This document shows positions 1 through 64,000 of a stretch of DNA of 64,000 bases, one piece after another. How positions within the stretch are numbered: position 1 is the first letter of the stretch; each line of letters opens with the position of its first letter. The stretch comes from Gemmatimonadota bacterium. Lineage in GTDB: Bacteria; Gemmatimonadota; Gemmatimonadetes; Palauibacterales; Palauibacteraceae. The notes beneath the pieces were generated by a model, which saw only the letters and a program-made list of their open reading frames with translations, did no database searches and had not been told where the DNA came from. Both the position numbers and the translations under genes were made by a program. Location: contig OY282356.1 of NCBI GenBank assembly GCA_958295535.1, positions 810,593 through 874,592 on the forward strand. The letters run 5' to 3'.

Positions 1-567
1 CAGCGCGTGGGGGATCACGGCCCCCGTGGGATTGCCGGGGCTGTTGAGCACCAGCCCCTTCGTGCGTTCCGTGCGGGACGCCTCCAGGCTCTCCACGGAG
101 GGCGCGAATCCGTTATCCCAGCCGGTTTCGACGACGACCGGCGCCGCTCCCGACAGATCGACTGCAGCCGGGTAGGTTGGCCAGCAGGGGATCGGAAGGA
201 GGACTTCGTCTCCGGCCCCGAAGAGGGTGAAGCAGCAGTTGAAGAACGCCTGTTTGACGCCTGCCCCGACGATGACGGAAGACGGGTCCGCCTGTCCGTC
301 TGCGGTAGTTTCGGACAGGTAGCGCGCAACCGCCTCGCGCAGCTCCGGGAGGCCCGGAGCCGGCGGGTATCCAGTCCGGCCCTGTTCCACCGCCTCTATG
401 GCGGCGCGAGCCGCGAAACCGGGGCATGCGTACTGCGGCTCGCCCGCCGAGAGATCTACGACCGGCGTGCCTGCCGCCTTCAGCTTCCGGGCGCGGTCGG
501 CCAGAACCAGCGTGGCCGAGGGGACGAGCCCCTCCACATTGGAGGAAAAGTCGATGTCTGAGGTCAT
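1..567 (-). CDS. PLP-dependent class I/II aminotransferase (aspartate aminotransferase-like), N-terminal 189 codons; C-terminus lies beyond the window start
   Basis: Absent from the ORF track because it has no in-window stop. Manual reverse translation from ATG 567-565 gives MTSDIDFSSNVEGLVPSATLVLADRARKLKAAGTPVVDLSAGEPQYACP...GYPPAPGLPELREAVARYL...GLVLNSPGNPTGAVIPHAL, open to base 1. DLSxGEP and NSPxNPTG are aminotransferase class I hallmarks. Confidence 0.8.
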   Translation of the reverse strand, partial: MTSDIDFSSNVEGLVPSATLVLADRARKLKAAGTPVVDLSAGEPQYACPGFAARAAIEAVEQGRTGYPPAPGLPELREAVARYLSETTADGQADPSSVIVGAGVKQAFFNCCFTLFGAGDEVLLPIPCWPTYPAAVDLSGAAPVVVETGWDNGFAPSVESLEASRTERTKGLVLNSPGNPTGAVIPHAL

Positions 568-727
568 CCGATGCCTAGTGGTAATAGCCGTCGCCGGCCT
601 CGATGCGTTAAAGTGCGGGGGCGGTACCCGGTCAGTCCCCGTGCGTGCGGGGCGCAAGCAAGATCTCCCGTCAAGCAACGACTCGGCGGCGTATCTTCTT
701 CTTGAATAGTAATATGCGGAGTCTGGA

Positions 728-1000
728 TTGACGACAGAAACCACGACAGCGCGGTCGCCGGGCGCAGTGCTTGCGACGGCCAGGGATTTCTTCCTGGGGC
801 AGGATCGCATGGCGGATGCCTGGATCGAAACGGAGAGCGAGAGTCACATCACGTTCTGCACCTTTCGCGGCCGTCTGTCCGTGGCGGCCATGGCGGACCC
901 TGAGACTCCGGCGAAAACGCGCATCCGGGTCACGACGCTTCGCGAGGAGGGGATGGTCCCGCGGCTGATAGCGCATATTGGCATCGGGGCGCGGAAGTAA
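728..1000 (+). CDS. hypothetical small protein (90 aa)
   Basis: ORF with protein-like composition (MTTETTTARSPGAVLATARDFFLGQDRMADAWIETESESHITFCTF...), TTG start, placed just upstream of moaD. No family recognised. Confidence 0.4.
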   Translation: MTTETTTARSPGAVLATARDFFLGQDRMADAWIETESESHITFCTFRGRLSVAAMADPETPAKTRIRVTTLREEGMVPRLIAHIGIGARK

Positions 1001-1101
1001 GACGGCATCGGAGCGGGGAAGGAAGACGGCATCGGAGCGGGGAAGGAAGACGCTTGACGACATCGGCATCGCGGCGGAGAAGGATGACGCTTGACGGATT
1101 G
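980..1101. repeat. Junction tandem repeat: 24-nt unit x3 (980-1051), then a 37-nt-spaced copy (1028-1064 / 1065-1101)
   Basis: GGCATCGGGGCGCGGAAGTAAGAC / GGCATCGGAGCGGGGAAGGAAGAC x2 / GGCATCGCGGCGGAGAAGGATGAC. The first copy holds the TAA stop of the 728..1000 ORF and the last holds the moaD ATG. GCTTGACG(A/G) follows both the third copy (1052) and the last copy (1089). Confidence 0.85.
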
Positions 1102-1353
1102 GATGGGGACATCTCGATCCGAACCCTCCTGTTCGGGGTGTACGCCGAGCGGGCGGCGCTCCGGGAGTGTTCTGCCAGAGTCGCGGCGGGCAGCACGGTG
1201 AGCGACTTGGTGGAAGAGCTTCGGCGCGCGGAAGGGTGGAGCTGGCTGCCGCGGCGCGTAGTGGTCGCCGTGAATCAGAGTTACGCCGAGGGCGGCACGC
1301 GGCTCTCCGATGGGGACGAGGTCGCCCTGATCCCTCCGGTGGCGGGGGGATGA
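1084..1353 (+). CDS. moaD: molybdopterin synthase sulfur-carrier subunit MoaD
   Basis: ThiS/MoaD-size protein ending in the diagnostic ...LIPPVAGG. GGAGAAGG lies before ATG 1084 (the ORF is open from TTG 1054). Its stop overlaps the moaE ATG (ATGA). Confidence 0.85.
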   Translation: MTLDGLDGDISIRTLLFGVYAERAALRECSARVAAGSTVSDLVEELRRAEGWSWLPRRVVVAVNQSYAEGGTRLSDGDEVALIPPVAGG

Positions 1354-1820
1354 CCGTGGCGCGCGAAGTGGACGCAAGCCGGATTCGGGCGTGGATCACC
1401 CCGGACAGCTTGGAGAACTTCGCTCCGTTGGCGGCGTGCGGCTCCGAGGCGGACGGCGCGGCGCTCGTCTTCGAGGGGCGGGTGCGGGCCACGAACGAGG
1501 GGCGGGAGGTATCCAGCCTCGCTTACGAAGCGTATGCGGAGATGGCGGAACAAGAGTTGGAAGCGATTTGCGGCGAAGCTCTGGATCGATTCGCCGTGTC
1601 CTCGGCCTTCGCGGCGCACCGCGTCGGCGAGCTCGGGTTGAAGGAGGTTAGCGTCGTCGTCAAGGTGGCAGCCCCGCACCGGGAGCCTTGCTATGCCGCG
1701 TCGCGCTGGATAATCGAGGCCCTGAAGAGTCGTCTGCCCGTGTGGAAACACGAGCGTTACGCGGACGGCTCCTCGGTCTGGGTGGGCGCGCCCGCGGCCG
1801 CGAGCGGGGCGGGGCCGTGA
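1350..1820 (+). CDS. moaE: molybdopterin synthase catalytic subunit MoaE
   Basis: MTVAREVDASRIRAWITPD...AALVFEGRVR...VAAPHREPCYAASRWIIEALKSRLPVWKHE, MoaE-like. The ATGA overlap with moaD makes the in-frame ATG at 1350 the likely start. Confidence 0.9.
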   Translation: MTVAREVDASRIRAWITPDSLENFAPLAACGSEADGAALVFEGRVRATNEGREVSSLAYEAYAEMAEQELEAICGEALDRFAVSSAFAAHRVGELGLKEVSVVVKVAAPHREPCYAASRWIIEALKSRLPVWKHERYADGSSVWVGAPAAASGAGP

Positions 1821-2797
1821 AGGACCAGTTCGGCCGGAGTATCCGATACCTGCGCATCTCGGTCACCGACCGGTGCAACCTCAGATGTACGTACTGCATG
1901 CCCGAGGGCGGGCTGGACTGGATTCCGAAGCCCGAGATGCTCTCCTACGAGGAGATCGCCATGATCGTCCGCCAGATGGCGGACATGGGGCTGGAGAGGG
2001 TTCGGATCACGGGCGGGGAGCCTCTGGTGCGGAAGGATCTTCCCGACCTTGTCCGGATGATCGCGGCCGTGCCCGGGATCGACGACATTTCTCTTTCCAC
2101 CAACGCCATCCTGCTGCCGCGCTTCGCGGAACGGCTGAGGGAAGCGGGGGTGGCTCGGGTGAACATCAGCCTGGATACGCTCGACCGGGAGAACTTCGAG
2201 GTTATCGCCCGGCGTCCGGCCCGGCGCTTCGACGAGACGCTCGCCGGTATCCGGGCGGCCGAGGATGCGGGCTTTTCCCCGATCAAGATCAACTGCGTTC
2301 TCATGCGCGGGCTCAACGATGCCGAGGTGTCCGACTTCGCGGAGGCGACGCGCGAGCGGCCATGGCACGTGCGCTTCATAGAGTTGATGCCCGTAGGAGA
2401 GAATCTCCACCTCGCGGATAGATTCATGCCGGCCGGCGAAGTGCTGGACCGGATTCGCGCGATCGATGACCTCGTTCCGGATCCCGGCCCCCGCGGGAAC
2501 GGCCCTGCCGTCTACTATCGCTTCCCGGGCGGCGCGGGAACGGTGGGCGTGATCACGCCGCTTTCGCACAACTACTGCGAGCGGTGCAACCGCATGCGGC
2601 TGACCGCCGACGGCAAGCTCCGGACCTGCCTGTTCGGCACGCACGAGGTGGATTTGAAGGCGCCGTTGCGCGAGACGGGTTCCATTCGGCTGGCGGTGGA
2701 GCAAGCTCTGGCCGGCAAACCGAAGCGTCACTACCTGGAGCTGGGCTCGACCTCCGGGAGCGGCGGCTTGGCCGCGCTGAGCCAGGTTGGTGGCTGA
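1817..2797 (+). CDS. moaA: GTP 3',8-cyclase MoaA (radical SAM)
   Basis: YLRISVTDRCNLRCTYCMP (CxxxCxxC radical-SAM motif), ITGGEPLVRKDL, and a C-terminal NYCERCNRMRLTADGKLRTCLF cluster. GTG 1817 overlaps the moaE stop (GTGA). Confidence 0.95.
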   Translation: MKDQFGRSIRYLRISVTDRCNLRCTYCMPEGGLDWIPKPEMLSYEEIAMIVRQMADMGLERVRITGGEPLVRKDLPDLVRMIAAVPGIDDISLSTNAILLPRFAERLREAGVARVNISLDTLDRENFEVIARRPARRFDETLAGIRAAEDAGFSPIKINCVLMRGLNDAEVSDFAEATRERPWHVRFIELMPVGENLHLADRFMPAGEVLDRIRAIDDLVPDPGPRGNGPAVYYRFPGGAGTVGVITPLSHNYCERCNRMRLTADGKLRTCLFGTHEVDLKAPLRETGSIRLAVEQALAGKPKRHYLELGSTSGSGGLAALSQVGG

Positions 2798-2957
2798 CTT
2801 CGGCGTCCGGGCCTGCCGCGACGCCGGTCTTGCACGCGCGCCCATCCGGTTGAGCTAGGTCGGTGGCTGACTTCGGCGTCGGGGCCCGCCGCGGCGCCGG
2901 TCTTGCGCGTGCGCCCATCCGGCTGAGCCGGGTCTGTGGCTGACTTCGGCGTTGGGG
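2776..2957. repeat. 73-nt tandem repeat, about 2.5 copies, starting inside the moaA 3' end
   Basis: GGTGGCTGACTTCGGCGTC recurs at 2789, 2862 and 2935 (as TGTGGCTGA). Each unit repeats the moaA stop context and carries the hairpin CGGCGTC-N12-GACGCCG. Confidence 0.9.
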
Positions 2958-2988
2958 AGCCGGGGACGGCGGGGGCGAGGCTTTCGCC

Positions 2989-3543
2989 GTGGCGGTAAAG
3001 AGCGACAAGTGGATTCGGCGCATGGCGGCCGACCACGGCATGATCGAGCCCTTTGCCGGCGGCCAGGTCGCCGATGGCGCTATTTCGTTCGGAGTCAGCA
3101 GCTACGGGTACGATATGCGGGTAGCCGACGACTTCCGGATTTTCCACAACGCGCTCTTCCCCGTAGTCGATCCGAAGGGTTTCGACGAACGCTCTTTCGT
3201 GGAATTCCAGGGCGATGTCTGCATAATTCCCCCTAACTCTTTCGTCCTCGGGCGTTCGGTCGAGTATTTCAGGATTCCTCGCAGCATCCTTGCTATCTGT
3301 GTCGGCAAGAGCACCTATGCGCGCTGCGGCCTGATCGTCAACGTCACCCCCTTCGAACCGGAGTGGGAGGGACATGTTACGCTCGAGATATCGAACACGA
3401 CGCCGCTTCCGGCCCGGGTCTACGCGAACGAAGGAATTGCGCAAGTTCTGTTTCTGGAGTCGGACGAGGTGTGCGAGGTCAGCTACGCGGACAGGTTGGG
3501 CAAGTATCAGGGACAGACCGGAGTCACTCCGCCGAAGCTGTGA
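2989..3543 (+). CDS. dcd: dCTP deaminase
   Basis: [22 protein letters not shown]...SSYGYDMRV...[37 protein letters not shown]...[11 protein letters not shown], canonical Dcd. Confidence 0.95.
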
Positions 3544-3747
3544 TGCGAGCGAGTTGCCGCCCCGATTCCTGTTCCGCTCCGGCTCGGCGAGCTATTTGCC
3601 CGACTCGGCAAGCCCCATGCCGTCGAGGCCCCATCTAGTCGCCTGTCGGCGCGCTCGCCGCTTGTAGCGCTCCGGCCGCGACGATATCTTCGCAGCGTGG
3701 GAAAGTGAAGAAATTCACAAGTTCGCACGAGAGGAGCAAAGCCCCCC

Positions 3748-4104
3748 TTGCTTGACCCATATCTCGGCATTCTTGTCCTCGGTCTCTTCGGCGTTCTGAA
3801 CGCCGCCGGGATGATGGCCGTCTCTCACTTGGTCGGATCCCGACGGCCCAATCCGGTCAAGGCGAGTCCCTACGAGTCGGGCATCCCCCCTCTCGGCACC
3901 ACCCGCGAACGCTTCTCCGTCAACTTCTACATAGTGGCGATGCTCTTCATCGTCCTCGACATCGAAACGCTCTTTATCATCCCCTGGGCCGTGATTTTCA
4001 GGGAGGTCGGGATGGGCGGGTTCGTGGAAATCACGGTCTTCCTGCTAGTTCTGGGTACCGGACTGGTGTATGCGTGGAAACGGGGGGCGCTGGAGTGGGA
4101 CTGA
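3748..4104 (+). CDS. nuoA: NADH-quinone oxidoreductase subunit A
   Basis: 118 aa, three TM helices, PYESGIPP...FYIVAMLFIVLDIETLFIIPWA motif. Confidence 0.95.
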   Translation: MLDPYLGILVLGLFGVLNAAGMMAVSHLVGSRRPNPVKASPYESGIPPLGTTRERFSVNFYIVAMLFIVLDIETLFIIPWAVIFREVGMGGFVEITVFLLVLGTGLVYAWKRGALEWD

Positions 4105-4212
4105 TGGGCGCTGGGCCGCAACTAGTGCGCGCTGGAGCGGGACTGGCGGGACATGAAGCGGGATCGCCGGGCGCTGGACGGGGAGGCCGAAGAGGATGAA
4201 GCGACTCGACAC
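4087..4212. repeat. 42-43-nt tandem repeat x3 spanning the nuoA stop and nuoB start
   Basis: GCGCTGGAGTGGGACTGATGGG (4087, real nuoA end), GCGCTGGAGCGGGACTGGCGGG (4129), GCGCTGGACGGGGAGGCCGAAG (4171). ATGAAGCG occurs at 4153 (decoy) and at 4196 (nuoB start). Confidence 0.8.
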
Positions 4213-4921
4213 CGTGCCCGCCGACGCGACCGCCGCCGGCCGCGCGGAGCGAATCGGCGCAGGAGGACAGCTCGACACGGGCACGCCTCGCAGCTGGATG
4301 ACGACGAAGCTCGACTACGTCATCAACTGGGCGCGCCGGAACTCGCTGTGGCCGATGCCGTTCGGCACGGCATGCTGCGCCATCGAGATGATGGCTTCGG
4401 CCGCCTCCAAGTACGACATCGGACGGTTCGGGATGGAGCGGATGTCGTTCAGTCCCAGGCAGGCCGATCTGATGATCGTCGCCGGCCGGGTGACCTACAA
4501 GCTCGCTCCCGTCCTCCGCCGGGTGTGGGATCAGATGCCCCAGCCCAAGTGGTGCGTGTCGATGGGGGCGTGCGCGAGTTCGGGCGGCATGTTCGACAAC
4601 TACACGATAGTGCAAGGGATCGATACGGTGATTCCGGTCGATGTCTATGTGCCGGGCTGCCCGCCGCGCCCCGAGGGGTTGATCTACGGGCTCCTGATGA
4701 TTCAGGAAAAGATAAAGGGCGAGTCGCTGGCGCGGCCCGGTCCGCGGGACGAAGAGCCCGAGGCCGCCGGCAAGCCGAATCTGCCGCCGGAGACCATCGA
4801 ATTGGTCGCACAGCCGTTCGGCAACTCCACCAACCAGAACCGCGCGAGCGGATTCGTGCCGACCTCGGCGCTTGCCCGGCCCAGAGACAGGCGCGAGCGC
4901 CGTCTCGAGCACCTCGATTGA
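4196..4921 (+). CDS. nuoB: NADH-quinone oxidoreductase subunit B, with a C-terminal extension of about 70 aa
   Basis: [28 protein letters not shown]...[19 protein letters not shown]...[11 protein letters not shown], the N2-cluster Cys motifs. The tail after [10 protein letters not shown] is non-canonical. Confidence 0.9.
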
Positions 4922-4946
4922 CGGCGGGGCGTCCCACGGAGTGACG

Positions 4947-6818
4947 ATGACGCCAGACGCGGTACGGACGCCGGCGATGGTGCGCGGAGCGCCGGCCGGC
5001 GATGATCCCGCGACCCACCCCTCCGTGCGGGCGCTGAAGGACCGCTTCGGCGCGAGCGTCCTCCGCATCGAGTCCGATGCGGTGGGCTATCCCGTCGTCT
5101 GGATGCCTCCGGATCTCAATGCGGACATGCTCCGCTTCCTGCGGGAGACCCCGGGCCAGACATACGACCTGCTGGCGGACATCATGGGGGCGCACACGGG
5201 CATCGGCGCGCCGGTCCAGCTCTGGTACCAGCTCTGGTCGATGGCCGAGGGACGCCAGCTCCGAGTGGCTTGCGAGGTTCCCATTTCCAACCTCGAGGTG
5301 GAGAGCGTGTCGGACCAGTGGCACGCGGCCAACTGGCTGGAGCGAGAGGTCTGGGACATGTTCGGGGTCGTTTTTCGGGGTCACCCGGACCTGCGCCGCA
5401 TCCTGATGCCGGAGAACTACGAGGAGGGATTCCCTCTCCGCAAGGAGTTCCCCCTGCGGGGCCGGTTCAGCCGCTCCGAGCAAGTGCGCCGGGCTCTGTC
5501 GCGGGACCTCCTGGACATCTACGCCGCCGAACAGCTCGAGATGGCGGGCTACGCCATCTCCGGCGATGACGGCGCGGTGGAAGCCCCGGACAACGGCGGG
5601 GGAGCGCCGATACTCGAGGTCGAGACCGGCGAGAGACTCGACGATGCGCTCGAAGGCGAACCCCTCATGATAAACATGGGTCCGCAGCATCCGGCGACTC
5701 ACGGGGTCCTCAGGCTCGTGCTCCAGCTTGACGGGGAGCGAGTCGTCCGGGCCATGCCTCACATCGGCTACCTCCACACGGGATTCGAGAAGACGTGCGA
5801 GTTCCGCGAATGGAACCAGTGCGTGCCGTACACGGACCGCATGGACTACCTCGCGCCCATGCTCTACAACATCGGCTACGCGGGGGCCGTGGAGGCGCTG
5901 CTCGGGGTCGGGATAACGGAGCGGTGCAGGGTCCTTCGAGTCGTTCTGGGCGAGTTGAACCGCATTCTCGGACATTTGCTCTGGCTGGGGACGACCGCGA
6001 TCGACATAGGCGCCTTCTCCGTCTTCCTGTACACGTTCCAGGAGCGCGAGCGCATTTACAACTTGCACGAGGCGTACACGGGCGGGAGGATCACCACCTC
6101 CGTCACCAGGGTCGGCGGCATGATGGCGGACCTGCCGACGGGGTGGACGACGGCCGCCCGAGACTTCGCGGCGACATTCCCGGCTACGATCGACCAGGTC
6201 GAACGGCTTCTCTCGGCGAACGCCATCTGGCAGGGCCGGACGGTGGACATCGGCGTGCTCGACGCGGAGACGGCGATCAGCTACGGCGTCACGGGACCTT
6301 CGCTGCGGGCGAGCGGGGTGGCGTACGATGTGCGCAAGGCGCGTCCCTATCTCGGGTACGACGAGTACGACTTCGATGTGCCCGTGGGATCGGCCGGGGA
6401 CGTGTACGACCGGTACCTGGTGCGGATGGAGGAGATGCGGCAGAGCGTCCGGATCATCGAGCAGGCGCTCGACCGGCTGCCCGCCGGATCCGTCAACATA
6501 GACGACTACCGCATATCGCTCCCGCCGAAGTCGGAGGCGATGGGATCGATAGACGCGATGATATCGCACTTCAAGCTCGTCATGGAAGGGGTGCGGGTTC
6601 CGGCCGGCGAGACGTGGTACTCGATCGAGAGCTCGAAGGGAGAGCTGGGCTTCGGCATCATCTCCGACGGCGGCGCCAAGCCGGTGCGCTGCCGCTTTCG
6701 GGGCCCCTCGTTCATCAACATCGCGGCGCTCCCCGAGCTCGTGAAGGGGGAGCTGGTGGCCGATGTGGTGGCGATCAACGCTTCGCTGGATGTGGTGTTG
6801 GGAGAGATCGACCGGTGA
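4947..6818 (+). CDS. nuoCD: fused NADH-quinone oxidoreductase subunits C and D
   Basis: The N-terminal half carries NuoC motifs ([32 protein letters not shown]). The C-terminal half carries NuoD motifs ([24 protein letters not shown]...GYLHTGFEK...DVVLGEIDR). It is one uninterrupted frame, with ATG 4947 preceded by GGAG. Confidence 0.9.
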
Positions 6819-7426
6819 GCCGGAGCATTCACCCCGCGGTCGCCGGGGCGCAGCCCTTCCAGCTGGCTGTCCGCGAGAGGCCGGACGGACCGCTTCTCCA
6901 GACCGGCGAGGGCAAGGAGCGGCTGGAGATGGTCCTGTCGCGCTACCCGTCGCCGCGGGCGGCGCTGCTGCCGATGCTCGGATACGTGCAGTCGCGGAAG
7001 GGCTGGATCGAACCGTCCGACATGAACGAGGTGGCGGAGGCGCTGGGGCTGGCGCCGGCCTTCGTCCATTCGGTCGCGACATTCTACACGATGTACAACA
7101 AGCGTCCCGTCGGGCGTCACTTCATCCAGGTCTGCACGAATATTTCGTGTCATCTGAACGGAGCGGGCGAGGTCCTGGCGCGTTTCCTGGAGGAGACGGA
7201 AACGCGCCAGGGCGAGGTGTCCGCCACGGGGGAATTCACCGTGATCGAGGCGGAGTGCCTGGGAGCGTGCGGTTTTGCCACCGTGGTACAGGTCAACGAC
7301 AGGTATCTGGAGTGCGTCACGGCGGAGAAGGTGCCGGAGATATTGAAGGAGCTGCGAGACTCCGCTCGCTCGGGCGCCGCCGCAAGCGACGAGGCCCGGC
7401 GGGGATCGGGCGAGAGGTCGCCGTGA
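6815..7426 (+). CDS. nuoE: NADH-quinone oxidoreductase subunit E
   Basis: [17 protein letters not shown]...[29 protein letters not shown]...ECLGACGFA (2Fe-2S Cys pattern). GTG 6815 overlaps the nuoCD stop. Confidence 0.9.
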
Positions 7427-8754
7427 GCTACCCGCACCGTAGCGACCTCGAGACCTCGACGCGGCTCTCGCGGTACCAGGGCCGGCCGGAGGCGCGCGCG
7501 CTGGATGGGTGGGAGCGCCTCGGAGGCTACGAAGCGTTGCGCAAGGCGTGCGGCATGTCCCCCGGGGAGATAACCGACGTGGTCAAGGCCTCCGGGCTCC
7601 GCGGACGCGGAGGGGCGGGCTTCCCGACGGGTCTGAAGTGGAGCTTCATGCCGGAGGGCGGCGACAAGCCCCACTACCTGTGCTGCAATGCCGACGAATC
7701 CGAGCCGGGCGCCTTCAAGGACCGCGAGGTGATCCGGTGGACGCCGCACCTGCTGCTGGAGGGATGCCTGATAGCGGCGCGGGCGATCCGGGCGGAGCAC
7801 GTCTACATCTATGTGCGGGGCGAGTTCTTCGAAGAGACCAAGGTTCTCAACCGGGCGGTCGTCGAGGCTTACGAACGCGGGTACATCGGCCCGAACGTCG
7901 CGGGGACGGACTGGTCGTGCGATGTGACGGTGCACCTTGGCGCCGGGGCCTACATCGCCGGCGAAGAGACGGGTCTCATGAACTCGCTGTCGGGCAACCG
8001 GGCCGAGCCATGGGCCAAACCGCCCTTTCCGGCGCAGTCGGGGGTCTTCGGCATGCCGACCACCGTGAACAATGTCGAGACGCTGGCGACCGTGCCCGGG
8101 CTCATCGCGCACGGAGCGGAGTGGTACCGGCAGTGGGGGAGCGACAAGTCTCCGGGGACCAAGCTGTGGAGCTGTTCGGGACACTTGGCGCGGCCGGGGA
8201 ACTACGAGTTCGAGCTCGGCGTTCCCTTGCGAGACATCATTTTCGGCGCCTGCGGGGGGACGCATTCGGGCAAGGCGGTGAAGGCGGTGATCCCCGGCGG
8301 ATCGTCCACGGCATTTCTCGCCGGAGACGAGCTGGACTGCGCCACGACCTACGAGGGGTTGCAGGAGGCGGGAAGCTCTCTGGGAACCGCGTCGCCGATC
8401 GTCATGGACGCCAGCACGGACATCGTCGCGGCCATGCGGCGCATCGCTCAGTTCTACGCGCACGAATCGTGCGGGCAGTGCGTGCAGTGCCGCGAGGGCA
8501 CCTCCTGGGTCGTGCGGATTCTTCAGCGGATCGAGGCGGGCGACGGCGCCCCTCGCGACATCGACACCCTGTACGACCTCTGCGAACAGATGACCGGGCG
8601 GACGATCTGCGTGCTTGCCGACAGCGTCGTGTTTCCGCTTCGCTCGGCGCTCGACAAGTTCCGGGCCGACTTCGAAGCCCGGATGAAGCAGCGGCTCTTC
8701 GCGCCCGCGGCCGCGGCCGGCGGGTCGGCGCGCCTTGCGACGGCCGGCGTCTAG
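7423..8754 (+). CDS. nuoF: NADH-quinone oxidoreductase subunit F
   Basis: GLRGRGGAGFPTGLKWSF (FMN site), CNADESEPGAFKDR, ESCGQCVQCREGT (4Fe-4S). GTG 7423 overlaps the nuoE stop. Confidence 0.95.
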   Translation: MSYPHRSDLETSTRLSRYQGRPEARALDGWERLGGYEALRKACGMSPGEITDVVKASGLRGRGGAGFPTGLKWSFMPEGGDKPHYLCCNADESEPGAFKDREVIRWTPHLLLEGCLIAARAIRAEHVYIYVRGEFFEETKVLNRAVVEAYERGYIGPNVAGTDWSCDVTVHLGAGAYIAGEETGLMNSLSGNRAEPWAKPPFPAQSGVFGMPTTVNNVETLATVPGLIAHGAEWYRQWGSDKSPGTKLWSCSGHLARPGNYEFELGVPLRDIIFGACGGTHSGKAVKAVIPGGSSTAFLAGDELDCATTYEGLQEAGSSLGTASPIVMDASTDIVAAMRRIAQFYAHESCGQCVQCREGTSWVVRILQRIEAGDGAPRDIDTLYDLCEQMTGRTICVLADSVVFPLRSALDKFRADFEARMKQRLFAPAAAAGGSARLATAGV

Positions 8755-8757
8755 GCG

Positions 8758-10386
8758 ATGGCCGATAACGCGATGAACGGGTCGGCGATCGAGCTGACGA
8801 TCGACGGCGCCCGGGTGAAGGTCCCGCCGGGCACGCGCGTGATCGACGCGGCGGAGCGAGCGGGCATCGTAGTGCCGCGATACTGCTATCATCCGGGCAT
8901 CCCGAGCCGGCCGGCGCAGTGCAGGGTCTGCCTGGTGGAAGTCGAAGGCCGCCCCAAGCTCGAGCCCTCCTGCACGCTGCCGGCGGCCGACGGGATGGTG
9001 GTCCGAACCGCGAGCGACGTCGTGAGCGAGGCGCGGCGGTCCGTCATCGAGTTCCTGCTCGTGAACCACCCGCTCGACTGTCCGATCTGCGACGCGGCGG
9101 GGCAGTGCATGCTCCAGGACTACGCCTACTCGACGAACCAGCTCGAGAGCAGGGTGAACGAACCCAAGCTGGTCATGGGCCGCGACCGCATCGCCGACGA
9201 TATCCTGTACTTCGCGGATCGCTGCATAATATGCACCTGCTGCGTGCGCTTCATGAGCGATGTCGCCGAAGACAATGTGCTGATCGTCGCCAAGCGCGGG
9301 AGCAAGGCGTACATCGACACCTTCCCCGGCCGGAAGCTCGACAACCCGTTCCAGGGGAATATCGTCGATGCGTGCCCGGTCGGCGCCCTCGTTCACGAGG
9401 ACTTCCTGTTCAAGGCGCGCGCCTGGGACATGGATGCCGCGGCCAGCGTCTGCCCCGGCTGTTCGACGGGCTGCAACGTGATGATCGAAACCAAGGAGAA
9501 CCAGATCGTGCGGCTCAAGCCGCGGTACAACGGCGCGGTCAACTCCTACTGGATGTGCGATCACGGCCGCAGGTGCCTCGTCATGACGAATCGCGGGGTG
9601 CGCGCCGAGACCCCCCTGATCAGAGACGACGATGGCGAACTGCGCCCGGCCGGTTGGGCGGAGGCGCTCGAATGGACGAGGGGGAAGATCGAACAAGCCG
9701 GGTCGCCGGGCGGAGAAGCGATCGTGTCGCCCGGCGCGTCGAACGAGAGCCTCTTCTTTCTGAGGCTCCTGCTCGATCGCCTCGGCATAGAGAGCGCCGG
9801 CTTCAGCGTGCCGCAGGGGGAGACCGCGTCTCTTCCCGGCGTCCCGACCCTGAAGCTGCGCGCCGACCGGGCGCCGAACGTGGCTGGGGCCGAGATGTTC
9901 GGCGGCGAGCGAGCCGATGGCGAGCTCGCCGCGGCCACGGGACGGCCGCGGGACGGCGGCGCGCTCGTCGTGCTGGACGACCAGCTGGACGGCGCCGGCG
10001 ACTCCTTCGGCGAGGGCGAGGGTCTCTTCCTCTACTTCGGCGCCCGGCTCCCCTCCGCCGCGCGCCACGCGGACGCAGTTCTCCCGGTCGCGACCTTCGC
10101 CGAGATGGACGGCACCTTCACGAACGCCGACGGGCGCGTGCAGCGCTTCCATCAGGCGCTCGCGCCGCCGGGGATCGCGCGCCCGGCGTGGATGGTCCTC
10201 AGCCGCCTCTTGGCATCGGGCCGGAACGGGCGCGCGATTTCCGACATCCGCGAGGCGTTCGCCCGGATGGCGGAGTCGACGCCGGCGTTCGCCGGCCTCA
10301 CGTGGGACGGGATCGGTCTGAAGGGCGCGAGCGTCGCGGATTCGCGCGCGGCGGCGCCGGAGGCTCCGGCCGGGACGGCCGGATGA
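8758..10386 (+). CDS. nuoG: NADH-quinone oxidoreductase subunit G (short form, 542 aa)
   Basis: N-terminal 2Fe-2S ferredoxin fold (RYCYHPGIPSRPAQCRVCLVEV), HPLDCPICDAAGQCMLQD, RCIICTCCVRF. Confidence 0.9.
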   Translation: MADNAMNGSAIELTIDGARVKVPPGTRVIDAAERAGIVVPRYCYHPGIPSRPAQCRVCLVEVEGRPKLEPSCTLPAADGMVVRTASDVVSEARRSVIEFLLVNHPLDCPICDAAGQCMLQDYAYSTNQLESRVNEPKLVMGRDRIADDILYFADRCIICTCCVRFMSDVAEDNVLIVAKRGSKAYIDTFPGRKLDNPFQGNIVDACPVGALVHEDFLFKARAWDMDAAASVCPGCSTGCNVMIETKENQIVRLKPRYNGAVNSYWMCDHGRRCLVMTNRGVRAETPLIRDDDGELRPAGWAEALEWTRGKIEQAGSPGGEAIVSPGASNESLFFLRLLLDRLGIESAGFSVPQGETASLPGVPTLKLRADRAPNVAGAEMFGGERADGELAAATGRPRDGGALVVLDDQLDGAGDSFGEGEGLFLYFGARLPSAARHADAVLPVATFAEMDGTFTNADGRVQRFHQALAPPGIARPAWMVLSRLLASGRNGRAISDIREAFARMAESTPAFAGLTWDGIGLKGASVADSRAAAPEAPAGTAG

Positions 10387-11633
10387 GCCCGGTCTCCGGA
10401 GACGCCTTCGCTGTCGCCACGCTGGCCAAGGCCATCGTCTTCTTCACGGTTCTCATGCTCGCCGTCATGCTGGCGACGATCTTCGAACGCAAGGTGGCCG
10501 GCTTCATTCAGGACCGGAGCGGTCCCAACCGGGTCGGCCCGTGGGGATTGCTCCAGGTTATCGCCGACGGCCTGAAGAATCTGATCAAGGAAGAAACGAT
10601 GCCGGCGCAGGCCATCAAGCCCTTCTTCCTCCTCGCGCCGATGCTGGCGATCTTGCCCGCGACGATCCTCTTCGCCGTCATCCCCTTCGGCTCGCCGCTG
10701 CCGACGCAGTGGGGGCTGGTCGAGATGATCGTGGCCGACGTGCCCATCGGCGTCCTCTACGTGCTCGCCATCGGCTCGATCGGCGTCTACGGGGTGGCGA
10801 TGGGCGGCTGGGCCTCGGGCTCCAAGTACTCGCTGCTCGGAGGTCTGCGCGGCTCGGCGCAGATGATCAGCTACGAGGTCGCGCTCGCGCTCAGCTTCGT
10901 GCCGCTCATCCTCCTCAGCGGCGATGTCCGGGCTCCCGAGATCGTCTCGATGCAGCAAGGCTTCGCCGCCGGGCCCGCCACGTACTCGACCTGGTTCATC
11001 TTTCCGCTCCTCGTCGGCCTCTTCTTCTTCTTCGTCTCCGGCCTGGCCGAAACCAACCGCCTGCCCTTCGATCTTCCGGAAGCGGAGGCGGAGCTCATCA
11101 CCGGGTATCACACGGAGTACTCGGCGATGAAGTTCTCAATGTTCATGATCGGGGAGTTCGCGCACGTCATAACGGTCGGGGCTCTCGTGACCGTCTTCTT
11201 CCTGGGAGGGTGGGACATCCCCTTCTGGCAAGGAGACAACATCCGCGTCCTCTCGGACGGGATGGTGATCGGCGATCCCGCGTGGTGGAAGACGCTGCTT
11301 ACGCTCGCGGCGTTCTCGATCAAGACTGCGCTGGTCGTCCTGGTGTTCGTGTGGATCAGGTGGACTCTGCCGCGATTCCGTTACGATCAGCTCATGGATC
11401 TTGGCTGGAAGTTCATGCTGGAGGCGGTGACGGTCTATATCCTCATCATCGCATTCGTGATTCTCGGGATAGAGGCCGTAGGCATTCCCCGCGGAGGGTG
11501 GTATGCGTTCGTGCTCTTCCTGGTGAATCTGGTTCTGGCTTCGGCGCTCCTTTTCGCGCTGGACCGGGGGACGCTCATTAGCGGAGCTTCCAAGCGCCGC
11601 GGCTCATCTGGCTTGAAAGCGGGAGGGGAGTAG
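10383..11633 (+). CDS. nuoH: NADH-quinone oxidoreductase subunit H
   Basis: ERKVAGFIQDRSGPNRVGPWGLLQVIADGLK...GWASGSKYSLLGGLRGSAQMISYEV...ETNRLPFDLPEAEAELITGYHTEYS. The ATG overlaps the nuoG stop (ATGA). Confidence 0.95.
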   Translation: MSPVSGDAFAVATLAKAIVFFTVLMLAVMLATIFERKVAGFIQDRSGPNRVGPWGLLQVIADGLKNLIKEETMPAQAIKPFFLLAPMLAILPATILFAVIPFGSPLPTQWGLVEMIVADVPIGVLYVLAIGSIGVYGVAMGGWASGSKYSLLGGLRGSAQMISYEVALALSFVPLILLSGDVRAPEIVSMQQGFAAGPATYSTWFIFPLLVGLFFFFVSGLAETNRLPFDLPEAEAELITGYHTEYSAMKFSMFMIGEFAHVITVGALVTVFFLGGWDIPFWQGDNIRVLSDGMVIGDPAWWKTLLTLAAFSIKTALVVLVFVWIRWTLPRFRYDQLMDLGWKFMLEAVTVYILIIAFVILGIEAVGIPRGGWYAFVLFLVNLVLASALLFALDRGTLISGASKRRGSSGLKAGGE

Positions 11634-11635
11634 AC

Positions 11636-12133
11636 ATGCCGGGAGAAGTCAAGGTAGTGGAAAGGCCCCGTTCGGAGGGTTCGTACATCAAGGCTGCGGC
11701 CAAGGGGATGTCGATCACGCTGAAGCACCTCCTGCATCCCCACAAGAAGACGCAGCAGTACCCGGACGAGAAGTGGGAGCTGGCCCCCCGGACGCGAGGC
11801 ACCCACCGGATGGCCGTGCACGAGGATGGGCGGGCCAAGTGCGTCGCGTGCGGCCTGTGTCCGACGGTGTGCCCCGTGAACTGCATCAAGCTGGTGCCGG
11901 CGGAAGACGAGAACGGCGAGCGCTACGCGGCGATCTACGAGATAGACGAGTTCCGCTGCATCTTCTGCGGCTACTGCCAGGAAGTGTGCCCGGTCGAGGC
12001 CATTCACCTCGGCGTTCACTACGAGAACGCGGAGTACTCCCGCGAGCGGTGGGTCTACGACCTGGAACGTCTCACGGAGCAGGAGCACGACGTCACGGCG
12101 CTCTGGGATCCCTCGGATCCTGCGTCTCAATGA
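11636..12133 (+). CDS. nuoI: NADH-quinone oxidoreductase subunit I
   Basis: Two 4Fe-4S motifs, CVACGLCPTVCP and CIFCGYCQEVCP. Confidence 0.95.
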   Translation: MPGEVKVVERPRSEGSYIKAAAKGMSITLKHLLHPHKKTQQYPDEKWELAPRTRGTHRMAVHEDGRAKCVACGLCPTVCPVNCIKLVPAEDENGERYAAIYEIDEFRCIFCGYCQEVCPVEAIHLGVHYENAEYSRERWVYDLERLTEQEHDVTALWDPSDPASQ

Positions 12134-12654
12134 TCTACGACTTCCTCTTCCAGACATTCGCGGCGAGCGCCATTCTGGGGGCGATCATCATGGTCACCCG
12201 CCGAAATCCGGTGACGGCGGTGATCTTTCTGGTCGGGGTCTTCTTCGCGGCGTCGGGGATGTTCCTCATGCTGGACGCGCACTACATCGCGGCGATCAAC
12301 GTGATCCTGTACGGGGGAGCCATCATGGTCCTCTTCCTCTTCGTGATCATGCTTCTCAACCTCGGCCACGCCGAATGGAGCGACCTGCGGGGGCCGCTCG
12401 GAGGCTTGGTCGGGGGTTCCATCGCGATAGCCTTTCTGGGCACCCTCACGCGGCTCTTCGGAGCTACCGGCGGGAGGCCCGCGGTGGAGGCGGCCGGCGA
12501 AGCGCTCCGGGCCGCGGCGGCAGAGCAGGGAGTGGTGGGCGTCGTGGCTAGACCGCTCTTCCAGGAGTACACGATCGTGCTCCAGGTCACTGGCATCCTG
12601 CTGCTCGCGTCCATCGTCGGCACGATCCTTCTCGCCGGGAAAGAGCGAGCGTGA
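12130..12654 (+). CDS. nuoJ: NADH-quinone oxidoreductase subunit J
   Basis: [28 protein letters not shown]...[25 protein letters not shown] overlap with nuoI. Confidence 0.9.
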
Positions 12655-12992
12655 GCGCGGGCGCGAGCGAAGCCGGCGCGTTGGCCGGTCTCGGCATCCA
12701 CGGGCTGATCGCCCTCTTCACGAGCGCGATCCTCTTCTCGATCGGCGTTATCGGCGTGCTGATCCGGCGGAACGCGATCATCGTCTTCATGTGCGTCGAG
12801 CTGATGCTCACCGCGGCGAACATCGCGCTCGTGGTCTTCTCCAGGCTGCACGGCATGGAGGGGCAGATACTCGTGTTCTTCGTGATGGCCGTCGCCGCTG
12901 CCGAGGCGGCCGTGGGCCTGGCGATCATCATCGCCGTCTTCCGCCACTACGAAGTCGTCGATCTGGACCGCTTCCGGCTGCTCAGATGGTGA
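12651..12992 (+). CDS. nuoK: NADH-quinone oxidoreductase subunit K
   Basis: [30 protein letters not shown]...[20 protein letters not shown] overlaps the nuoJ stop. Confidence 0.95.
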
Positions 12993-13250
12993 TGGCCGGG
13001 GCCGGAATCCAGGAGGGGGCGGCAACGATCCGCCGATTCCGACCGCGGACGACGCTCGGATGGCGATGACCGGGGCCGGAATCCAGGAGGGGGCGGTAAC
13101 GATCCGCCGATTCCGACCGCAGACGACGCTCGGATGGCGATGACCGGGGCCGGAATCCGGAAGGGGGCGGCAACGATCCGCCGATTCCGACCGCAGACGA
13201 CGCTCGGATGGCGATGACCGGAGCCGGAATCCAGGAGGGGGCGGCGGCCA
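12983..13250. repeat. 74-nt tandem repeat, about 3.6 copies, filling the nuoK-nuoL junction
   Basis: Units start at 12983, 13057, 13131 and 13205: C(A/G)GATGG(T/C)GATG(G/A)CCGG(G/A)GCCGGAATCC(A/G)G(G/A)AGGGGGCGG... Each copy reproduces the nuoL start codon context and first roughly 12 codons. Confidence 0.95.
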
Positions 13251-15301
13251 CGGGGGCGTTCCACCCGTTCCTCCCCGCGCTGATCCTGCTCCTGCCCCTC
13301 TTGGGGGCCATCGTGAACGGGGCGGGGGCCTTTCTCTGGCGCGGCAACAAGTCGGTGCCGTCGCTCGTCGGTCCGGCGGCTCTCGTCGGCTCGTTCGCGG
13401 TCGTGCTTCTCAACTTCATCGGCATGGCGGGCGCGGACATGCACGGGGCGGAAGTCGTCCGCCTCTGGAGCTGGATCGAGTCGGGGGATCTCCGGGTGGG
13501 AGCCGATCTGCACTTCGACCAGCTCTCGATGCTGATGTGCATGATCGTGACCGGCGTAGGCAGCCTGATCCACATCTACTCGGTGGGCTACATGCGCGAC
13601 GACCCGGGCTACTCGCGCTACTTCTCCTATCTGAACCTGTTCGTCTTCTTCATGCTCCTCCTCGTGCTCGGGGCCAACCTGCCGCTGATGTTCGTCGGTT
13701 GGGAGGGGGTGGGTCTCTGTTCCTACCTTCTAATCGGCTTCTGGTACGAGCGCCGGGAGTTCGCGAACGCCGGCAAGAAGGCGTTCATCATGAACCGGAT
13801 CGGCGACGCGGGCTTCCTGGTCGCCATCTTCCTCGTCTTCGTGACCTTCGGGACGCTCGACTTCGTGCCGATCCTCGAGGCGGCTCCCGACGAACTGAAG
13901 TACGGGGGGGCTCTGGCGACGGGCATCACGCTCCTGTTCTTCCTGGGGTGCACCGGGAAGTCGGCCCAGATTCCGCTCTACACCTGGCTGCCGGATGCCA
14001 TGGCGGGCCCGACTCCGGTCTCGGCGCTCATTCACGCGGCCACGATGGTCACCGCGGGCGTGTACCTGATCGCGCGCACGAGCGTGCTCTTCGCGCTGGC
14101 GCCGGTCTCCCAGGTCGTCGTGGCGGCGGTCGGGGCGGGAACGGCGCTCTTCGCGGCGTCGATCGCGCTCCAGCAGCACGACATCAAGAAGGTCTTGGCC
14201 TACTCGACGATCTCGCAGCTCGGCTACATGTTTCTCGCCGTGGGGGTCGGGGCGTTCACGGCGGGGGTGTTTCACCTGATGACGCACGCCTTCTTCAAGG
14301 GACTCCTCTTCCTGGGCGCCGGGGCGGTCATTCATTCGGTCCATCACGCGCTGGAGCGCCGGGGCGGCGGCCACGGAGAGGAGGGCGGCGGCGAGGCGAC
14401 TGCCGATGGGGAAGCTGCCGCAGACCCCAACGACATGCGGATCTACGGCGGCTTGCGAGCCTTCATGCCGAAGACTTGGGCCTTCATGTGGATCGCCACT
14501 CTGGCTATCGCGGGAGTCCCCCCGCTGGCCGGCTTCTTCTCGAAGGACGAGATCATCTGGTACGCGGGCGCGTACGGGCAGACCGTGCTCTGGTGCGTCG
14601 CGCTGGCCGCCGCCGTGCTGACCGCGATCTACATGACGCGCCTGATGGTGATGACCTTCCACGGCGAGAACCGGACCTTCGGCCGAGGCGGAGCGGGCGG
14701 CGCGGCCCGCCGCCTCCTGCACGAGGCGCCCGCCGTAATGTGGGTGCCGCTGGCCGTGCTGGCCGTCCTCTCGGCGACTGGAGGGTGGCTCAATATCCCG
14801 GATGCGCTCCCGCTGCTTCCGGGGGTCGACTGGCTGCACCACTGGCTCGAGCCCGTCTTCGAACCGGCGGCCGCCCTGGCGGAAGCGCAGGGGATCGCGG
14901 CGGCCCACCATGCGCCGGCCGGGGGCGGCGAGGGGCTGTGGGCCGTGATATCGGGCGTCGTCGCGACCGGGGCGGTGATCCTTACCGCGCGGGCGTTGCT
15001 CCGGAAGAGAGCGCCCGCCAGAGGCGAGGCGCCGCCCACGGCCGGCCTGGCCCGCGTCCTGCGCCACGGCTGGTTCGTCGATGAGTTCTACGACCGCGCG
15101 ATCGTCAGGCCTTCTCTCGCTCTCTGGCGCGGCTGCTGGAAGATAGCGGACGCCGCGCTGATAGACGGTCTCGTGAATGGCGCCGGACGCGGGCTCGCCC
15201 TGCTCGGGTGGGCCGGAGCGCAGCTGCAGAGCGGACGGGTGACGACCTATCTCGTCGTCTTCATGCTCGGCGCCTTGCTCGTCCTGGGCGTGCTGTCATG
15301 A
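13208..15301 (+). CDS. nuoL: NADH-quinone oxidoreductase subunit L
   Basis: 697 aa antiporter-like subunit (WEGVGLCSYLLIGFWY...AFIMNRIGDAGF...PLYTWLPDAMAGPTPVSALIHAATMVTAGVY). The alternative start ATG 13214 forms ATGA with the upstream mini-ORF stop. Confidence 0.95.
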   Translation: MAMTGAGIQEGAAATGAFHPFLPALILLLPLLGAIVNGAGAFLWRGNKSVPSLVGPAALVGSFAVVLLNFIGMAGADMHGAEVVRLWSWIESGDLRVGADLHFDQLSMLMCMIVTGVGSLIHIYSVGYMRDDPGYSRYFSYLNLFVFFMLLLVLGANLPLMFVGWEGVGLCSYLLIGFWYERREFANAGKKAFIMNRIGDAGFLVAIFLVFVTFGTLDFVPILEAAPDELKYGGALATGITLLFFLGCTGKSAQIPLYTWLPDAMAGPTPVSALIHAATMVTAGVYLIARTSVLFALAPVSQVVVAAVGAGTALFAASIALQQHDIKKVLAYSTISQLGYMFLAVGVGAFTAGVFHLMTHAFFKGLLFLGAGAVIHSVHHALERRGGGHGEEGGGEATADGEAAADPNDMRIYGGLRAFMPKTWAFMWIATLAIAGVPPLAGFFSKDEIIWYAGAYGQTVLWCVALAAAVLTAIYMTRLMVMTFHGENRTFGRGGAGGAARRLLHEAPAVMWVPLAVLAVLSATGGWLNIPDALPLLPGVDWLHHWLEPVFEPAAALAEAQGIAAAHHAPAGGGEGLWAVISGVVATGAVILTARALLRKRAPARGEAPPTAGLARVLRHGWFVDEFYDRAIVRPSLALWRGCWKIADAALIDGLVNGAGRGLALLGWAGAQLQSGRVTTYLVVFMLGALLVLGVLS

Positions 15302-17016
15302 CGTCGCTGTACGACGGCCACTGGATCCTGACGGCTCTGCTGGGCCTTCCGCTCCTCGGCGCGGCGGCGTGTCTGATGGTCCCGGAGCGACGCGCGAAGG
15401 TGGTCGCTCTCGCCACGACCGCCTTCCTGTTCGTCCTCTCGCTGCCGCTCTTCTGGACCTTCGACCAGGCGGAGCCCGGCTTCCAGAATCTCGTTTCGGC
15501 ACCGTGGATCGAAGCGTGGGGGATTTCGTATGCCGTGGGCGTGGACGGGATATCGATCCTCATGGTTCTGCTCACGACCTTCATCATGCCGTTCGCGGTG
15601 GCCGGGTCGTTCGCCCACGTGCGCCAGCGAGAGCGGGCCTTCTACGCCATGCTCCTCTTCCTGATGACCGGGATGATCGGCGTCTTCGTGGCTCTCGATC
15701 TCTTCCTCTTCTACGTCTTCTGGGAGATCATGCTGATTCCGATGTACTTCCTCATCGGGGTTTGGGGCGGCAAGCGGCGCATCTACTCGGCTGTCAAGTT
15801 CTTCCTCTATACGGCGGCCGGTTCGCTGCTGATGCTGGTCGCGATAGTGACGCTGGCGCGGCTTGCCCAGGAGGGCGGCGGAGGAGGGTGGAGCTTCGCC
15901 TACGAGGACATGCTGTCGCTGAATCTCGGGTACCGCATGCAGCTGTGGCTCTTCGCGGGCTTCGCGATCGCGTTCGCGATCAAGGTTCCCCTCTTCCCAT
16001 TCCACACATGGTTGCCGGATGCGCACGTCGAGGCGCCGACGGCCGGATCGGTGATCCTGGCCGGGGTGCTCCTGAAGATGGGGGCGTACGGCTTCCTGCG
16101 CTTCGGCCTTCCGCTCTTCCCGGCAGCGGCGACGGACCCGGCCGTGGTGAACGCGATGTTGGCGCTCGGCCTCGCCGGCATTCTGTATGCCGCCTGGGTC
16201 GCGGCCGTTCAGCCGGATGCCAAGAAGTTGATCGCGTACACCTCCGTCGCCCACCTCGGCTTCGTCGTCCTGGGCGTGTTCGGGCTCACCAGCCAGGGGA
16301 TCGAAGGGGGCATTCTCCAGATGGTGAACCACGGGATATCCACCGGTGCGCTCTTCCTGCTCGTGGGGATGCTCTACGAGCGCCGGGGAACGCGCCGGAT
16401 CGAGGACTTCGGCGGGATAGCCAAGGTGATGCCCCTCTTCGCGTTCGCGCTGGTGGTGGTCGCGCTTTCTTCGATCGGATTGCCCGGCACCAACGGCTTC
16501 GTGGGCGAATTCCTGATCCTTCTCGGCACATTCCGCAGCCACCCGTGGATCGCCGCCATAGCGACGACGGGAGTCATATTCGCCGCCTGCTACATGTTGC
16601 CCATGGTGCAGCGGATTCTCTTCAACTCGCTGGCGCGGGAAGAGAATCGCGCGCTCGCCGACATCGACCTCCGGGAGCGGCTGATCCTGGCGCCGCTGCT
16701 CGCGCTCATCATCCTGGTCGGCGTCTGGCCGAATCCATTTCTGAACCGGACGCGCGCTTCGACCGAGGCGCTCATACAGCATGTGCAGGAGGGCGCGGCG
16801 AGCGGGCCCGCGGCAACCGCGGCAGGGGCCGCCACCGCGGGCTTCGCCATTGCGCCGTCATGGGAAGCTGCCGGTCGAACCGGGCCTGAGGCGGCGGGGA
16901 GCGGCCAGTCGGCGGCAACCGCGGCAGGGGCGGCCGCCCCAAGCTTTGCCGGCGCGCCGTCGTCGGAAGCCGCCGCCGGGCGAACCGGGTCTCCCGATGG
17001 GGGAGGCGCGAGGTGA
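15298..17016 (+). CDS. nuoM: NADH-quinone oxidoreductase subunit M, with a repeat-bearing C-terminal extension
   Basis: FYVFWEIMLIPMYFLIGVWGG...FPFHTWLPDAHVEAPTAGSVILAGVLLKMG. ATG 15298 overlaps the nuoL stop (ATGA). Confidence 0.95.
   Translation: MTSLYDGHWILTALLGLPLLGAAACLMVPERRAKVVALATTAFLFVLSLPLFWTFDQAEPGFQNLVSAPWIEAWGISYAVGVDGISILMVLLTTFIMPFAVAGSFAHVRQRERAFYAMLLFLMTGMIGVFVALDLFLFYVFWEIMLIPMYFLIGVWGGKRRIYSAVKFFLYTAAGSLLMLVAIVTLARLAQEGGGGGWSFAYEDMLSLNLGYRMQLWLFAGFAIAFAIKVPLFPFHTWLPDAHVEAPTAGSVILAGVLLKMGAYGFLRFGLPLFPAAATDPAVVNAMLALGLAGILYAAWVAAVQPDAKKLIAYTSVAHLGFVVLGVFGLTSQGIEGGILQMVNHGISTGALFLLVGMLYERRGTRRIEDFGGIAKVMPLFAFALVVVALSSIGLPGTNGFVGEFLILLGTFRSHPWIAAIATTGVIFAACYMLPMVQRILFNSLAREENRALADIDLRERLILAPLLALIILVGVWPNPFLNRTRASTEALIQHVQEGAASGPAATAAGAATAGFAIAPSWEAAGRTGPEAAGSGQSAATAAGAAAPSFAGAPSSEAAAGRTGSPDGGGAR
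16810..17013 (+). repeat. In-frame 102-nt (34-aa) tandem duplication at the nuoM 3' end
   Basis: GCGGCAACCGCGGCAGGGGC starts both units (16810 and 16912). At the protein level: AATAAGAATAGFAIAPSWEAAGRTGP... / AATAAGAAAPSFAGAPSSEAAAGRTGS... Confidence 0.8.
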
Positions 17017-18656
17017 GATTCCTGGACTTCTCGAGCTCCGGCAGCTACTGGATCGCGCTCCTTCCGGAAGTGATCCTTTCGCTGGCGGCGATCGTCATAC
17101 TGATGCGCGCGGCATTTGCGCGCGGGGCCGGCGGCGATGGTGGAAGCGGCGCGGGGGGAGCGGATGATGCCGCTACCCCATCGAGAGGCGGAGGTTCGGG
17201 CGCGACTGTCGCAGGGGCGGCCGGCGTAGCGCCCGAATACCGGAGGATGTCGGCCGACTGCCTGGTGGCGCTCTACTCGATCGCGGGCGCGCTTGTCGCG
17301 AGCCTGTGGCTGAGCGATGCGACCGGCCCTCCCGATGCCATGATCGCGCTCGACGGCTTCAGAGTCGCCTCGAACGTAATCCTGCTTGGCGGGGGCCTCC
17401 TCATCGTCGCCCTGTCGCAGGACTATCTGCGCCGGGAGCGTTTCCGCGCGCCGGAGTTCCACGCACTGACTCTTCTGGCGCTTGCGGGGATGCTGGTTCT
17501 CGTGTCCGCCCGCGATCTGATTCTCCTGTTCGTGGGTCTGGAGCTCATGTCGATCTCCGTATACGTGCTGACGGGCTTCGCGCGCAGGAATCCCCGGTCG
17601 TCGGAAGCGAGTCTCAAGTACTTCATCGTCGGGGCCTTTGCCAGCGCCTTCATCGTCTACGGAATCGCCCTCCTGTACGGCGCCGCCGGCACCACGCGCC
17701 TTGGCGCGGCGGCTTCGCGCATCGCGGACATGCCGCCGGGGGGCGACTTCCTCCTCATCGCCGGGGTGGGCCTGCTCCTGATCGGCTTCGGGTTCAAGAT
17801 CGCCGCCGTCCCCTTCCACATGTGGGCTCCCGACGCTTACGAGGGGGCGCCTACGCCCGTCACTTCGCTGATGGCCGCCGGCGTGAAGGCCGCCGCGTTC
17901 ATCGCTCTCCTTCGCGTCCTTACAGTCGATCTGGGCGCCGTCTCGGGGATGTGGGGAGAAGCCGTGTGGTGGATGGCGATGTTGACGATGATAGCGCCCA
18001 ACATCATCGCGCTGTCGCAGCGGAGCGTGAAGAGGATGCTGGCGTACTCGTCGGTGGCGCACGCCGGGTACCTGCTGGTCGGCGTCGTCGCATCGTCGGC
18101 TCTGGGCCGGGCCGGATCGCTCTTCTACCTGGCGGCCTATACGGTAGCGACGGCCGGCAGCTTCGCGATCGTGTTCCACGTGGCGGGAAGGGGAGACCGC
18201 AACGAGCTCGCGGACGACTACCGCGGGCTTGGCTGGAGGCGTCCGGCGGTCGGAGCCGCCCTCGTGGTCTTTCTGCTCTCGTTGGCGGGGTTCCCCCCCA
18301 CCGCGGGTTTCGTCGGGAAGCTCTACCTGCTGCGCGCCGCCGTGGACGAGGGCCAGACGTCGCTGGCGATAACGCTGGTCGCGAGCAGCCTCGTCGCGTA
18401 CTACTACTACCTGCGTGTCGTGTGGAAGATGTACTTCGACGCTCCGAAGGCGGATATGCCTGTGCCGGCGCGGGCGACGCCCGGCTTCAGCTTCGTCACC
18501 GGGATATGCGTCGCGCTGGTGCTGCTGGCGGGTCTCTTCCCCGGACGAATCATCGACAGAGCGCGCAGCGCCGTCGTCGGTCCCGGAGCCGAGGCAGCCG
18601 TCCAGGCGTCACCCTCGCTGCCGCCGCCGGAGCAGTCGCCGGCGATCGAACGGTGA
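17013..18656 (+). CDS. nuoN: NADH-quinone oxidoreductase subunit N
   Basis: LFVGLELMSISVYVLTGF...KYFIVGAFASAFIVYGIALLYG...PFHMWAPDAYEGAPTPVTSLMAAGVK. GTG overlaps the nuoM stop (GTGA). Confidence 0.9.
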   Translation: MRFLDFSSSGSYWIALLPEVILSLAAIVILMRAAFARGAGGDGGSGAGGADDAATPSRGGGSGATVAGAAGVAPEYRRMSADCLVALYSIAGALVASLWLSDATGPPDAMIALDGFRVASNVILLGGGLLIVALSQDYLRRERFRAPEFHALTLLALAGMLVLVSARDLILLFVGLELMSISVYVLTGFARRNPRSSEASLKYFIVGAFASAFIVYGIALLYGAAGTTRLGAAASRIADMPPGGDFLLIAGVGLLLIGFGFKIAAVPFHMWAPDAYEGAPTPVTSLMAAGVKAAAFIALLRVLTVDLGAVSGMWGEAVWWMAMLTMIAPNIIALSQRSVKRMLAYSSVAHAGYLLVGVVASSALGRAGSLFYLAAYTVATAGSFAIVFHVAGRGDRNELADDYRGLGWRRPAVGAALVVFLLSLAGFPPTAGFVGKLYLLRAAVDEGQTSLAITLVASSLVAYYYYLRVVWKMYFDAPKADMPVPARATPGFSFVTGICVALVLLAGLFPGRIIDRARSAVVGPGAEAAVQASPSLPPPEQSPAIER

Positions 18657-18683
18657 CGCCGGCTGTCCCGCTTCCGCGGCGTC
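18655..18683 (+). terminator. Hairpin immediately after the nuoN stop (candidate operon terminator, no U-tract)
   Basis: GACGCCG-N15-CGGCGTC, a 7-bp GC stem beginning in the TGA stop. Confidence 0.3.
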
Positions 18684-18814
18684 ATCCTCGCCCCTGCGGC
18701 CGGCGCGGTCGTCGTCGATGGACGTCGACGCTTGCGGTCGCGCCTGCGCCGCCATCTTTGCCGCTGCCGTCCGAGCAAGTCGTCGTCCGGCCATCTACGT
18801 GACTGAGCGCTCTC

Positions 18815-20182
18815 TTGGAAATTGATCCTGGCATCTTTCGCGAATACGACATCCGCGGCATAGTCGGCGACGCTCTCACCGAAGAGGCCGCCGAGCTGGT
18901 GGGCCGCGCGATCGGGACCGAGCTTGCGGGCCGCGACGCCCCCCTCTGCGTGGTCGGGCAGGACAACCGCCCATCTTCGCCGGACCTGGCGGCGGCGATG
19001 TGCCGCGGGCTCCGCGCCGCCGGTACCGATGTGGCGACGCTGGGGACCGTGCCGACCCCGGCGCTCTACTTCGCCGGCATCCGCTTCGACGCGGACGCGG
19101 CGGTCCAGATCACGGGATCGCACAATCCGCCCGAGTACAACGGAATCAAGATCGTGCGGGATGGCAGGCCCCTCTATGGCGATGCGATTCGAGCGCTCGC
19201 TACCAGGATTGCGAAGGAGAGCTTCGCGACGGGTTCGGGTTCGGCCCGGGAAGAGGAGATCCTCGACGCGTACGTCGACGAGATTGCTGCGCGGGCGCGG
19301 GTAGAGGGCCACGTCAGGATCGTGCTCGACTGCGGAAACGGCGTGGGAAGCGTGGTGGCCGCGAGGGCGCTGACCGCGGCCGGCATCGATGTGGATTGCA
19401 TCTACTGCGAGTCGGATGGCACCTTCCCGAATCACCACCCGGATCCGACGATCGACGAGAACGTTCGGGATCTTGTCGCGAGGGTGCGGGAGACGGGAGC
19501 TGCGGCCGGGGCCGGACTCGACGGCGATGCCGACCGGCTGGGAGCCGTGACCGAAGAGGGAGAGATCATACGGGGCGACCGCCTCCTCCTTCTATTCGCC
19601 CGAGAAGTGATGGCCGAGAATCCGGGCGCCGAAGTCGTCTTCGATGTGAAGTGCTCGCAAGCGCTGCCCGAGGTGATCGAGGCGGACGGCGGCGTGCCGG
19701 TGATGTGGAAGACGGGCCACTCCCTGATCAAGGAGCGAATGTCTGCCACGGGAGCTCTCATTGCAGGTGAGATGAGTGGCCATATCTGCTTTAGCGACAA
19801 GTTCTTCGGTACTGACGACGCCATCTATGCAGCTGCTCGATTGGCGGGTATGGTAGTGCGTTCGGGCCGGCCGCTTTCGGAGCTTGCGGCGGAGATTCCG
19901 CTGTACCCCTCGACGCCGGAAATCAGGCTGGATTGCTCCGACGAGCGGAAGTTCGGCGTAGTGGCCGAGGCGACGAGGCACTACCGGGAACGGCATGAAG
20001 TCATCGACATCGACGGAGCGAGGGTGGTCTTCGACGGCGGCTGGCTACTGATTCGCGCGAGCAATACTCAGCCGATCGTCGTCGTCCGGGCCGAAGCGGA
20101 CAGCGATGAACGCCTGCAGGAGATTATCGGCCACGGGCGGGATTTTCTCGCGGGGCATGGCGTGACGCTCCCGCCGGTGTGA
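18815..20182 (+). CDS. phosphomannomutase/phosphoglucomutase (alpha-D-phosphohexomutase)
   Basis: IFREYDIRG, active-site loop TGSHNPPEYNGIK, Mg site GLDGDADR, sugar-binding GEMSGH. Confidence 0.9.
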   Translation: MEIDPGIFREYDIRGIVGDALTEEAAELVGRAIGTELAGRDAPLCVVGQDNRPSSPDLAAAMCRGLRAAGTDVATLGTVPTPALYFAGIRFDADAAVQITGSHNPPEYNGIKIVRDGRPLYGDAIRALATRIAKESFATGSGSAREEEILDAYVDEIAARARVEGHVRIVLDCGNGVGSVVAARALTAAGIDVDCIYCESDGTFPNHHPDPTIDENVRDLVARVRETGAAAGAGLDGDADRLGAVTEEGEIIRGDRLLLLFAREVMAENPGAEVVFDVKCSQALPEVIEADGGVPVMWKTGHSLIKERMSATGALIAGEMSGHICFSDKFFGTDDAIYAAARLAGMVVRSGRPLSELAAEIPLYPSTPEIRLDCSDERKFGVVAEATRHYRERHEVIDIDGARVVFDGGWLLIRASNTQPIVVVRAEADSDERLQEIIGHGRDFLAGHGVTLPPV

Positions 20183-20204
20183 ACGCTCGCTCGAGAAAGT
20201 CGAT

Positions 20205-20264
20205 AAGGCGGTTGGAAGGAAAGCGGTCGAGAGGAAAGCGGTTGGAAGCGGACCGATTGGAGGG
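20205..20264. repeat. 15-nt tandem repeat x4 in the sucC leader
   Basis: AAGGCGGTTGGAAGG / AAAGCGGTCGAGAGG / AAAGCGGTTGGAAGC / GGACCGATTGGAGGG. The last unit supplies the GGAGGG Shine-Dalgarno sequence. Confidence 0.7.
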
Positions 20265-20276
20265 CGAACAGCCGAG

Positions 20277-21407
20277 ATGAACATTCATGAATACCAGGCG
20301 AGGCGGATATTCGCCGAGCACGGCATCCCGGTGCCGGACGCCGAGCTTGCGGCGACGCCCGCCGAAGCCGAGCGAGCGGCCATCCGCTTCGGCGGTCCGG
20401 TCGTGGTCAAGGCGCAGGTCCACGCCGGCGGCCGGGGCAAGGCGGGCGGCGTGAAGCTCGCGGCGACACCCGCCGAGACCCGCGAAGTGGCCGGCGCGGT
20501 CATCGGAATGGAGATCAAGGGCATCGAGGTCCGCAAGGTCCTGGTCGCTCCGGCGGAGGAGATCGAATCCGAAGCGTATGTCGGAATCGTCATGGACCGG
20601 GAGAGCCAGGCCGACACCGTCATGGTCTCGGCGGGTGGCGGCGTCGACATCGAGGAGCTCGCCGCGACGAACCCGGAAGCGATCCGCAAGGCGAGGATCG
20701 ATCCGCGGTACGGCATGCTGGCTCACCAGGCGGCGCTTCTCGCGTATCACCTCTTCGAAGATGCCAAGCAGGCCCGGCAGGGCGCCGCGATCCTCGAATC
20801 TCTCTACGCGGCGTACCGGGCGGCCGGGGCGACGCTGGCCGAGATCAATCCCCTGATCGTGACCTCCGCGGGCGAGGTCAAGGCTATCGATGCCAAGATG
20901 AACATCGACGACAATGCGCTCTTCCGGCTGCCCGGCATCGAAGCCATGCGGGATACCGAGGCGGAGACCCCCGGGGAGAGGAAGGCGCGCGAAGCCGGGC
21001 TCTCCTATATCCAGCTCGACGGCGCCATCGGGTGCTGCGTGAACGGAGCGGGCTTGGCCATGGCCACGATGGACCTGGTGAAACACTACGGCGGCGAGCC
21101 GGCCAACTTTCTCGACATCGGCGGCTCGTCCAATCCGGACAAGGTGGCCGCGGCTCTGGAGATCATAACGGAGTACCGCGGCGTAAAGTCGATCCTCTTC
21201 AACATATTCGGCGGCATAACGCGCTGCGACGACGTCGCGGCTGGAATCGTGGAGGCGATGGGACGAATCGAGTTGGCGGCGCCGGTCACCATTCGTCTCA
21301 CCGGGACGAACGAGGAGGAGGGAGTGGCGATACTCGCCGGACACGGAATCGAAGCCATGCGGGACATGGACAGCGCGGTGGAGCGCGCCGTCCAGCTGGG
21401 CGGCTAG
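20277..21407 (+). CDS. sucC: succinyl-CoA synthetase beta subunit
   Basis: [20 protein letters not shown]...[21 protein letters not shown]...[13 protein letters not shown]. Confidence 0.95.
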
Positions 21408-21409
21408 CC

Positions 21410-22279
21410 ATGGGAATCTTCATAGGAGAAGAGACGAGGCTGGTAGTCCAGGGGATCACGGGCCGCGATGGGTCGTTCCACGCGCGTCAGATGCGGGAGT
21501 ACGGGACGCAGGTCGTCGCCGGCGTGACGCCGGGGAAGGGCGGGTTGGCGTTCGACGGGGCGGTGCCGGTCTTCGACACCGTCGAGGAGGCGGTCTCCGA
21601 AACCTGCGCGAATACCAGCGTCATCTACGTGCCGGCCCGATTTGCGGCGGGCGCCGTGCTCGAGGCGGCGGATGCCGGCATATCCCTGATCGTATGCATC
21701 ACGGAGGGAATTCCGGTCGGCGACATGCTGCGCGCGTTGCCGTACGTGCGCGAGAAGGGGGCGCGGCTGGTCGGGCCGAACTGCCCTGGAATTATCGTCC
21801 CGGGGCGTTGCAAAGTGGGCATCTTGCCGGGCCGGATCGTGCGGGAGGGGTCGGTGGGCGTCGTCAGCCGCTCCGGCACGCTGACTTACGAGGTCATCTC
21901 GCGGCTCACCGAGGCCGGGATTGGACAGTCCGCTTGTATCGGCATAGGCGGCGATCCTCTCCTCGGGACCGGATTCTCGGACTGCCTCGCCGCCTTCGAG
22001 GAGGATGACGATACGGAGGCGGTCGTCCTGATAGGCGAAATCGGGGGTACCGACGAGCAAGTCGCCGCCCGCTTCGTGTCGAGCCGGATGAAGAAGCCCG
22101 TCGTCGGCTTCATCGCGGGCCAGACAGCTCCGCCGGGACGGCGCATGGGGCATGCGGGCGCCATCATCTCGGGATCGGAGGGGACGGCGGCGGAGAAAAT
22201 CCGCGCGTTCGAGCGGCACGGCATTGCGGTGGCGCGGAGACCGGTCGATGTCGCGAGTCTGGTGCGGGACCGGCTGTAG
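21410..22279 (+). CDS. sucD: succinyl-CoA synthetase alpha subunit
   Basis: [17 protein letters not shown]...[10 protein letters not shown]...GIGGDP...[10 protein letters not shown] (phosphohistidine loop). Confidence 0.95.
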
Positions 22280-22341
22280 GCGAGGATGGAGCGAGCCTCG
22301 CGGGCGAACCGCCATTACAACGGAATGGAAGGAGCGATAGC

Positions 22342-22773
22342 GTGAACGATCCCGGGGCGAGGGGTACGACGCTGGCGATAATAAAGCCGGACGCAGTGGC
22401 CGCGGGGAACGCGGGCAGAGTGCTCGCCGCAGTCGAGGCTGCCGGTTTTTCCATGCGTGGATCGAGGGTGGTCACGCTGAGCCGGGAACAGGCCGAGGCC
22501 TTCTACGCCGTTCACCGCGAGCGTCCCTTCTTCGGCAGCTTGGTGGAGTTCATGACCTCCGGTCCGTGCATGCCGCTGGCGCTCGCGCACGAGCGGGCCG
22601 TGCCGCATCTGCGCGAGACGATCGGAGCCACGGACCCGGGCGAAGCCGCTCCGGGCACTGTCCGGGCGCTGTACGCGCAGAGCAAGGAGAGGAACGCCAT
22701 CCATGCGTCGGACTCGGAGGAGAATGCGCGGAGGGAGATCGCCTTCTTCTTTGCCGAGTCGGACTTGGCTTGA
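22342..22773 (+). CDS. ndk: nucleoside diphosphate kinase
   Basis: TLAIIKPDAV...RPFFGSLVEFMTSGP...NAIHASDS (active-site His). Confidence 0.95.
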   Translation: MNDPGARGTTLAIIKPDAVAAGNAGRVLAAVEAAGFSMRGSRVVTLSREQAEAFYAVHRERPFFGSLVEFMTSGPCMPLALAHERAVPHLRETIGATDPGEAAPGTVRALYAQSKERNAIHASDSEENARREIAFFFAESDLA

Positions 22774-22785
22774 CGCGGAGCGACA

Positions 22786-22968
22786 TGCGCCGTCCGCGCA
22801 CCCGGACTGCGCCGTCCGCGCAGGCCCCGGACCGCCGAGCGCCGGCCAGCCGCCACCCGCCGCGATGGCGTTCCGACGCTCGCCCGCCGGATGTGCTCCC
22901 GCCATGGCCGAGATTGCGCTTCGACGCTCGCCCGCCGGATGTGCCCGCGCCATGGCCGAGGTTGACAT
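22786..22968. repeat. Two short tandem duplications in the ndk-rpmF spacer (22-nt x2 and 49-nt x2)
   Basis: TGCGCCGTCCGCGCA at 22786 and 22808. TTC(C)GACGCTCGCCCGCCGGATGTGC(T)CC(CG)CCATGGCCGAG(A/G)TTG at 22871 and 22920. Confidence 0.7.
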
Positions 22969-22991
22969 CGCGGAGGAAATTGTGCTAGTTG
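22962..22991 (+). promoter_or_regulatory. Candidate sigma-70-type promoter for rpmF-plsX
   Basis: TTGACA (22962-22967), 18-nt spacer, then TGcTAGTTG (extended -10-like, 22983-22991). A perfect hairpin CCTGTC-tac-GACAGG at 23003-23017 lies in the leader. Sequence resemblance only. Confidence 0.3.
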
Positions 22992-23078
22992 CACCGTTGC
23001 ATCCTGTCTACGACAGGTCAGAGTTGTCTTGCGAGCTATCTTGCATGACCGAGTTACTCCAGGGAGTCAAGTGACGAT

Positions 23079-23261
23079 ATGGCCGTTCCCAAGAGGCGCA
23101 CGTCAAAGCAGCGCAAGCGAAAGCGGCGTACGCACTACAAAGCGAGCGACACGGCAAGCCAGGCGTGTCCGAGGTGCGGAGATTCCAAGCGGCCGCACCG
23201 GGTTTGCCCTACATGCGGCTACTATGCGGACGCCGAGGTCGTACAGACGGAAGATTTCTGA
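23079..23261 (+). CDS. rpmF: 50S ribosomal protein L32
   Basis: [21 protein letters not shown]...CPRCG...CPTCGYY, the zinc-ribbon form of L32. Confidence 0.95.
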
Positions 23262-23298
23262 AGGAGCGCCTGCGGGGCGCTTCTGGCGCGTTCGCGCC
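23260..23298 (+). terminator. Two adjacent GC hairpins after rpmF (attenuator or terminator candidate)
   Basis: AGCGCC-tgcgg-GGCGCT (23265-23281) followed by GGCGCG-tt-CGCGCC (23285-23298). No U-tract. Confidence 0.25.
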
Positions 23299-23365
23299 TC
23301 TCGGTCGGATGCGCGACTCCCGCCGCTCCACCGGTTGACTCGTCGATCCCCTGGCCGCAAAGCGC

Positions 23366-24349
23366 ATGGTCCGCGTAGCTCTTGATCTCGTGGGCGGCGA
23401 GTCGGCGCCCGGCAATGTCCTCGAAGCGGCGCGCATGGCTCTGGAATCGTGGCCGGACGACATCGCGCTGCTCATGATAGGTCCCCGCGAACTCGTAGCC
23501 CGGGAGCGAGACCGATTCCCCTCCGATCGCGTATCGTGGATTGCGGCCGAGGAGCGCATCGGCCAGCGCGATCCGCCGGCGAGGGCCGTCCGCCGCAAGC
23601 CGGACAGCACGATAGTCCGCGGTCTCCAGGCGCACCGCGACGGCGGAGCCGATGCGTTCGTGTCGGCGGGACCCACCGGAGCGACGATGGTCGCCTCGGT
23701 CCTGATGCTCGGCAAGCTCCCGGGCATCGACCGTCCGCCCGCCGGAGCCTTCTTTCCGACCGAGACCGGTTCTACGCTCGTGCTGGATGTGGGGGCGAAT
23801 GTCCAGGTGACGCCCCGGCAGCTGCACCAGTTCGCCCACCTCGGCATGATCTTCCTCAAGCACATGCGCGCCATTGACCGGCCGCGCGTCGGGCTCCTGA
23901 ACATGGGCATGGAAGGGGAGAGGGGAGGAGACGACTTGGCCGAAGCGCACCGGCTGCTTGCAGGCGATCCTGCAGTGGAGTTCACAGGCAACGTGGAAGG
24001 GCACCAGATAGTCAGGGGAGCGTGCGACATCCTCGTGTGCGGCGGTTTCGTCGGCAATGTCCTCCTGAAGTTCTACGAGTCGATAGCCGGGTTCGTCTTC
24101 CGGGTCTTTCGGAATGGAGGAGTGGGAGAGGGGGTGAATCTCGAGCGCGTGCTGCGTTTCCTCGACTACGCCGAGTATGGCGGCGCCCCTCTGCTGGGAG
24201 TCGATGGAGTGACGGTCATCTGCCACCGGGCTTCGTCCGCGCGGGCCGTGGCCAACGGGATTCGCACCGCGGCCGACTGCGCTGCGTCGGGCTTCGCGGC
24301 CGGCATCAGGCAAGACGCGAGAGGTCTGCCGTACGCGGGGGCATCTTGA
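23366..24349 (+). CDS. plsX: phosphate acyltransferase PlsX
   Basis: VALDLVGGESAP...AFVSAGPTGATMV...VGLLNMGMEG...DILVCGGFVGNVLLK. Confidence 0.95.
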   Translation: MVRVALDLVGGESAPGNVLEAARMALESWPDDIALLMIGPRELVARERDRFPSDRVSWIAAEERIGQRDPPARAVRRKPDSTIVRGLQAHRDGGADAFVSAGPTGATMVASVLMLGKLPGIDRPPAGAFFPTETGSTLVLDVGANVQVTPRQLHQFAHLGMIFLKHMRAIDRPRVGLLNMGMEGERGGDDLAEAHRLLAGDPAVEFTGNVEGHQIVRGACDILVCGGFVGNVLLKFYESIAGFVFRVFRNGGVGEGVNLERVLRFLDYAEYGGAPLLGVDGVTVICHRASSARAVANGIRTAADCAASGFAAGIRQDARGLPYAGAS

Positions 24350-25284
24350 GCGGCACGGCGCTCCTCTTCCCCGGACAGGGCTCCCAGTACGTCGGCATGG
24401 GCAGCGATCTGGCGGAGGATGACGCGTCCACCAGGGAGCTCTTCGAGCTGGCCGACGACCTGCTGAGCGCTCCGCTGAGCCGTATCTGCCGAGAAGGTCC
24501 GGAGGAGCGGCTGCGGGCGACCGAGAATGCGCAGCCGGCGATCATGCTGCACTCCTATGCGGTGTGGCGTCTCGTGGAGGACAGCGTCTCTCCGGTAGGG
24601 GCCGGGGCCGGACATTCGCTCGGGGAGTTCAGCGCGCATCTGGCGTCCGGCACTTTCGAGTTCGAAGATGCTCTTGCCCTGGTTCGGATCCGCGGCAAGT
24701 TGATGGCGGCGGCCGGATCCGGCCGGCCCGGCGCGATGGCGGCGATCCTCGGCTTGGATGCGGATGCGGTCGGCGAAGCGTGCGAGCGAGCCAGTCGGCC
24801 GCCGCGTCGCGTCGTCGTACCGGCGAATCTGAACGCTCCCCGCCAGGTCGTGATCAGCGGCGATGCCGAAGCGGTTGCCGCGGCCGGCCGGCTGGCGTCC
24901 GAAGCCGGCGCGCGGCGGGTCGTTCCGCTCAACGTCAGCGGAGCGTTTCATTCGCCGCTGATGGAGCCGGCGTCGAATGGATTGGCGGAGGCGCTGGATG
25001 ACACGCGGATGACCGACCCGTCCTTTCCCGTGATCTCGAATGCGGAAGCGGATATCGTGACTAGCGCAGTCGCCGCGCGCCGCACCCTCGCGAAGCAGCT
25101 GGTGTCCCCGGTGCGGTGGGCCGAAAGCATGACGCGCATCGGCGAAAGCGGGGCTACCCGCATACTGGAGATAGGGCCGGGAAGCGTTCTGTCGGGACTG
25201 GCCAGGCGGATAGACCGCACCTTGCGAGTCACGCCGGTTGGAAGCTCCGCTTCGGTGAATGCGCTCCTGGGATCCTCCGCCTGA
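24346..25284 (+). CDS. fabD: malonyl-CoA:ACP transacylase
   Basis: LLFPGQGSQYVGMG, active site GHSLGEFSA, AFHSPLMEPA. TTG 24346 overlaps the plsX stop (TTGA). The start codon is uncertain. Confidence 0.9.
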   Translation: MSGTALLFPGQGSQYVGMGSDLAEDDASTRELFELADDLLSAPLSRICREGPEERLRATENAQPAIMLHSYAVWRLVEDSVSPVGAGAGHSLGEFSAHLASGTFEFEDALALVRIRGKLMAAAGSGRPGAMAAILGLDADAVGEACERASRPPRRVVVPANLNAPRQVVISGDAEAVAAAGRLASEAGARRVVPLNVSGAFHSPLMEPASNGLAEALDDTRMTDPSFPVISNAEADIVTSAVAARRTLAKQLVSPVRWAESMTRIGESGATRILEIGPGSVLSGLARRIDRTLRVTPVGSSASVNALLGSSA

Positions 25285-25379
25285 ATGGGGCCGGATTCGC
25301 AGGGGATGCCGGGAGGTGCCGCGAGGGATAATCTGCCAGGGCGCGACAGGGCGTCCCGGCCCGGCTTGGAGGAGGCCGC

Positions 25380-26123
25380 ATGAAGGAACTGGCTGGCGAG
25401 ATCGCGGTAGTCACGGGAGCGACTCGCGGCATCGGTCGCGCTATCGCCGCGGAGTTGGCGGGGGCGGGCTGCGCCGTGGCCGCCGTCGGAACGGATGCCG
25501 ACCGTACGGAGGCTGCCGCGGCCGCGCTCCCCGGTTCCGGCAACCGCGGGTTCGCCTGCGATGTGTCGGATCCGGACGAGTGCCGGGAACTGATCGCCGC
25601 CGTTTCGAGACAGCTGGGCGACGCGACCATCCTGGTGAACAATGCCGGGATCGCGCGCGACAATATCATCTTGCGCATGAAGGACGATGACTGGCACTCC
25701 GTTCTCGACACGAATCTGTCGGGAGCCTTTTATCTGACGCGCGCCGCCGTGCGCAGCATGATGAGACGGCGAACGGGGAAAATTGTTAACATCTCGAGTG
25801 TCGTAGGCTTGACGGGCAACAGGGGGCAGTCCAACTATGCTGCGTCGAAAGCTGCCCTGATTTCGTTGACCAGGAGCGTAGCGCAGGAGTTGGCGAGCCG
25901 GGGCGTTCGGGCCAATGCCGTTGCGCCGGGCTTCATCGAAACCGATATGACCTCCACTCTGCCAGACGGCGCTCGACAGAGCATGCTGGCGAGAATTCCC
26001 CTCGGACGGTTCGGGTCTCCGGAAGATGTGGCCAAGGTCGTTCGTTTTCTCGTGGGTCCGGGAGCATCGTATGTCACCGGGCAGGTAATCGTAGTGGATG
26101 GCGGTATGACGTCGCCCCCCTGA
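25380..26123 (+). CDS. fabG: 3-oxoacyl-ACP reductase
   Basis: VTGATRGIGRAIA, NNAGI, SSVVG...YAASKAA (SDR catalytic YxxxK), VVDGGM. Confidence 0.95.
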   Translation: MKELAGEIAVVTGATRGIGRAIAAELAGAGCAVAAVGTDADRTEAAAAALPGSGNRGFACDVSDPDECRELIAAVSRQLGDATILVNNAGIARDNIILRMKDDDWHSVLDTNLSGAFYLTRAAVRSMMRRRTGKIVNISSVVGLTGNRGQSNYAASKAALISLTRSVAQELASRGVRANAVAPGFIETDMTSTLPDGARQSMLARIPLGRFGSPEDVAKVVRFLVGPGASYVTGQVIVVDGGMTSPP

Positions 26124-26144
26124 ACAGACAGAGGAGAGTACACA

Positions 26145-26387
26145 ATGTCGGACGCGGATCGTGAGATGCGAGTGCGTGAAATCATCTCCCAAGAGCTCGG
26201 TGTCGAGATCGAGAGGGTTGTCGATGAGGCCAGCTTCGTCGATGACCTCGAAGCGGACTCGCTCGACACAGCCGAACTCGTGATGGCCTTCGAGTACGAG
26301 TTTGAAATCGAGATCCCTGATGAGGATTTCGAGAACATGCTCACTGTCGGGCAGGCTATCGAATACCTCGCGCAGCACGACGAGTAG
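26145..26387 (+). CDS. acpP: acyl carrier protein
   Basis: 80 aa with the [16 protein letters not shown] phosphopantetheine-Ser motif. Confidence 0.95.
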
Positions 26388-26403
26388 GGCCGGGTTTCTT
26401 TCG

Positions 26404-27654
26404 ATGGAAAGGCGCGTCGTCATCACCGGGCTGGGGCTGGTCACTCCGGTCGGGAACAGTGTCGCTTCCAGCTGGGATGCGCTTGTCGGCGGCGTGAGCG
26501 GCGCCGGCCCCATCACCCTGTTCGACGCCTCCGACCAGTCGGTTCGCTTCGCGTGCGAGGTAAAGGGCTTCGATCCGGAGCGACATATGGATCGAAAGGA
26601 CGCGCGCCGCGCGGACCGCTTTCTCCACTTCGCGATGGCCGCGGGCGCCCAGGCGATGGAGCAGGCGGGATACGCCGACGGCGTTCCCGGTCTTCCCCCC
26701 GAGAGGGTGGGCGTGCTCGTTGGCGTCGGCCTCGGGGGTCTGGCGTTGATGGAAGCGCAGTACACGCGGCTGCTGAAGGGCGGTCCGCGGCGAGTGTCCC
26801 CCTTCTTCGTTCCCATGTTCATTCCGGACATGTCGGCCGGTCTCCTGTCCATGCGCTACGGCGCACAGGGGCCGAACTACGCCGTGGTCTCGGCGTGCGC
26901 GTCCAGCGGGCACTCGATCGGGCTCGCTTTCCGCTCGATCCGGAGCGGTGAAACCGATGTGATGCTCACCGGCGGAACGGAGTCCACCATCACGCCGCTG
27001 GCGGTCGCCGGCTTTGCGAACATGCGCGCCCTGTCCACCCGCAACGACGATCCGTCGGCCGCCTCGCGTCCCTTCGACGCGCACCGCGACGGCTTCGTCA
27101 TAGGAGAGGGGGCGGGAATGATGGTCCTCGAGGAGTTGGCGCATGCCAAGGCCAGAGGCGCCGAAATCCTGGGCGAGGTGGCGGGATTCGGGCAGAGCGC
27201 GGATGCGCACCACATGACGGCGCCGGCGCCGGACGGGTCTGGAGCGCGGCTGGCCATGGAGCTGGCGCTCGCGGACGCCGGAATGCCATCGGACGGTGTC
27301 GGCTACGTGAACGCTCACGGCACTTCTACGCCGGTCAACGATGCTACGGAAACCCAGGCCGTGAAGAATGTGATGGGCGACCACGCCCGCACCATAGTCA
27401 TCGGATCGACGAAGTCGATGACCGGGCATGCGCTCGGGGCGGCAGGAGCGATCGAGGCGGCGGTCTCCGCCTTGGTGTGCAAGAACGGAGTCATCCCGCC
27501 GACTATCAACTTCGAGGAGGCAGATCCGGATTGCGATCTGGAGTATGCCCACGGCGGAACGATCGAACGGCCGGTCGCGGCGGCGCTGTCCAACTCCTTC
27601 GGTTTTGGAGGCCACAACGCCTGCCTCGTGCTCCGGCGCTGGGACGGGGTCTAA
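26404..27654 (+). CDS. fabF: 3-oxoacyl-ACP synthase II
   Basis: RRVVITGLGLVTP...VVSACASSGHSI (active Cys)...NAHGTSTP...GHALGAAG...SNSFGFGGHNA. Confidence 0.95.
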   Translation: MERRVVITGLGLVTPVGNSVASSWDALVGGVSGAGPITLFDASDQSVRFACEVKGFDPERHMDRKDARRADRFLHFAMAAGAQAMEQAGYADGVPGLPPERVGVLVGVGLGGLALMEAQYTRLLKGGPRRVSPFFVPMFIPDMSAGLLSMRYGAQGPNYAVVSACASSGHSIGLAFRSIRSGETDVMLTGGTESTITPLAVAGFANMRALSTRNDDPSAASRPFDAHRDGFVIGEGAGMMVLEELAHAKARGAEILGEVAGFGQSADAHHMTAPAPDGSGARLAMELALADAGMPSDGVGYVNAHGTSTPVNDATETQAVKNVMGDHARTIVIGSTKSMTGHALGAAGAIEAAVSALVCKNGVIPPTINFEEADPDCDLEYAHGGTIERPVAAALSNSFGFGGHNACLVLRRWDGV

Positions 27655-27673
27655 TGCGGTGGGGGGATTGTCG

Positions 27674-28081
27674 ATGAATTCGGTACTGGTGATGATGGGA
27701 TCGGAGTCGGACATGCCGACGATGGAAAAGGGCATCGCGGTGTTGCGCGAACACGAAGTTGCCGTGCAGGTGGAAGTCTGCTCGGCCCACCGGCAACCGG
27801 AGCGGACGGCGGCGCTGGCGTCGGGGGCCGAGGAGGCCGGTCATTCGGTGGTGATCTGCGGGGCGGGTTTGTCGGCGGCGTTGCCGGGAGTGGTGGCGGC
27901 TCACACGCGGCTCCCCGTAATAGGCGTTCCCGTATCCGCCGGCACGCTGGGCGGTCTGGATGCGCTGCTGTCGTGCGCCCAGATGCCACCCGGCGTTCCG
28001 GTTGCCGCGGTCGGGATCGACAACTCCCGCAATGCAGCCCACCTTGCTCTCCGCATCCTCGGCGCAACCAGCCGGGGCTGA
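27674..28081 (+). CDS. purE: N5-carboxyaminoimidazole ribonucleotide mutase
   Basis: VLVMMGSESDMPTM...SAHRQPER...GAGLSAALPGVVAAHTRLPVIGVPV. Confidence 0.9.
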   Translation: MNSVLVMMGSESDMPTMEKGIAVLREHEVAVQVEVCSAHRQPERTAALASGAEEAGHSVVICGAGLSAALPGVVAAHTRLPVIGVPVSAGTLGGLDALLSCAQMPPGVPVAAVGIDNSRNAAHLALRILGATSRG

Positions 28082-28094
28082 AGGGCGGCCGGAT

Positions 28095-28622
28095 GTGTCT
28101 TCCGGGCACTCCCGGCGCGTCGGCATCGGGTACGACTCGCACCGATTCGGGGACGCCCCGCCACTGGTTCTGGGCGGTGTCGTCATCCCGGAAGCGCCGG
28201 CCCTGAGAGCGCACTCCGACGGGGACGCCGTATCGCACGCGGTCACGGACGCGCTTCTCGGGGCCGCGGCCCTCGGCGACATCGGCGCGCTCTATCCGGA
28301 TACCGATCCGGCGTACCGCGGCGCCGACTCCGTCCGGCTGCTGCAGGACGCCGTGCGGAGGCTGGGCGATCGCGGCTTCCGAGTGGAGAACGTCGACATC
28401 ACCGTAATCGCCGAGCGGCCGCGGCTCGGTCCGCACGTCGATTCGATGCGCGCGCGGCTGGCCTCGGCGCTTCGCGTGCACCTTTCGCGCGTCTCGGTGA
28501 AGGGGAAGACGAACGAGGGCATGGGGTTCATAGGCCGGGGCGAGGGCGTAGCCGTGTTCGCGGTCGCGATGGTGGCCGCCGGCGAAGCGGAGGAGGCGGA
28601 CCGGGTGGCTCCCAGTGCCTGA
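28095..28622 (+). CDS. ispF: 2-C-methyl-D-erythritol 2,4-cyclodiphosphate synthase
   Basis: RVGIGYDSHRF...HSDGDAVSHAVTDALLGAAALGDIG..FPD-like...KTNEGMGFIGRGEG. GTG 28095 was chosen as the first start after purE. Confidence 0.9.
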   Translation: MSSGHSRRVGIGYDSHRFGDAPPLVLGGVVIPEAPALRAHSDGDAVSHAVTDALLGAAALGDIGALYPDTDPAYRGADSVRLLQDAVRRLGDRGFRVENVDITVIAERPRLGPHVDSMRARLASALRVHLSRVSVKGKTNEGMGFIGRGEGVAVFAVAMVAAGEAEEADRVAPSA

Positions 28623-29274
28623 CATCCAGGAGTTCCAGCCGGTCCTCGACTTCCTGCTCGGGCTGCCGGGCGTGGCCGTCTACTCTCTGATCGCCGCCTG
28701 TTCGACTCTCGACAACATCTTCCCGATAGTTCCCTCGGACACCTTCGTGATAGCAGGCGCCGTTCTTGCGGACAGGGGAGTGCGGGATCCGGCGGCCATT
28801 TTCGCCACGGCATGGGTCGCGAACACGGCGGGCGCGCTGTTCGTGTACGGCCTCGCCCGCCGACAGGGGCGGTCGGTGTTCGAAGAGCGGCGGTGGGGAC
28901 GTCGTCTTCTGCGGCCGCAGCAGCTCCGGAGCATCTCGCGCTTCTACCGGCGCCATGGGCCGTGGGCGATCTTCTTTTTCAGATGCATCCCGGTGCTGCG
29001 AATGGTCGTGCCGGCCTTCGCCGGCTTCGTCGAGCTCGGGGCCGTTCGCGCATTAGTCCCGATCATCGCGGCTTCGTTCGTCTGGAACGCGCTAATGGTC
29101 TGGGCGGGGATATTCTTCTCTCGCAATGTGAACCGGCTGCTCGAGGTTGTCGGCCAAGCCAACGCCGGACTGCTAGCGGTAGCGGTTGTCGTGGCTGGAC
29201 TGATAGCCATCTGGTGGTTCCGGAGCCGCCGGGAAGAGGAGGCGGGGGCGGCGCCAAGTGATTCGGGAGGGTAG
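28615..29274 (+). CDS. DedA/SNARE-associated family membrane protein
   Basis: Multi-TM protein with the DedA core (LDNIFPIVPSDTFVIAGAVLA...RFYRRHGPWAIFFFRCIPVLRMVVPAFAG). Overlaps the ispF end by 8 nt. Confidence 0.75.
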   Translation: MPDIQEFQPVLDFLLGLPGVAVYSLIAACSTLDNIFPIVPSDTFVIAGAVLADRGVRDPAAIFATAWVANTAGALFVYGLARRQGRSVFEERRWGRRLLRPQQLRSISRFYRRHGPWAIFFFRCIPVLRMVVPAFAGFVELGAVRALVPIIAASFVWNALMVWAGIFFSRNVNRLLEVVGQANAGLLAVAVVVAGLIAIWWFRSRREEEAGAAPSDSGG

Positions 29275-29280
29275 CCGGGA

Positions 29281-30195
29281 GTGACCGGTGGCAGTCCGGC
29301 CGTCGCGCGAGACTTCTACCTCGGGGTGTTTCGCGACTACCTGAGCTTCGAACGCGGACTCGCCCCGCGCACCGTCTACAGCTACCTGTCCGCGGCCAGA
29401 CGGCTAGCGGAGTTCGCCGTCGGCGCCGGCGCGCTTGCGCCCGGCAGCGTCACGCTCGACCTGCTTCGAGATCACGTAGCCAAGCTGTCCGAGGAGGGGA
29501 AGGCGCGATCGACCGTTGCCAAGCGCATCTACTCGCTGCGGAGCTACTTCCACTTCCTGGTCGCGGAGGGCGTCGTAGACTCGGATCCGAGCGAACGGTT
29601 GAAAGCTCCTCGCGTCCGCCGCCCGCTGCCCGGCATCCTCTCGGTTCGCGAGATCGAATCGATCCTGGCTGCGGTCCCCCTTGACGACCGAGCCGCCAAG
29701 CGCGACAGGAGCATCATCGAACTCCTGTACGGGTGCGGTCTCAGAGCGTCCGAACTGTGCGAGCTCACGCTCCGCGACATGGATCTGGAAGAGGGGTTGG
29801 TGCTCGTGCTCGGGAAGGGAGGCAAGCGAAGGCTGGTGCCCGTCGGCGCCGCGGCTCGCGCCGCGGCATCGCGCTACGTTCGGGAATCGAGGCCGGACCT
29901 CGACCGGGGGCGCTCCGAAGGACGGGTCTTTCTCAATCAGCGCGGCCGGCCGCTGAGTCGCATGGGGCTATGGAAGATCCTCCGACGGCATGTGGAACGC
30001 GCCGGGATAGCGAAGCGGGTAACGCCGCACACCCTTCGCCACACCTTCGCTACGCACCTGCTGGAGGGCGGGGCCGACCTGGCCTCCGTTCAGGAGATGC
30101 TGGGCCATGCCGACATTTCGACCACCGAGATATACACCCACGTCGATCGCTCGCACCTGCGGCAGGTCCACCGCAGCCATCACCCGCGCGGCTGA
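29281..30195 (+). CDS. tyrosine site-specific recombinase, XerC/XerD family
   Basis: C-terminal catalytic region GLRASEL...HTLRHTFATHLLEGGADLASVQEMLGHADISTTEIYTHV (R..HxxR..Y). Confidence 0.9.
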   Translation: MTGGSPAVARDFYLGVFRDYLSFERGLAPRTVYSYLSAARRLAEFAVGAGALAPGSVTLDLLRDHVAKLSEEGKARSTVAKRIYSLRSYFHFLVAEGVVDSDPSERLKAPRVRRPLPGILSVREIESILAAVPLDDRAAKRDRSIIELLYGCGLRASELCELTLRDMDLEEGLVLVLGKGGKRRLVPVGAAARAAASRYVRESRPDLDRGRSEGRVFLNQRGRPLSRMGLWKILRRHVERAGIAKRVTPHTLRHTFATHLLEGGADLASVQEMLGHADISTTEIYTHVDRSHLRQVHRSHHPRG

Positions 30196-30201
30196 CCGGC
30201 C

Positions 30202-31800
30202 TTGTCGCACCGGGAATTCAACTGCCGCCGCCCGCCGGTCCGCGGATGCGCGAACGCGCTCGCGCTCCTGGCCGTGGCGCTTGCGGCCACGCTGCCTTCG
30301 AGCGCCCTCGCGCAGGAAGTGCGCTTCGCGGGCGAGCCCCGTACGGAAGCGCAGCGGATACTGAAGACGTTCCTGGAAACGCGGAGCTTCGAGGTATGGC
30401 CCCGCGACACGGTGCTGGCGCGGGGCGACACTGTGTACGGACCGGTTCTCGCGCTCGAAGGCAGCGTGCGGATCGGCGGGCGGATCGAGGGAGACATCTA
30501 TGTGGTCGATGGCGACCTCTTCCTCCGTCCCGGCAGCGCAGTCGGCGGCGTGGTAGTGCTGGGCGGCGGCTTCTACGACTCGCGGTTGGCGGAAGTGGGC
30601 GGCCCGGTCACGTACCGGCCGAACGAGGCGCTGCGAGTCCGGCCCGCCGACGCCGGCTTCGAGGTCTTCTCCGAGACCGAGCCGGAACCGCCGTTCGAGC
30701 TCGCCGGGCTGTACGGAGTCCGGCTTCCAGCCTACGAACGCGTCTCCGGCCTCACGCTGCGAGCCGGGGCGCTGGGGCGTTTGGCCGAGGCGTCCGGCCG
30801 GCCCGAACTCTCGGCGGGCCTTTCGTTTCTGCCGGCCCGGAAGGAGTTCGACTTCGCGCTAAGGAACAGCTGGCATATAGGAGACCGTCTGGAGCTCGAT
30901 CTGTTTCTGACCCAGGCCGTGGCCAGCAACGAGGAGTGGATCACGCCGGAGTTCAACAACTCCATGTCGGTTATCATGGCGGGCAGAGACCGGCGCAACT
31001 ACTACCAGAGCGAACGATTCGGGATCGGGATCGAGTGGCGGTCTCCGCCGCCGCCCGTCTGGCGCGATATGCAGGGTTGGAGTCTCGGATTGTCGGCCGG
31101 GCGAGAGAAGGCCGCCTCGCTGGCCGCCCGCGGCGTCACGGTCGTCTTTGGAGAGATCTCGCCCGGCTCGTCGCCCGAAGATCTGAATCCTCCGGTCGAC
31201 GACGGCACGCTGTGGTTCGTCCGCGCCGGCTTCGTATGGTCGGCGGAGAGCCGCCGCGGCCATATGGGTATCGGGGCGGGACTCGAGGCAGGCTTCGAGG
31301 ACGACATCGCCGGCAACGCCGGAGACGCCCGCTTCGACTTTCTGCTTGCCGAGGCCCGGCTTTCGGCTAGGCGCGTGACGCCGTGGGGGCACCGGGTCGG
31401 CTTCTTCCTGATCGCGCGCCGGGATCTGGCCGGACAGCTACCCCGGCAGCGCTACTCGGCCGTTGGAGGCTACGGCACGATCCCGACCTTGCCGCTGCGG
31501 GAGCTGTACGGTCGCCGGCTCCTCTTCGCGGACGCCGAGTACGCCGTGCCGATCATCGGCACGGCCCGGCTGGGCGGGTTGGATATCTTCGTCCGGGGCA
31601 GCGTCGGGGGGGCCGATCAATTCGCCTTCAATCCGCATGCGTCCGTCGCGGCTGGCGTGGCTCTCCGGCTCCTCGACTTCCAGATCAACTTCGGCGTGGT
31701 GAAGGGCGCTACGGCTTCGGAAGAAGAGTCCGGCGTCGGCCTTCTATTCGAGGTCAGCCGGCCCAGACCTGTCCGGCCGACGCAGATGAAACGCGGCTGA
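30202..31800 (+). CDS. secreted hypothetical protein: N-terminal bactofilin-like G-rich beta-repeat, C-terminal region with a possible Omp85-like barrel signature
   Basis: Signal peptide ALALLAVALAATLPSSALAQE; GSVRIGGRIEGDIYVVDGDLFLRPGSAVGGVVVLGGG; C-terminal alternating-hydrophobic strands. Family not confidently recognised. Confidence 0.5.
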   Translation: MSHREFNCRRPPVRGCANALALLAVALAATLPSSALAQEVRFAGEPRTEAQRILKTFLETRSFEVWPRDTVLARGDTVYGPVLALEGSVRIGGRIEGDIYVVDGDLFLRPGSAVGGVVVLGGGFYDSRLAEVGGPVTYRPNEALRVRPADAGFEVFSETEPEPPFELAGLYGVRLPAYERVSGLTLRAGALGRLAEASGRPELSAGLSFLPARKEFDFALRNSWHIGDRLELDLFLTQAVASNEEWITPEFNNSMSVIMAGRDRRNYYQSERFGIGIEWRSPPPPVWRDMQGWSLGLSAGREKAASLAARGVTVVFGEISPGSSPEDLNPPVDDGTLWFVRAGFVWSAESRRGHMGIGAGLEAGFEDDIAGNAGDARFDFLLAEARLSARRVTPWGHRVGFFLIARRDLAGQLPRQRYSAVGGYGTIPTLPLRELYGRRLLFADAEYAVPIIGTARLGGLDIFVRGSVGGADQFAFNPHASVAAGVALRLLDFQINFGVVKGATASEEESGVGLLFEVSRPRPVRPTQMKRG

Positions 31801-31861
31801 CGACCTGCTTGCCCCGTTCTTCGCGCTATCCGGACGCCGTTCTTGGCGCTAATCCGGACGA

Positions 31862-32066
31862 GGGCCGGGCCCCGGCGACACCGCCTGTCCCGGCTGACAC
31901 CGCGCGTCCCGGCGCTATTACACCGGTTGCTCGGGGAGCGGGCGGGGACTTCGCGGCCCCTCGATACCGCGCATCCCGGCACTTTGGCGCCGGCTGGATT
32001 CGGGGAGCGGGCGGGGACTTCGCGGCCCCTCGATACCGCGCGTCCCGACGCTTTGACACCGGCCGG
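31862..32066. repeat. 69-nt tandem repeat, about 3 copies (first one diverged), upstream of kdsB
   Basis: TCGGGGAGCGGGCGGGGACTTCGCGGCCCCTCGATACCGCGC(A/G)TCCCG... starts at 31931 and 32000. A partial earlier copy is at 31862-31930. Confidence 0.85.
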
Positions 32067-32122
32067 GACCTACCCTAGATTCTGATGATGCAACGCCCTC
32101 TTCTCTTCAAGAGATAAGCCCG

Positions 32123-35508
<3,386 letters not shown>

Positions 35509-35518
<10 letters not shown>

Positions 35519-36102
35519 CTGCGCCCGATATCGATCCCGGCTTGGCCAGTTCGATCCGGCTGGTATCGCTCGATGTGGATGGAGTGCTCACGGACGGTTC
35601 GATCTGGTTCGGTGCGAGCGCGGGTAGCCCGCCGTTCGAATTGCGCCGCTTCCACGCTCTGGACGGATTGGCGATCCGGATGCTGCAAGAGGCGGGGCTC
35701 TTGGTTGCCTGGGTCAGCGGCAAGCGGTCCTCCGCGGTTCGCCAGCGCGCCACGGAGCTGGGGGTCGCGGAGCTGTCGCTGGGCCAACGCAGGGGAAAGC
35801 TGGCGGCGGTGCGGGGTATGCTTGCCACGCGCGGGTGGACTTTCGGCCAAGCTGCGCATCTGGGCGACGATCTGCCCGATCTCGCGCTTCTGAAGCGGGT
35901 CGGCCTGCCGGCGGCGGTTGCGAATGCGGTGCCGGAGGTGCGGGCGGGGGCGGCCTGGACCAGTACGGTTCAAGGTGGAGAAGGGGCGGTCCGGGAGTTC
36001 GCCGAGGCGCTTCTCAGGGCGCGCGGAGAGTGGGACGTACTAGCGGAGAGCTTTGCGAATCAGGATCATGCGTTGCGACAGGTATCGCCGGTTGCGCCGT
36101 GA
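35509..36102 (+). CDS. kdsC: KDO-8-phosphate phosphatase (HAD family)
   Basis: LVSLDVDGVLTDG (HAD motif I)...GDDLPDLALL...AVANAVPEV. ATGCGTGTGA overlap with the kdsA stop. Confidence 0.85.
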
Positions 36103-36177
36103 AAAGAGTCCACGGCGAGCGGGGTGGTGGCTACGACGGCTCGCCGTTGCGACAGGTATCGCCGGTTGAGCTGTGAA
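36071..36177. repeat. 74-nt-period duplication of the kdsC 3' end including its stop
   Basis: CGTTGCGACAGGTATCGCCGGTTGCGCCGTGAA (36071) versus CGTTGCGACAGGTATCGCCGGTTGAGCTGTGAA (36145). The spacer forms the hairpin CGGCGAGC-N18-GCTCGCCG. Confidence 0.9.
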
Positions 36178-36216
36178 CGAGGAGAAATTCGTCATGGCGG
36201 CGACTCGGTGGTCGGC

Positions 36217-37086
36217 GTGAAGGCCGGCGCCAAGGGGCGTGCGTTGCGCATGCTCCTGTTTCCGGCGTTGCTGGGCGCCGCCGCCGCCGGATGCGGCTCC
36301 GGAGGCACGCTGCCGGCCGCCGAGCGGCTCTTCTCGGAAGATGTCGATCTAGTGATCTACGGAATGCGGACGAATGTCACTCGGGAAGGGATTAGGCGCG
36401 CGGTGGTGGAGGGAGACACGGCCGAGTTTCACGAAGGAAACGAGATTCACATTCGTCCGATGAGGGTCGTCTTCTACGATGGCATGGGCCGCCAGACCAC
36501 GGAGGTCACATCCGTGTATGGCGTGTTCGACGAAGTGGCGGGCGATCTGGACGCGACAGGGTCGGTGGTAGCCGTGGACCTGGTACTGGACCAGCGGCTG
36601 GAAACCGAGCATCTGAGATACGCGTACGCGGATGACCGCCTGTATGGCGACATGTCGTTTCGGCTGCTGCGCAATGCGGAAGGCATGGTCATCGAGGGCT
36701 CGTCATTCGAATCGGATCCGGCGCTCGACTCGGTGATCGTCTTCGATCCGTCGGGGCAGACGGGGCGTCTCGTTTCCAGCCCGGACGTGCCGGCGGCGGG
36801 AGACGATACTGCATCGGCGTCTCCGGACAGCGCGTCAGCGCCGGGAGACTCTCTGCAGGGCGCGCCCGGCGATACCACGGCGACGCCTGACGCCGAGTCG
36901 GCGGCGGGAGATTCTGCATCGGCGCCGCCGGACACTGCATCGGTATCGCCGGACACCGCCTCGGCGCTGCCGAACACCGCATCGGCGCCGCCGGACACCG
37001 TATCCGCGCCGCCGGACACTGCATCGGCTTCGCCGGACACCGCCTCGGCGCCGCCGGACACCGCCTCCGCGCCGCCGGATCCATGA
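36217..37086 (+). CDS. lptC: LptC-like LPS export protein, predicted lipoprotein with a C-terminal PDTASAP heptad-repeat tail
   Basis: Conserved position between kdsC and the OstA-like/lptB genes. Lipobox LLGAAAAGC. Beta-rich core about 150 aa long. The family call rests on context plus size. The ORF is open from 36124. Confidence 0.55.
   Translation: MKAGAKGRALRMLLFPALLGAAAAGCGSGGTLPAAERLFSEDVDLVIYGMRTNVTREGIRRAVVEGDTAEFHEGNEIHIRPMRVVFYDGMGRQTTEVTSVYGVFDEVAGDLDATGSVVAVDLVLDQRLETEHLRYAYADDRLYGDMSFRLLRNAEGMVIEGSSFESDPALDSVIVFDPSGQTGRLVSSPDVPAAGDDTASASPDSASAPGDSLQGAPGDTTATPDAESAAGDSASAPPDTASVSPDTASALPNTASAPPDTVSAPPDTASASPDTASAPPDTASAPPDP
36840..37083 (+). repeat. 21-nt (heptad) coding tandem array in the lptC tail
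   Basis: [87 protein letters not shown]. Confidence 0.9.
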
Positions 37087-39176
37087 CAGCCGGTTTCTCG
37101 AGAGTTTGTCTAGTATCGGCCGCAATCTCGTGCTTCTGCTACCCCCTCCTCGCGCAAGACGCAGACTCGGGCCGCCCGTCGGGGGCGATAGTCGGCAACT
37201 GTGCGTTGACCTGGGAGCCAGTCGACTCGAACACGCAGAGCTTCACCCACCGCGATACAGTTGGTGCGCACGTGACGCATCTAAGCGGGCGATATCTTTG
37301 GAGTTGCGGCTCGGCGACGATGGTTGCCGATAGCGCCATCAAGTGGGATGGCCCCGGCATGGTCGAGCTGTACGGAAACGTCCTCTATCGAGATAGCGTC
37401 CGCACTCTCAGGTCCGAGTTTCTCGTCTATCACCAGCTAAGGGACCTCGTTGTCGCAGAACGGTTCGTGAACTTGGAGCGTGCGTCCGACGGGTCTTTTC
37501 TCAGAGGTCCGCGTGTCGAGTTTCTGCGAGCCGTATCGGGCATCAACGCGGTCACGAGCGCCACTGGCCGCCCGATCGTGACATTCCGTGCCGAGAACGA
37601 TGAAGGAGGAGCCGGATCCTTCGAGATCCGGGCCGATAGCGTCGTCTTCGCCAGCGAGGACGAAGCTAGGTTCTTCGGTAACGCGATTATCGAGCAGAGC
37701 GGGCTTACGGCGAATGCCGACAGCGCGTATCTGATGCGGCAGGGCAACTCGGGGGTCCTCTGGGGAAGCCCGCGGATCGAGACCGAGGGGATGAGCGTCG
37801 AGGGCGATACCGTGCGGTTCGGCTCCGAGAGCGGGGAGTTGCGGCAAGTATCGGCCATCGGGCGCGGTCACGCAGTTGGCGAACGGTTCGAGGTGTCGGC
37901 CGACCGGATCGATGTCGCCATGCTTGAACGAGAGGCGAAGTCGGTTGTGGCTTACGGCAGCGGAATCGGCGAGGCGCAATCGGGCGAATCCCTTCTCTAT
38001 GGAGATTCGCTACACTTTGTCCTCTCTCAGGGGCGGATAGACACGATATACTCTGTGGGCGAGGCGGTAGCGATCCTTGGGGACAGCGCCGCAGCTGCAG
38101 CCGACTCGTTGGGTGGTCAGGGAGAAGAGATGGCGTCATCCGTTGGAGCCGGTGGCTTGCCGGGAGTCGGTGGAGCCGGGGACGAGGGCGACCTGCCGGC
38201 AGGCGCCAGTGACGGCGCACCGGGTGTCGAAGGCTTGAATGGCGGCGAGGATTCGACGGATGAACAGGAAAGCACGCCTCCGGAGCTTGGCATAGACGGC
38301 CCCGACAGCTGGGTCCGGGCGGACACGCTGGTCGCTATCTTCGAACGCCCGGGACATCTCTCGACTCCAGATTCTGCGGGAGCCCCTGCTGCTGCGGGAG
38401 CTCGGGAACCGGTATCCGCCGGTGAAGCGACGCCGGCCGACTCCCTGGCAGAACCGGGGGCGGATCCTGTGATGTCGCGCCTTCTCCTGATGGGATACGC
38501 GTCGGCTCTGTACCGGATCGTGCGAGATTCGACCGCTTCCGCACGGCCCTCGCGCAACTATCTGATAGGGGATCGCATTCAGATCGACTTCGTTGACGGA
38601 GAGCCGCGCACGGTCACGGGCGAGAATGCGGTCGGCATCTATCTTGAGCCTCAGCCCGTGCAGGCGGCGGAGGACTCGCTCGGAGCGTCGGCGGACTCCC
38701 TGGACGGCGCGGCCCGGGATTCGCTGGACGCCGCGCCGGGGGACACGGCGATTGCCACGCCGCCGGACACGGCGGCTGCCGCGCCACCCGACACGGCGAC
38801 TGCTACGCGACCGGACACGGCGGCTGCCGCGCCACCCGACACGGCGACTGCTACGCGACCGGACACGGCGACCGCCACGCCGCCGGACACGGCGACTGCC
38901 ACGCCACCGGACACTACGACCACAACGCCACGCTCGGTGGACGCTTCGTTGTCAGGTGCGAATAACGATCCCCTGGATCAGGCGCTTGCGATGCGCCTCG
39001 GCTCGGAGGGCTCGATGACGTTCCAACGCTGTCCCGTCTCGCCGGGCGTGGCGTGGCGCACCGGCGCACCCACCCCTCTCGCGTACCGGAGCCGCCGCTA
39101 CGACGCGCCGGTGTCGCCGGGCAGGCTGGAGAAGTTGTGTGCACGCCGGAGCCCAAGCGTGAGAAGCATCGGGTGA
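37083..39176 (+). CDS. large OstA/LptA-like periplasmic protein (697 aa) with an internal PDTA(A/T)A heptad array
   Basis: Signal peptide ...[10 protein letters not shown]. Repeated OstA-like segments ([23 protein letters not shown]..., [22 protein letters not shown]..., [25 protein letters not shown]...). Sits between lptC and lptB. ATGA overlap with lptC. Confidence 0.55.
38736..38930 (+). repeat. 21/42-nt coding tandem array ([16 protein letters not shown] ...)
   Basis: [65 protein letters not shown]. The 42-nt super-unit is repeated almost exactly. Confidence 0.9.
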
Positions 39177-40066
39177 GCGGCAGCTCTTCCCGAAGCCCTG
39201 GCGACTCCGGGCGGGACCGTCCTGGTTCCGGCGATAACCTTGCGGAAAGGGCCGGGCCTGCCGCCGAGCTTGGCAACGGCTCCGGCGACATGCCGCCAAG
39301 CGCCGCCAACGATCCGCGGCGCGGCGCGTCGGCTAGCGGGAACGGCAGCCTGTTGCGCGCGGAAGGACTCGTTCGGTCGTTCAAGAAGCGGCGCGTCGTC
39401 GACGATGTGGCGGTCGAAGTGCGCCAAGGGGAGATCGTGGGGTTGCTGGGGCCGAACGGGGCGGGGAAGACAACGACGTTCTACATGCTGGTGGGCCTGC
39501 TCAAGGCGGATGCCGGGAGCGTGTACATCGACAGCCAGAACATTACCCGTTGGCCGATGTACCGGCGGGCGCGCGCCGGACTCGGATACCTCCCGCAGGA
39601 GGCGTCCGTGTTCCAGAAGCTCACCGTGGAACAGAACATCATGGCGATTCTGGAAACGCTCAAGATCTCGCGGCAAGAGCGGCGCGACCGGCTGGAGCAG
39701 TTGCTCGGCGAACTGTCGCTCGAACCGCTGCGGCGGAGCAAAGCGTACTCGCTATCCGGCGGGGAACGCCGCCGGCTCGAAATCACCCGCGCGCTGGCGA
39801 TGCGTCCGAAATTCCTCCTTCTGGACGAACCCTTCACGGGCATAGACCCCATAGCGATCGACGAAATACAGCGAATCGTGCAGGAATTGACCGACAAGGG
39901 GTTGGGGATCCTGATAACCGACCACAATGTTCGCGAAACGCTGACAATCACGGATCGCGCGTATTTGCTCTTCGGGGGCATGATCCTTGTGGAAGGCCCC
40001 GCGGACGACCTTGTCAACGACCGTGTGGCTCGGTCGCTATACTTGGGGGAGGACTTCAGACTGTAG
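39173..40066 (+). CDS. lptB: LPS export ABC transporter ATP-binding protein LptB
   Basis: [16 protein letters not shown] (Walker A), [11 protein letters not shown] (signature), [12 protein letters not shown] (Walker B), [10 protein letters not shown]. The start is uncertain: GTG 39173 (GTGA overlap) or ATG 39290. Confidence 0.9.
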
Positions 40067-40269
40067 TCGGCAAGATGTCCGTTCGCGTCCCGACACTGCG
40101 CGCCGAGGGGGCTGCGGACGTCGGAGCGCGGACCGCCGCGGCGTCGGCGCCCGGCCGATATTCCGCCTGCCGGGTCACGCCGGCCATGCGCGTATCCGTG
40201 GCATTGTCGCCGCTACAACAGTGGAATTCCCAGGGCGCTAGACAGCTGGAGGCTGGGGAAGGAGAGGGG

Positions 40270-41739
40270 ATGACGCCGAGAGAGGTTGGCACGCAGCGGC
40301 ACGGCATGGCCGCCGATCTCGGTATGCGCCAGGAGATCCGAGCCAATCCGCGCTTGTACCAGGCGATGGATATCCTCTATATGCCGCTCGCAAGCTTGGA
40401 GCGGCGAATGAAGCAGGAGAAAAACGACAATCCCTTCCTCGAGATTGTCGAGCCGGACGAAGACGCCTTCGCAGGAGAGGAACGGGAGGCGGCGGACGCC
40501 GGCGGCGACGCGGATGATCCGGGCGACGATATCGAACAGGAAGACGCCCTATACTACGACGTGGATCCGGACGGCGAGAGACAGTGGGAGACTCGTGGCG
40601 GTACCGATGGTCCCACGCGGGAAGTGGTCGCGAGGCCGACCCTGCGAGAGGCTCTCGAGCGCCAGTTTCGACTGGAGAAGCTCGACGCTCGACAGACTCT
40701 GATTGGCGAACAGATACTCGACAGCATCGACAGTAGCGGTTTCCTGTCACGCCCTTTGGCGGACATTGGCGCCGCGGCCGGCGAAGTTATCCAGAATGAG
40801 GATGTCGAGGCCCGGCCCGTAAGTCCGGAGGAAGTGGCGGAAGCGCTCGCCGTAGTTCAGAGTTTCGATCCTAACGGCGTTGCCGCGCGGGATTTGCGCG
40901 ACACCTTCTTGATTCAACTGCGCAACAAGGGAGAGCGGCAGTCGCTGGCGTACGAAATTGTCCGCGACCATTGGGAAGCTGTGATAGAAGGGCGCTGGGG
41001 CGAACTGGAGCGCGAGTGCGATGTAGCTCGCGAAGCCATTGTCTCCGCCCGCGACGCGGTCGACAAGCTGGACCGCCGGCCGGGCCTGAAGTATGCGAGC
41101 GAGTTCGGCGCGTATGTCGTGCCGGATATGGAAGTGAGGAAGCTGAACGGAGGTTATCGGATCATGCATAACGATTCGATGCTTCCGCGCCTGACGCTGT
41201 CGCGGCGCTATATGGATATGCTTGGCGACGGAAAGTTCGAAGGGGAGGACAGGAAGTTCGTACAACGGAATCTTGACAAGGCGAATTGGATTATCAAAGC
41301 CGTGGAACAGCGTCGCCAGACTATGCTCGACGTCATGAGTTTCATTGTCAAGAGCCAGAGAAGCTATTTCGAGAAGGGTATCGAGCATTTGCAGCCGCTG
41401 ACGTTGGGCGATGTGGCCAAGCGTCTTGGCGTGCACCAGTCTACCGTGTCGCGCGCGACAAACGGGAAATATGTACAGACGCCGGCGGGCGATGTCGTTC
41501 CGCTGAAGCTTTTTTTTTCGGGCGGTTACGCGAAAGATGACGGCTCTCTGGTGTCTGCGCGGTCGGTAAAGGCGTGGATCAAAGAGCTGATAGACAGCGA
41601 AGATCCGGCGTCGCCGGTCAGCGACCTGGCGATTGCGCAGCTACTGGAGAAGAAGGGCGTCAGAATAGCGCGCCGCACGGTTGCCAAGTATCGTGGGCAG
41701 CTCATGATTCCGTCGTCGCGGATGCGGAAGGCGATATGA
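40270..41739 (+). CDS. rpoN: RNA polymerase sigma-54 factor
   Basis: Region I-like LGMRQEIRANPRLYQAMDILYMP...NDNPFLE, an acidic region II, the HTH, and the RpoN box ARRTVAKYR near the C-terminus. GGAGAGGGG lies before ATG 40270. Confidence 0.95.
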   Translation: MTPREVGTQRHGMAADLGMRQEIRANPRLYQAMDILYMPLASLERRMKQEKNDNPFLEIVEPDEDAFAGEEREAADAGGDADDPGDDIEQEDALYYDVDPDGERQWETRGGTDGPTREVVARPTLREALERQFRLEKLDARQTLIGEQILDSIDSSGFLSRPLADIGAAAGEVIQNEDVEARPVSPEEVAEALAVVQSFDPNGVAARDLRDTFLIQLRNKGERQSLAYEIVRDHWEAVIEGRWGELERECDVAREAIVSARDAVDKLDRRPGLKYASEFGAYVVPDMEVRKLNGGYRIMHNDSMLPRLTLSRRYMDMLGDGKFEGEDRKFVQRNLDKANWIIKAVEQRRQTMLDVMSFIVKSQRSYFEKGIEHLQPLTLGDVAKRLGVHQSTVSRATNGKYVQTPAGDVVPLKLFFSGGYAKDDGSLVSARSVKAWIKELIDSEDPASPVSDLAIAQLLEKKGVRIARRTVAKYRGQLMIPSSRMRKAI

Positions 41740-42671
41740 CGAGCGGCGCCCCTCGCGTGTCGATCATCGTGCCCGCGTACGACGAAGCCGACAATATGCC
41801 CGAGCTGTTCGCCGAGCTGGCCGAGACATTCTCCAAGCACGACTTCTCGGCGGAAGTCGTCGTCGTCGATGACGGATCGGCGGATGGCACGGCGCTGGCT
41901 GCGGAAAGCGCGGCATCGAATGCCGGCCTGGAAGATGTCGTGGTGCTGCAGCACCGAAGAAACCTCGGCAAGACGGAGGCGGTGCTGACGGCGTCGGACG
42001 AGGCGCGCGGGGAGCACCTGGTTCTATTCGATGCGGACCTGCAACACGATACGGACGAGATACCGCGCTTCGCCGCGATGTTGGATGACGGTTACGATGT
42101 GGCCGTCGGTCGCAAGGTGGGGCGCTACCAGAAACAGTTCGTCTCGTCGATCTACAACTGGTTCGCCCGCGCGATCTTTCGAGTCCCGGTTCGGGATCTG
42201 AACGCGATGAAGGCGTTTCGGGCGGATGTGCTGAAGGGACTCTCTCTTCGGCACGACTGGCACCGGTACTTAGTCGTGCTCGCGCACGCGGAGGGATACC
42301 GGATAGGGGAGCTGGACATCGCCTTGCGTCCGAGACGCCATGGAAAGCCGAAGTTCTCGGGCAGCGGCAGGATCGTGGTCGGCACCTTCGACTTGCTGGC
42401 GGTGTGGTTCCAACTGGTGGCCGGGCGGAAACCGCTCCTCTTCTTCGGCGCCACCGGCCTCGGGCTTGTCGCATCCGGCATAGCGACGGGGTTGGTGGCC
42501 GTGGTGCTCCGTCTGGCGTTCGGCCTCGGTTTCCGTCCCTTGCTGACACTCGTCGTGCTCCTGGTGGTCGCCGGACTGCTCCTCTTCATGCTGGGCTTGG
42601 TCGCGGAGCTGATAGCCCAGCTTCGAGACGAGGTCGAGATCCTCAAACGGGACCGGTGTGACCGCGGGTGA
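41736..42671 (+). CDS. GT2 polyprenyl-phosphate glycosyltransferase (ArnC/GtrB/DPM-synthase-like) with C-terminal TM helices
   Basis: VSIIVPAYDEADNM...VVVVDDGSADGT...LFDADLQHD (DxD), then two hydrophobic helices at the C-terminus. The ATG overlaps the rpoN stop (ATGA). Confidence 0.8.
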   Translation: MTSGAPRVSIIVPAYDEADNMPELFAELAETFSKHDFSAEVVVVDDGSADGTALAAESAASNAGLEDVVVLQHRRNLGKTEAVLTASDEARGEHLVLFDADLQHDTDEIPRFAAMLDDGYDVAVGRKVGRYQKQFVSSIYNWFARAIFRVPVRDLNAMKAFRADVLKGLSLRHDWHRYLVVLAHAEGYRIGELDIALRPRRHGKPKFSGSGRIVVGTFDLLAVWFQLVAGRKPLLFFGATGLGLVASGIATGLVAVVLRLAFGLGFRPLLTLVVLLVVAGLLLFMLGLVAELIAQLRDEVEILKRDRCDRG

Positions 42672-43900
42672 GAGTGGTTCATGTCGTCACCGCATTTCCG
42701 CGCCACGAGGGAGATGTCATCACGCCATGGTTGGTGCGGTTGCTGCTCGGACTCCGCGACGCCGGCGTCGATGCGGCGGTCCTGGCGCCGGCGTACCGGG
42801 GTGGCGGAGCGACCGAGTGGCGCGGCATCCCGGTGCGGAGGTTCCGCTACGCGCCGTCGTTTCTCGAGACGTTGACCCACGACCAGACCGTGCCTGACAG
42901 GTTGCGCTCCCGCCCCTGGGCGGCCGGACTTCTCCCGGCGTACATGGCGGGAGGGAGCGTTGCGTCGGTTCGCATGGGCGTAGCGGAACCTCCCGATGTG
43001 GTGCATGTCCACTGGCCCGTGCCGCACGCATGGTTCGGCGGCATCGCGCGGGCGGTCACGGACGGTTCCGCGGCGCTGGTCTCCACCTTCTACTCGGTGG
43101 AGATTCGCTGGATAGAGCGCCGGCTGCCGTGGGCGCTGCCCCTCCTTCGCTGGTCGGTCGAAGCATCGGATGCGGTGACCGCCATCTCGTCCTCGACCGC
43201 TGCCGCCCTCGGGCGGTACACCGGTCGCGATGTGCCGGTAATCCCCTTTAGCGCCTCGCTGTCGGCGACTCGAAGCGGTGCGGGGGCGGCGGTCGCCGCC
43301 GGCGCCGGACGGCTGCGAATACTCTTCGTGGGCCGTCTCGTCGAGCGCAAGGGCGTACCGGCGCTGATCCGGGCGTTGGCTCTGGTTCGAGAACGGCTGG
43401 ATGCCACGCTGGAGATCATCGGTGATGGGGAGTCGGCCGCGCAGCTGCGCTCCGAAGCCGAGCGGGCCGGGGTCGCTGCCGCGGTCGCCTTCCGGGGCCA
43501 AGTGGATGAGCGAGCGCTTCAGGAAGCGTACGAGAGGGCGGAGCTTCTCGTCCTTCCGGCCGTGGTCGACAGCAAGGGGGACACGGAGGGCCTTGGAGTC
43601 GTTCTCCTCGAAGCGCTCGAGTTCGGGCTGCCGGTGGTGGCGTCCGAGGTCGGCGGCATTCCCGACATCATCCGTCACCGCGAGACGGGACTACTGGTTC
43701 CGCCGGGAGAACCAGCTTCGCTTGCGGAGGCGATCCTCGAGGTGGCTGCCGATCCAGGCGCGGCGCGAGAGCGAGCCCGCCGAGGCCGGCGAGAGGTCCG
43801 CGAGCGCTTCGGGATGCAGGGCATAGTGGATCGCCTCATGGAGTGCTACCGGGACGCCATGGCCGCGCGACGCGGAGAAACGAGATGCGCCGTCCCGTGA
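42668..43900 (+). CDS. GT4-type (GT-B, RfaG-like) glycosyltransferase
   Basis: MRVVHVVTAFPRHEGD..., C-terminal EGLGVVLLEALEFGLPVVASEVGGIPDII...GLLVPPG (E-x7-E motif). GTG overlaps the upstream stop. Confidence 0.85.
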   Translation: MRVVHVVTAFPRHEGDVITPWLVRLLLGLRDAGVDAAVLAPAYRGGGATEWRGIPVRRFRYAPSFLETLTHDQTVPDRLRSRPWAAGLLPAYMAGGSVASVRMGVAEPPDVVHVHWPVPHAWFGGIARAVTDGSAALVSTFYSVEIRWIERRLPWALPLLRWSVEASDAVTAISSSTAAALGRYTGRDVPVIPFSASLSATRSGAGAAVAAGAGRLRILFVGRLVERKGVPALIRALALVRERLDATLEIIGDGESAAQLRSEAERAGVAAAVAFRGQVDERALQEAYERAELLVLPAVVDSKGDTEGLGVVLLEALEFGLPVVASEVGGIPDIIRHRETGLLVPPGEPASLAEAILEVAADPGAARERARRGRREVRERFGMQGIVDRLMECYRDAMAARRGETRCAVP

Positions 43901-43978
43901 ATCCCGCGCTCGTTCCCCATTCCCCTGCGGCGCCGCCTTGGCTCCGCGCTCCCCGCGAACGCCGCCGGTCTCGTCCGG

Positions 43979-44090
43979 CGACCTTCGCTCGCGCCGTGGC
44001 AGCGGGGCTTGTGCGCGGGTCTCGCAAACGGCCTCTAGGGCGCGGTCATCCATGACTTTCGCTCGCGCCGCGGCGGGGCTGGCGCTGCTG
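43979..44090. repeat. 74-nt-period duplication of the 5' end of the GT-C gene
   Basis: GACCTTCGCTCGCGCCGTGGCAGCGGGGCTTGTGCGC (43980) versus GACTTTCGCTCGCGCCGCGGCGGGGCTGGCGCTGC (44054, directly after the ATG at 44052). Confidence 0.8.
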
Positions 44091-45560
44091 CACATCCTGC
44101 TCGGGCTACTCGTCTTCGAGCCGGTGCTGAACCGCGGCGGCGACAACGCCCTGTATCTGATTCTCGGCGATGCGTTACGGAGCGGGGATGGATACCGCGA
44201 CCTTCACCTGCCCGGGACGCCGCTCCACACCAAGTATCCTCCGCTGCTGCCGCTCCTCCTGGCAGGAGTCGGCTGGGCGGGCGTCGGCGCGGCGAAGATC
44301 GCGATGCTTCTCCTCTCGGGGACGCTCGTATGGACCGCCGCTCTCATGGCCCGTACCGTCGCGGGAGACCGGACGGCCCTGCTCTTGGCCGGCGCGTTGG
44401 CGGCGAATCCGACTCTTCTGGAGTACGGACACTACATTCTGAGCGAGGTGCCGTTCACCCTTCTCGTCGTAGCCGCGCTGTGGCTGGCGAACCGCGAGAC
44501 GCCCCGGAGCGCCGGGCTGGCGATGTTCGCGGCCGCCGGGGCGTTCGCCACTCGCTCGGCCGGCTTGGCCATCCTTCTCGCGCTACCGGCGGCCTGGCTG
44601 CTTCAGCGCCGTTTCCGCAGGGCGGCCGTATCCGGCGCGGTTGCGGCCGCCACGCTCGGGGGTTGGACCATCTACCAGCGGTCGGCCGGTAGCGGCGGGA
44701 CAAGCTACTTGGAGCAGCTGCTGAGCGTCGATCCGTACGCGGCATCGGCCGGCACGGTGAACCTAGCCGGACTCGCTGGCCGCGCCGCCGAGAACTTCTG
44801 GGCTTACGCCAGCCGTGTCATGCCGCACACGGTGTTCGGTATCGAAGGCGAGGCGGCTGGCGGCGTAGCGGTCGTAGCAGGGCTGGCATTTGCGGCGGCC
44901 GCGGTGGTCGGGTGGACGATACGGACCCGTGCTCGCGCCGGCGCGCCCGAGGTGTTCGCCGTGCTCTACGCATCGCTGATCGCCGTCTGGCCGCCCGTGT
45001 GGACAGACCGCCGCTTTCTGCTTCCGATGCTGCCCGTGCTCCTCCTGTTCGCATTGACCGCCGCCGGAAAGCTGCCGTCGTCGTATGGCCGGTGGCTGAA
45101 GCCGGGAGTCGCGGCGTCGATCGCGTTATTCGGAGTTGCGTGGGTGATGAGCACGGCCCCCGGCCGCCTGGATTGCGTCGGCGCGTACCGGGACGGCCGC
45201 CCCTGCGAAGCGGCCAACTTTGCCAGCTTCTATTCGGCTGCGCGCTGGGCCCGCGACAACACGTCACCCGATGCGATCATTGCAAACAGGAAGCCAGGAT
45301 TTTTCTACTGGTATGGACGCCGGCGGGGAGATGTGTATCCGTACTCCAGCGACCCGGTGGCGGTCATGCGCGGCTTGGAGGGGATGGGCGCGGACTACGT
45401 GGTGGTCGACAGAGTCAGCCTCACCACGGACAGGTACCTGATCCCGGCGATGCGGGCCCATCCGAACCGTTTTCGACTCGTCTACGAAGGAGGCAATCCT
45501 CCAAGCGGGATATTCCGTCTTCTCCCGTCTCCGGCAAGCGCGCCGGCGGGCGATTCGTGA
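44052..45560 (+). CDS. GT-C fold membrane glycosyltransferase, ArnT/PMT-like (GT39/GT83-like)
   Basis: More than 10 TM helices. N-terminal loop GDNALYLILGDALRSGDGYRDLHLPGTPLHTKYPPLLPLLLA (D-containing first periplasmic loop plus a PPL motif typical of the family). Soluble C-terminal domain. Confidence 0.6.
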   Translation: MTFARAAAGLALLHILLGLLVFEPVLNRGGDNALYLILGDALRSGDGYRDLHLPGTPLHTKYPPLLPLLLAGVGWAGVGAAKIAMLLLSGTLVWTAALMARTVAGDRTALLLAGALAANPTLLEYGHYILSEVPFTLLVVAALWLANRETPRSAGLAMFAAAGAFATRSAGLAILLALPAAWLLQRRFRRAAVSGAVAAATLGGWTIYQRSAGSGGTSYLEQLLSVDPYAASAGTVNLAGLAGRAAENFWAYASRVMPHTVFGIEGEAAGGVAVVAGLAFAAAAVVGWTIRTRARAGAPEVFAVLYASLIAVWPPVWTDRRFLLPMLPVLLLFALTAAGKLPSSYGRWLKPGVAASIALFGVAWVMSTAPGRLDCVGAYRDGRPCEAANFASFYSAARWARDNTSPDAIIANRKPGFFYWYGRRRGDVYPYSSDPVAVMRGLEGMGADYVVVDRVSLTTDRYLIPAMRAHPNRFRLVYEGGNPPSGIFRLLPSPASAPAGDS

Positions 45561-45587
45561 TGGGCGGGCCGACTAGCCGAGATGCGG

Positions 45588-45675
45588 GCATCCGGCTGGC
45601 GTACAGTCCGCCGGACGCGCTTCGGCATCCGGATGGCGTACAATCCGCCGGACACGCTTCGACATCCGGAGGCGC
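45588..45675. repeat. 37-nt tandem repeat, about 2.3 copies, between the GT-C and YfhO-like genes
   Basis: GCATCCGGCTGGCGTACAGTCCGCCGGACGCGCTTCG / GCATCCGGATGGCGTACAATCCGCCGGACACGCTTCG / ACATCCGGAGGCG... Confidence 0.85.
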
Positions 45676-45717
45676 CCGTCCGCTCGGCCACGGTCGCCAA
45701 GTGAACGCGGGCTGAAG

Positions 45718-48192
45718 TTGAACGCTCGAGGCCGCGACGGCCGAGACTTCACGCTTTGGTGGTTCCTGGGCGGCGCGGCGGTGGTTTGCACGCTGTTCTA
45801 CCGGGATTTCATATTCCATCCGGAACGCCTGATCTTCGGCTCGGACATGCTCTTCGAGGGGATTTCGCTGCGGCGCTTCTACACGGACGAAATCCTGGCG
45901 GGCCGCGGCGTGCCCATGTGGGTGCCGCACGTATATGGCGGGATGCCATTCGTGGGGTTGCTGCCCGGGCCGATCTTCTACCCGACCACGCTCCTGTACC
46001 TGCTGATGCCGTTGCACCGCGCCATCGGCTGGACATTCGTCATGCACACCTTCCTGGGCGGCGCGTTCGGCTACTTTCTGGCGCGCTCGTTTCGGTTGCG
46101 GCCATCTTCGGCGGTCGTGTGCGGCGGCGCGTTCATGCTCACCGGCTACGTCACCTCCCACCTCTGGGGAGGACAGGACGGACGCATGTTCGGCATGGTT
46201 CTGATCCCGCTCGCGCTCGGCTGCCTGAACCGCGGGCTCGAGAGCGGGAAAGCCCGGTGGTTCTGCGGAGTGGCCTTCGCGATCGCCGCGCAGACATTCA
46301 CTCCTCACACCCAGGTGATGTACTTCTCGTCTCTAGCGTTGGCTCTCCTGTTTCTCTTCCACATCGTTTTCCGAATTCCGCGAGACAGGGGACGAGCGAC
46401 GCGGGACAGGGAACGAACTCCGCGGGACAGGGGACGAACTCCGCGGGGAGACGAACAGGCTGGAGGCCGCGATCGGAGCGGACGGGGAGATCGAGCGTCC
46501 CCGGGCGACCGGAGAAGAGCTGCGCTGAAGCCGTATCTGAAGCCTGTCGCCGGCTTCGGTCTGGCGGTTGCCGGCGCCGTAGCGCTGAGCGGCCCCCAGC
46601 TCTTCCCGACGCTCGCGTTGCTTGGGAGCGTAACGAGGGTCAGCGGGGGCGCCGGGTACGAATTTGCCGCCTCCTTCGCGCTGCCCCCGCAAGAGCTGAC
46701 GGCGTTCTTCCTCCCCGACCTCGTGAGTTCGCTCCCCGGCTCGTATTGGGGATCGAATCCTCTCAAGCTGCACACCGAGTATCTCGGCTCGGTGCCGATC
46801 GCCCTGGCGATCGTGGGCGTAGCGGCTGGATTCGGACGAGGCGCTCCGCTGTCGCAGCGCCGCGTAATCCGGTTTCTGGCGGCGGCCAGCGTGCTGGGCG
46901 TCCTCTTCGCCATGGGGGACAAGACGCCGGTCCACCGTATCGCGTACTACACGCTGCCGCTGATGGACAGCTTGCGGGCGCCTGCCATGATGATAGGGCC
47001 GGTGACCGTGTTCGTCTCGCTCCTGGCGGCGTATGGCTGGGAGGCGGCGCTGCGGTCCAGATCGGGGGAGGACATTCGGATCTCCTGGCCGGCGCTCGGT
47101 CTCCTTGGGGGGCCGCTTCTTCTGCTTGGCGCGGCTGCCGCGGTCAATCCGCAGGGCCTGCTGAACTTTGCGGTGGCGTCGTGGTACCCCGAGGGTTGGC
47201 CGCGCCGGCCCGACCCCGCTCTCGCATCTGCGCTGCGCGCGAACGGTCTGTTGCTGCTGGCGGGTTTCGCCGTCTCGTGGATCGCGTGCTGGACGGTCGC
47301 GCGGCGGAGGATCGGATCGTGGGCGGTCGCGGCGGTGGTAGTCGTCGGCGTCGCGGATCTCTGGCGCGTCGATGAGCGCTATCTGGTCGTGGCCGACGCG
47401 TCTCCCCAACTCGCGCCGGACGGGATAATGACGACGCTCGCCGAAGTGGCTGGTCCGGGGGAGCGGGTGTGGGCTCCGAATTTGGCCGGCGCCCCTCGCA
47501 ACTACCGGCCCAACGAGTTGACGTATCACGGTGTTTCCTCGGCGGCGGGGCTGCAGAAGTTCCTGCTTGATCCGTACGCGCGGCTGATCGGAGGATCCCC
47601 CGAGGAGGGCCTGATTCGTTATCCCGAGGCTCGCGAACTGTTGAATGTGCGCTACGTAATAATGCCCGGGCGGCAGGAGGGCGTGGAGTCGGTGGCGGAA
47701 GCGTCCGGCAGGAACCTGTACGCGTTCCCGCCGGGCGCCGGGTACGCCTACTTTCCGGCTGGCATCACGGAGGCGCCGGACAGCTCGGCGGCGCTGGCCG
47801 AAGTTCGCCGGAACGGCGACTTCCCGGCCATGTCCATAGTCGAAGAGAGGCCGGGCTTCGCTCCGCCGGAGGCGGGGCGGGGAAGCGCGGCGGTGGTGCG
47901 GTACGAGCCGGACTTCATCGAGCTGGATGTCGTGGCGGAGAAGGCCGGGCTGCTCGTGGTCAGCGAGCTGCACGACCCCGGCTGGCGAGCGTTCGTGGAT
48001 GGAGACGAGCGGGATGTGTGGCGCGCCAATGCGGCGCTTCGCGGCGTCGTCGTCCCGGAGGGACGGCACCGGCTCGTCTTCGAGTACCGGAGCCGGTCCT
48101 TCGCGTTAGGCGTGTGGACGTGCTTTGCCGCCCTCGGCCTAGCCGGCGCGGGATTGGCGCGATCGTGTCTCAGGTCGCGGCGCGGCAGCTGA
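45718..48192 (+). CDS. YfhO-like GT-C family membrane protein (824 aa)
   Basis: N-terminus FYRDFIFHPERLIFGSDMLFEGISLRRFYTDEILAGRGVPMWVPHVYGGMPF resembles the YfhO signature (G-D...W-P...GG-P). Many TM helices and a large C-terminal extracytoplasmic domain. Confidence 0.6.
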   Translation: MNARGRDGRDFTLWWFLGGAAVVCTLFYRDFIFHPERLIFGSDMLFEGISLRRFYTDEILAGRGVPMWVPHVYGGMPFVGLLPGPIFYPTTLLYLLMPLHRAIGWTFVMHTFLGGAFGYFLARSFRLRPSSAVVCGGAFMLTGYVTSHLWGGQDGRMFGMVLIPLALGCLNRGLESGKARWFCGVAFAIAAQTFTPHTQVMYFSSLALALLFLFHIVFRIPRDRGRATRDRERTPRDRGRTPRGDEQAGGRDRSGRGDRASPGDRRRAALKPYLKPVAGFGLAVAGAVALSGPQLFPTLALLGSVTRVSGGAGYEFAASFALPPQELTAFFLPDLVSSLPGSYWGSNPLKLHTEYLGSVPIALAIVGVAAGFGRGAPLSQRRVIRFLAAASVLGVLFAMGDKTPVHRIAYYTLPLMDSLRAPAMMIGPVTVFVSLLAAYGWEAALRSRSGEDIRISWPALGLLGGPLLLLGAAAAVNPQGLLNFAVASWYPEGWPRRPDPALASALRANGLLLLAGFAVSWIACWTVARRRIGSWAVAAVVVVGVADLWRVDERYLVVADASPQLAPDGIMTTLAEVAGPGERVWAPNLAGAPRNYRPNELTYHGVSSAAGLQKFLLDPYARLIGGSPEEGLIRYPEARELLNVRYVIMPGRQEGVESVAEASGRNLYAFPPGAGYAYFPAGITEAPDSSAALAEVRRNGDFPAMSIVEERPGFAPPEAGRGSAAVVRYEPDFIELDVVAEKAGLLVVSELHDPGWRAFVDGDERDVWRANAALRGVVVPEGRHRLVFEYRSRSFALGVWTCFAALGLAGAGLARSCLRSRRGS
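46379..46460 (+). repeat. 21-nt in-frame tandem repeat x3.5 encoding an Arg/Asp-rich loop
   Basis: CGCGAGACAGGGGACGAGCGA / CGCGGGACAGGGAACGAACTC / CGCGGGACAGGGGACGAACTC / CGCGGGGAGACGAAC, translating to RDRGRAT RDRERTP RDRGRTP RGDEQ. Confidence 0.85.
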
Positions 48193-48194
48193 CG

Positions 48195-49214
48195 ATGTGC
48201 GCGAGCAGCCGCGAGACCACAAGCCGCCGTTCCGGTGTCGCGGCGCCGCGCGCTGCCACCTTGGCCGCGGCGGCGTTCCTGCTCGCCGCGCTAGTCGCCG
48301 TCGGACTGGCCCTGTCGGGCAGCTGGGGCGAATGGCCGGCCATCCAGGCGGCAGCCGGGCACGGCTGGCGAATCAGGCCGCTGTATTTGGCGACAGCCCT
48401 GGTCTGCGCCGCGACCGCCCTGCTTTGCAGCGGCGCCGTCTGGGGCGCTCTCTTTCGCGCCGGGGGCGGCGAGATGGACAGGCGCGAAGCGGTTGCCGCG
48501 TGGATCGGCTCGAATCTGGGGCGCTACCTGCCCGGCAAGGTATGGCAAGTTGCGGGCTTGGTCGGGTACGTCCGCTCGCGCGGCGGGCCGGGAGCGGCCG
48601 CGCTTTCCGCGCTCCTCGTCAGCCAGGCGTCGCTGCTGTCCGTCGCCGCGGCGGCGAGCCTAGCGACTCTGGGCGCCGCGGCGTTCGCCGGCATGGGGCC
48701 ATGGGCGGCCGTGCTCGGGGTTCTGGGAGTCGCCGCGGCGTTCGCGCCCCCCGTGTTGCGCGCCGCGGTTCGCCTGGGCGCGCGGCTGCTGCGCGAACCT
48801 GCCGGCTCCGCCGCCATTTCCGCATCCTACGGCTTGAGAACATCGGGCCGGACGGCCGCCGCGAGCCTGCTGGTCTGGTGCCTGCACGGCCTCGGGTTCT
48901 GGTTCTTGATCAAGGGGCTCGTGGCCGAGATCCCCGTCGGCCCGTCCGAGGCGGCGGGCGTGTACGCGGCGGCCTACCTGGCAGGCTACCTCGCCTTGAT
49001 AGCGCCCGGCGGCATTGTCGTGCGGGAGGGAGCGATCGTAACCCTCCTGGGTCTGGTTGCTTCGGTGCCGCCCGGTCCGGCGGCGGCGTTGGCGCTCGCC
49101 GCCCGCATCTGGTCCACGTGCGCCGAGGTTGCGGCGTTCGGAGCCGCGGCGGCCGTGGCGGGGCTAGCCGCGCGGCGGCCCGGGGGATGCCCCGGGGCCG
49201 TGGTCGATCGGTAG
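48195..49214 (+). CDS. UPF0104 / LPG-synthase-TM (flippase-like) membrane protein
   Basis: Polytopic protein with the SNLGRYLPGKVWQVAGL motif typical of the lysylphosphatidylglycerol-synthase TM domain family. The ATG lies 3 nt after the YfhO stop. Confidence 0.6.
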   Translation: MCASSRETTSRRSGVAAPRAATLAAAAFLLAALVAVGLALSGSWGEWPAIQAAAGHGWRIRPLYLATALVCAATALLCSGAVWGALFRAGGGEMDRREAVAAWIGSNLGRYLPGKVWQVAGLVGYVRSRGGPGAAALSALLVSQASLLSVAAAASLATLGAAAFAGMGPWAAVLGVLGVAAAFAPPVLRAAVRLGARLLREPAGSAAISASYGLRTSGRTAAASLLVWCLHGLGFWFLIKGLVAEIPVGPSEAAGVYAAAYLAGYLALIAPGGIVVREGAIVTLLGLVASVPPGPAAALALAARIWSTCAEVAAFGAAAAVAGLAARRPGGCPGAVVDR

Positions 49215-49218
49215 CTCC

Positions 49219-50022
49219 ATGAATGCCATGAAGGCCGGCGCGCCGAACGGTCTCGAGGCCGGGAAGGCCGACGCGCCACGCGATCCGAAGAGCGGGAAGT
49301 CGGACGGCGAGCGCGCCCTGGTCATACTGCCTACCTACAACGAGGCGCAGGCTATCAGGGAGACCATCGCGGCGGTGTTGGCGCAGGGCGACCGCTTCTC
49401 CGTTCTGGTCGTGGATGATGCATCGCCGGACGGGACGGGCCAAGCGGCCGACGAGATCGCAGCCGCCGACTCCCGGGTTCACGTCTTGCACAGGGAGGGG
49501 AAGCTAGGGCTCGGTTCGGCGTATCTGGATGGGTTTCGCTGGGCGCTCCAGCGCGACTTCGGCCGGATCTTCGAGATGGACGCGGACGGATCGCACGACC
49601 CTCGCTATCTGCCCAAGCTGCTCGCGGCCGCCGAAGAGCTGGACCTGGTTATCGGTTCTCGCTACGTGCGGGGCGTCAACGTGATCGACTGGCCCATGTC
49701 GCGTCTCCTCCTGAGCTACTACGCGAACAAGTACGCCCGGCTGGCCACGGGGCTGCGGCTAGCCGATGCCACGAGCGGCTTCAGGTGCTTCAGGCGCCGC
49801 GTGCTCGAGGCGCTGGACCTCGGCGCGGTCGGATCGACCGGATACACCTTCCAGATCGAAGTGGCCTTTCTAGCGTGGAAGAAGGGGTTCCGCGTCGGTG
49901 AGATTCCGATAGTCTTCACCGGACGGTACCTGGGCGAGAGCAAGATGTCGGGCCGGATCATCTTCGAGGCGGTCTGGAGAGTGTGGGCTCTTCGGGTACG
50001 CTCCATAGCCGGGAGATTGTGA
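49219..50022 (+). CDS. polyprenol monophosphomannose synthase (Ppm1/DPM1-like GT2)
   Basis: LVILPTYNEAQAI...VLVVDDASPDGTG...HREGKLGLGSAYLDGF...FEMDADGSHDP...VIGSRYV...DATSGFRCFRR...GYTFQIE...GESKMS. Confidence 0.9.
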   Translation: MNAMKAGAPNGLEAGKADAPRDPKSGKSDGERALVILPTYNEAQAIRETIAAVLAQGDRFSVLVVDDASPDGTGQAADEIAAADSRVHVLHREGKLGLGSAYLDGFRWALQRDFGRIFEMDADGSHDPRYLPKLLAAAEELDLVIGSRYVRGVNVIDWPMSRLLLSYYANKYARLATGLRLADATSGFRCFRRRVLEALDLGAVGSTGYTFQIEVAFLAWKKGFRVGEIPIVFTGRYLGESKMSGRIIFEAVWRVWALRVRSIAGRL

Positions 50023-50023
50023 G

Positions 50024-51022
50024 ATGTTTCACAAGACGATGCCGTATGTGCAGTCGAAGCATGTTCCGGTCCAGCCGGCGATCGACTACGAACGCCATCC
50101 CGCGTTCAGAGACCGTGCCCGGTGGAGAAACGATGTCCACCGCGTAGTCTTCGGGAACATCACGCGTGCAGGCCGTCTGTTCGACGTAATTCTCATCTTT
50201 GTCATCCTGGCCAGTGTCGGGGTGGTGATGCTGGAGAGCGTGGATCGCTTCGCCTCGCGTTCGCGGGGGGTTCTCTGGGCGCTCGAATGGGTGTTCAGCG
50301 CGACGTTCACCATCGAGTACGCGTTTCGGCTGGCTAGCGCACAGAGGGCCGGGCGTTACGCTCGATCGTTCTTCGGGATCGTCGACCTGATGGCTATCCT
50401 GCCGACCTACATCGGATTGGTGGTGCCGGGCGGCCAGGCGTTAGCCGTCATCCGCGTACTGCGGGTGCTGCGCGTGTTCCGGGTTCTCAAGCTGGCGCAG
50501 TTCGTCGGCGGGGAAGTGCTCCTCCTTCGCGCCTTCCGGTCCAGCATGCACAAGATTGCCGTCTTCCTCATCGCGGTCGTCGTGGTCGTCGCGGTGGTGG
50601 GCGCGGCGATGTACGTGATAGAGGGACCCGGCTCGGGCTTCACCAGCATCCCGGTGGGCGTATACTGGGCTATCGTGACGGTCACGACGGTCGGCTACGG
50701 AGACGTGACTCCCGTCACGGTCGCGGGGCGGGCGCTGGCCTCTCTCCTGATGATTCTGGGATATGGCGTGATCGCGGTGCCGACCGGCATAGTGACCGCC
50801 CAGATCGCCGGGGACCGCCGGATTCTGGCGCGCGCTACGAGGCGTGGCGGCCTCCGGGACTCGGGTGGCAGCCTCCGGGGCGCGGGCGGCGTCCGGCCCG
50901 CAGTGCGCGAGCCGCCCGGCTTCGGCGACAGAGACGAACGGGCGTGCCCGAAGTGTCCCGCGGTCGGCCACCATCCCGACGCGCAGTACTGCCAGTATTG
51001 CGGCGAGGCGCTTGGCCAGTAA
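50024..51022 (+). CDS. voltage-gated-type K+ channel (6TM) with a C-terminal zinc ribbon
   Basis: S4 RVLRVLRVFRVLKL, selectivity filter TVTTVGYGD, C-terminal CPKC-x13-CQYC. The ATG lies 2 nt after the upstream stop. Confidence 0.9.
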   Translation: MFHKTMPYVQSKHVPVQPAIDYERHPAFRDRARWRNDVHRVVFGNITRAGRLFDVILIFVILASVGVVMLESVDRFASRSRGVLWALEWVFSATFTIEYAFRLASAQRAGRYARSFFGIVDLMAILPTYIGLVVPGGQALAVIRVLRVLRVFRVLKLAQFVGGEVLLLRAFRSSMHKIAVFLIAVVVVVAVVGAAMYVIEGPGSGFTSIPVGVYWAIVTVTTVGYGDVTPVTVAGRALASLLMILGYGVIAVPTGIVTAQIAGDRRILARATRRGGLRDSGGSLRGAGGVRPAVREPPGFGDRDERACPKCPAVGHHPDAQYCQYCGEALGQ

Positions 51023-51023
51023 G

Positions 51024-53270
51024 GTGCGGCGCGCCGCCATCATCGCGTTGTCCATGGCTCTCGTGGCGGCGGAGGCGACGGCGGGCCAGTCCGGGGCATC
51101 CGACTCTTCTCGCGCCGTACCGATGCCGCTCCACCGGATCACCGGAGAGGTCAACCTGGACGGCGTCGTGGACGAGGCGCTTTGGGAAGAAGTCGAACCG
51201 CTTCCGCTGATCATGTGGGCGCCGACGTACGGAGATGATCTCACCGAACGCACGGAGATCCGAATCGCGTACAATGACCGCTATCTCTACGTTGCCGGAC
51301 GCCTCTACGACTCCGATCCTGACGGGATCCGCTCGAACACCTTCTACCGGGACCAGTTCAGCGGAGACGATCTTCTGTCGATCGAGATCGACAGCTACAA
51401 CGACTACGAAACCGCGCTCTGGTTCGTAACCACCCCGGCAGGCGTTCGCCAGGACCGCACGATGTCCAACGACGGGGAGTTCTCCGGCGGCTCCTTTCCG
51501 ATGAACGCCGACTGGAACGCTCACTGGGATGTGGCTACGACCCGGGACGATAGCGGGTGGTTCGCCGAGTTCAGGATCCCGTTCTCGACGCTGAAATTCC
51601 AGGCCGACCAGGACGAGGTGACGATGGGGATCATCGTCTACCGCTTTATCGCCCGGAAGAACGAGCGCCAACTCTTTCCCGCCATTTCGCGAGAGTGGGG
51701 CGGGTTCGGATTCGGCAAGCCGTCCCAGGCTCAGCGCGTCACGCTGCGCGGCGTGCGGCCATCGAAGCCTGTGTACGTGACGCCGTATCTGCTGGGCGGC
51801 CTTCAGCGCGCCCCCGTACTCCGCGAACCGCAGGATGTCGCCGCCTTCTGGGAATTCGAGCAGGACCCCACCACCGAGCCGGGGCTGGACATCAAGTACT
51901 CGCCCTCATCGAGTCTGGCCATCGACCTGACGGCCAACACGGACTTCGCCCAGGTGGAGGCTGACAACCAGCAGGTCAATCTGACGAGATTCTCCCTCTT
52001 CTTCCCGGAGAAGCGGCAGTTCTTCCAGGAAAGAGCCTCGACATTCGAATTCGGCACAGGCGGATTCACGGACCGGCTCTTCTTCAGCCGCCGGATCGGA
52101 CTCGACCGGGGCGAAATCGTCAGGATCTACGGTGGAGCGAGATTCGTCGGCAGGGCAGGGGGGCTGGACTACGGACTGCTCAATATGCAGACTGCGCCGA
52201 CCCCCCGGCGCTCCGGCGAGAACATGGGCGTTCTGCGCTTGAAGCAGCAGGTGATGAACCCGTACTCGTTCGTCGGGGGCATGGTCACCAGCCGCATCGG
52301 ATCCAATGATGAGAACAATCTCGCCTACGGTCTCGATGCGCAGCTCCGGCTGTTCGGCGACGAATACCTGACGGTCACCTGGGCGCAGACGTTCGACGAG
52401 GCGGTGGAAGAGGGAAGCGCTCTGGACGCCGGCCTCGTACGCGCCTCCTGGCAACGGCGAACCGACAGGGGGTTCTACTACGATCTGTTCTACCGGCGGG
52501 TCGGACCGGATTATCTGCCGCGTCTCGGATTCCAGCTCCGCAAGGACTTCTCGCAATACGGCGCCTGGCTTGGCTACAGCTGGTTTCAGGGGGCGGAGGC
52601 CTCGCTCAACAGCGTGACGCTATCCGCGTTCGGCCAGAGTATCCACCGCAATGTCGACCATACGCCGGAGTCCCGCTCCATCCAGCCGGAGTTGAGCCTC
52701 GACTTCAAGTCCGGCGCCAACATCGCCGTATCGTCCGAGACGATCTTCGAGGACATTCGCAGCCCGTTCCCCGTCGCCGGCCTCACGATAGAGCCGGGCG
52801 AATACTGGTATAGCCAGGCAACTGTGCGGTGGATGCTGCCGCGGGCCGCGCTGTTCAGGGGCATGGCAAGCGGGACGGCGGGCGGCTTCTACAATGGTCG
52901 TCGGCTCGCGTTCAGCGCCGAACCCCGATGGAACATGTCTCGCCACCTTGAAGTGGGAGTCGGCTACGAGGTGAACCGGATCGAGTTTTCCGGCAGCCAG
53001 GAAGAGACGACGATTCAGATTGCCCGGCTCCGGCTGGACTTCGCTCTCAACAAACACGTTTCGCTGAGCACTTTTGGCCAATACAATAATGTAGACGACC
53101 GGACAAGCATCAATGCGCGCTTTCGCTACCACTTCCGCGAGGGGACCGATCTCTGGATCGTGTACAACGAGGGATTCAACTTCGAGCGCGGTACCGCCGC
53201 GGGCCCCATGCTTCCTTTCTCGGCGGGGCGTAGCTTGATGGTCAAGTACTCTCACACCTTTGTCTGGTAG
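51024..53270 (+). CDS. DUF5916 / CBM9-like domain outer-membrane protein (paralog A)
   Basis: Signal peptide; N-terminal CBM9/DOMON-like module (GEVNLDGVVDEALWEEVEPL...IRIAYNDRYLYVAGRLYD...WFAEFRIPFSTLKF); long beta-rich C-terminal region ending ...MVKYSHTFVW (aromatic terminus). GTG start 2 nt after the channel stop. Confidence 0.75.
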   Translation: MRRAAIIALSMALVAAEATAGQSGASDSSRAVPMPLHRITGEVNLDGVVDEALWEEVEPLPLIMWAPTYGDDLTERTEIRIAYNDRYLYVAGRLYDSDPDGIRSNTFYRDQFSGDDLLSIEIDSYNDYETALWFVTTPAGVRQDRTMSNDGEFSGGSFPMNADWNAHWDVATTRDDSGWFAEFRIPFSTLKFQADQDEVTMGIIVYRFIARKNERQLFPAISREWGGFGFGKPSQAQRVTLRGVRPSKPVYVTPYLLGGLQRAPVLREPQDVAAFWEFEQDPTTEPGLDIKYSPSSSLAIDLTANTDFAQVEADNQQVNLTRFSLFFPEKRQFFQERASTFEFGTGGFTDRLFFSRRIGLDRGEIVRIYGGARFVGRAGGLDYGLLNMQTAPTPRRSGENMGVLRLKQQVMNPYSFVGGMVTSRIGSNDENNLAYGLDAQLRLFGDEYLTVTWAQTFDEAVEEGSALDAGLVRASWQRRTDRGFYYDLFYRRVGPDYLPRLGFQLRKDFSQYGAWLGYSWFQGAEASLNSVTLSAFGQSIHRNVDHTPESRSIQPELSLDFKSGANIAVSSETIFEDIRSPFPVAGLTIEPGEYWYSQATVRWMLPRAALFRGMASGTAGGFYNGRRLAFSAEPRWNMSRHLEVGVGYEVNRIEFSGSQEETTIQIARLRLDFALNKHVSLSTFGQYNNVDDRTSINARFRYHFREGTDLWIVYNEGFNFERGTAAGPMLPFSAGRSLMVKYSHTFVW

Positions 53271-53327
53271 GCCGGGCGCCGCTTGGCGCTGAGCTTGCCA
53301 TCCGCCACCGGGCGCTTTGGGGAGACG

Positions 53328-53432
53328 CTCTCTCCCCGGCGGACGCTCCTTCTCCGGCGTGCGTTCCCCGGGCTCGCGCTCCCTCTTCGACGGTCGATCC
53401 CTTTCCGGCGGCTGCTCTGTCTCCTGTGGACG
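53328..53432. repeat. About 18-nt pyrimidine-rich tandem repeat x6 ahead of paralog B
   Basis: CTCTCTCCCCGGCGGACG / CTCCTTCTCCGGCGTGCG / TTCCCCGGGCTCGCG / CTCCCTCTTCGACGGTCG / ATCCCTTTCCGGCGGCTG / CTCTGTCTCCTGTGGACG. Confidence 0.75.
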
Positions 53433-53495
53433 ATCCTCGCGCGCGCGTTCACGCTTGGACGGGATCCGCGCGCCATCCGCCAAGCCGGCTCCGCG

Positions 53496-55730
53496 TTGCG
53501 GCATCTGCCGCTCGCGGTGGCAGCCGTCCTGTCAGCTCAACCGCTGGGCGCCCAGGATGGCGGACGCGACAAGCCCCCGGTAGCGCTAGCCCGGATCGCG
53601 GGGGAGGAGATCCTGCTGGATGGCGTTGTGGAAGAACCGGCGTGGGATGCCATCGAACCGCTGCCCCTGGTCATGTATTCGCCTACCTATGACGGCGCAC
53701 TGACCGAGAGGAGCGAAATACGCGTCGCATACAGCGAATCCCACCTCTACATATCGGGCCGGCTATTCGACTCCGACGTCAGCGGAATCAGAGCGAACAC
53801 CTTCTCTCGCGACGGTTTCAGCGGCGACGACCAGTTTGCCATCGTTCTCGACAGCTACAACGATCACGAGACCGCCGTGGCCTTCGTGGTAAATCCCAAC
53901 GGAGCCCGCTCGGATCGAAGCGTGTGGAGCGACGCCGAGTTCACTGCGGGAACGAGGCCCTTCAACAGCGACTGGAACGCTCATTGGAGCGCGGCGACCC
54001 GGCGCACCGAGGAAGGGTGGTCGGCGGAGATGCGAATTCCGTTTTCGTCGCTGGGGTTTCAGGACAGCGACGGGGAAGTCACGATGGGTCTCATCGTCTA
54101 CCGCTCCATCTCCCGCAAGAACGAGCGCCAAGTGTATCCCGCCATCTCGCCCGAATACGGATTCTTCGGATTCGGCAAACCCTCGCTGGCGCAACGAGTT
54201 ACGATGCGGGGCGTGAGCCGTGGGACACCTCTCTACGTGACCCCGTACATTCTGGGAGGAGTTACGCGCACTCCGGCGCTCCTGGAGCCGCCCGATGTGG
54301 ATGACGCCTATTGGGGCGCGACGGACGGACGGACCACGGAGCCTGGACTCGACATCAAATTCTCTCCGTCCTCCAGCTTCTCCATGGACATTACGGCAAA
54401 TACGGACTTTGCCCAGGTGGAGGCCGACGACCAGCAAATCAACCTTACCCGCTTTCCCCTCTTCTTTCCCGAAAAACGCCAGTTCTTCCAGGAGCGGTCG
54501 GCAACCTTCGACTTCGCGACGGGGGGCGTTACGGACCGTGTTTTCTTCAGCCGCCGGATAGGGCTCGCCGACGGCGACATTGTACGCATATACGGGGGAC
54601 TGCGGATGGTCGGGCGGCTAGAAGGGCTCGACTACGGCTTCCTCAGCATGCAGACCGCGGCCAGCGCCGGGCGGCCTAGCGAGAACATGGGCGTTGTGCG
54701 CCTCAAGCAGCAGATAATCAATCCGCAGTCGTCGATCGGAGCGATCGTCACGACCAGGCTGGGGGTTCGCGGCGAGCAAAACATCGCCTACGGAGCGGAT
54801 ACCGAAGTTCGGCTGTTCGGAGACGAGTACCTGACGGTGAAGTGGGCCCAGACAATCGACGAAGAAATCGAGGCAAGCGATCCGCTCGACGCAGGACTGA
54901 TCTTCGCCCAGTTCGAGAGGCGCAAGCAGGAAGGATTCGCGTACAGCGCGCAGTACCGCAGGGTAGGGGACTCCTACCGCCCGCGGCTCGGCTTCCAAAG
55001 GCGGGATGACTTCACCTATTACGGAGGTTCGGCCGGGTACTCCTGGTTCCTGGGCGCGAACTCGCAGCTGCGAACCGTGTGGCTCCAGGCGAGCACCGAG
55101 CACTACTACCGAAACTCCGATATGACTCCGGAGTCTCGCGTCGTGAACCCCCGGCTCACGGTGCAACTGAAGGCGGGGGGCTTCTTGACGGTGGGAGCTC
55201 GGTCCAGCTTCGAGAGCATTCGCAGCAGCTTCGAAGTGGCCGATTTCACGGTCTCTCCGGGCGACTACTGGTTTCACGAGGCGGAGGCGTCCTGGAGCTT
55301 GGCGCGGGGCGGTGCGCTCAGGGGAGAAGTCGGGGCCTCCGCGGGGAGCTTCTATTTCGGCAGGCGGGTGAATCTTCGGTTGAGTCCCGCCTTCAACCTC
55401 TCCAAGCATTTGGAGATCAGCCCCGGCTACGAGACGAATCGTTTCGAACTCGACGGTGGAGCGGGTCTTACGGCGCACTTGGCCCGGCTGCGGCTGGACT
55501 TCGCCCTCGACACCCGCCTCGGATTGAGCACGCTGGTCCAGTACAACTCGATCTTGGACAGGGCTACGGTAAACGCGCGTCTGCGTTACCACTTCCGGGA
55601 GGGAACGGACCTCTGGCTCGTTTACAACGAGGGATACAACACGGACCGCGATCTAGGCGCGCCGACTCCGCTTCCCGTGTCGGCTGGCCGCGCTCTGATG
55701 ATCAAGTACACCCACACCCTCGCGTTCTAG
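53496..55730 (+). CDS. DUF5916 / CBM9-like domain outer-membrane protein (paralog B)
   Basis: Collinear with paralog A (GEEILLDGVVEEPAWDAIEPL...IRVAYSESHLYISGRLFD...WSAEMRIPFSSLGF...MIKYTHTLAF). TTG 53496 gives the signal peptide MRHLPLAVAAVLSAQPLGAQD, matching the layout of paralog A. The ORF is open from TTG 53283. Confidence 0.75.
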   Translation: MRHLPLAVAAVLSAQPLGAQDGGRDKPPVALARIAGEEILLDGVVEEPAWDAIEPLPLVMYSPTYDGALTERSEIRVAYSESHLYISGRLFDSDVSGIRANTFSRDGFSGDDQFAIVLDSYNDHETAVAFVVNPNGARSDRSVWSDAEFTAGTRPFNSDWNAHWSAATRRTEEGWSAEMRIPFSSLGFQDSDGEVTMGLIVYRSISRKNERQVYPAISPEYGFFGFGKPSLAQRVTMRGVSRGTPLYVTPYILGGVTRTPALLEPPDVDDAYWGATDGRTTEPGLDIKFSPSSSFSMDITANTDFAQVEADDQQINLTRFPLFFPEKRQFFQERSATFDFATGGVTDRVFFSRRIGLADGDIVRIYGGLRMVGRLEGLDYGFLSMQTAASAGRPSENMGVVRLKQQIINPQSSIGAIVTTRLGVRGEQNIAYGADTEVRLFGDEYLTVKWAQTIDEEIEASDPLDAGLIFAQFERRKQEGFAYSAQYRRVGDSYRPRLGFQRRDDFTYYGGSAGYSWFLGANSQLRTVWLQASTEHYYRNSDMTPESRVVNPRLTVQLKAGGFLTVGARSSFESIRSSFEVADFTVSPGDYWFHEAEASWSLARGGALRGEVGASAGSFYFGRRVNLRLSPAFNLSKHLEISPGYETNRFELDGGAGLTAHLARLRLDFALDTRLGLSTLVQYNSILDRATVNARLRYHFREGTDLWLVYNEGYNTDRDLGAPTPLPVSAGRALMIKYTHTLAF

Positions 55731-55761
55731 CTCTCCAGGATCCGTTCTAGCTCTCCAGGAT
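55722..55761. repeat. 20-nt duplication containing the paralog B stop codon
   Basis: GCGTTCTAGCTCTCCAGGAT / CCGTTCTAGCTCTCCAGGAT. Confidence 0.85.
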
Positions 55762-56064
55762 AGTCGCCCTGTAGCAACTCCATCCCGGAACACGCCGGGT
55801 GGCCATCTCTAGACGGCCTTAAGCGATCGCGGGTGCGCTACGTGGAGCCGGAGAAGATCGGAGCGAACGCGGTTATGGGGTGCGAAGAGAAGACCTAGCC
55901 AAGGCCCCGGCGGGGTGGCCGATCCCCGGTGCGGTCGGCCGTGGTTCGACTGTCGGCTCCGGTTCGGAGGGGAATGTCAATGTCGCGGGTTTTCGGAAGC
56001 TAGTTTACAGAATATGCGTTATGCGCCATTCCTTGCAAGCTTGGCGGCTCCAGCTTTCCGCTTC

Positions 56065-56754
56065 CTACATGTCTCCGAGCCTGCCGCCTATCTCGCCGGC
56101 CCGCAGCCTGTAGACGCTGGCCTCGACGGGATCATCGGCTGCCTCTGCCTCTTCGGCGATAGCTGCGTATAGCGATACGGCTTCTTCCAGTCGGCCAAGA
56201 GAGGCGAGAATCCGCGCCGCCGACGCTTGCGCCTCGCGCTGCTGGAATGGAAACCGGGCCCCTTCCGCCAGAGTCTGGTACGTGGCGAGGGCCAATTCGG
56301 CATCGCCCGATGCCTCCTGGGCAGTCGCGATCAGCGTCCGCGCCGCGAAACCGAGTGGCTCGTCGGGAGCGGCGGTAACCTGTCGCGCCACCTGCTCGGC
56401 GTCCACCGTCCGATCGGCATCCATATAGGCGTGGGCCAGCAGGATACGGCCTTCGTTCGCGAACTCGCCCCCGAAGCGCTCGACGTAATCTTCGAGCTCC
56501 TGAATCATCGCTTCGGGACTGGTCGCCCCGAGCCTGATGCTTGCCAGCTCCATTCCGGCAACTTCGCGGGTCGAGGTTCGGTAGTTTACATAATACACCG
56601 TTCCCATGATGATCATGGCCAGAGCGGCGATTCCCACTACGACCGATGTCGGGTTCCGCTTGACCAAGGTGGCCAAGCGGAAGCCGGTCCGAACGAAGGC
56701 GTCGGCCTGTCCGCCAGCGTCGGGCTGCTCTGTGCTCCTCTGCTTTCGCGCCAT
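56065..56754 (-). CDS. membrane-anchored TPR-like protein (YfgM/UPF0070-like)
   Basis: N-terminal single TM helix (VVVGIAALAMIIMGTVYYV) followed by an Ala/Glu-rich helical-repeat region. The family call is tentative. Confidence 0.5.
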   Translation of the reverse strand: MARKQRSTEQPDAGGQADAFVRTGFRLATLVKRNPTSVVVGIAALAMIIMGTVYYVNYRTSTREVAGMELASIRLGATSPEAMIQELEDYVERFGGEFANEGRILLAHAYMDADRTVDAEQVARQVTAAPDEPLGFAARTLIATAQEASGDAELALATYQTLAEGARFPFQQREAQASAARILASLGRLEEAVSLYAAIAEEAEAADDPVEASVYRLRAGEIGGRLGDM

Positions 56755-57061
56755 TTCTCGCCCTGTCCCCCCAACGTCTCCTTTTGTCTTTTGCAGAAAA
56801 TTCCTGCTCGATCGAACAGGAAGCTATCCCATGGTGGCAGGCCTGCGCTAATCGGCCGGCGCGCTCCCGCGGCTGTGTCCCTCCCCGCTGCCCGCGTGTT
56901 GTTACCGGCGCCCAGTTGCGCGGGTCCCCCGGATGCGGTCGAGGCGGCTGCGCCCTTCCCCGCCTCGGTTCAGGAGTTGCTGGAGTTGCCCCGGTTCCGT
57001 GGCGCAGAGCCAGTCTGGCTTGGCGGTCGATCCGGTCCGCTCTTGGCGGCGCGGCGACCGG

Positions 57062-58093
57062 CTACGAGTACATTCCGTGCCGCGACGCCGGCTTGCGGGC
57101 GGCTCGGTCTAGCGCGAGCACGAGGGCCGCTCCCAGGAGGGCGAGACCTGCGCCCGGCCAGACATCGGCGAAACTTTCGGGCCAACTGTTCCTCGAGAGC
57201 CACTCTACCCGGCCATCGGAGTGCGTGTACAGCTCCCGTATCCTCTCTTTCCACGGCCAGAGGGCGTTTAGCGATCCAACCAGGAAGCCGGCGAGAACGC
57301 TTAGCGTGGACGCGCGGCGCCGGTCAAGCAGCCATTTGAGTGCCCGGCTGAAGCTCAGCAGCCCGAGCGCCGCTCCACTGGCCAGGGCCGCGAGTCGAAC
57401 CGGATCGAATCCCTTGACCGCGCTAATTGCAGGAGCGTACGCCCCCAGGATCAGCAAGATGAAACTCCCCGAGATGCCTGGCAGAATCATGGCGCATGCC
57501 GCGACCGCCGCGCACGCCGCAAGAAAGAGCGGCGCGTCCGACTGCAGGAGCGGAGGGAGAGATGTGATGCCGAATGCGGCCGCGGCTCCGGCGATACCGA
57601 GCGCCAGCAGCGCGCCGGCCGACGGCGAGCGGCCGTCCGTCTGCCTGCCCGGCGCCGCGCGACTTTCGCCTGAGCTTCGCACGTGGCTCCCTACGAGGGG
57701 TGCCGATGCGGCCACCAGCCCGAAGAAGAAGGCCCACAGCATGGCCGGGTGGTGTTCGAGCAGCCAGTGGAGCAGCCGTGCGAACGCGGCGACGCTGGTC
57801 AGGATTCCGGCGAGCAGGACTGCAAGGAATGTCGCGTTGGCCCTCTGCCAAACGCCACGGACGCCGGCCTCGCGGAAGGCGCCGGGCAGGCCTCGCCCAA
57901 GGCTCCCGATAGTTGCCACCAGCTCGTCGTAAATGCCGACGATGAAGGCTACGGTTCCGCCCGATACGCCAGGCACCAAGTCCGCCAGCCCCATGGCGAT
58001 CCCCTTCGCGTAGAGGACAAACCAGTTTCGCCGACCTCCCGCGCCGTCCTGCCCCGCCGCCGATCGGGAGCCGGCTGGGCTAGCGTTCAGCAT
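57062..58093 (-). CDS. DUF368 family membrane protein (PopT-type undecaprenyl-phosphate translocase family)
   Basis: KGIAMGLADLVPGVSGGTVAFIVGIYDEL, with the repeat ...ILPGISGSFILLILG in the second half. This is the characteristic duplicated DUF368 motif. Confidence 0.8.
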   Translation of the reverse strand: MLNASPAGSRSAAGQDGAGGRRNWFVLYAKGIAMGLADLVPGVSGGTVAFIVGIYDELVATIGSLGRGLPGAFREAGVRGVWQRANATFLAVLLAGILTSVAAFARLLHWLLEHHPAMLWAFFFGLVAASAPLVGSHVRSSGESRAAPGRQTDGRSPSAGALLALGIAGAAAAFGITSLPPLLQSDAPLFLAACAAVAACAMILPGISGSFILLILGAYAPAISAVKGFDPVRLAALASGAALGLLSFSRALKWLLDRRRASTLSVLAGFLVGSLNALWPWKERIRELYTHSDGRVEWLSRNSWPESFADVWPGAGLALLGAALVLALDRAARKPASRHGMYS

Positions 58094-58141
58094 AGCGGGT
58101 CTCGCCGGCCTCTCGCGCCGTCCTGCCCCGCTCCCGTCCGA
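58027..58141. repeat. 74-nt-period duplication spanning the DUF368 gene start
   Basis: CGCCGACCTCCCGCGCCGTCCTGCCCCGCCGCCGATCGG (58029, inside the gene) versus CGCCGGCCTCTCGCGCCGTCCTGCCCCGCTCCCGTCCGA (58103, upstream of the ATG at 58093). Confidence 0.85.
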
Positions 58142-58223
58142 CGACGCCCGCCGCTCTGCTCCCCTGCTGCCACGGCTCCGGAACGCCCGGCTCCTCCGGA
58201 CACTAAAGCAGACATCGCGGACA

Positions 58224-59036
58224 TCACGTTTCCGGCAGCCAAGACCGCATCGTTCCGAGCCGGTCTCGGTGGGTCATGTCCAGCCGCAGAGGCGTGACCG
58301 ACACGAATCCGGCTGTCACAGCCCGGTAGTCGGCGTCGTTCTCCTTCCGCCAACGTCGCTTTCCTCCTCCGATCCAGAAGTAGCGCTGTCCGTGCGGGTC
58401 CGCGCCCTGGTGCACGGAGTCCTCGTAAACGCCTCGCCCGAGCGATGTTATCTCGATGCCGCCTATCTCGTTCGCGGGACGGGATGGGAGGTTGACGTTG
58501 AGCAGAGCATCCTTCGGAAGATCGGTTCGCGCCAGGCACGCCTCGATCAGACGGCCGATCACGCCATCGTACGTGTGAAGGTGCGAGTGATCTCTGCCCG
58601 TCGACGAAAAGGCCATCGATGGAATTCCCTGGATTGCTCCCTCCATGGCGGCCGCGACCGTCCCCGAATAGAGCACATCCAGTCCGATATTTTCTCCGAG
58701 ATTGACTCCGGACAGCACCATGCGCGGCGGTGCCTCGAGAATCTTGTCGAGGGCGAGGAGCACGCAGTCCGCCGGGGTTCCATCGACGGCGAAGCGCTGG
58801 CTGCCGCTACTCCGCACCCGCAGGGGACGATGCAGCGTCAGTGCGTGGCTGCATGTGCTCTGCTGCCGGTCGGGGACCACGGTCCACCGGTCGCCCAGCC
58901 TTTCGGCCACGCATTCGAGGACCTCCAGGCCCGCGGAGTGCACGCCATCGTCGTTCGTGCATAGAAGAACCGGTTTGGTCGCGGAGGTCGCGGAGGTCGC
59001 GGGCGCCTCTCCCTCGCGCGCGACTGGCCCTGTCAA
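58224..59036 (-). CDS. surE: 5'/3'-nucleotidase SurE
   Basis: VLLCTNDDGVHSAGL...GTPADCV...SGVNLGENIGLDVLYSGTVAAAMEG. TTG 59036 overlaps the MerR stop (TTGA). The longer track ORF, open to 59450, overlaps the MerR gene out of frame. Confidence 0.85.
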   Translation of the reverse strand: MTGPVAREGEAPATSATSATKPVLLCTNDDGVHSAGLEVLECVAERLGDRWTVVPDRQQSTCSHALTLHRPLRVRSSGSQRFAVDGTPADCVLLALDKILEAPPRMVLSGVNLGENIGLDVLYSGTVAAAMEGAIQGIPSMAFSSTGRDHSHLHTYDGVIGRLIEACLARTDLPKDALLNVNLPSRPANEIGGIEITSLGRGVYEDSVHQGADPHGQRYFWIGGGKRRWRKENDADYRAVTAGFVSVTPLRLDMTHRDRLGTMRSWLPET

Positions 59037-59395
59037 TCCACCCCGCCGCTGTCGAGTATCGACACTAGGTCGTCGGCATCCCGTCGCAGGTCGGCAAGCG
59101 TTTCCCTGTCCCACGCCACGCTCGCGGCCTGCGTGATCTCCCCGCTCTCGCGCAGCTCCGCGAGTCTCCGCTTCGCTCCTTCGATGGTGTAGCGATCGGT
59201 GTGGAGGAGTTGGCGAAGCAGCTGAAGAAGCTTGATGTCCTTCGGGCGGTAGATCCGGTTCCCCGCCTTGCCCTTGCTGGGCCGCAAGACCGTGAACTGG
59301 CTTTCCCAATACCGGAGAATGTGCGGTTTCAACCCGACAATCTCGCACGCTTCTCCGATGGAGTAGTATTCCCTCTTGGCTATTCGCTCCGGCAC
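59033..59395 (-). CDS. MerR-family transcriptional regulator (no metal-binding Cys)
   Basis: N-terminal HTH YYSIGEACEIVGLKPHILRYWESQF...GNRIYRPKDIKLLQ, followed by a coiled-coil. Confidence 0.85.
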   Translation of the reverse strand: MPERIAKREYYSIGEACEIVGLKPHILRYWESQFTVLRPSKGKAGNRIYRPKDIKLLQLLRQLLHTDRYTIEGAKRRLAELRESGEITQAASVAWDRETLADLRRDADDLVSILDSGGVD

Positions 59396-59494
59396 CCTGT
59401 TTTCCTCCCCCTCCCGTTTCTAGCCGTGGCACACGGGTTCGGCCTTGCAACTCCTGCGCCGCTACCGCGCGCCGGCGCCTACGCTACGCCGGTT

Positions 59495-59640
59495 CCTGAG
59501 AGCTAGCTTCAGCCCCAGCGGCTCTGGCCTTCACCCGCCACCCTGACGAGTGAACCAATGACTTCAGTTGCTTCAGCCACCGGAGAGCCTGCTTCAGTCC
59601 CACAGTTGCTTCACCCACCGGAGAGCCTGCTTCAGCCCCA
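59495..59640. repeat. 38-nt tandem repeat, about 3.5 copies, starting in the gpsA stop region
   Basis: CAGTTGCTTCA(G/C)CCACCGGAGAGCCTGCTTCAG(T/C)CCCA at 59565 and 59603. Diverged copies at 59495-59547. The TCA (TGA on the minus strand) of the gpsA stop is repeated. Confidence 0.85.
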
Positions 59641-60645
59641 CCGCTCGGGCTTCGGCTCACGGGCCATCAGGTTCGCAAGTTCCTTGCGCGGCGAATGCCC
59701 GTCGTACACGATCCTGTAGACGCTCTCCGTGATCGGCATCTCGACGCCCAGGCTGCGGCTCAATTCGTAAGCCGCCCGGGTCGTCCACACTCCCTCGACA
59801 ACCTGTCCCGTGTGTGCGAGCGCCTCGAACTTGGAGCGTCCGGAGCCCATCGCCATGCCGAAGGATCGGTTGCGACTCAGAGGTCCGGTACATGTGAGAA
59901 CAAGATCGCCAAGTCCCGCGAGCCCGCCCAGCGTCGTCTCTGCCGCGCCCAACCTGACCGCGAGACGTACAACTTCCGCCAGCCCTCGGTTGATCAACGC
60001 CGCCCGCGCATTCGATCCCAACTCGAGCCCGTCCGAAATGCCCGCCGCCACGGCAATCACGTTCTTGAGCGCGCCGCCGAGCTCCACTCCAATCATGTCG
60101 TGTTGCGTATACACGCGGAAGTAGCCGTTTCGGAATGCCGCCTGAACCGCCAAGGCGCGCTCTTCGGCGTGGCCGGCGACCACGACCGCCGTCGGTAGCT
60201 GGCGTATCAACTCGTCCGCGAAGCTCGGACCGGACAGGACAACGGTGCGATGTCCCACATTCTCTCCCAGCGTATCGCCAACGACTTCGGACATCCGGCG
60301 GTGCGTCGCCAAGTCGATCCCCTTCGAAGTCGAAACCAGCAACTGCCTCCGTCCGATGTACGGCGCGGCCAGCTCGGCGACCTCCCGGACCGCGCGCGAA
60401 GGGCATGCGAGGACGATCAGGTCCGTGTCGTCGAGCGCCTCTCCGATATCCGAAGTTACGAAGCGCGGCTGGGCGAGTTCGAGGCCGGGCAGATAACGCT
60501 CGTTCGTGTTTTCGCTCCGCAGCTCTTCGACGTGCGCTTCGTTGCGGGCCCACAGCCGGACATCATGGCCGTTGCGTACCAGCACATCCGCCAGTGCGGT
60601 GCCCCAGCTGCCGGCTCCCAGCACGGCTACAGCCAACTTGCTCAT
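59632..60645 (-). CDS. gpsA: NAD(P)H-dependent glycerol-3-phosphate dehydrogenase
   Basis: VAVLGAGSWGTALA...SKGI...GALKNVIAVAAGISDGL..GSNARAALINRGLAE...LTCTGPLSRNR. The ATG overlaps the plsY stop (ATGA). Confidence 0.95.
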   Translation of the reverse strand: MSKLAVAVLGAGSWGTALADVLVRNGHDVRLWARNEAHVEELRSENTNERYLPGLELAQPRFVTSDIGEALDDTDLIVLACPSRAVREVAELAAPYIGRRQLLVSTSKGIDLATHRRMSEVVGDTLGENVGHRTVVLSGPSFADELIRQLPTAVVVAGHAEERALAVQAAFRNGYFRVYTQHDMIGVELGGALKNVIAVAAGISDGLELGSNARAALINRGLAEVVRLAVRLGAAETTLGGLAGLGDLVLTCTGPLSRNRSFGMAMGSGRSKFEALAHTGQVVEGVWTTRAAYELSRSLGVEMPITESVYRIVYDGHSPRKELANLMAREPKPERWG

Positions 60646-61412
60646 CTCCCGTCCTCGCCGGGTTGGGGCGCTTCTCGTCGCGGTGTGCCGGGTTGGGCCG
60701 CTCTGCCACGCCGGGACCCCTCGCGAGGCTGGGACTCTTTGGCGGGCCGGACCGCTTCTTGGCCCTGGGCGCCGGGCCGGCGAGCTTCTTCGCCACGTTC
60801 GACGTCGTCGCTCGGCGCGACCCGTCTCCGCCAGTCGACTTGAAACTCCTCCCGCCGTACGAGTCGAACGATGTTCGGGCGGTGCGTCCACCACACCGTT
60901 ATGGCGATCAGGAGGGCGTATGACACCACGGCGCGCGGTGCGGCGGCGCTGCGCGCCAGGATGGGAACCAGGCTGGCCGCCAGCAGCGAGGCGAGAGAGG
61001 CCGTCCGCGTAAGGAACAGCGTCCCGAGCCAGGTGAAGAAAGCGATCGTCACGGCCACGGGCGCCAGTGCGGTCATCGTTCCCGCTGCGGTAGCGACCCC
61101 CTTGCCACCGCTGAACTTGGTGTAGACAGGCCAGATGTGCCCGGCCGTCGCCGCGATACCGTAAACGACCGCCCACCCCCCCGTCCGTCCGTCCCAGAGC
61201 GGGAAGAACCAGACGGGAAGAAAGCCCTTGAGGAGATCTACGACCAGCACGCCGCCAGCTGGAAAAAAGCCGAGAATGCGGTAGACGTTGGTGGATCCCA
61301 AGTTGCCGCTGCCCTCCCGCCGAAGGTCGCGTCCGTACATGCGGCCCACGAGGTAGCTGGTCGGAAAAGATCCCACGAGATAGGCGGATAGCGCGAACAA
61401 CGGTGCTGTCAC
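60642..61412 (-). CDS. plsY: glycerol-3-phosphate acyltransferase PlsY, with a charged C-terminal tail of about 65 aa
   Basis: YLVGSFPTSYLVGR...GSGNLGSTNVYR...DLLKG...GHIWPVYTKFSGGKGVATAAG. GTG 61412 overlaps the der stop (GTGA). Confidence 0.9.
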   Translation of the reverse strand: MTAPLFALSAYLVGSFPTSYLVGRMYGRDLRREGSGNLGSTNVYRILGFFPAGGVLVVDLLKGFLPVWFFPLWDGRTGGWAVVYGIAATAGHIWPVYTKFSGGKGVATAAGTMTALAPVAVTIAFFTWLGTLFLTRTASLASLLAASLVPILARSAAAPRAVVSYALLIAITVWWTHRPNIVRLVRREEFQVDWRRRVAPSDDVERGEEARRPGAQGQEAVRPAKESQPREGSRRGRAAQPGTPRREAPQPGEDGR

Positions 61413-62956
61413 CGGTTCTCCGAACGCTTCTTCAGCTTGATTCTGATCGGGGAGCCTTCGAATCCCCAGGCTTCTCGAAAGCCTGCGGCGATGTATCTCA
61501 GGTAGTTCTCCTTGAGGTCGCGGGGCTGGTTCGACCATAACGCGAAGAGCGGCGGAGACGAGGCCACCTGGCTGCCGTAGAACAGGCGTACATCGCCACG
61601 CCCGCCCTGGGGCGGCTGGTGTCGCGCGACCAGCTTGCGAAGCACGCGGTTCACCTCCGCGGTGGGAATGCGCTGCGCGCGCGCCTCCCGCGCGGCTATG
61701 GCGAGGTCGATCACCTTCCGCACTCGCTGGCCCGTCTTGGCGGAGCACGTGATGGATGGCACCCAGACAAGATAGTGCGCCCGCGCTCGCAGTTCGCGTT
61801 CGAAGCTGGCCAGCGCCGACGGTCCCCTGTCCGTGGCCAGATCCCACTTGTTTGCAACGAAGACGAGACCCTTCCCGGCGTCAAGCGCCTGCTGGCCGAT
61901 GCGAAAGTCCTGATTCGCGACTCCGGCTTGCGCATCCACGAGGAGGAGGCATACATCGGCGCGCGAAATCGCCGATACGGCGCGCAGCCGCGCGAAGAAT
62001 TCGACGTCATCCGCGACTCGGGGCCGTCTCCGCAATCCCGCGGTGTCTATCAGGCGGATGCGGCGGCCTTCCTCCACATGGAACGTCGTGTCGACCGCGT
62101 CGCGAGTCGTCCCTGCCTCTTTGTCGACGATGACTCGCTCACGGCCGAGCAGGCGGTTGACGAAGCTGGATTTCCCGACGTTGGGCCGGCCCACCACCGC
62201 GATGGCAATCTCCTCGTCGCTTTCGAGCGCTGCGGGCGCTGTACCGCTCGCGGACCCGGCTGGCGCCGCCAGGGCGTCGGTCTCCTCCGGCACCGGCACG
62301 CTCTCGGCCTCCTCACGCACCGGCTCTATCCCGGCTTCCTCGTGCGGAGGCAGGTCCTCGATCCCCTCCGGCGCCGGCACGCTCTCGGCCTCCTCGCGCG
62401 CCGGCGCTATCCCGGCTTCCTCGTGCGGAGGCAGGTCCTCGATTCGTTCACGCGTCGGCACGGCGGGTAGCGCGTCGACTATCCGGTCGAGCAGGTCGCC
62501 CGACCCCTTGCCGCTCAGCGCCGACAGAGGCGTCGGCTCTCCCAGGCCGAGTTCGTAGAAGTCGAGGTGCGCCACCGCTTCCCCGAGTTCGTCAAGCTTG
62601 TTCACGGCAAGGACGACGGGACGGCCCGAGTGATGAAGCAGCTCCGCGACATAGCTGTCGACCGGATGGACTCCGTCGCGGCCGTCGGCCACGAGCACGA
62701 TAACGTCGGCGTGGCCGACCGCCACGTCGGCTTGGCGGCGCACCGCCCGGTCCAGGCGTTCATCTTGCCGCTCCTCTATACCGCCGGTATCGACCAGAAG
62801 AAAGCGCCGTCCGGCCCATTCGGCCTCCGCCCAGTGGCGGTCCCGCGTCACGCCAGGGCGTTCGGCGACGATCGCGGCCCGGCGGCCGAGGATGCGATTG
62901 AAGAGGGTCGACTTTCCGACGTTCGTACGGCCTACTATGGCGACTGTGTGGCGCAT
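61409..62956 (-). CDS. der: ribosome-associated GTPase Der (EngA), with an expanded acidic inter-domain linker
   Basis: Two G domains (GRTNVGKSTLFN...DTGG; GRPNVGKSSFVN...DTAG...NKWD) plus a KH-like C-terminus. Confidence 0.95.
   Translation of the reverse strand: MRHTVAIVGRTNVGKSTLFNRILGRRAAIVAERPGVTRDRHWAEAEWAGRRFLLVDTGGIEERQDERLDRAVRRQADVAVGHADVIVLVADGRDGVHPVDSYVAELLHHSGRPVVLAVNKLDELGEAVAHLDFYELGLGEPTPLSALSGKGSGDLLDRIVDALPAVPTRERIEDLPPHEEAGIAPAREEAESVPAPEGIEDLPPHEEAGIEPVREEAESVPVPEETDALAAPAGSASGTAPAALESDEEIAIAVVGRPNVGKSSFVNRLLGRERVIVDKEAGTTRDAVDTTFHVEEGRRIRLIDTAGLRRRPRVADDVEFFARLRAVSAISRADVCLLLVDAQAGVANQDFRIGQQALDAGKGLVFVANKWDLATDRGPSALASFERELRARAHYLVWVPSITCSAKTGQRVRKVIDLAIAAREARAQRIPTAEVNRVLRKLVARHQPPQGGRGDVRLFYGSQVASSPPLFALWSNQPRDLKENYLRYIAAGFREAWGFEGSPIRIKLKKRSENR
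62285..62446 (-). repeat. 81-nt (27-aa) in-frame tandem duplication in the Der linker
   Basis: IEDLPPHEEAGIAPAREEAESVPAPEG / IEDLPPHEEAGIEPVREEAESVPVPEE. The DNA units start at 62285 and 62366. Confidence 0.9.
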
Positions 62957-62996
62957 GCGGTGCGATGTTCGCTCTAGCTGACGACGAATGAAGCGA

Positions 62997-64000
62997 CTAC
63001 ATCCGAGACAGGATGTCGGCGAAGTCGAGAGACGGCTCCACCCGGGATCCCCCGAATTGGGACCGGAGCCCGGCTAGGCTCACGCCATCCAGGAAGAGTT
63101 CGTCATCGTTCAGCGCGTGGCTGGAAAAGAGCGCCACATCGAAGTCTCCCGCTTCCCGCAGCGCGCGGGCATGGTCCTTGCCGGAGAGCAAGCCCGCCGT
63201 TGTCACCGTAGTGCCGTAGAGCGTGTTCTCGGTAGCCAGCACAGAGATGTTCGCCCCGGTGTGCCAAGAGATCTTCTCGGCCAGCCGCGAGAGGCTGGGC
63301 GCCATTGATGTCCCGGTAACGGCGGCAACCTTGCGGCCTTCGATACGACCCATTTCACCTAACCGGTCCTCTACCCTGCCGGAGAGCGCCGAGATCGCCC
63401 CTACCCCGTTGCTCTCCAGGTCCAACCCGCCGAAATACTCGACTCCCGGCGGTTCCAGCGCCGCCTGAAGGAAGAGCTCGTCCGACCCGTAGCACCAGCC
63501 GGTTCCCCGCTCCGCCATGGCCCGTTCGCGGATCTGGCCGACGACCGCCAGCGCTTCCCGGCATTCGGATGGAGCGAGCAGACGGCCCCCCTGCCCCATG
63601 TTGTACGAAGTAAGGCCCACAGGAACGACCGAAAGCGACAATACGTTCTCGCCGCGTCCGTATAGGTCGTCTACCGTCCGCTGAAGGTGGCTGCCGTCGT
63701 TGACCCCGGGGCAGAGGACGACTTGGGCGTGCACCTCTATGCCGCCGTCGCGAAGCCGGTCCAAATCCGCGCCGATGTTGGCGCTGCGGGGGTTCTTCAG
63801 CATCGTCAGCCGGACCTCCGGCTCGGTGGCGTGCACGCTCACATACAGAGGAGAGAGCCGCTGCTCGAATATCCGGTCCCAGTCGGCGGGCCTGAGATTG
63901 GTTAGCGTGATGTAATGGCCGTGCAGGAATGAGAGCCGGTAGTCATCGTCCTTGACGTAGAGCGGCGCCCGGAGCTTCCCGCTCTTCGGATTCCCCTTCA
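62997..64000 (-). CDS. DUF512 radical-SAM-associated protein (N-terminus beyond the window end)
   Basis: The track ORF 62997..63842 continues open upstream to the window edge: ...KGNPKSGKLRAPLYVKDDDYRLSFLHGHYITLTNLRPADWDRIFEQRLSPLYVSVHATEPEVR. DDYRLSFL-x-G-x-ITLTN and SPLYVSVHAT are typical of the der-linked DUF512 family. Confidence 0.7.
   Translation of the reverse strand, partial: KGNPKSGKLRAPLYVKDDDYRLSFLHGHYITLTNLRPADWDRIFEQRLSPLYVSVHATEPEVRLTMLKNPRSANIGADLDRLRDGGIEVHAQVVLCPGVNDGSHLQRTVDDLYGRGENVLSLSVVPVGLTSYNMGQGGRLLAPSECREALAVVGQIRERAMAERGTGWCYGSDELFLQAALEPPGVEYFGGLDLESNGVGAISALSGRVEDRLGEMGRIEGRKVAAVTGTSMAPSLSRLAEKISWHTGANISVLATENTLYGTTVTTAGLLSGKDHARALREAGDFDVALFSSHALNDDELFLDGVSLAGLRSQFGGSRVEPSLDFADILSRM

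Follow-up and report, generated by a model that had tools for sequence, protein, structure and literature searches.

The 64,000-nt stretch analysed here (the window; contig OY282356.1 of a marine Gemmatimonadota bacterium, positions 810,593 to 874,592) carries moaD and moaA, nuo genes, pgm, plsX, kdsC, gpsA and der, and is strewn with tandem or spaced direct repeats that at gene junctions span the stop and start codon contexts of the flanking genes, as an earlier note on this DNA had recognized. Repeats were detected with TRF and ungapped offset scans and are listed below, where R is a duplicated segment and S the segment between its copies.

980–1096, + strand: junction between moaD and the ORF before it; unit X (24 nt) in a row of three, followed by Y (13 nt), the overall arrangement being X X X Y X Y'
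2776–2957, + strand: moaA 3' end; 73 nt × 2.5 (TRF), of the form R-S-R-S-R
4083–4160, + strand: nuoA/nuoB junction; two alternating 21-nt unit types with a 42-nt period, copying the nuoA stop context GGGCGCTGGAGTGGGACTGA
12980–13245, + strand: nuoK/nuoL junction; 74 nt × 3.6 (TRF), three R-S units followed by R
16810–17013, + strand: in-frame 102-nt duplication inside nuoM (offset scan)
18605–18728, + strand: nuoN 3' end; older 73-nt direct repeat across the stop codon (offset scan)
22859–22964, + strand: tandem repeat within the 616-nt gap before plsX; 48 nt × 2.2 (TRF)
31814–32066, + strand: intergenic repeat cluster; 23-nt and 19-nt repeats plus a 69-nt R-S-R-S-R array
36071–36177, + strand: kdsC 3' end; R-S-R with 74-nt spacing, 31/33 matches
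43980–44085, + strand: 5' end of a large membrane gene (GT-C in the earlier note); weak repeat with 74-nt spacing, ~20/22 matches
45587–45674, + strand: intergenic tandem repeat; 37 nt × 2.4 (TRF)
55723–55761, + strand: stop of a DUF5916 gene; perfect 20-nt × 2 duplication that includes the TAG stop
58028–58131, − strand: 5' region of a DUF368 (VCA0040-like) gene; R-S-R with 74-nt spacing (58028/58102)
59565–59641, − strand: gpsA 3' end; 38 nt × 2.0 tandem spanning the TGA stop and containing a sub-repeat of ~21 nt
62270–62462, − strand: der (engA); in-frame 81/27-nt repeats (TRF)

TRF and the offset scans agree on the 73-nt moaA and 74-nt nuoK/nuoL tandem repeats that had been measured by hand, and they also detect the 37-nt (moaD and 45587–45674), 38-nt (gpsA), 42-nt (nuoA), 69-nt and 20-nt periods. 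The repeat given as 49 nt is present upstream of plsX and measures 48 nt, and the 74-nt repeats at kdsC, the GT-C gene (whose product has no Pfam hit) and DUF368 are short direct repeats spaced 74 nt apart rather than full tandem repeats. At the moaD junction X plus Y makes up the 37-nt period (24 nt × 3 at 980–1052 and 37 nt at 1027–1096 in the scans), and the sequence that the units reproduce comprises the TAA stop of the preceding ORF together with the Shine-Dalgarno and start context of moaD. The 21/42-nt units at the nuoA stop were detected at 4087–4145, and the 69-nt array (31899–32063) has an R of ~34 nt and an S of ~35 nt.

In the window a local repeat lies at 15 of the 26 non-overlapping junctions whose gap is 40 nt or longer, compared to 16% of size-matched coding windows; this is ~58% of junctions, and the earlier statement that almost every junction carries a duplication was therefore too strong. 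Among the window's repeats, periods that are not a multiple of three occur at junctions only, and in-frame periods (15, 21, 24, 51, 54, 81, 84 and 102 nt) lie within genes, in line with the selection argument made previously; the nuoM duplication shows the same duplication process at work within genes. Repeat copies differ from one another by 5–18%. When 11 loci were compared all against all, no significant similarity emerged between them (best z = 4, from short GC-rich matches), and the view that the units are locus-specific and do not form a dispersed REP, MITE or MIRU-type family stands.

A sister strain that is 99.0–99.5% identical (3.05-Mb contig ptg000131l, a name in hifiasm long-read style) differs from the window in copy number at five junction arrays, with periods of 24, 73, 21/42 and 74 nt, and at in-frame repeats of 15, 51, 54, 84 and 102 nt. 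It has one 24-nt copy fewer at the moaD junction, only R-S-R at moaA (a 73-nt deletion), an additional 126 nt at nuoA/nuoB, R-S-R at nuoK/nuoL, no second copy of the nuoM duplication and a 54-nt difference in the der repeats; the 48-nt repeat upstream of plsX is identical. The sister strain's young 51-nt duplication (copies 50/51 identical) is flanked by CCGGCG microhomology, and an 84-nt copy has the sort of hybrid structure that unequal crossover would produce. Such copy-number polymorphism between close strains, microhomology and hybrid copies are shared with intergenic VNTRs and slipped-strand duplications, and intergenic tandem-repeat structural variants have been seen in long-read Planctomycetota MAGs (PMC9426551). 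Slippage is active in this lineage.

The duplications that the earlier note proposed to look for in related genomes are thus present in the sister strain; in Palauibacter relatives repeats are ~10-fold fewer, and the same junctions are tight or overlapping (GTGA, TAATG or short gaps). The nuoA/nuoB segment is single-copy there with a gap of ~29 nt, nuoK and nuoL overlap by GTGA with R contiguous and S missing, and nuoN and pgm overlap by TAATG in most relatives. Repeat loci number 22 per 100 kb in the window, 2.4 in Palauibacter relatives and 0.4–0.8 in other Gemmatimonadota, which shows that their abundance is specific to this Palauibacterales lineage.

Is there a preferred repeat length, as had been claimed? 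Offsets 73 and 74 together hold six independent loci in the window (moaA, nuoK/nuoL, nuoN, kdsC, GT-C and DUF368), whereas an offset holds on average 0.24 segments when these are scored in a 13-of-14 match window, and 1.43 Mb of related genomes contain no locus at 73 and one at 74; the preference is statistically real. In-frame duplications in coding regions have no peak at 72 or 75 nt. The sixth locus, nuoN (18605/18678), is absent from the earlier note and matches at 13/14 positions in its core and ~36/51 overall.

These six loci do not have the form of the simple junction duplications previously supposed to be their source. At each of them copies of a native junction segment R (22 to ~50 nt) enclose a segment S, and on sequence comparison S appears to be novel: the six S segments have no significant match to their flanks (in register p = 0.62; also in a gapped search) and none elsewhere within ~90 kb of sequence from this species. 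The R copies are 82–94% identical with sharp edges. R measures 36 nt at moaA (the last 19 nt of the gene, the TGA stop and 14 nt beyond, with an S of 37 nt that does not match its own flanks), 33 nt at kdsC (the final 30 nt plus TGA, S 41 nt), 30 nt at DUF368 (28/30 matches, with weaker similarity reaching ~40 nt), 22 nt ungapped or ~35 nt with a 3-nt gap at GT-C (where the present-day ATG arises at the boundary of S and the second R), 44 nt at nuoK/nuoL (the native sequence in which the nuoK stop overlaps the start of nuoL, S 30 nt) and 14–51 nt at nuoN; the sum R + S is better conserved than either part. At nuoK/nuoL, 8–10 nt at one end of S are identical to the native flank, and a gapped alignment (p ~0.05) hints that this S may have decayed from a duplicate of the 3' end of nuoK.

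A type I-G CRISPR locus lies ~9 kb past the window edge in the sister strain (sister-strain sequence, not the window's own contig), where cas3g-cas8g2-cas7g-csb2 adjoin an array with 72 or more repeats, each 36 nt long. Its spacers are 36 (6), 37 (23), 38 (29), 39 (3) or 40 (5) nt long (counts in parentheses), and of 71 units, 54 repeat at 73 (25) or 74 (29) nt. A 2-nt-wide peak within 30–110 nt would match this mode by chance only about 1/40 to 1/80 of the time if the two rulers are unrelated. The moaA array (36 + 37) is the best geometric fit to the CRISPR unit; the R sites are slightly closer to the CRISPR repeat than random 36-mers are (p ~0.01–0.05), and the kdsC 36-mer in R register is 50% identical to that repeat's reverse complement. 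The csb2 gene is frameshifted in the sister strain, no cas4, cas1 or cas2 follows it in that locus, and no S segment matches an array spacer.

We regard as about evenly poised between right and wrong the reading that two processes are superimposed here, a background of slippage plus selection and a 73/74-nt class made up of fossil spacer integrations at off-target sites, part of them amplified afterwards. The six loci may be such insertions because 73–74 nt is the resident array's repeat plus spacer length, and we infer Cas1-Cas2 of the resident type I-G system as their maker. If the integrase attacked the two strands of a target as long as a repeat (~36 bp) at staggered positions and the gaps were then filled, the target would become two R copies flanking the new spacer S (~37–38 nt), an R-S-R structure with a 73–74-nt period; survival would be limited to integrations with a target lying across a gene boundary, and unequal crossing-over between R copies could later have amplified moaA from 1.5 to 2.5 and nuoK/nuoL from 1.6 to 3.6 copies. 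The earlier remark that this length preference had no described mechanism has to be revised: in off-target integration by Cas1-Cas2, a described process, a target of repeat length is duplicated around an insert the size of a spacer, and the resident array (36 + 37–38 nt) has this very period.

Cas1-Cas2 can integrate fully at non-CRISPR sites whose distance equals one repeat (PMC6698737), the junction of leader and repeat is imitated by off-target sites (PMC6895254), and E. coli is described as gaining neo-CRISPR arrays through off-target integration (Nivala, Shipman & Church 2018, as cited in bioRxiv 10.1101/148544). The 73/74 loci resemble such events in their native target duplicated around a novel insert, their start-to-start period and the weak similarity of their targets to the CRISPR repeat. 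They differ in that the duplicated length is 22 to ~50 nt and not a fixed 36 nt, inserts that share an array are mutual copies (amplified by recombination) and not successive new spacers, integrase genes were not observed, and the loci sit on gene junctions at ~1 per 10 kb, far above reported densities. A varying R with a steadier R + S is not an obvious prediction of a fixed-stagger integrase, and further points against integration are the lack of cas1/cas2 after csb2, the csb2 frameshift, the lack of array-spacer matches, the possible nuoK origin of S at nuoK/nuoL and the fact that the CRISPR locus belongs to the sister-strain sequence. The density is another, since we know of no precedent for six fixed off-target integrations per 64 kb. 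Integration does not account for the 37/38-nt duplications, which resemble products of ordinary slippage.

Alternatively, every locus, the 73/74 class included, could be an ordinary slipped-strand or unequal-crossover duplication of a native junction filtered by selection, which we consider possible though on balance doubtful. S would then be the unconstrained, saturated edges of old units, the core R would be homogenised by frequent unequal exchange, some physical ruler would set 73/74 nt, and the CRISPR match would be coincidental. The clear activity of a general slippage/VNTR process, which accounts for the 15–102-nt background, favors this explanation, as do the range of R under a constant sum, the nuoK/nuoL locus with its 44-nt R and possible S homology, and the lack of cas1/cas2 after csb2. 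However, known slippage mechanisms give no 2-nt-wide length peak, in-frame coding duplications lack the corresponding one, the exact match to the CRISPR mode would be an accident of about 1–2% probability, and S segments devoid of residual flank homology between well-preserved, sharp-edged R copies are unlike uniform neutral decay; the sharp peak and a non-native S likewise set these loci apart from intergenic VNTRs.

It is unlikely that function sets the unit length, through chains of translationally coupled bridging ORFs or structured intercistronic RNA that tunes operon expression. Each nuoK/nuoL unit does hold a 27-aa ORF whose TGA overlaps the next ATG, 74, 38 and 20 are all 2 mod 3 as ATGA or TGATG coupling needs, and MIRU elements behave similarly (a small ORF per unit coupled to the downstream gene; PMC12548453) and, as MIRU-VNTRs, vary in copy number among strains. 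But 73 and 37 are 1 mod 3, coupling fixes a period modulo three and not its size, units fold no more than shuffled sequence (z-scores −1.7 to +1.9), and near-identical strains vary freely in copy number. A dispersed MIRU, REP or MITE-like family inserting at gene ends is very improbable: the tandem 40–100-nt units inside operons that overlap flanking stops and starts do recall MIRUs, but those share a consensus, whereas each locus here derives from its own junction sequence, to which R is demonstrably native, the loci share nothing significant, and no S or unit recurs in ~90 kb. An assembly or strain-merging artefact, suggested by the metagenome source, is scarcely credible and was refuted by the independent sister contig, which has the same arrays with whole-unit copy-number differences, by diverged copies with intact reading frames, and by several complete-chromosome relatives without arrays.

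Returning to the two-process reading, replication slippage and unequal crossing-over would repeatedly create and resize tandem duplications of 15–102 nt in this lineage. Frame-shifting duplications would be lost to purifying selection, and periods that are not multiples of three would therefore persist only where the segment holds a stop or start. The first copy would keep the upstream gene whole and the last would keep the downstream start, and tight or overlapping junctions may thus expand into strain-variable arrays.

The window has a G+C content of 66% and holds about 58 genes, nearly all of them on the + strand up to 55.7 kb, and most of the gene names assigned in the earlier note are backed by Pfam (moaD/E/A, dcd, nuoA-N, pgm, sucCD, ndk, plsX-fabDG-acpP-fabF, kdsB, pyrG, kdsA, kdsC, lptB, rpoN, glycosyltransferases, DUF368, surE, gpsA, plsY and der); the gene called GT-C there (44052-45560) has no Pfam match. 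NuoH is 87–90% identical to that of Candidatus Palauibacter MAGs, so we take the organism to be a marine Palauibacterales member of Gemmatimonadota. At 4872-6818 nuoC and nuoD form one fused gene of 648 aa (called as 623 aa in the sister strain, below). Repeats in the window were located with TRF and ungapped offset scans, which recovered the strong tandem arrays that had been reported at gene junctions:

Tandem arrays found in the window by TRF and ungapped offset scans
980-1096, 24 nt in three copies, and 37 nt
2776-2957, 73 nt in 2.5 copies
nuoA stop, 21/42-nt units
12980-13245, 74 nt in 3.6 copies
22859, 48 nt
31899-32063, 69 nt
45587, 37 nt in 2.4 copies
55723, 20 nt
59565, 38 nt in two copies

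Three other loci described as 74-nt duplications (36071/36145, 43980/44054 and 58028/58102) do have the 74-nt spacing, but are short direct repeats rather than full tandem copies, and a further 73-nt locus, absent from the original list, lies across the nuoN stop. Repeats with periods divisible by three (15, 21, 24, 51, 54, 81, 84 and 102 nt) lie inside genes, and those with other periods are all on junctions or in intergenic DNA. Of 26 junction gaps that span 40 nt or more, 15 contain a local repeat, compared with 16% of matched coding windows, so the statement that almost every junction carries one is too strong. The preferred length stands: four independent loci were found at offset 74 and two at offset 73, against a mean of 0.24 segments per offset (13-of-14 window), while 1.43 Mb of sequence from relatives gave none at 73 and one at 74. 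Offsets 37 and 38 gave three loci; these duplications are probably slippage, and the spacer integration discussed below does not explain them. The junction-repeat finding is genuine, and more specific than was first thought.

Exact-protein look-ups led to one 3.05-Mb contig (ENA ERZ19489113, ptg000131l; the name follows the style of hifiasm long-read assemblies) that is 99.0–99.5% identical to the window and is therefore referred to as the sister strain. The comparison covers the window outside 36.4–49 kb, and in it the two strains differ at five arrays on junctions and at five in-frame repeats within genes, including the following:

Array copy number in the window and the sister strain
24-nt array upstream of moaD: window 3, sister strain 2
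73-nt array, moaA: window 2.5, sister strain 1.5
21/42-nt array, nuoA/B: sister strain 126 nt longer than window
74-nt array, nuoK/L: window 3.6, sister strain 1.6
In-frame coding repeats: differences of 15, 51, 54, 84 and 102 nt

The concern that an independent long-read assembly might collapse the repeats is answered by this contig, where the arrays persist with other copy numbers; together with the 5–18% divergence among copies within one array, this rules out an assembly artefact.

Much of this variation is that of ordinary VNTRs, whose copy number differs among close strains. The sister strain has a 51-nt in-frame tandem duplication (50 of 51 nt identical, flanked by CCGGCG) in the N-terminus of a DUF5916 protein (window 53361; reverse complement of sister-strain locus L083, position 4277), which on its sequence is classical slippage, and since a third, older copy (63% identical) sits upstream, this site has been duplicated repeatedly. 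The extra copy at the 84-nt repeat is a hybrid of neighbouring copies, the form expected from unequal crossover. Head-to-tail contiguous native copies in integer number with flanking microhomology, the mark of slipped-strand duplication, were found for the 51-, 38-, 82-, 24-, 21/42- and 20-nt repeats. The six loci with 73- or 74-nt start-to-start spacing (the 73/74 class) have instead a long fractional copy and a non-native segment. Two further repeats lie in sister-strain locus L084: an intergenic run of about ten 20-nt units (CCAAGTTGGC...GCGACC) between rnhA and carA (L084:3272-3490, about 3.7 kb upstream of window position 1) and an 82-nt duplication spanning the pgk stop (L084:803-960). 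Intergenic repeats with VNTR behaviour are known from long-read Planctomycetota MAGs (PMC9426551), and the background duplications seen here resemble them in this respect. Two adjacent genes without a Pfam match (36208-37086 and 37320-39176) contain in-frame repeats of 21 nt × 7.8 (36914-37079) and 24 nt × 7.2 (38730-38931), respectively, that encode repetitive low-complexity protein segments.

Repeat density per 100 kb is 22 in the window, 2.4 in Palauibacter and 0.4–0.8 in other Gemmatimonadota (80 related loci, 1.43 Mb), and the complete-chromosome relatives among these loci have none. A scan of JGI metagenomes with KdsA gave a best match of 71% identity and no close relative, so ancestral states can be read only for junctions within 10 kb of nuoH. 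In relatives nuoK/L is a GTGA overlap, nuoN/pgm a TAATG overlap and nuoA/B a gap of about 29 nt. The 73-nt array fills the moaA-dcd gap (window 2797-2989), where relatives (L004-L035) have about 700 nt with two genes, for a small soluble and a small membrane protein, that the window lacks. The N-terminal extension of NuoL before its conserved QEGA...FHP motif is highly variable in length among relatives (nuoL starts, L002-L035; window 13208-13270), which suggests repeated in-frame indels in this Ala/Gly-rich leader, and the gap between the NuoK and NuoL tblastn matches ranges from 18 to 171 nt among relatives.

The 73/74 loci are not integer tandem copies. They have the form R-S-R or (R-S)n-R, where R is a native junction segment present at least twice and S is the segment between its copies:

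Segment lengths at the six loci of the 73/74 class
moaA: R 36 nt, S 37 nt
kdsC: R 33 nt, S 41 nt
DUF368: R 30 nt (weaker to about 40), S 44 nt
GT-C: R 22 nt (35 with a 3-nt gap), S 52 nt (39)
nuoK/L: R 44 nt, S 30 nt
nuoN: R about 14–51 nt, S about 22–59 nt

R copies are 82–94% identical, S is at random identity, and the boundary between them is sharp. Such boundaries would not be expected had a simple duplication decayed neutrally and evenly along its length. At nuoK/L, R consists of the overlapping nuoK stop and nuoL start, which is contiguous in all relatives, and S has no counterpart there; the unit contains a 27-aa ORF whose TGA overlaps the next ATG. The S segments have no matches elsewhere in the sequence examined, and comparisons with their own flanks, in register (p = 0.62) and with gaps on both strands, gave no significant similarity. 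The borderline case is the upstream flank of nuoK/L (gapped, p ~0.05), where 8–10 nt of S are identical to the native flank, and the end of nuoK, copied with gaps, might be the source of this S.

Spacer integration yields R-S-R with a fixed period, and type I-G cas genes lie just past the window's right end in the sister strain; the region there was examined for these reasons:

CRISPR features of the sister strain
L165:1-5313, CRISPR array, about 9–14.5 kb beyond window position 64000, running past the end of this locus
L165:5416-12152, type I-G operon cas3g-cas8g2-cas7g-csb2

The array has at least 72 repeats of 36 nt (CTATCCCCGGCGAAGTTGCCGGGGCCTCATTGAAGC), with spacers of 36 (6), 37 (23), 38 (29), 39 (3) and 40 (5) nt and, over 71 units, periods of 72 (6), 73 (25), 74 (29), 75 (3), 76 (6), 69 (1) and 80 (1) nt. 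Its repeats degenerate at the cas3-proximal end, which is therefore the trailer end; the opposite side would hold the leader and, if there are any, cas1 and cas2. The sister strain's csb2 is frameshifted into ORFs of 209 and 479/504 aa, and cas4, cas1 and cas2 are missing from their usual place behind csb2 in the region covered (contig sequence beyond positions 1–9036, which are on the leader side), so that the interference module may be in decay. A 71-aa piece of Cas1 used as a query matched only fragments of at most 125 aa, and the locus it came from, L166, has a frameshifted cas1. L166 is an unrelated metagenomic type I-G locus with a very similar 36-nt repeat (ATTTCCCCGGCGACAACGCCGGGGCCTCATTGAAGC; L166:12752-15038 and 16085-16417), whose array, interrupted by IS66 genes, also has a period of 73–77 nt.

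The length "ruler" for which the earlier note had no mechanism thus coincides with the sister strain's CRISPR unit (repeat plus spacer): the junction periods are 73 (two loci) and 74 nt (four loci), and those of the array are 73 nt in 25 and 74 nt in 29 of 71 units, the agreement expected of neo-CRISPR loci. An unrelated 2-nt-wide peak in the 30–110 nt range would match the array mode by chance about once in 40–80 cases. Published work reports full-site integration by Cas1-Cas2 outside CRISPR arrays, at repeat-like sites separated by the length of one repeat (PMC6698737), and a likeness of off-target sites to the leader-repeat junction (PMC6895254); neo-CRISPR loci arising in E. coli from off-target integration are attributed to Nivala 2018 as cited in bioRxiv 10.1101/148544. 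The parts agree less well than the sum. Apparent R lengths are 14–51 nt across the six loci against a resident repeat of 36 nt (the moaA value), and of the apparent S lengths (about 22–59 nt) only that of moaA (37) falls within the 36–40 nt of the array spacers, with kdsC (41) just outside. No S segment matches an array spacer, and the array spacers find only chance 15–19-mers in the window. When the best identities to the repeat are summed over the six R sites, the total is marginally above that of random sites (p ~0.01–0.05, depending on register tolerance); the kdsC R is identical to the repeat at 18 of 36 positions in exact register.

We consider a two-process model to have about an even chance of being correct. 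Slippage and unequal crossover would make the broad 15–102-nt background, and selection against frameshifts would leave duplications on junctions, which would account for both the background and its location. The 73/74 class would be fossils of off-target spacer integration, preserved only where a gene boundary lay within the ~36-bp target, and later recombination between R copies would have amplified some loci, so that S copies within one array are alike. In period and form this class matches ectopic spacer integration. The fuller proposal, which we hold tentatively and at slightly below even weight, is that the type I-G adaptation machinery scattered off-target integrations over its own chromosome, with about one surviving event per 10 kb (hundreds per genome), kept only on gene starts and stops, where they pried apart overlapping genes, created start codons and small bridging ORFs, and seeded strain-variable arrays. 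The event density that this implies is without precedent, and the CRISPR locus is seen in the sister strain, not on the window's own contig.

The main rival holds that slippage works to an unknown ruler, that the edges of old units have eroded and that the agreement with the array is coincidence; we regard it as possible but less likely. R is variable in length and its sum with S varies less than R or S alone, as this rival would have it, and the possible gapped copy of the nuoK end in the nuoK/L S also speaks for it; the sharp step from 82–94% identity in R to random identity in S and the low chance of matching the array mode speak against it. A dispersed family (MIRU-like, REP or MITE) was rejected, since local alignment of 11 loci, each against every other and on both strands, gave a best z of 4 with short GC-rich matches only; this bears out the earlier observation that units at different loci share no sequence. 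The arrays resemble MIRU in bridging coupled genes and, at nuoK/L, in a unit with a small ORF that overlaps stop and start (PMC12548453), but lack a consensus shared among loci, its defining feature. Structured intercistronic RNA was also rejected, as folding of 11 units did not go beyond that of shuffled sequence (z −1.69 to +1.85), and length rulers set by SSB or HU wrapping, staggered-break fill-in plus NHEJ, or tRNA-length templates were dropped as speculation.

The main demonstrations of off-target spacer integration come from in vitro work and from E. coli that over-expresses Cas1-Cas2; to our knowledge, next to nothing is known of what it costs wild genomes or of the footprint it leaves in them. 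Even without the CRISPR link, the lineage offers a clear natural case of junction-restricted, fast-varying tandem duplications, and their sharp length preference still calls for a mechanism. If the link is true, these junctions would preserve, throughout a natural genome, the fossil traces of off-target Cas1-Cas2 action. Any genome could then be screened for the same simple signature, more intergenic direct repeats than expected at the offset given by its own repeat plus spacer, and the long-term self-damage from CRISPR adaptation would become estimable. Such integration would also be a previously unrecognised force reshaping operon junctions, and would show how genes that overlap and are translationally coupled can come apart and gain new starts.

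Follow-up and report, generated by a model that had tools for sequence, protein, structure and literature searches.

The 64,000-nt stretch of DNA analyzed here (the window) carries a nuoA-N cluster, presumably co-transcribed judging by its gene order, in which nuoK and nuoL are separated by a tandem array. The nuoK gene (12651-12992, forward strand) encodes a 113-aa protein with the Oxidored_q2 domain (Pfam PF00420, identified on the identical protein of a sister strain). The nuoL gene (13208-15301, forward strand) encodes 697 aa from the ATG at 13208 or 695 aa from the ATG at 13214; the latter is the recorded start of the identical protein P0001, and homology to the NuoL proteins of relatives begins at about residue 17. 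Tandem Repeats Finder (TRF) delimited a 74-nt minisatellite at 12980-13245 on the forward strand, with 3.6 copies, 94% matches, no indels, and a score of 476. Its units lie at 12980-13053, 13054-13127, and 13128-13201, followed by a partial unit at 13202-13245. The 45-nt core of the unit occurred three times at 0-2 mismatches in the 64-kb window, against zero occurrences expected from 100 shuffles. The nuoK stop codon (TGA, 12990-12992) sits within ATGGTGATG, and the last 13 nt of nuoK form part of the first unit. An earlier note, made from the sequence alone, was right that the array exists, but the repeat begins 6 nt earlier than was stated there and takes in those last 13 nt of nuoK.

Each 74-nt unit consists of 44 nt that copy the native nuoK-stop/nuoL-start junction and another 30 nt, AACGATCCGCCGATTCCGACCGCAGACGAC, referred to here as the filler. 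The 44-nt part, GCTC(A/G)GATGG(T/C)GATG(G/A)CCGGGGCCGGAATCCAGGAGGGGGCGGC, comprises the final 13 nt of nuoK and the first 31 nt past the nuoK stop. The statement in the earlier note that the repeat copies the nuoL start thus holds for 44 of the 74 nt, as a copy of the nuoK/nuoL junction, but not for the other 30. When the flanking DNA was checked as a possible origin, the 44 nt were clearly junction-derived; the filler showed a marginal similarity to the 3' end of nuoK (p ~0.04) and no significant similarity to the reverse complement of the junction (p ~0.16) or to downstream nuoL (p ~0.31). The filler is without a clear source, and plain duplication of the junction does not account for it. 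A scan of the 64-kb window found the 74-nt unit at no second locus. The filler had no exact match in JGI metagenome contigs, a result of little weight, as ENA-derived data are the only ones in which the species appears. The unit also contains an imperfect inverted repeat with 14-nt arms that are 86% complementary (CCGGGGCCGGAATC / GATTCCGACCGCGG).

Three mini-ORFs of 27 codons each run through the array on the forward strand. Mini-ORF 1 (12986-13069) has ATG/GTG/ATG starts that overlap the nuoK TGA; its start is the position of the ancestral nuoL start, now severed from nuoL by the frame shift of the unit. Mini-ORF 2 (13060-13143; MAMTGAGIQEGAVTIRRFRPQTTLGWR) has a second ATG at 13066, which forms an ATGA with the stop codon (TGA) of mini-ORF 1, and mini-ORF 3 (13134-13217; MAMTGAGIRKGAATIRRFRPQTTLGWR) ends with a TGA at 13215-13217 that overlaps the nuoL ATG at 13214. 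Within ATGGCGATGA, the stop codon (TGA) of one mini-ORF shares bases with the second ATG of the unit that follows, the last mini-ORF ends on the nuoL start, and a stop and a start overlap or abut at all four junctions of the chain. Because each internal unit carries a copy of the nuoL start and 74 = 3 x 24 + 2, the frame opened by each copy spans 27 codons and closes at the TGA within the next ATGGCGATGA. The chain is thus bound to arise as a by-product, since the unit copies the native overlap and its length is 3n+2. The first 12 codons of the mini-ORFs are the duplicated N-terminus of NuoL. The array and mini-ORF geometry given in the earlier note, including the translations and the ATGA overlaps, agreed to the base with TRF, the list of open reading frames, and our translations. 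Two antisense ORFs in this region (12947-13573 and 12982-13575) were taken to be ordinary high-GC antisense frames.

To place the array in an evolutionary context, 80 related Gemmatimonadota loci were fetched and the 19 closest were compared at the junction. The closest relatives belong to Candidatus Palauibacter, order Palauibacterales (PMC10469786). At all 19 loci, nuoL starts on (A/G)TGGTGA overlapping the nuoK stop; nuoK ends in ...TGGTGA, with TGGTAA in three, and the called genes of three congeners place nuoK and nuoL in a -4 overlap. Downstream of the nuoL start, the relatives have an Ala/Gly-rich extension that varies in length, then CAGGAGGG (QEGA/G) and TTCCA(T/G)CCG (FHP/FQP), and their NuoL N-termini match the nuoL of the window once the units are removed, in a comparison that included MVSLGAVAGQEGAGAGFHP. 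No long-period array was found at the nuoK-nuoL junction in any of the 80 related genomes. The earlier note had suggested comparing this junction in relatives; since they are without a long-period array and keep the native overlap, the array is, by sequence comparison, a derived feature of one species.

The 5' part of nuoL is evolutionarily fluid across Palauibacter species in general. The extension between the start and the QEGAG-FHP motif ranges from 0 to ~30 residues (loci L002-L017 and L035, at ~2400-2560 of each locus), and in L002 and L003 it contains in-frame 9-nt repeats (GTGAGCATC, 2.7 copies). An independent and different repeat insertion occurs at the same nuoK-nuoL junction in a distant relative, a Longimicrobiales MAG (DASVDG010000056.1; L032 2325-2492). 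There, a spacer of ~170 nt holds two opposed arrays of 7-nt repeats (GGTCAGT, 5.4 copies, and CTGACAA, 5.3 copies), followed by AAAGGA and the nuoL ATG, and it forms a long hairpin (-72.5 kcal/mol, z = -4.3) that none of 200 shuffles equaled in stability.

An exact lookup of the NuoK protein led to a sister strain, represented by a contig of 3.05 Mb named in the style of hifiasm (ERZ19489113 s124.ptg000131l). The window and this contig are 99.15% identical over 20.2 kb aligned; Ndk is not identical between them, and the next NuoL in the protein collection is 79% identical. The species is sampled by two genomes in the searched collections, carrying one and three intervening units: the junction of the sister strain is shorter by exactly 148 nt (2 x 74), with one unit where the window has three. 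This long-read-style contig is independent of the window and has the same array, so the array is real and not a misread single-copy junction, and the copy-number polymorphism that the earlier note had proposed to look for exists between near-identical strains. The unit of the sister strain shows the states of the first unit of the window (u0) at unit positions 5, 11, and 17 and those of the third unit (u2), CCGGAAGG, at positions 32 and 35. It is thus a chimera of the first and third units of the window, and therefore most likely reflects the loss of two units. The divergence between units (4-7%) exceeds the synonymous divergence between the strains (~2%), so the array is probably older than the separation of the two strains. 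The unit of the sister strain has three private substitutions, all of them synonymous when read as part of a mini-ORF; as a post-hoc hint of constraint this is very small, and the changes are too few to weigh.

We then considered how nuoL might be translated downstream of the array. The anti-Shine-Dalgarno (anti-SD) duplexes at the nuoL starts are weak (-1.1/-5.7 kcal/mol). Here, nuoL resembles the other overlap-coupled nuo cistrons (nuoJ, -3.3; nuoK, -4.0; nuoM, -5.4 kcal/mol), unlike the genes preceded by a spacer (nuoB, -10.1; nuoI, -10.5; nuoN, -10.1; sucC, -9.8 kcal/mol). We rejected the AGGAGG of each unit as a ribosome-binding site, since it is not suitably spaced from any start codon and the motif corresponds to the QEG(A/G) coding motif of the relatives. 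Between the one-unit and the three-unit strain, pN/pS was 0.06 for nuoL, 0.07 for nuoM, and 0.05 for nuoN, indicating strong purifying selection; these genes are therefore functional and necessarily translated in both strains. The earlier note had proposed that termination-reinitiation coupling from nuoK to nuoL is relayed through the three peptides. Given the weak Shine-Dalgarno (SD) sequence of nuoL and the purifying selection on nuoL, nuoM, and nuoN, a passive relay from nuoK through the mini-ORFs to nuoL is mechanistically plausible; the relay itself is something we infer, and the chain probably keeps nuoL coupled to nuoK.

The chain and its peptides show no sign of selection. The array carries six substitutions within the chain, and 62% of random six-substitution simulations left all starts and stops intact (P = 0.62). 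The earlier note had read the intact geometry despite substitutions as constraint; this reading does not hold, as intactness is expected by chance in 62% of cases and the geometry is inherited with each copied overlap. All six inter-copy substitutions are nonsynonymous in the mini-ORF frames, and the GC contents at the three codon positions of the mini-ORFs were 0.61/0.68/0.75, against ~0.65/0.47/0.87 in ten real genes.

We also analyzed the abundance of tandem repeats in the window. Seven arrays with a period of at least 30 nt were found, corresponding to 1.09 per 10 kb. The density of such long-period arrays was 0.16 per 10 kb in the nuo loci of congeners and 0.02 in other Gemmatimonadota, so the window is ~7-fold richer than the congeners. 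Comparison of the two strains over ~33.6 kb showed four indels of at least 60 nt, all of them changes in the copy number of tandem repeats at gene ends: a 73-nt unit at 2784-2856 that copies the 3' end of a gene, its stop codon, and a hairpin; copies of the last 21 nt of nuoA, including the TGA, in the nuoA-nuoB spacer (three in the window and nine in the sister strain); two units of the 74-nt array between nuoK and nuoL; and an in-frame 102-nt duplication in the C-terminal tail of NuoM. No unit family was common to the arrays of the window, and the units of five arrays resembled each other at chance level only. A MIRU-like interspersed family is therefore rejected for the data in hand, and the many gene-boundary arrays with unrelated units argue for a mutational habit over a dedicated device. 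What they indicate is a general mutational bias, with selection acting as a filter, rather than a device specific to nuoK-nuoL.

The individual repeats differ in their relation to the adjoining genes. In the 73-nt array (2776-2957, 2.5 copies), the repeated sequence includes the final ~22 nt and the TGA of a gene ending at 2797, a radical SAM / Mob_synth_C protein in the gene calls of the sister strain; the array also duplicates a GC-rich hairpin (GGCGTC...GACGCC), and the sister strain has one unit fewer. In the nuoA-nuoB spacer (window 4085-4199; L082 1294-1534), the tandem copies of the nuoA end make the sister strain 126 nt longer. An ORF bridges this spacer: it opens at the ATG (4104) within a TGATG at the nuoA stop and closes at a TGA that shares bases with the nuoB ATG (ATGA, 4196-4199). 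Since the unit length is divisible by 3, its frame is preserved in the sister strain too. As an ancestral relay this ORF was rejected, the nuoA-nuoB junction of the congeners being compact (-10 to +25 nt); nuoB has a strong SD sequence of its own. In the Ala/Gly-rich NuoM tail (16810-16911), the 102-nt (34-codon) duplication is absent in the sister strain. The congeners L007 and L009 have short arrays near 6040-6150, a position that corresponds to the end of nuoM as estimated from the nuoL coordinates, and the NuoM tail may be a recurrent repeat hot spot.

Further arrays lie at 22859-22964, 31899-32063, 45587-45674, 59565-59641, and 62270-62462; their periods range from 37 to 81 nt, and no two are related in sequence. 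The arrays beginning at 22859, 31899, and 45587 lie between ORFs of high GC3, and the first two have equal copy numbers in both strains. Two adjacent ORFs end in low-complexity Pro/Thr/Ala tails: a 21-nt in-frame repeat (36916-37079; ASAPPDT, 7.8 copies) forms the C-terminal end of ORF 36124-37086, and a 24-nt in-frame repeat (38741-38914; DTATATPP, 7.2 copies) that of ORF 37083-39176. This species has spacers of ~150 nt, for example at 18657-18812, where its congeners (L083-L085) have 0-25 nt or an overlap, such as the 1-nt overlap of nuoN and pgm. Intergenic expansion therefore seems to be general, extending beyond nuoK-nuoL.

Ordinary bacterial variable-number tandem repeats (VNTRs) arise by tandem duplication and change by slipped-strand mispairing or unequal recombination, and the intergenic ones described so far are mostly located in promoters or untranslated spacers. 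The array resembles them in its head-to-tail copies, in its partial last copy that matches the flank, in its absence from sister species, and in the whole-unit difference of 148 nt between strains with the u0/u2 recombinant unit. It differs in that it straddles an overlapping stop and start, so that each copy regenerates the coupling site, and in that simple duplication does not explain the 30-nt filler. Mycobacterial interspersed repetitive units (MIRUs) are closer in form. As summarized in three sources (PMC12548453, PMC3184786, PMC2734929), MIRUs were first reported in the senX3-regX3 intergenic region by Supply et al. (1997); they are 40-100-bp tandem units in operon spacers whose ORF ends overlap adjacent genes, with -4 (ATGA-type) coupling downstream and strain-variable copies. 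These sources, citing Supply 1997, note that differential translation within the polycistron was already proposed for them, and describe one sequence family at ~41 loci that is thought to transpose with short direct repeats. A correlation between repeat length and expression has been reported for a mycobacterial intergenic VNTR (PMC2734929). The earlier note had claimed that the arrangement was without precedent; insofar as these sources describe them, MIRUs, as tandem intergenic units with ORFs that overlap the flanking operon cistrons, provide one. For complex I operons, our literature search turned up no array of this type.

The array shares with MIRUs a unit length within the 40-100-bp range (74-nt period, 3.6 copies), a position inside an operon (nuoK-nuoL), mini-ORFs that overlap the flanking genes (ATGGTGATG at the nuoK stop; ATGGCGATGA at the unit boundaries and the nuoL start), and a copy number that varies between strains (three vs. 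one). In contrast to MIRUs, its unit is confined to a single locus in the 64 kb, the other arrays of the window are unrelated to it, and its filler is absent from the JGI metagenomes. The junction of the relatives is "empty," yet 44 of the 74 nt are duplicated native junction and no 4-nt target duplication is present. The host, moreover, belongs to Gemmatimonadota and not to Mycobacterium. The array works like the MIRU-VNTRs but is not a member of the MIRU family. Termination-reinitiation at overlapping ATGA or TGATG sequences is known, as are short "delivery" ORFs upstream of a coupled gene (reviewed in PMC12548453). The chain has the same overlap motifs and an SD-poor downstream start, and a short ORF that merely hands over a ribosome is the same concept; the difference is that three putative delivery ORFs are chained in series here.

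Based on these results, we consider it likely that the array is a young, species-specific, copy-variable minisatellite derived by tandem duplication of the nuoK-stop/nuoL-start DNA, with the mini-ORF chain as a by-product that would act as a relay. The starting state would have been that of the relatives, with nuoL on (A/G)TGGTGA overlapping the nuoK TGA, and a tandem duplication across this stop and start would have built the array. A duplication that is not a multiple of three would be bearable in the interior of an operon only across a gene boundary, because its first copy ends nuoK and its last copy begins nuoL. Ribosomes terminating on nuoK would reinitiate at the overlapping ATG/GTG and be passed from unit to unit through the ATGA overlaps to nuoL, the peptides of the mini-ORFs being themselves presumably non-functional. 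The array would be tolerated, despite the lack of a strong SD sequence at nuoL, because this relay delivers ribosomes. The copy number would shift through unequal recombination or slippage, and the single unit of the sister strain would have resulted from the loss of two units, most likely by unequal recombination. The array would then be one case of a species-wide habit of forming tandem repeats at gene ends, and its mini-ORF chain is most likely a tolerated by-product rather than a new regulatory device.

Several other explanations were weighed against this one. The subunits of complex I assemble 1:1, so fewer distal subunits would be of no obvious benefit. This speaks against an adaptive rheostat or contingency locus, in which each reinitiation step would lose ribosomes and the copy number would tune NuoL/M/N relative to NuoA-K. 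Such a locus would fit the different copy numbers of near-identical strains and a nuoL start without a strong SD sequence, whose output should depend on upstream translation; it is also in line with the VNTR length/expression correlation (PMC2734929) and with the differential translation proposed for MIRUs (PMC2734929, citing Supply 1997). However, the many similar arrays at unrelated gene ends fit a mutational bias, neither the geometry nor the peptides show signs of selection, and two alleles are known; we regard the rheostat as unlikely. Its extended form, in which one vs. three units set the NuoL/M/N-to-NuoA-K ratio and the boundary minisatellites, including those at nuoA-nuoB and the NuoM tail, serve as heritable, reversible expression dials of the respiratory operon, seems to us somewhat less likely still. 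That the mini-ORFs encode functional 27-aa micropeptides would agree with their being intact, with ATG starts, in both strains; but all six inter-copy differences alter the amino acid, the codon-position composition is non-coding-like, the ORFs are absent from every other species compared, and the first 12 codons are borrowed from NuoL, making this reading highly improbable.

Hairpins in the units might instead stabilize or process the nuo mRNA, or pause transcription between nuoK and nuoL, as the complementary arms in each unit and the very stable repeat-built hairpin of L032 at the same junction could suggest. The folding of the array, however, was no more stable than that of dinucleotide shuffles (whole array, z +0.85; units, z -1.0 to +1.5), one substitution in the sister strain weakens the stem of the unit, no terminator- or promoter-like site was found in the array, and Rfam gave no meaningful match for it (best E = 0.63, to a miRNA model), so we give an RNA element little credence. 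These results also leave the tunable attenuator suggested in the earlier note unsupported: with no terminator-like site and no extra stability, the array lacks the terminator/antiterminator hairpins of a leader-peptide attenuator, and it is one of several gene-boundary minisatellites. If a MIRU-like or MITE-like mobile element had landed on the nuoL start codon and multiplied there, this would account for the 74-nt unit size, the operon-internal site, the overlapping ORFs, and the imperfect inverted repeat, all of which resemble MIRUs as described in PMC3184786 and PMC12548453. Such an origin is nevertheless very improbable, given that 44 of the 74 nt are native junction with both ends anchored in sequence homologous to the relatives, that the 64-kb window has no further copy of the unit and the filler is absent from the JGI metagenomes, and that the other arrays have unrelated units and no short target-site duplication is seen. 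Tandem repeats are a classic source of assembly errors, and the extra copies could in principle be absent from the cell. Yet the array is not an artefact of this kind, in our view almost certainly, because its copies differ by point substitutions and a second contig carries it: the array, at 266 nt, is far below long-read length, and the independent multi-megabase contig has the same array with a different whole-unit count and a recombinant unit.

No novel type of regulation is revealed by the minisatellite. Should the relay operate as we infer, it would be a clean natural example of a duplication across an overlapping stop and start that brings its own coupling site, and such a duplication could expand within an essential operon while the genes after it remain expressed. 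The same reasoning has been put forward for the mycobacterial MIRUs; here it would have arisen from local DNA, in a phylum unrelated to theirs. Strains of this uncultured lineage, which is associated with sponges and marine habitats, can be typed by the array as it stands. The species is also unusually rich in minisatellites at gene boundaries, a feature that may be informative about how it replicates or repairs its DNA.

Follow-up and report, generated by a model that had tools for sequence, protein, structure and literature searches.

In the window, the whole 64,000-nucleotide stretch of DNA analysed here from an uncultured marine Gemmatimonadota bacterium, LptC and the adjacent LptA-like protein carry export signals and disordered, tandemly repeated extensions within a conserved gene neighbourhood, and comparison with orthologues showed purifying selection on these tails at the level of one motif. 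The sequences give a modest preponderance to the reading that the tails are glycosylated at this Asp-(Ser/Thr)-hydrophobic motif by the neighbouring YfhO-containing system; the attachment of glycans, the attaching enzyme and the purpose of the glycans are what we infer from the observations below. The two genes and the relevant parts of their products are as follows.

36208..37086, + strand: lptC, lipoprotein type (292 aa, GTG start at 36208)
36775..37083, + strand: C-terminal disordered tail of LptC (some 13 units, each 6-8 residues long; 11 triplets D-(S/T)-(A/L/T/V))
37083..39176, + strand: elongated periplasmic LptA/OstA-like protein (697 aa; start overlaps the lptC stop, ATGA)
38079..38282, + strand: middle disordered insert of the LptA-like protein (residues 333-400; pLDDT <50 at 348-389)
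38649..38933, + strand: C-terminal disordered array of the LptA-like protein (residues 523-617; three degenerate DSL units, then eight octads PPDTAxAx)
38934..39173, + strand: Arg-rich C-terminal end of the LptA-like protein (poorly conserved; pLDDT <45)

The LptC and OstA-like names given in the earlier note were retained because of weak NCBIfam matches, Pfam matches of orthologues, predicted folds and gene order (kdsA-kdsC-lptC-lptA-lptB-rpoN), although neither window protein reached a threshold in a Pfam search. LptC matched NCBIfam TIGR04409 with E = 6.5e-6, under that model's cut-off, and PF06835 was found in 9 of 15 LptC orthologues; the 697-aa protein matched TIGR03002 weakly (E = 0.015), and its distant homologues carry PF03968. 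LptC has a signal peptide with a lipobox (...LLGAAAAG-C29), the Cys after the signal peptide being conserved in the alignment. In the AlphaFold model this is followed by a beta-jellyroll (residues 46-179, pLDDT >90) and a disordered tail (residues 190-292, pLDDT ~45-50), and the best Foldseek matches were LptC chains (6mjp_C, 6mit_C, 3my2 and 4b54; target TM-score 0.7-0.82). The LptA-like protein has a signal peptide at about residues 1-24, and its beta-jellyroll occupies residues 43-332, then 409-421 and 463-521, with disordered inserts between and a disordered tail after these regions (pLDDT >90 for the beta regions). Foldseek matched it to the LptD N-terminal domain, LptA (2r1a, 2r19 and 4uu4) and LptC. 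The region coding for its Arg-rich end runs, out of frame, into the beginning of the lptB reading frame.

Modelled folds, orthologues and gene order together identify both products as Lpt beta-jellyroll proteins with predicted disordered tails. The two genes would specify those parts of the periplasmic LPS bridge that lie nearest the inner membrane in this Palauibacterales-like Gemmatimonadota bacterium, LptC as the lipoprotein-anchored part and the LptA-like protein as a fused beta-jellyroll three units long. The jellyroll fold and the order kdsC-lptC-lptA-lptB-rpoN are shared with the canonical bridge of E. coli (LptC-LptA-LptD N-terminal domain). In contrast, LptC is anchored here by a lipobox Cys rather than a transmembrane helix, the LptA-like protein is a single 697-aa chain of about three jellyroll units, and both proteins bear disordered repeat extensions of ~100 residues that are absent from solved structures.

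Translation and Tandem Repeats Finder confirmed that the repeat arrays reported earlier on both proteins are real and were placed correctly. The LptC array, counted before as about 12 heptads, consists of about 13 units of variable length (GDDTASAS, PDSASAP, GDSLQGAP, GDTTAT, PDAESAA, GDSASAP, PDTASVS, PDTASAL, PNTASAP, PDTVSAP, PDTASAS, PDTASAP and PDTASAP). Its 11 D[ST][AILVMT] matches span nt 36805-37065, and a regular 21-bp array extends from 36916 to 37079 (period 21, 7.8 copies, 82% matches). In P0001, a near-identical strain, the globular part of LptC is 100% identical and the array is rearranged, yet it still contains 11 triplets. The array of the 697-aa protein, described as about nine heptads, proved to be eight octads (24 bp) plus three degenerate units; its 11 triplets lie at nt 38673-38918, the regular 24-bp array at 38741-38914 (period 24, 7.2 copies, 82% matches) and a degenerate period-24 stretch at 38685-38744. 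The middle insert is acidic and Gly-rich in the window organism, with the motif largely lost (3 triplets only), whereas most LptA-like orthologues have D-S/T-hydrophobic triplets densely arrayed in this insert.

Motif frequency was assessed by counting D[ST][AILVMT] against shuffled sequences, a statistic that ignores tandem duplication and shared ancestry. For the tails of the window proteins, 11 matches compared with 1.5 expected, as measured on the near-identical P0001 tail. The whole 697-aa protein contained 26 matches (3.4 expected), and the 320-aa lptC reading frame from 36124 contained 14 (2.3 expected). No excess was seen in the window's remaining 49 gene-like ORFs (23 versus ~37 expected). 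Other exported proteins of the window were likewise without excess, two large CBM9/DUF5916 proteins showing none, and thus a "general" glycosylation system is not supported. A six-frame scan of 800 kb, comprising the window and 39 related loci, found no array with five or more motifs in 60 aa outside these two genes.

The comparison was extended to ~90 orthologues from the order Palauibacterales and relatives. LptC tails contained 79 triplets versus 10.1 in shuffles, with Ser/Thr after 81% of Asp residues and A/I/L/V/M/T after 89% of those. In the LptA-like proteins, 540 triplets (92 expected) were present in the middle disordered segments, which are wider than the single window insert, and 464 (61 expected) in the C-terminal tail, spaced by 5 to 9 or more residues. 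Overall, the disordered segments of the two lpt genes exceeded expectation 7.2-fold (6.6 triplets per 100 aa), compared with ~1.0-fold for disordered segments of all other gene-like ORFs once three mis-binned lpt genes were removed. The motif excess is therefore not general to low-complexity sequence in these genomes.

Across orthologues the repeat length and spacer residues drift freely, whereas the triplet is kept. Like the Bacteroidota motif, it admits Leu, Val, Ile and Met as third residue, and Glu is not substituted for Asp. In the disordered regions of the Lpt orthologues no enrichment was seen for E[ST]x, P[ST]x, D[AG]x or the motif in reverse. Among 831 distinct Asp-anchored 13-mers, information was highest at +1 (S/T, 78%) and +2 (T/A/L/V, 82%), with weak flanks. 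Ser of the motif is encoded by the TCN and AGY families alike, indicating that the constraint operates at the protein level. In 22 disjoint pairs of close orthologues, differences affected 17.0% of spacer positions and 5.1% of Asp positions; for S/T and the third residue, motif-breaking changes came to 4.7% and 4.8%, respectively. Such changes were 3.5-fold rarer than spacer changes, a ratio that may be flattered by the preference of the aligner for matching identical Asp residues. These data support the conclusion that the repeats are more than low-complexity filler and that D-(S/T)-(A/T/L/V/I/M) is the sole element conserved across orthologues. The exact match to the Bacteroidota O-glycosylation sequon, D(S/T)(A/I/L/M/T/V) (PMC8550257, PMC10897501, PMC12871550), pointed out in the earlier note thus holds, and both tails belong to exported proteins.

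These observations bear on two explanations that need no glycan. The arrays could be functionless products of neutral slippage in 21/24-bp microsatellite-like DNA of a high-GC genome, as their tandem DNA repeats, the rearranged array of the near-identical strain and the bias of high-GC codons toward Ala, Pro, Asp and Thr might suggest. However, 14 of 15 LptC orthologues have the tail and almost every LptA-like orthologue has arrays, even at 40-60% divergence; the triplet is retained as the period changes, Ser is drawn from both codon families, substitution is 3.5 times slower at motif positions than at spacers, and other low-complexity segments of the same genomes show no excess. This explanation, already disfavoured, strikes us as very improbable. 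Alternatively, the tails could be unmodified disordered spacers that keep the triplet for another reason, such as binding of LPS phosphates or divalent cations, weak interaction with peptidoglycan or with the edge strands of the Lpt jellyroll, or tuning of charge and hydration. In the folded LptA-like domain, D[ST][AILV] is conserved at the start of six to eight strands (positions 83, 104, 213, 242, 308 and 320; edge strands ADSA/GDTV), so the motif has a structural role as well in this family. The confinement of arrays to Lpt proteins within the 800 kb also hints at an Lpt-specific role, as do similar arrays that a metagenome scan by motif alone found in two LptF/G permeases and one LptD_2 protein. 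However, similar arrays are carried by TonB_C, DUF481 and other exported metagenome proteins. Moreover, the Pro-rich units are incompatible with jellyroll strands, the model is structureless there, a single Asp per unit makes a poor metal site, and the glycosylation sequon is mirrored in detail, both in the residues allowed third (A, T, L, V, I, M) and in the absence of Glu from position 1. We therefore regard unmodified spacers as rather unlikely.

The genes downstream are as follows.

39053..40066, + strand: lptB, ABC ATPase (PF00005, E = 1.9e-35; true start uncertain, possible N-terminal extension)
40330..41739, + strand: rpoN, sigma-54 (Pfam Sigma54_AID, Sigma54_CBD and Sigma54_DBD all match)
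41736..42671, + strand: GT2 with two C-terminal transmembrane helices, GtrB/ArnC/PgfS type (GT2a; PF00535, E = 4.8e-25)
42668..43900, + strand: GT4, GT-B fold, cytoplasmic glycosyltransferase (PF00534, E = 5.6e-38)
44052..45560, + strand: GT-C membrane glycosyltransferase, PMT_2/ArnT type (from Pfam matches of orthologues)
45718..48192, + strand: YfhO-family GT-C membrane glycosyltransferase, 824 aa (PF09586, 27.7 bits versus a cut-off of 28.5)
48195..49214, + strand: PF03706 (LPG_synthase_TM) flippase-like membrane protein (E = 8e-10)
49219..50022, + strand: soluble GT2, Ppm1/DPM1/PpgS type (GT2b; PF00535, E = 2.3e-35)

LptB is 392-413 aa long in relatives. The set beyond rpoN agrees with the earlier account (two GT2, one GT4, a PMT_2-like GT-C, a YfhO-like GT-C and a PF03706 flippase-like protein), except that the cluster, placed there 3-11 kb downstream, begins 2.6 kb after the second gene. 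A GT2, GT-C and flippase-like cluster is the conserved downstream neighbour of the lpt genes. GT2a is a candidate polyprenyl-phosphate sugar synthase (NCBIfam ArnC PRK10714, E = 9.5e-30, full-length; PgfS, E = 4.3e-18; both under cut-offs), and it directly follows rpoN in all loci reaching past rpoN (31/36), as well as in L037 and L039. GT2b is a candidate for a second such synthase (PpgS, E = 9.2e-22; AglJ, E = 7.8e-18; both under cut-offs). The PMT_2-like GT-C, also given as 540 aa, had no match of its own in a Pfam search; its orthologues matched PF13231 (PMT_2, 12/19, best E = 1.4e-9), PF02366 (PMT, 4/19) and PF03901 (3/19). PF09586 was matched by all 17 YfhO-like orthologues tested (best E = 1.3e-13), the YfhO-like gene lies downstream in 28 of the 28 loci long enough to show it, and named relatives of the protein come from Longimicrobiales and Zixibacteria. 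An undecaprenyl-phosphate translocase-like gene lies nearby.

The YfhO-family enzyme is the best candidate for sugar transfer to the arrays. In the intrinsically disordered tandem-repeat extensions of both proteins, selection keeps only one short linear motif, every 5-9 residues. In the proposed mechanism, undecaprenyl phosphate would be loaded with a sugar on the cytoplasmic side by the GtrB/ArnC/PgfS-like GT2, the PF03706 protein would move the loaded lipid to the periplasmic face, and the YfhO-family GT-C would transfer the sugar to Ser/Thr after Asp in the unfolded tails. The pair formed by the Ppm1-like GT2 and the PMT_2-like GT-C, and the GT4, might extend the glycan or serve another acceptor. 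By analogy, the resulting hydrated, mucin-like segments would probably withstand periplasmic proteases and surround the Lpt bridge as spacers or bristles.

The same cluster permits other assignments. It adjoins LPS genes and resembles modification modules for lipid A or O-antigen of the ArnC/ArnT type, so LPS may be its acceptor. In that case the post-rpoN cluster would act, like ArnC/ArnT and Gtr systems, on the lipid A, core or O-antigen of LPS or on a different envelope glycolipid, and the tails would be glycosylated by an enzyme encoded elsewhere. The full-length ArnC match of GT2a, the adjacent kdsA, kdsC and lptCAB genes and the translocase-like gene are consistent with this, as are an array-free relative that keeps the GT2 after rpoN and a Gemmatimonas relative with a tail-free LptC, in which the cluster, including the PF03706 gene, persists without the PMT_2-like gene. 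Orthologues lacking tails yet keeping the cluster had been proposed as grounds for refutation; this Gemmatimonas relative is in part such a case, but its LptA-like protein does have a small N-terminal array. Also against an LPS-directed cluster, YfhO-family enzymes have been proven to O-glycosylate proteins on disordered Ser/Thr tails, a YfhO-like gene is found in every array-bearing locus of sufficient length, and the one array-free relative examined has no YfhO within 10 kb. We consider an LPS-directed cluster possible but on balance doubtful. O-mannosylation of the actinobacterial kind, in which the Ppm1-like GT2 makes polyprenyl-phosphate mannose and the PMT_2-like GT-C mannosylates Thr/Ser in a Pro/Ala context with Asp incidental, is improbable. 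It would fit the PMT_2 and PMT matches among orthologues of the GT-C, the resemblance of GT2b to polyprenyl-phosphate sugar synthases, the T-rich lipoprotein linker arrays common in high-GC metagenome contigs, and the reducing-end sugar of the Bacteroidota glycan, a hexose that is probably mannose. Actinobacterial Pmt needs no sequon, and a sequon-free enzyme offers no explanation for Asp being the most conserved position (5.1% change versus 17% at spacers). In addition, the window GT-C gives no PMT match, and the PMT_2-like gene is missing from the array-bearing locus L005 and from the Gemmatimonas cluster. The Ppm1/Pmt context raised in the earlier note consequently fits less well, even though the GT2 and GT-C pairing and the Thr/Ser residues in Pro/Ala-rich linkers of lipoproteins or secreted proteins are common to both.

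Glycosylation by the YfhO-containing system, the reading we prefer, has parallels in two known systems. In streptococci, the YfhO-family enzymes PgtC2 and PgfM1 work with GtrB and PgfS, respectively, both of them GT2 enzymes, to glycosylate membrane-associated proteins on disordered, Ser/Thr-rich extracytoplasmic tails, which are thereby protected from proteolysis (10.1101/2024.05.05.592596). Both systems combine a YfhO-family GT-C with a polyprenyl-phosphate sugar synthase of the GT2 type, and both have membrane-anchored acceptors with C-terminal Ser/Thr-rich disordered extracytoplasmic tails, the streptococcal ones including the lipoprotein PrsA. However, those bacteria are Gram-positive rather than diderm with Lpt acceptors, an Asp-containing sequon is not reported there, and the flippase-like partner is GtrA/GtcA instead of PF03706. 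With Bacteroidota O-glycosylation our proteins share the acceptor motif, including the exclusion of Glu at position 1, which B. fragilis likewise does not tolerate (PMC12871550, PMC10897501), and exported targets with Lpt components among them: an LptA-like protein (65 kDa), LptD and LptF are listed P. gingivalis O-glycoproteins (PMC8729774 and supplement). The LptF/G and LptD_2 arrays from the metagenome scan also count in favour of the preferred reading. The arrays are accordingly less novel than the "new biology" of the earlier note, although the sequon-driven system was called unique to Bacteroidota in a 2025 review (PMC12871550). A YfhO-family GT-C is a further common element, since a July 2026 preprint predicted YfhO as the missing Bacteroidota O-oligosaccharyltransferase; this is an in-silico prediction, and the preprint notes that P. 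gingivalis glycosylates yet lacks YfhO (10.64898/2026.07.27.740950). The link between repeats and cluster proposed earlier has thus gained literature support for YfhO, but it is one of gene neighbourhood only. In contrast to Bacteroidota, the phylum here is Gemmatimonadota, the sites form dense tandem arrays in disordered tails rather than scattered single sites, other exported window proteins are without excess, and an lfg-type outer-glycan locus was not seen. As a YfhO-type gene, the enzyme type predicted to read the motif, lies just downstream of the Gemmatimonadota lpt genes, this sugar-attachment system may extend beyond Bacteroidota.

The two Lpt genes lie on the + strand of a window with a G+C content of about 67%, in the order pyrG, kdsA, kdsC, the 292-aa gene, the 697-aa gene, lptB, rpoN and six glycosylation-type genes. 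These six are a GT2, a GT4 (second in the cluster, after GT2a), a PMT_2-like gene, a YfhO-like gene, a PF03706 gene and a Ppm1/PpgS-like GT2. The order pyrG-kdsA-kdsC-lptC-lptA-lptB-rpoN-GT2-... was common to 36 related genomes, and all 36 of these loci were from Gemmatimonadota, chiefly Candidatus Palauibacter, and not from Bacteroidota. Homologues of both central proteins were found exclusively in Gemmatimonadota, mostly in Candidatus Palauibacter metagenome assemblies from marine, sponge and similar samples. The features concerned are as follows.

36208-37086 (+), lptC, 292 aa
36916-37079 (+), LptC array, 21-bp unit, 7.8 copies (Tandem Repeats Finder)
37083-39176 (+), LptA-like gene, 697 aa
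38741-38914 (+), LptA-like array, 24-bp unit, 7.2 copies (Tandem Repeats Finder)
41736-42671 (+), GT2a
44052-45560 (+), PMT_2-like GT-C
45718-48192 (+), YfhO-like GT-C
48195-49214 (+), PF03706 flippase-like protein
49219-50022 (+), GT2b, Ppm1/PpgS-like

Tandem Repeats Finder and translation bore out the earlier note's claim that both proteins carry repeat arrays, with small corrections only. The C-terminal tail of LptC (36775-37083) consists of about 13 units, e.g. PDTASAP, PDTVSAP and GDSASAP. The LptA-like array, previously described as heptads, comprises eight octads of PPDTAxAx after three DSL units, as its 24-bp unit indicates. D[ST][AILVMT] occurs 11 times in each of the two tails. The lptC reading frame of 320 aa starting at 36124 had 14 matches versus 2.3 expected, and the 697-aa LptA-like protein 26 versus 3.4, while the remaining 49 gene-like ORFs of the window, when pooled, had 23 versus about 37 expected. 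In P0001, the LptC of a near-identical strain, the array is rearranged and the number of triplets is unchanged. A wrong-frame or artefactual reading of both arrays was ruled out by the codon-position bias, which is that of the genome (GC3 of 0.73-0.75 vs GC2 of 0.57), and by the presence of orthologues throughout; opposite-strand and shifted ORFs across the arrays lacked support from either GC3 bias or orthologues.

In the window organism and the relatives nearest to it, the LptA-like protein also has a middle insert (38079-38282) that is acidic and Gly-rich, with just 3 triplets. Most other lineages have a dense sequon-like array as the corresponding insert (compared in the orthologues P0028, P0032, P0079 and P0080), such that two kinds of insert substitute for each other at one position of the protein. 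Four tandem repeats with longer units occur elsewhere in the window, all of them outside or at the edges of gene-like ORFs; the 74-bp repeat is situated between two membrane-protein ORFs of the 3.7-18.7 kb block.

2776-2957, tandem repeat, 73 bp x2.5
12980-13245, tandem repeat, 74 bp x3.6
31899-32063, tandem repeat, 69 bp x2.4
45587-45674, tandem repeat, 37 bp x2.4

Neither the 292-aa nor the 697-aa protein had a Pfam match, even at E up to 10, and for this reason both were identified by their folds and orthologues. Against NCBIfam, the window proteins did not reach the curated thresholds of the LptC profile (TIGR04409, 25.8 bits vs a cut-off of 38, E=6.5e-6) or of the LptA profile (TIGR03002, E=0.015). 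Nine of 15 LptC orthologues carried PF06835, and PF03968 was found only in the distant LptA-like homologues P0084 and P0088-P0090. In the AlphaFold model of LptC, whose gene is placed between kdsC and lptA/lptB, residues 46-179 form a jellyroll predicted with confidence and the tail is disordered from residue 190 onwards; the best PDB matches of this model were LptC chains (Foldseek, target TM-score 0.7-0.82). In the LptA-like model, a long beta-jellyroll spans residues 43-332 and resumes at 409-421 and 463-521, with pLDDT >90 over 43-332 and 463-521; two inserts (348-400 and 424-462) and the tail from 530 are disordered. This model matched the LptD N-terminal domain, LptA and LptC at a Foldseek probability of 1.00. 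Judging from the profiles, orthologues and models together, the names LptC and LptA-like stand, with qualifications as to anchor and length: the 'LptA' has about the length of three units, fused in one chain.

Sequence-based prediction assigned a lipoprotein signal with a lipobox Cys29 to LptC and a cleavable signal peptide to the LptA-like protein, and both have periplasmic Lpt folds; the motif arrays are thus predicted to lie in the extracytoplasmic part of both proteins. The LptC of E. coli has a transmembrane helix that is inserted between LptF and LptG. No N-terminal helix for insertion into LptFG was present in the window LptC, and a signal peptide with a conserved Cys was found in all full-length orthologues. 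In an alignment of LptC orthologues (A3), the segment corresponding to window positions 36208-36294 is a signal peptide followed by this Cys, identifying the LptC of the clade as the lipoprotein type, which implies a different coupling of LptC to the transporter. LptB also appears to be N-terminally extended in these Gemmatimonadota, with 392-413 aa in two more distant relatives (L037 11293-12471; L039 3375-4616) compared to about 240 aa in E. coli. In the window (39053-39290), the lptB reading frame, taken with a provisional start, runs in a different frame across the 3' end of the LptA-like gene.

The earlier note had proposed a look for the tails in orthologues: 14 of 15 LptC orthologues had a C-terminal tail. 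These tails were 53-117 residues long, could not be aligned with one another, and were dotted with DT[AT], DS[AVTLIM] or QDTA-type triplets. Members of the LptA-like family have arrays in the C-terminal tail, in most cases also in the middle insert, and in a few cases directly after the signal peptide. Triplet numbers exceeded those in composition-preserving shuffles by 6- to 8-fold in the disordered segments of the orthologues: 79 versus 10 in the LptC tails, 540 versus 92 in the LptA-like middle regions and 464 versus 61 in the LptA-like C-terminal tails. In the same segments, the reversed motif and variants with Glu or Pro for Asp, or with Ala or Gly for Ser/Thr, were not enriched and remained at or below expectation; E[ST][AILVMT], for example, occurred 0, 26 and 3 times versus 2, 62 and 15 expected. 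Depending on the data set, 82-95% of third residues belonged to the allowed set, and their range was the full one known from Bacteroidota, as in PDSIlaiPDSI (P0040), PDSLavpsDSLaappDSL (P0078) and PDSTvvppDSMavppDST (P0080). In these arrays Glu accordingly does not stand in for Asp at the first position, and the third residue is small or hydrophobic.

The triplet was also the only part of the repeats to be conserved. Spacing between triplets varied from 5 to 9 or more residues, and the arrays used both TCN and AGY codons for Ser and both GAC and GAT for Asp. With any Asp of the disordered segments taken as anchor, 831 distinct 13-mers gave a profile with its information at +1 (S/T, 78%) and +2 (T/A/L/V, 82%) and little in the flanks. 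As a control for relatedness, we compared aligned disordered segments between close orthologues of 77-96% identity, grouped into 22 disjoint pairs. Spacer residues differed at 17.0% of positions and the Asp at 5.1%; the S/T position differed at 10.1%, half of which were S-T swaps, and the third position at 19.4%, three quarters of which remained inside the allowed set, so that changes breaking the motif amounted to about 5% at each triplet position. Within low-complexity segments, delimited by one definition throughout 37 sequences, the two lpt genes showed a 7.2-fold excess and other gene-like ORFs about 1.0-fold, the latter figure after taking out three mis-binned lpt genes. When 800 kb were scanned in six frames, all clusters with at least 5 triplets in 60 residues fell inside these two genes. 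On the basis of the pair differences, the low-complexity control, the 800-kb scan and the rearrangement in P0001, we conclude that the triplet behaves as a short linear motif under purifying selection on fast-evolving repeats, and that it is very likely a selected functional motif. Calcium binding and mimicry of a beta-strand were considered as roles for the triplet and ranked low.

The tripeptide D-(S/T)-(A/I/L/V/M/T) in the window tails (11 + 11) is the acceptor of O-glycosylation in Bacteroidota, in which sugar is attached to the Ser/Thr (PMC8550257, PMC10897501). The host phylum differs, since the array-bearing organisms here are Gemmatimonadota. According to a 2025 review, the Bacteroidota system is the sole sequon-driven bacterial O-glycosylation known and is unique to that phylum; Glu is not tolerated in the B. 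fragilis sequon, and the reducing-end sugar of the glycan is a hexose, probably mannose (PMC12871550). O-glycoproteins of P. gingivalis include a 65-kDa putative LptA, LptD and LptF (PMC8729774). Bacteroides and Flavobacterium also glycosylate sequons that have been engineered into proteins. We found no literature linking Gemmatimonadota with O-glycosylation or YfhO. The interpretation of the repeats as glycosylation sites was supported in part: its sequon reading gained from the selection-level evidence and from the literature on motif and enzyme family, and glycosylation itself is putative. We lean towards the view that the triplets form an array of O-glycosylation sites, a prediction from sequence.

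Comparison of exported with cytoplasmic proteins was confined to the window, which has too few exported proteins for judging generality; those outside the lpt pair had no excess of the motif, and two had none at all. The latter are tandem paralogous exported proteins of 808 and 815 aa (50844-53270 and 53283-55730) with CBM9_1 and DUF5916 domains, for which composition predicts 2.3 and 2.8 triplets.

GT2a contains PF00535 and C-terminal membrane helices, and matched ArnC (E=9.5e-30) and PgfS (E=4.3e-18), each over its full length; it is predicted to be the partner GT2 polyprenyl-phosphate sugar synthase of a YfhO system. The 824-aa YfhO-like protein of the window scored 27.7 bits against PF09586, just under the cut-off of 28.5 and in its C-terminal part only, and all 17 orthologues examined matched this family (best E=1.3e-13). 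A YfhO-like gene was present in each of the 28 loci extending far enough. With E up to 1e-3 as the limit, the family of the window protein is a large one of 34,613 representatives, and the few named relatives were, by cluster names, from Longimicrobiales and Zixibacteria. Among 19 orthologues of the 540-aa membrane protein, 12 matched PMT_2, 4 PMT (PF02366) and 3 an Alg9-like family, the window copy having no match. PDB searches with single sequences and profiles returned no solved-structure relatives of either GT-C protein. The cluster contains no small GtrA/GtcA-type flippase, its PF03706 flippase-like protein standing instead. Within the YfhO-like gene, a 21-bp tandem repeat of 3.3 copies (46379-46447) encodes an Arg/Asp-rich loop stretch (RDRGRATRDRERTPRDRGRTPRG), and the orthologues differ in length at this loop. 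A gene 7 kb past the cluster (57062-58093, - strand; PF04018, E=2.4e-80) encodes an undecaprenyl-phosphate translocase-like protein of the DUF368/PopT type, which would suit recycling of a lipid carrier after periplasmic sugar transfer.

In streptococci, a GT2 (GtrB or PgfS) and a YfhO-family GT-C (PgtC2 or PgfM1) work together on extracytoplasmic Ser/Thr-rich disordered tails of membrane-anchored proteins, e.g. the lipoprotein PrsA, and glycosylation shields these tails from proteolysis (10.1101/2024.05.05.592596). Some 16 years after the first description of the Bacteroidota system, a review of April 2025 still counted the transferase for its sequon as undiscovered (PMC12871550). An in silico preprint of July 2026 predicted YfhO to be the missing Bacteroidota oligosaccharyltransferase, and YfhO is absent from P. 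gingivalis (10.64898/2026.07.27.740950).

The adjacent YfhO module may constitute the enzyme system for the arrays, a possibility that we regard as doubtful. One distant lineage has a 183-aa LptC and a 431-aa LptA-like protein without arrays, and no GT-C within 10 kb. A Gemmatimonas sp. has kept a GT2-GT4-PF03706-YfhO-GT2 cluster; its LptC is tail-less, and in its LptA-like lipoprotein ADS[V/A/I] occurs four times within a disordered stretch at the N terminus. The pattern, seen in very few cases, would fit a connection of the arrays to YfhO. Alternatively, the cluster may serve LPS rather than the tails. The earlier note had also offered O-mannosylation of the actinobacterial Ppm1/Pmt type, and the last gene of the cluster, GT2b, does encode a soluble Ppm1/PpgS-like protein. 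That system has no fixed sequon, Thr/Ser in a Pro/Ala context being enough, whereas the Asp before S/T was the most constrained position of the arrays, and it therefore fits less well. The PMT_2-like gene is missing from the related locus L005, yet arrays are present there.

Arrays were also sought on other proteins. Metagenome contigs were scanned for D-[ST]-x in four heptads in phase. At least 120 stretches were returned, and most of them were tandem repeats of 21 bp of a generic kind, in any frame; since the search pattern already contains the motif, the scan is unusable as a census. Among the matches listed, the clear exported carriers included two LptF/LptG permeases, one LptD_2 protein, a TonB_C lipoprotein and a DUF481 barrel. 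QDTTKK-type arrays split the periplasmic domain of the permeases (PF03739, E of 1e-78 or better), and in the LptD_2 protein (PF19838) ADTL arrays follow the signal peptide. Arrays of this kind may thus be carried preferentially by the LPS-transport machinery. The metagenome Lpt contigs with D-[ST]-[AT] arrays in disordered inserts were as follows.

L126, 4531-6531 (+), Lpt protein with array
L082, 785-2701 (-), Lpt protein with array
L116, 1-1200 (-), Lpt protein with array

A homologue search with the concatenated tails left 2 matches after the composition filter, too few to judge generality. One match was P0092 (180 aa, on a 915-bp contig), a small putative lipoprotein unrelated to Lpt with a run of RPDTA/RRDTx units (PDSTRPDTAAVVPPDTAAAVQRDSAAVARPDTVAVARPDTATVV...).

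Taken jointly, these elements allow a tentative proposal that we regard as less likely than not: the 'Bacteroidota' sequon system would be older and wider, extending to Gemmatimonadota and perhaps to other FCB phyla such as Zixibacteria. A YfhO-family GT-C would act as the transferase, with a GtrB-like GT2 and the PF03706 flippase-like protein as partners, and in these bacteria a single conserved gene block would combine the enzymes with LptC and the LptA-like protein, the bridge proteins that are their most motif-dense substrates. Mucin-like segments, disordered and glycosylated, would thereby cover the LPS bridge and occur in some lineages on LptF/G and LptD as well.

A YfhO-family gene, its likely donor-making partners and the genes of two proteins with up to dozens of predicted sequons lie together in a single conserved block. 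Being in a different phylum, this block offers independent guilt-by-association support for YfhO as a transferase, and a compact test case for the sequon transferase with one tail and one enzyme. If the tails are unmodified, a strictly conserved tripeptide amid freely drifting repeats still needs explaining. If the proposal is true, the 'Bacteroidota-specific' system is not phylum-specific. No solved Lpt structure contains the long disordered segments of LptC, LptA-like, LptF/G and LptD, which are probably glycosylated. These segments could bear on the passage of the bridge through peptidoglycan, on protease resistance and on periplasmic width.

Follow-up and report, generated by a model that had tools for sequence, protein, structure and literature searches.

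What is the role of six envelope-glycosylation genes that follow the genes for LPS transport and sigma-54, and where do their sugars go? In a marine Gemmatimonadota genome, these genes lie on the + strand directly 3' of lptB-rpoN in the order GT2-A, GT4, P4, P5, P6, and GT2-B (Table 1), as a first-pass annotation had placed them. The proteobacterial lptB-rpoN-hpf-ptsN-rapZ-npr operon shares the kdsC-lptC-lptA-lptB-rpoN backbone and its order, but rpoN is followed there by ribosome-hibernation and nitrogen-PTS genes, whereas here it is followed by glycosylation genes, the first of which overlaps the rpoN stop. We assigned the families by Pfam and NCBIfam HMM searches, homologue families, and Foldseek comparison of AlphaFold models, and sampled 80 related loci by scanning GTDB species representatives, plus long contigs. 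All positions refer to the window, which is the whole 64,000-nucleotide stretch analyzed.

Table 1. Features of the kds-lpt-rpoN locus and its 3' glycosylation genes. L001 is one of the related loci.
Feature	Position	Strand or context	Basis
kdsB	32123-32872	upstream context	CTP_transf_3
pyrG	32862-34634	upstream context	CTP_synth_N
kdsA	34694-35518	+	DAHP_synth_1, 210 bits
kdsC-like HAD phosphatase	35509-36102	+	Hydrolase_3, 28 bits
LptC-like protein	36250-37086	+	homology and position relative to L001 gene
LptA/OstA-like periplasmic protein	37083-39176	+	homology to L001 gene
lptB, ABC ATPase of LPS transporter	39136-40066	+	ABC_tran, 123 bits; independent gene call
rpoN (sigma-54)	40270-41739	+	Sigma54_AID, CBD, DBD; independent gene call
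GT2-A, GtrB/ArnC-type polyprenyl-phosphate glycosyltransferase	41736-42671	+	Glycos_transf_2; ArnC/GtrB alignment
GT4, cytoplasmic glycosyltransferase, GT-B fold	42668-43900	+	Glycos_transf_1; Glyco_transf_4
P4, divergent PMT_2-like GT-C	44052-45560	+	homologue Pfam matches; predicted fold
P5, YfhO-family GT-C	45781-48192	+	YfhO profile; homologues; predicted fold
P6, LPG_synthase_TM (UPF0104, PplT), candidate lipid flippase	48195-49214	+	profile, homologues, gene call
GT2-B, DPM-synthase/Ppm1-like polyprenyl-phosphate hexose synthase catalytic domain	49219-50022	+	PDB 5mlz match

The rpoN gene, whose N-terminus was aligned with those of relatives, starts at 40270 according to the independent gene call, or at 40306. 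Its TGA is overlapped by the ATG of GT2-A in the sequence GATATGA, and the GTGA overlap that joins GT4 to GT2-A is seen at the next junction; both overlaps had been noted in the first-pass annotation. In 64 of 70 loci, the rpoN stop overlaps with a start codon in frame with GT2-A, as ATGA in 57, as GTGA in five, and by 1 nt in two. In genes with ca. 80-85% GC3, the last codon seldom has A at its third position. Terminator-like sites show no excess within the cluster. The cluster would be co-transcribed with rpoN, and the ATGA overlap would couple translation of GT2-A to that of rpoN. GT2-A matches Glycos_transf_2 with 89 bits, contains DXD motifs, and aligns over its full length with ArnC (9hwj, 2e-26 over residues 6-301) and GtrB (5ekp, 5e-17). 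Its two C-terminal TM helices (segments 244-262 and 272-290) agree with the membrane-anchored ArnC/GtrB-like enzyme previously proposed. GT4 matches Glycos_transf_1 (131 bits) and Glyco_transf_4 (47 bits), and reaches no NCBIfam equivalog in the profile search.

P4 itself has no Pfam match, and 20 of its 30 homologues match PMT_2. It has ca. 11 TM helices, two invariant cysteines in a small periplasmic domain at the C-terminus, an invariant loop-1 GGDN motif (Asp31), an HTKYPPL motif, and an invariant WPxVWTDRRF motif; a TTG at 43938 is a possible other start. The predicted model has a pLDDT of 90.6, and its significant PDB fold matches are all GT-C, including STT3 (1e-8), ArnT (4e-7), and PimE. 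P5 scores 27.7 bits against the YfhO profile (cut-off 28.5, 0.7 bit short), and all 26 homologues match YfhO, the best with 4e-15. It has an invariant loop-1 aspartate (Asp22), a C-terminal β-sandwich domain, and a final TM helix, and in this genome additionally carries an Arg/Asp-rich insert; it may start at 45718 instead. Its model (pLDDT 83) has a GT-C fold matching AftD, ArnT, STT3, and Emb. On homology and predicted folds, P4 and P5 are GT-C glycosyltransferases, ArnT/PMT-like and YfhO-like as first described, and the profile searches placed neither large membrane protein in a non-glycosyltransferase family. The two are unrelated at the profile level, and GT2-A and GT2-B share 29% identity. 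Hence, the earlier description of duplicated lipid-carrier and GT-C steps holds in the sense of two analogous steps, but not of gene duplication.

The UPF0104 assignment of P6 is retained with a corrected frame. P6 matches LPG_synthase_TM with 39.6 bits (cut-off 33.4) over positions 9-294 of the 302 in the profile, and may start at 48165 instead of the position in Table 1; 19 of 23 homologues match this family too. The mechanical ORF at 48197-49222 was rejected as a spurious Arg-rich frame. No sequence match of P6 to solved MprF structures was detectable. PplT-type proteins have a documented or proposed role as flippases of phospholipids or glycolipids, not of polyprenyl-phosphate sugars (PMC12713373). 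GT2-B matches the Pyrococcus DPM synthase (PDB 5mlz) with an E-value of 1e-32, in keeping with the Ppm1-like synthase originally named, and scores 78 bits against PpgS and 65 bits against AglJ, both under the cut-off. No TM or hydrophobic segment was found in GT2-B. The cluster contains neither a GtrA- or Wzx-type flippase nor an initiating phosphoglycosyltransferase.

We then inspected the related loci. The cluster lies 3' of kds-lpt-rpoN in all 80 loci where assessable, forming a 3' extension of the kdsB-pyrG-kdsA-kdsC-lptC-lptA-lptB-rpoN string throughout the Gemmatimonadota sampled; the order of kdsA and kdsC also recurs. rpoN and GT2-A are upstream of P4 in 66 of 67 assessable loci, and P5, P6, and GT2-B are downstream of it in 53 of 54, both apparent exceptions being scaffold N-gaps. 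The gene order behind rpoN is kept across ca. 80 species representatives, down to 35% identity. Among 46 complete loci, 30 have the order rpoN-GT2A-P4-GT4-P5-P6-GT2B, 12 that of the window, and four place P6 before a divergent YfhO gene (P6-P5'-GT2-B). In the most frequent of these orders GT2-A adjoins P4, and in 42 of the 46 loci P5-P6-GT2-B are contiguous, which supports the earlier reading of two modules. A SAM methyltransferase is found in 51 loci and is fused to YfhO in one (P0188). In relatives, a SAM methyltransferase, a UDP-GlcNAc 2-epimerase, or a TylF-like O-methyltransferase accompanies GT4 or takes its place; the GT4 region is a variable cassette between the two modules.

These loci also bear on whether the genes belong to a single system. 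They might be unrelated glycosyltransferase genes, serving exopolysaccharide, S-layer, or other polymers, that came to lie after rpoN by chance and have promoters of their own. In this genome, ca. 150 nt precede P4 and 160-220 nt precede P5, so only part of the cluster junctions are tight, and these gaps could house internal promoters; accessory genes also vary from lineage to lineage. However, the core five genes stand together behind rpoN in every assessable locus, they overlap or abut in relatives (e.g. L001 and L003), and the ATGA junction is conserved. The recurrence of the arrangement is more than chance, and we consider a fortuitous assembly very improbable.

Instead, the six genes form a conserved unit of two analogous modules, and we propose with a probability of roughly 0.6 that these follow a three-component logic and serve an envelope acceptor outside the cytoplasm. 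In this logic, a polyprenyl-phosphate monosaccharide is made, flipped, and used by a GT-C for transfer (PMC5836110, PMC8035078, PMC11127046). The first-pass observation is confirmed, and its overall interpretation is supported. Module A consists of the membrane-anchored synthase GT2-A and the PMT_2-like P4, and module B of the soluble, DPM-synthase-like GT2-B, P6, and the YfhO-family P5. At the inner membrane face, GT2-A and GT2-B would each use a nucleotide sugar to charge undecaprenyl phosphate with a monosaccharide; P6 may anchor the TM-less GT2-B, flip the lipid-linked sugar, or both; P4 and P5 would transfer the sugars to a periplasmic acceptor via their loop-1 aspartates; and GT4 and the methyltransferase would attach or alter one more sugar at the cytoplasmic face. 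Throughout, we infer the sugar donors, the carrier lipid and its flipping, the topology, co-transcription, and the acceptor.

The system is of a known kind, with a polyprenyl-phosphate-sugar synthase, a flippase, and a GT-C, in a new variant. Like GtrA/GtrB/GtrC, which modify the enterobacterial O-antigen, and CsbB/GtcA/YfhO, which glycosylate teichoic acids in Bacillus and Listeria, it combines a GT-C with a GtrB-type GT2 whose C-terminus carries two TM helices, and P5 belongs to the YfhO family itself. Different from these systems, the cluster has a UPF0104/PplT protein in place of the small GtrA/GtcA-type flippase, holds two synthases and two unrelated GT-Cs in one operon, and is embedded in a kds-lpt-rpoN operon of a diderm host that lacks teichoic acids. 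The experimentally known acceptors of YfhO are teichoic acids (PMC5836110).

The acceptor has two main candidates, LPS and protein. In the former case, one or both modules would act at the periplasmic face and attach sugars either to the phosphates of lipid A or to the Kdo/core, with GT4 as a cytoplasmic LpcC/WaaG-type core glycosyltransferase. Precedents for lipid A or core decoration are ArnC/ArnT (Ara4N), LgmA/LgmB (GlcN), FlmF/FlmK (GalN), and RgtE/RgtA-D (GalA), with which the cluster shares the end-to-end alignment of GT2-A to ArnC, the ArnT-like fold of P4, and linkage to LPS genes. Specifically, the cluster ends the 3' side of a string of Kdo-synthesis genes (kdsB, kdsA, kdsC, and kdsD in relatives) and lptC, lptA, and lptB; ArnC is the best NCBIfam and PDB match of GT2-A; ArnT gives the best mutual TM-score to P4 among PDB matches (0.58/0.55) and is among the top matches of P5; and PMT_2 includes ArnT. 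The Kdo/Lpt neighbourhood and the ArnC/ArnT likeness point to LPS just as well. Yet GT2-A, with 104 bits, falls far short of the 529-bit cut-off of the ArnC equivalog, the invariant GGDN and WPxVWTDRRF motifs are peculiar to P4, and the cluster lacks ArnA/ArnB sugar-nucleotide tailoring, an ArnD-like deformylase, a deacetylase, and an ArnE/ArnF flippase. Membership of rpoN makes the operon functionally mixed, we know of no YfhO-family enzyme acting on LPS, and LPS decoration leaves the sequon arrays of Lpt proteins (see below) unexplained. We regard LPS decoration by one or both modules as somewhat unlikely.

A third possibility is a membrane glycolipid or lipoglycan. GT4, GT2-B, or both would glycosylate a phospholipid or diacylglycerol in the cytoplasm, P6 would flip the product, and the GT-Cs would extend it outside with polyprenyl-phosphate sugars, a scheme like that of PimA/B, Ppm1, PimE, and the Mpt enzymes in actinobacterial PIM/LM/LAM synthesis. 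The gene content (GT4, a Ppm1-like GT2, and GT-Cs) and the PimE match of P4 resemble that pathway, and GT4 weakly matches the GlcNAc-PG synthase profile (NF053787, 53 bits), although far under the 480-bit GpgS cut-off. UPF0104 proteins are tied to glycosyltransferases that modify lipids, among them GT-A and GT-B fusions and gpgSDF (GlcN-PG of Pseudomonas aeruginosa), which, like hexSDF of Clostridioides difficile, has a glycosyltransferase gene beside one for a putative UPF0104 flippase. GpgF and HexF, proposed glycolipid flippases, are models for P6 here. Those operons, however, have the deacetylase that the cluster lacks and contain no GT-C or polyprenyl-phosphate-sugar synthase, whereas P6 is flanked by the YfhO gene and GT2-B, not by GT4. 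To our knowledge, such a lipoglycan has been described neither in Gemmatimonadota nor in other FCB-group diderms. We regard a glycolipid product as improbable.

Protein O-glycosylation is the likeliest of these possibilities, if a tentative one: periplasmic proteins may accept the sugars on the Ser/Thr of their D-(S/T)-(A/T/L/I/V) sequons, with LptC- and LptA-like proteins from this operon as prominent substrates and P5 (YfhO), P4, or both as transferase. Module A may act on lipid A or the Kdo core instead or as well. The first-pass annotation had rightly left the acceptor open, and its aside on heptad-repeat Lpt proteins is its most interesting lead. The LptC-like protein has an N-terminus resembling a lipoprotein signal; it has no direct Pfam match, but is 39% identical to, and in the same position as, an L001 gene carrying PF06835 (LptC). 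The C-terminal tail of the LptC-like protein consists of tandemly repeated D-(S/T)-(A/V/L) motifs, 'PDTASAP' (DNA repeat 36916-37079; motif cluster 36727-37065). The LptA-like protein, whose L001 homologue faintly matches PF03968 (LptD_N), carries the tandem array 'PPDTATAT' (DNA repeat 38741-38914; motif cluster 38673-38918), with 26 motifs observed versus 3.1 expected. Across all six frames, these tails contain the only D[ST][AILVMT] clusters of the window, and all 82 motif clusters in 1.38 Mb of related loci lie in the Lpt zone. In 87% of 1820 D[ST]X occurrences, X is A, T, L, I, V, or M, and D-led motifs outnumber E-led ones 1584 to 122. Motif density is 29-34 per 1000 residues in Lpt proteins versus 0.2-5 in 13 other families of the same loci. 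Dense arrays (at least 5 per 60 residues) occur in 35 of 56 loci and the glycosyltransferase cluster in all 56; therefore, the Lpt tails are not the sole reason for the cluster.

The candidate system shares features with two protein O-glycosylation systems. As in Ppm1/Pmt of Actinobacteria and DPMS/PMT of eukaryotes, GT2-B is TM-less, like Ppm1 domain 2 and DPM1, and would need a membrane partner, P4 is a PMT_2-like GT-C with an HxxYPPL motif, and the candidate acceptors are Ser/Thr-rich and disordered. Unlike Pmt/PMT, P4 lacks MIR domains, an extra GT-C (YfhO) and GT4 are present, and in place of a loose S/T/P-rich context there is a candidate D-(S/T)-hydrophobic sequon. The Bacteroidota system presumably moves Und-PP-linked glycans en bloc, whereas here we suggest P-linked monosaccharides as donors in place of PP-linked oligosaccharides. 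In addition, the Gemmatimonadota cluster has no lfg-type locus (wzx and many glycosyltransferases), and its glycoproteins are putative. Nevertheless, the motif is the Bacteroidota O-glycosylation sequon, D(S/T)(A/I/L/M/T/V) (PMC10897501, PMC12871550), with the same third-position preference and concentration on periplasmic proteins, and O-methylation genes accompany the cluster in Gemmatimonadota relatives. YfhO has been predicted in silico as the missing Bacteroidota transferase for this sequon (bioRxiv 10.64898/2026.07.27.740950), and the operon here encodes a YfhO-family GT-C. Bacteroidota and Gemmatimonadota both belong to the FCB group. What is new here is that LptC- and LptA-like proteins encoded in the operon of the cluster terminate in arrays of the Bacteroidota sequon. 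These arrays make the neighbouring LPS-transport proteins a testable candidate target of the glycosylation cluster.

The window is part of a metagenome-assembled contig of 3.05 Mb (ENA ERZ19489113), with a G+C content of ~67% in this region, and its closest relatives are 'Candidatus Palauibacter' (Gemmatimonadota, FCB group). On the + strand, kdsB, pyrG, kdsA, kdsC, an LptC-like gene, an LptA-like gene, lptB and rpoN are followed by GT2-A, GT4, P4, P5, P6, GT2-B, a voltage-gated-type ion channel gene and two genes for DUF5916/CBM9 proteins. This order bears out the six glycosylation-type genes that the first-pass annotation had placed behind lptB-rpoN. The rpoN product contains all three sigma-54 domains. 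Its TGA stop codon is overlapped by the start codon of GT2-A in the sequence GATATGA, and GT2-A and GT4 share a GTGA overlap; both overlaps, noted in the first pass, are seen in the sequence. The P5/P6, P6/GT2-B and GT2-B/channel junctions are spaced by 4 nt or less, and larger gaps in the window genome precede P4 (~150 nt) and P5 (160-220 nt). There is no excess of intrinsic terminators inside the cluster (6 vs 6.8 expected), the sigma-54 promoter consensus gives no signal in the window (44 matches vs 48 expected), and an Rfam search over 35-52 kb returned no match. Given these three results, the simplest reading of the sequence is that the cluster would be co-transcribed with rpoN and GT2-A translationally coupled to it.

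Several neighboring features are listed with the cluster genes in the table. The P4-P5 gap contains 2.4 tandem copies of a 37-nt unit with no other copy in the window, and its folding is slightly better than that of shuffled controls (z = -2.0). The gap is missing in relatives such as locus L003, where P4 and P5 overlap, and may represent an insertion or a region with an internal promoter. Tight linkage of the ion channel gene to GT2-B is confined to the Palauibacter-like clade. In distant relatives kdsD (SIS + CBS) lies between kdsC and lptC, a position that it does not occupy in Palauibacter-type loci or in the window. About 13 kb upstream, ispF (YgbB) is followed by a membrane protein gene of the DedA/VTT-domain type. 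Members of the DedA family recycle undecaprenyl phosphate, and, speculatively, this one could supply the recycling that the GT-C reactions would need. A phosphomannomutase/phosphoglucomutase-family gene in the same string of + strand genes is a possible source of sugar-1-phosphate for the donors.

Coordinates of the cluster, its neighbors and comparable features in related Gemmatimonadota loci (window positions unless a locus is named)
Feature	Position	Strand	Remarks
Phosphomannomutase/phosphoglucomutase-family gene	18815-20182	+	
ispF and DedA/VTT gene	27924-29274		
kdsC-lptC region	34634-36250		no kdsD
LptC-like gene	36250-37086	+	
LptC-like N-terminus	36250-36310	+	MLLFPALLGAAAAGCGS
LptC-like motif cluster	36727-37065	+	
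LptC-like DNA repeat	36916-37079		
LptA-like gene	37083-39176	+	
LptA-like motif cluster	38673-38918	+	
LptA-like DNA repeat	38741-38914		
rpoN stop codon	41737-41739	+	TGA
GT2-A	41736-42671	+	311 aa; ATG at 41736
GT4	42668-43900	+	410 aa
P4	44052-45560	+	502 aa
Tandem repeat in P4-P5 gap	45587-45674		
P5	45781-48192	+	803-824 aa
Repeat-encoded insert of P5	46379-46447	+	residues ~200-260
P6	48195-49214	+	339 aa
GT2-B	49219-50022	+	267 aa
Ion channel gene	50024-51022	+	Ion_trans, 122 bits; starts 1 nt past the GT2-B stop
kdsD	L001:3423-4394		
SAM-dependent methyltransferase	L001:12969-13712		
SAM-dependent methyltransferase	L003:16610-17365		
UDP-GlcNAc 2-epimerase	L077:11538-12692		13 other loci besides L077 and L004
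UDP-GlcNAc 2-epimerase	L004:16150-17310	-	

The two GT2s and the GT4 match known families by sequence. GT2-A matches Glycos_transf_2 at 89 bits (cut-off 23) and carries the DXD motifs of a GT-A catalytic domain (VVVDDGSADGT and FDADLQHD). Its residues 6-301 are collinear with residues 8-303 of ArnC (PDB 9hwj, 2e-26), GtrB (5ekp) matches at 5e-17, and two hydrophobic helices lie at its C-terminal end (244-262 and 272-290), as expected of the membrane-anchored ArnC/GtrB-like GT2 named in the first-pass annotation. It scores 104.5 bits against the ArnC equivalog NF007986 (Und-P-Ara4FN synthase; cut-off 529), and no ArnA, ArnB, ArnD, ArnE or ArnF domain was found among the cluster genes. By sequence, GT2-A is a GtrB/ArnC-type polyprenyl-phosphate glycosyltransferase, not an ArnC orthologue. 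With 131 bits, the GT4 product is an ordinary GT-B enzyme, in agreement with its first label, and reached no equivalog model in the NCBIfam search. GT2-B had been called Ppm1-like, and its residues 33-258 match Pyrococcus DPM synthase (5mlz) at 1e-32, with the DAD motif of a DPM synthase/Ppm1-type catalytic domain within MDADGSHD. It has no TM segment and scores 77.6 bits against the PpgS equivalog NF058614 (cut-off 370).

The two large membrane proteins were assigned through their homologues and predicted structures. PDB sequence and profile searches with P4, P5 and P6 gave nothing meaningful, the solved MprF being undetected, and P4 itself has no Pfam match even at E = 10 and no match in NCBIfam or among PDB sequences. 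The family of its homologues is well conserved (alignment A1), and 20/30 of them match PMT_2 at E <= 0.01 (best 1.4e-9). The AlphaFold model of P4 built on A1 has a pLDDT of 90.6 and a pTM of 0.90, and all 28 of its PDB fold matches at E <= 1e-3 are GT-C enzymes, among them STT3/AglB/PglB, ALG12, ArnT (TM 0.58/0.55), DPY19, ALG9, Pmt4, PimE and AftB. Invariant in the family are GGDN (D31) directly after TM1, HxxYPPL, WPxVWTDRRF and two cysteines in the C-terminal domain. The model thus predicts a GT-C fold with D31 as the candidate catalytic acidic residue in extracytoplasmic loop 1. With 1431 clusters at E <= 1e-30 in a profile search of 1.84 billion representatives, the P4 family is large; among ten profile matches looked up, Gemmatimonadota was the only named taxon.

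P5 scores 27.7-27.8 bits on YfhO (PF09586), just below the cut-off of 28.5 and in its C-terminal region only, while all 26 aligned homologues match that profile (best 4e-15), and PF09586 is present in the precomputed annotation of nearly every one of 120 homologues. The P5 model (pLDDT 83, pTM 0.86) includes a beta-rich domain at residues 620-770 and a helix at 772-802, and its fold matches are AftD, ArnT, STT3, Emb and PglB; D22, after TM1, is invariant. P5 is accordingly modeled as a GT-C fold whose C-terminal part is a large extracytoplasmic domain followed by a final TM helix. An Arg/Asp-rich, RDRGRTP-like low-complexity insert, encoded by a 21-nt DNA repeat, falls in a predicted cytoplasmic loop where the pLDDT drops below 50. 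Both large membrane proteins therefore fall in glycosyltransferase folds, as the labels ArnT/PMT-like and YfhO-like GT-C had implied.

P6 reaches 39.6 bits on LPG_synthase_TM (cut-off 33.4; profile positions 9-294 of 302), and 19 of 23 homologues match that profile too, so the earlier UPF0104 flippase-like label stands in the correct reading frame. The mechanically called ORF at 48197-49222 was rejected as the UPF0104 gene: it is Arg-rich and out of frame, the true gene lying in the 48018 frame. The P6 family is that of the MprF flippase domain, and fusions of its members to GT-A or GT-B enzymes are frequent (bioRxiv 10.1101/2022.03.11.483950); the flippase proposed for the GlcN-PG operon gpgSDF is likewise a UPF0104 protein (PMC12713373). 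As no small flippase of the GtrA/GtcA family is encoded between rpoN and the ion channel gene, P6 is the sole candidate flippase of the cluster, and its lipid flippase activity is presumed from its family. Because GT2-B lacks a membrane anchor and its gene always adjoins that of P6, P6 may recruit GT2-B, flip its product, or both.

In the three-component scheme, a GT2 loads polyprenyl phosphate with a sugar, a flippase carries it to the other side of the membrane, and a GT-C enzyme transfers the sugar outside the cytoplasm (PMC5836110, PMC8035078, PMC11127046). The cluster matches this scheme, known from GtrABC and CsbB-GtcA-YfhO systems, in composition; two such sets stand together here, and P6 is present rather than a small GtrA/GtcA-family protein. 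The two three-component modules proposed in the first pass agree with this composition and, as a GT2-A/P4 pair and a P5-P6-GT2-B trio, with the synteny. The claim that their steps are duplicated holds for the enzyme sets, which are two and analogous, but not for the genes. GT2-A and GT2-B are 29% identical, which rules out a recent duplication, and the two GT-Cs P4 and P5 are unrelated at the profile level (hhalign probability 0.9%), so they are not recent duplicates either.

A P4-profile scan of GTDB species representatives retrieved 80 loci, all from Gemmatimonadota MAGs except two short contigs, and synteny was counted from tblastn searches of all loci with fifteen window proteins. The gene order behind rpoN, for which a neighborhood check had been suggested, is conserved: P4 has rpoN and GT2-A directly upstream in 66/67 assessable loci and P5, P6 and GT2-B downstream in 53/54. 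L058 and L077 were rejected as true exceptions to synteny, since each break coincides exactly with a run of N and, in L077, part of GT2-A is still present upstream of P4; in these 'chromosome'-level MAGs (CP070670, CP070812), 100-nt N runs cut the cluster and mimic synteny loss. The two short contigs, labeled Akkermansiaceae (L052) and Acidimicrobiia (L081), carry lptB-rpoN-GT2-P4. As their gene order and identities are typical of Gemmatimonadota, they are most likely binning errors.

Complete loci have the order rpoN-GT2A-P4-GT4-P5-P6-GT2B in 30 cases and the window-type order, with GT4 before P4, in 12; P6 precedes a divergent YfhO gene in four sponge-symbiont Palauibacter genomes. From these orders it follows that GT2-A pairs with P4 and that P5, P6 and GT2-B are grouped as three neighboring genes. 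In 64/70 loci the rpoN stop shares nucleotides with a start codon in frame with GT2-A (57 ATGA, 5 GTGA, 2 with 1 nt). Such an overlap demands that the last rpoN codon end in A, in genes with ~80-85% GC3, which argues for selection on the junction. In all the Gemmatimonadota sampled, the unit invariably prolongs the kds-lpt-rpoN envelope operon at its 3' end. Within this constant core sits a variable cytoplasmic cassette of methyltransferase, epimerase and TylF-like genes. A SAM-dependent methyltransferase gene occurs in the cluster of 51 related loci, with a position either between the GT4 and YfhO genes or behind the ion channel gene, and is fused to YfhO in one homologue (P0188, 1040 aa); none is found within the 64-kb window. 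In the clade that branches deepest, and likewise in the Palauibacter genomes of sponge symbionts, a UDP-GlcNAc 2-epimerase gene stands beside a divergent GT4; the cluster of L004 contains genes for a TylF-like O-methyltransferase and a secreted Laminin_G/Ig-domain protein. The epimerase and TylF-like genes suggest lineage-specific variation of the glycan, possibly with ManNAc and O-methyl sugars.

The periplasmic Lpt proteins of the same operon offer a candidate acceptor. The LptC-like protein ends in a tail with eight copies of PDTASAP and the LptA-like protein in one with seven copies of PPDTATAT, and the recurring element of both is D-(S/T)-(A/T/L/I/V). In a six-frame search of the 64-kb window, only these two tails contain at least 5 motifs per 60 residues, and all 82 motif clusters in 1.38 Mb of related loci fall within the LptC/LptA zone. 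The repeat units vary among lineages while the motif is kept. Across 122 Lpt ORFs with 1820 D[ST]X, the third position is A, T, L, I, V or M in 87%, with G, P, R, D, E and S underrepresented. D-led motifs number 1584 vs 122 E-led ones at about equal abundance of D and E, and 192 copies of the reversed motif were counted. The Lpt proteins contain 29-34 motifs per 1000 residues vs 0.2-5 for 13 other gene families in these loci. Dense arrays occur in 35/56 loci, whereas the glycosylation cluster is in all 56. The N-terminal end of LptC is usually a TM anchor; that of the LptC-like protein here resembles a lipoprotein signal with a lipobox Cys.

The array motif is identical to the general O-glycosylation sequon of Bacteroidota (PMC10897501), with the same third-position preference, and lies here on LptC/LptA-like tails. 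In Bacteroidota, the transferase, core-glycan flippase and ligase are undiscovered, the transferase and core-glycan machinery having been missing for >15 years, and the pathway resembles eukaryotic O-mannosylation (PMC12871550, 2025 review). A July 2026 preprint predicts YfhO in silico as the Bacteroidota transferase (bioRxiv 10.64898/2026.07.27.740950), and a YfhO-family GT-C, a PMT_2-like GT-C and a DPM-synthase-like GT2 encoded beside sequon arrays fit that proposal well. Protein O-glycosylation is a serious candidate for the function of the cluster, held at somewhat less than even odds. The proven acceptors of YfhO enzymes are teichoic acids (PMC5836110). Modification of LPS, to which the operon context of Kdo synthesis and LPS transport and the resemblance of GT2-A to ArnC and of P4 to ArnT point, is possible at rather low odds, and a lipoglycan or glycolipid product is improbable. 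With two modules, protein and LPS acceptors are not mutually exclusive.

For protein as the acceptor, we propose, with a probability of about 0.3, that the operon is the Gemmatimonadota form of FCB-group sequon-directed protein O-glycosylation. P5, possibly with P4, would recognize D-(S/T)-(A/T/L/I/V) as the sequon transferase. Both GT2s would provide polyprenyl-P-monosaccharides, which the PplT protein would flip for an O-mannosylation-like transfer, and LptC and LptA, the bridge proteins of LPS transport, would be dedicated, heavily glycosylated substrates. The Bacteroidota model differs in assuming PP-linked oligosaccharide donors.

As all parts of the cluster are of known kinds, it amounts, taken alone, to a sound annotation and not to a discovery. 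What distinguishes it is the dual three-component unit with a PplT-type putative flippase, its position at the 3' end of kds-lpt-rpoN and the co-encoded Lpt sequon arrays. Our literature search found nothing linking Gemmatimonadota, rpoN and glycosyltransferases, or Gemmatimonadota with the cluster or O-glycosylation, and this architecture of kds-lpt-rpoN plus a glycosylation operon has not been described before. UPF0104/PplT is a widespread orphan family. Here, a member occupies the usual position of a GtrA-type flippase, adjoining a TM-less DPM-synthase-like enzyme, which suggests a role of the family in handling polyprenyl-P-sugars. The locus also provides an independent line of evidence for the YfhO idea, in a compact six-gene set with a natural candidate substrate, and its significance would be markedly higher if the link to the sequon holds. 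It would then be the first genomic-context evidence tying YfhO to the sequon and a pointer to the 'core glycan' machinery missing from the Bacteroidota system, and the Lpt bridge would be glycosylated in a whole phylum.
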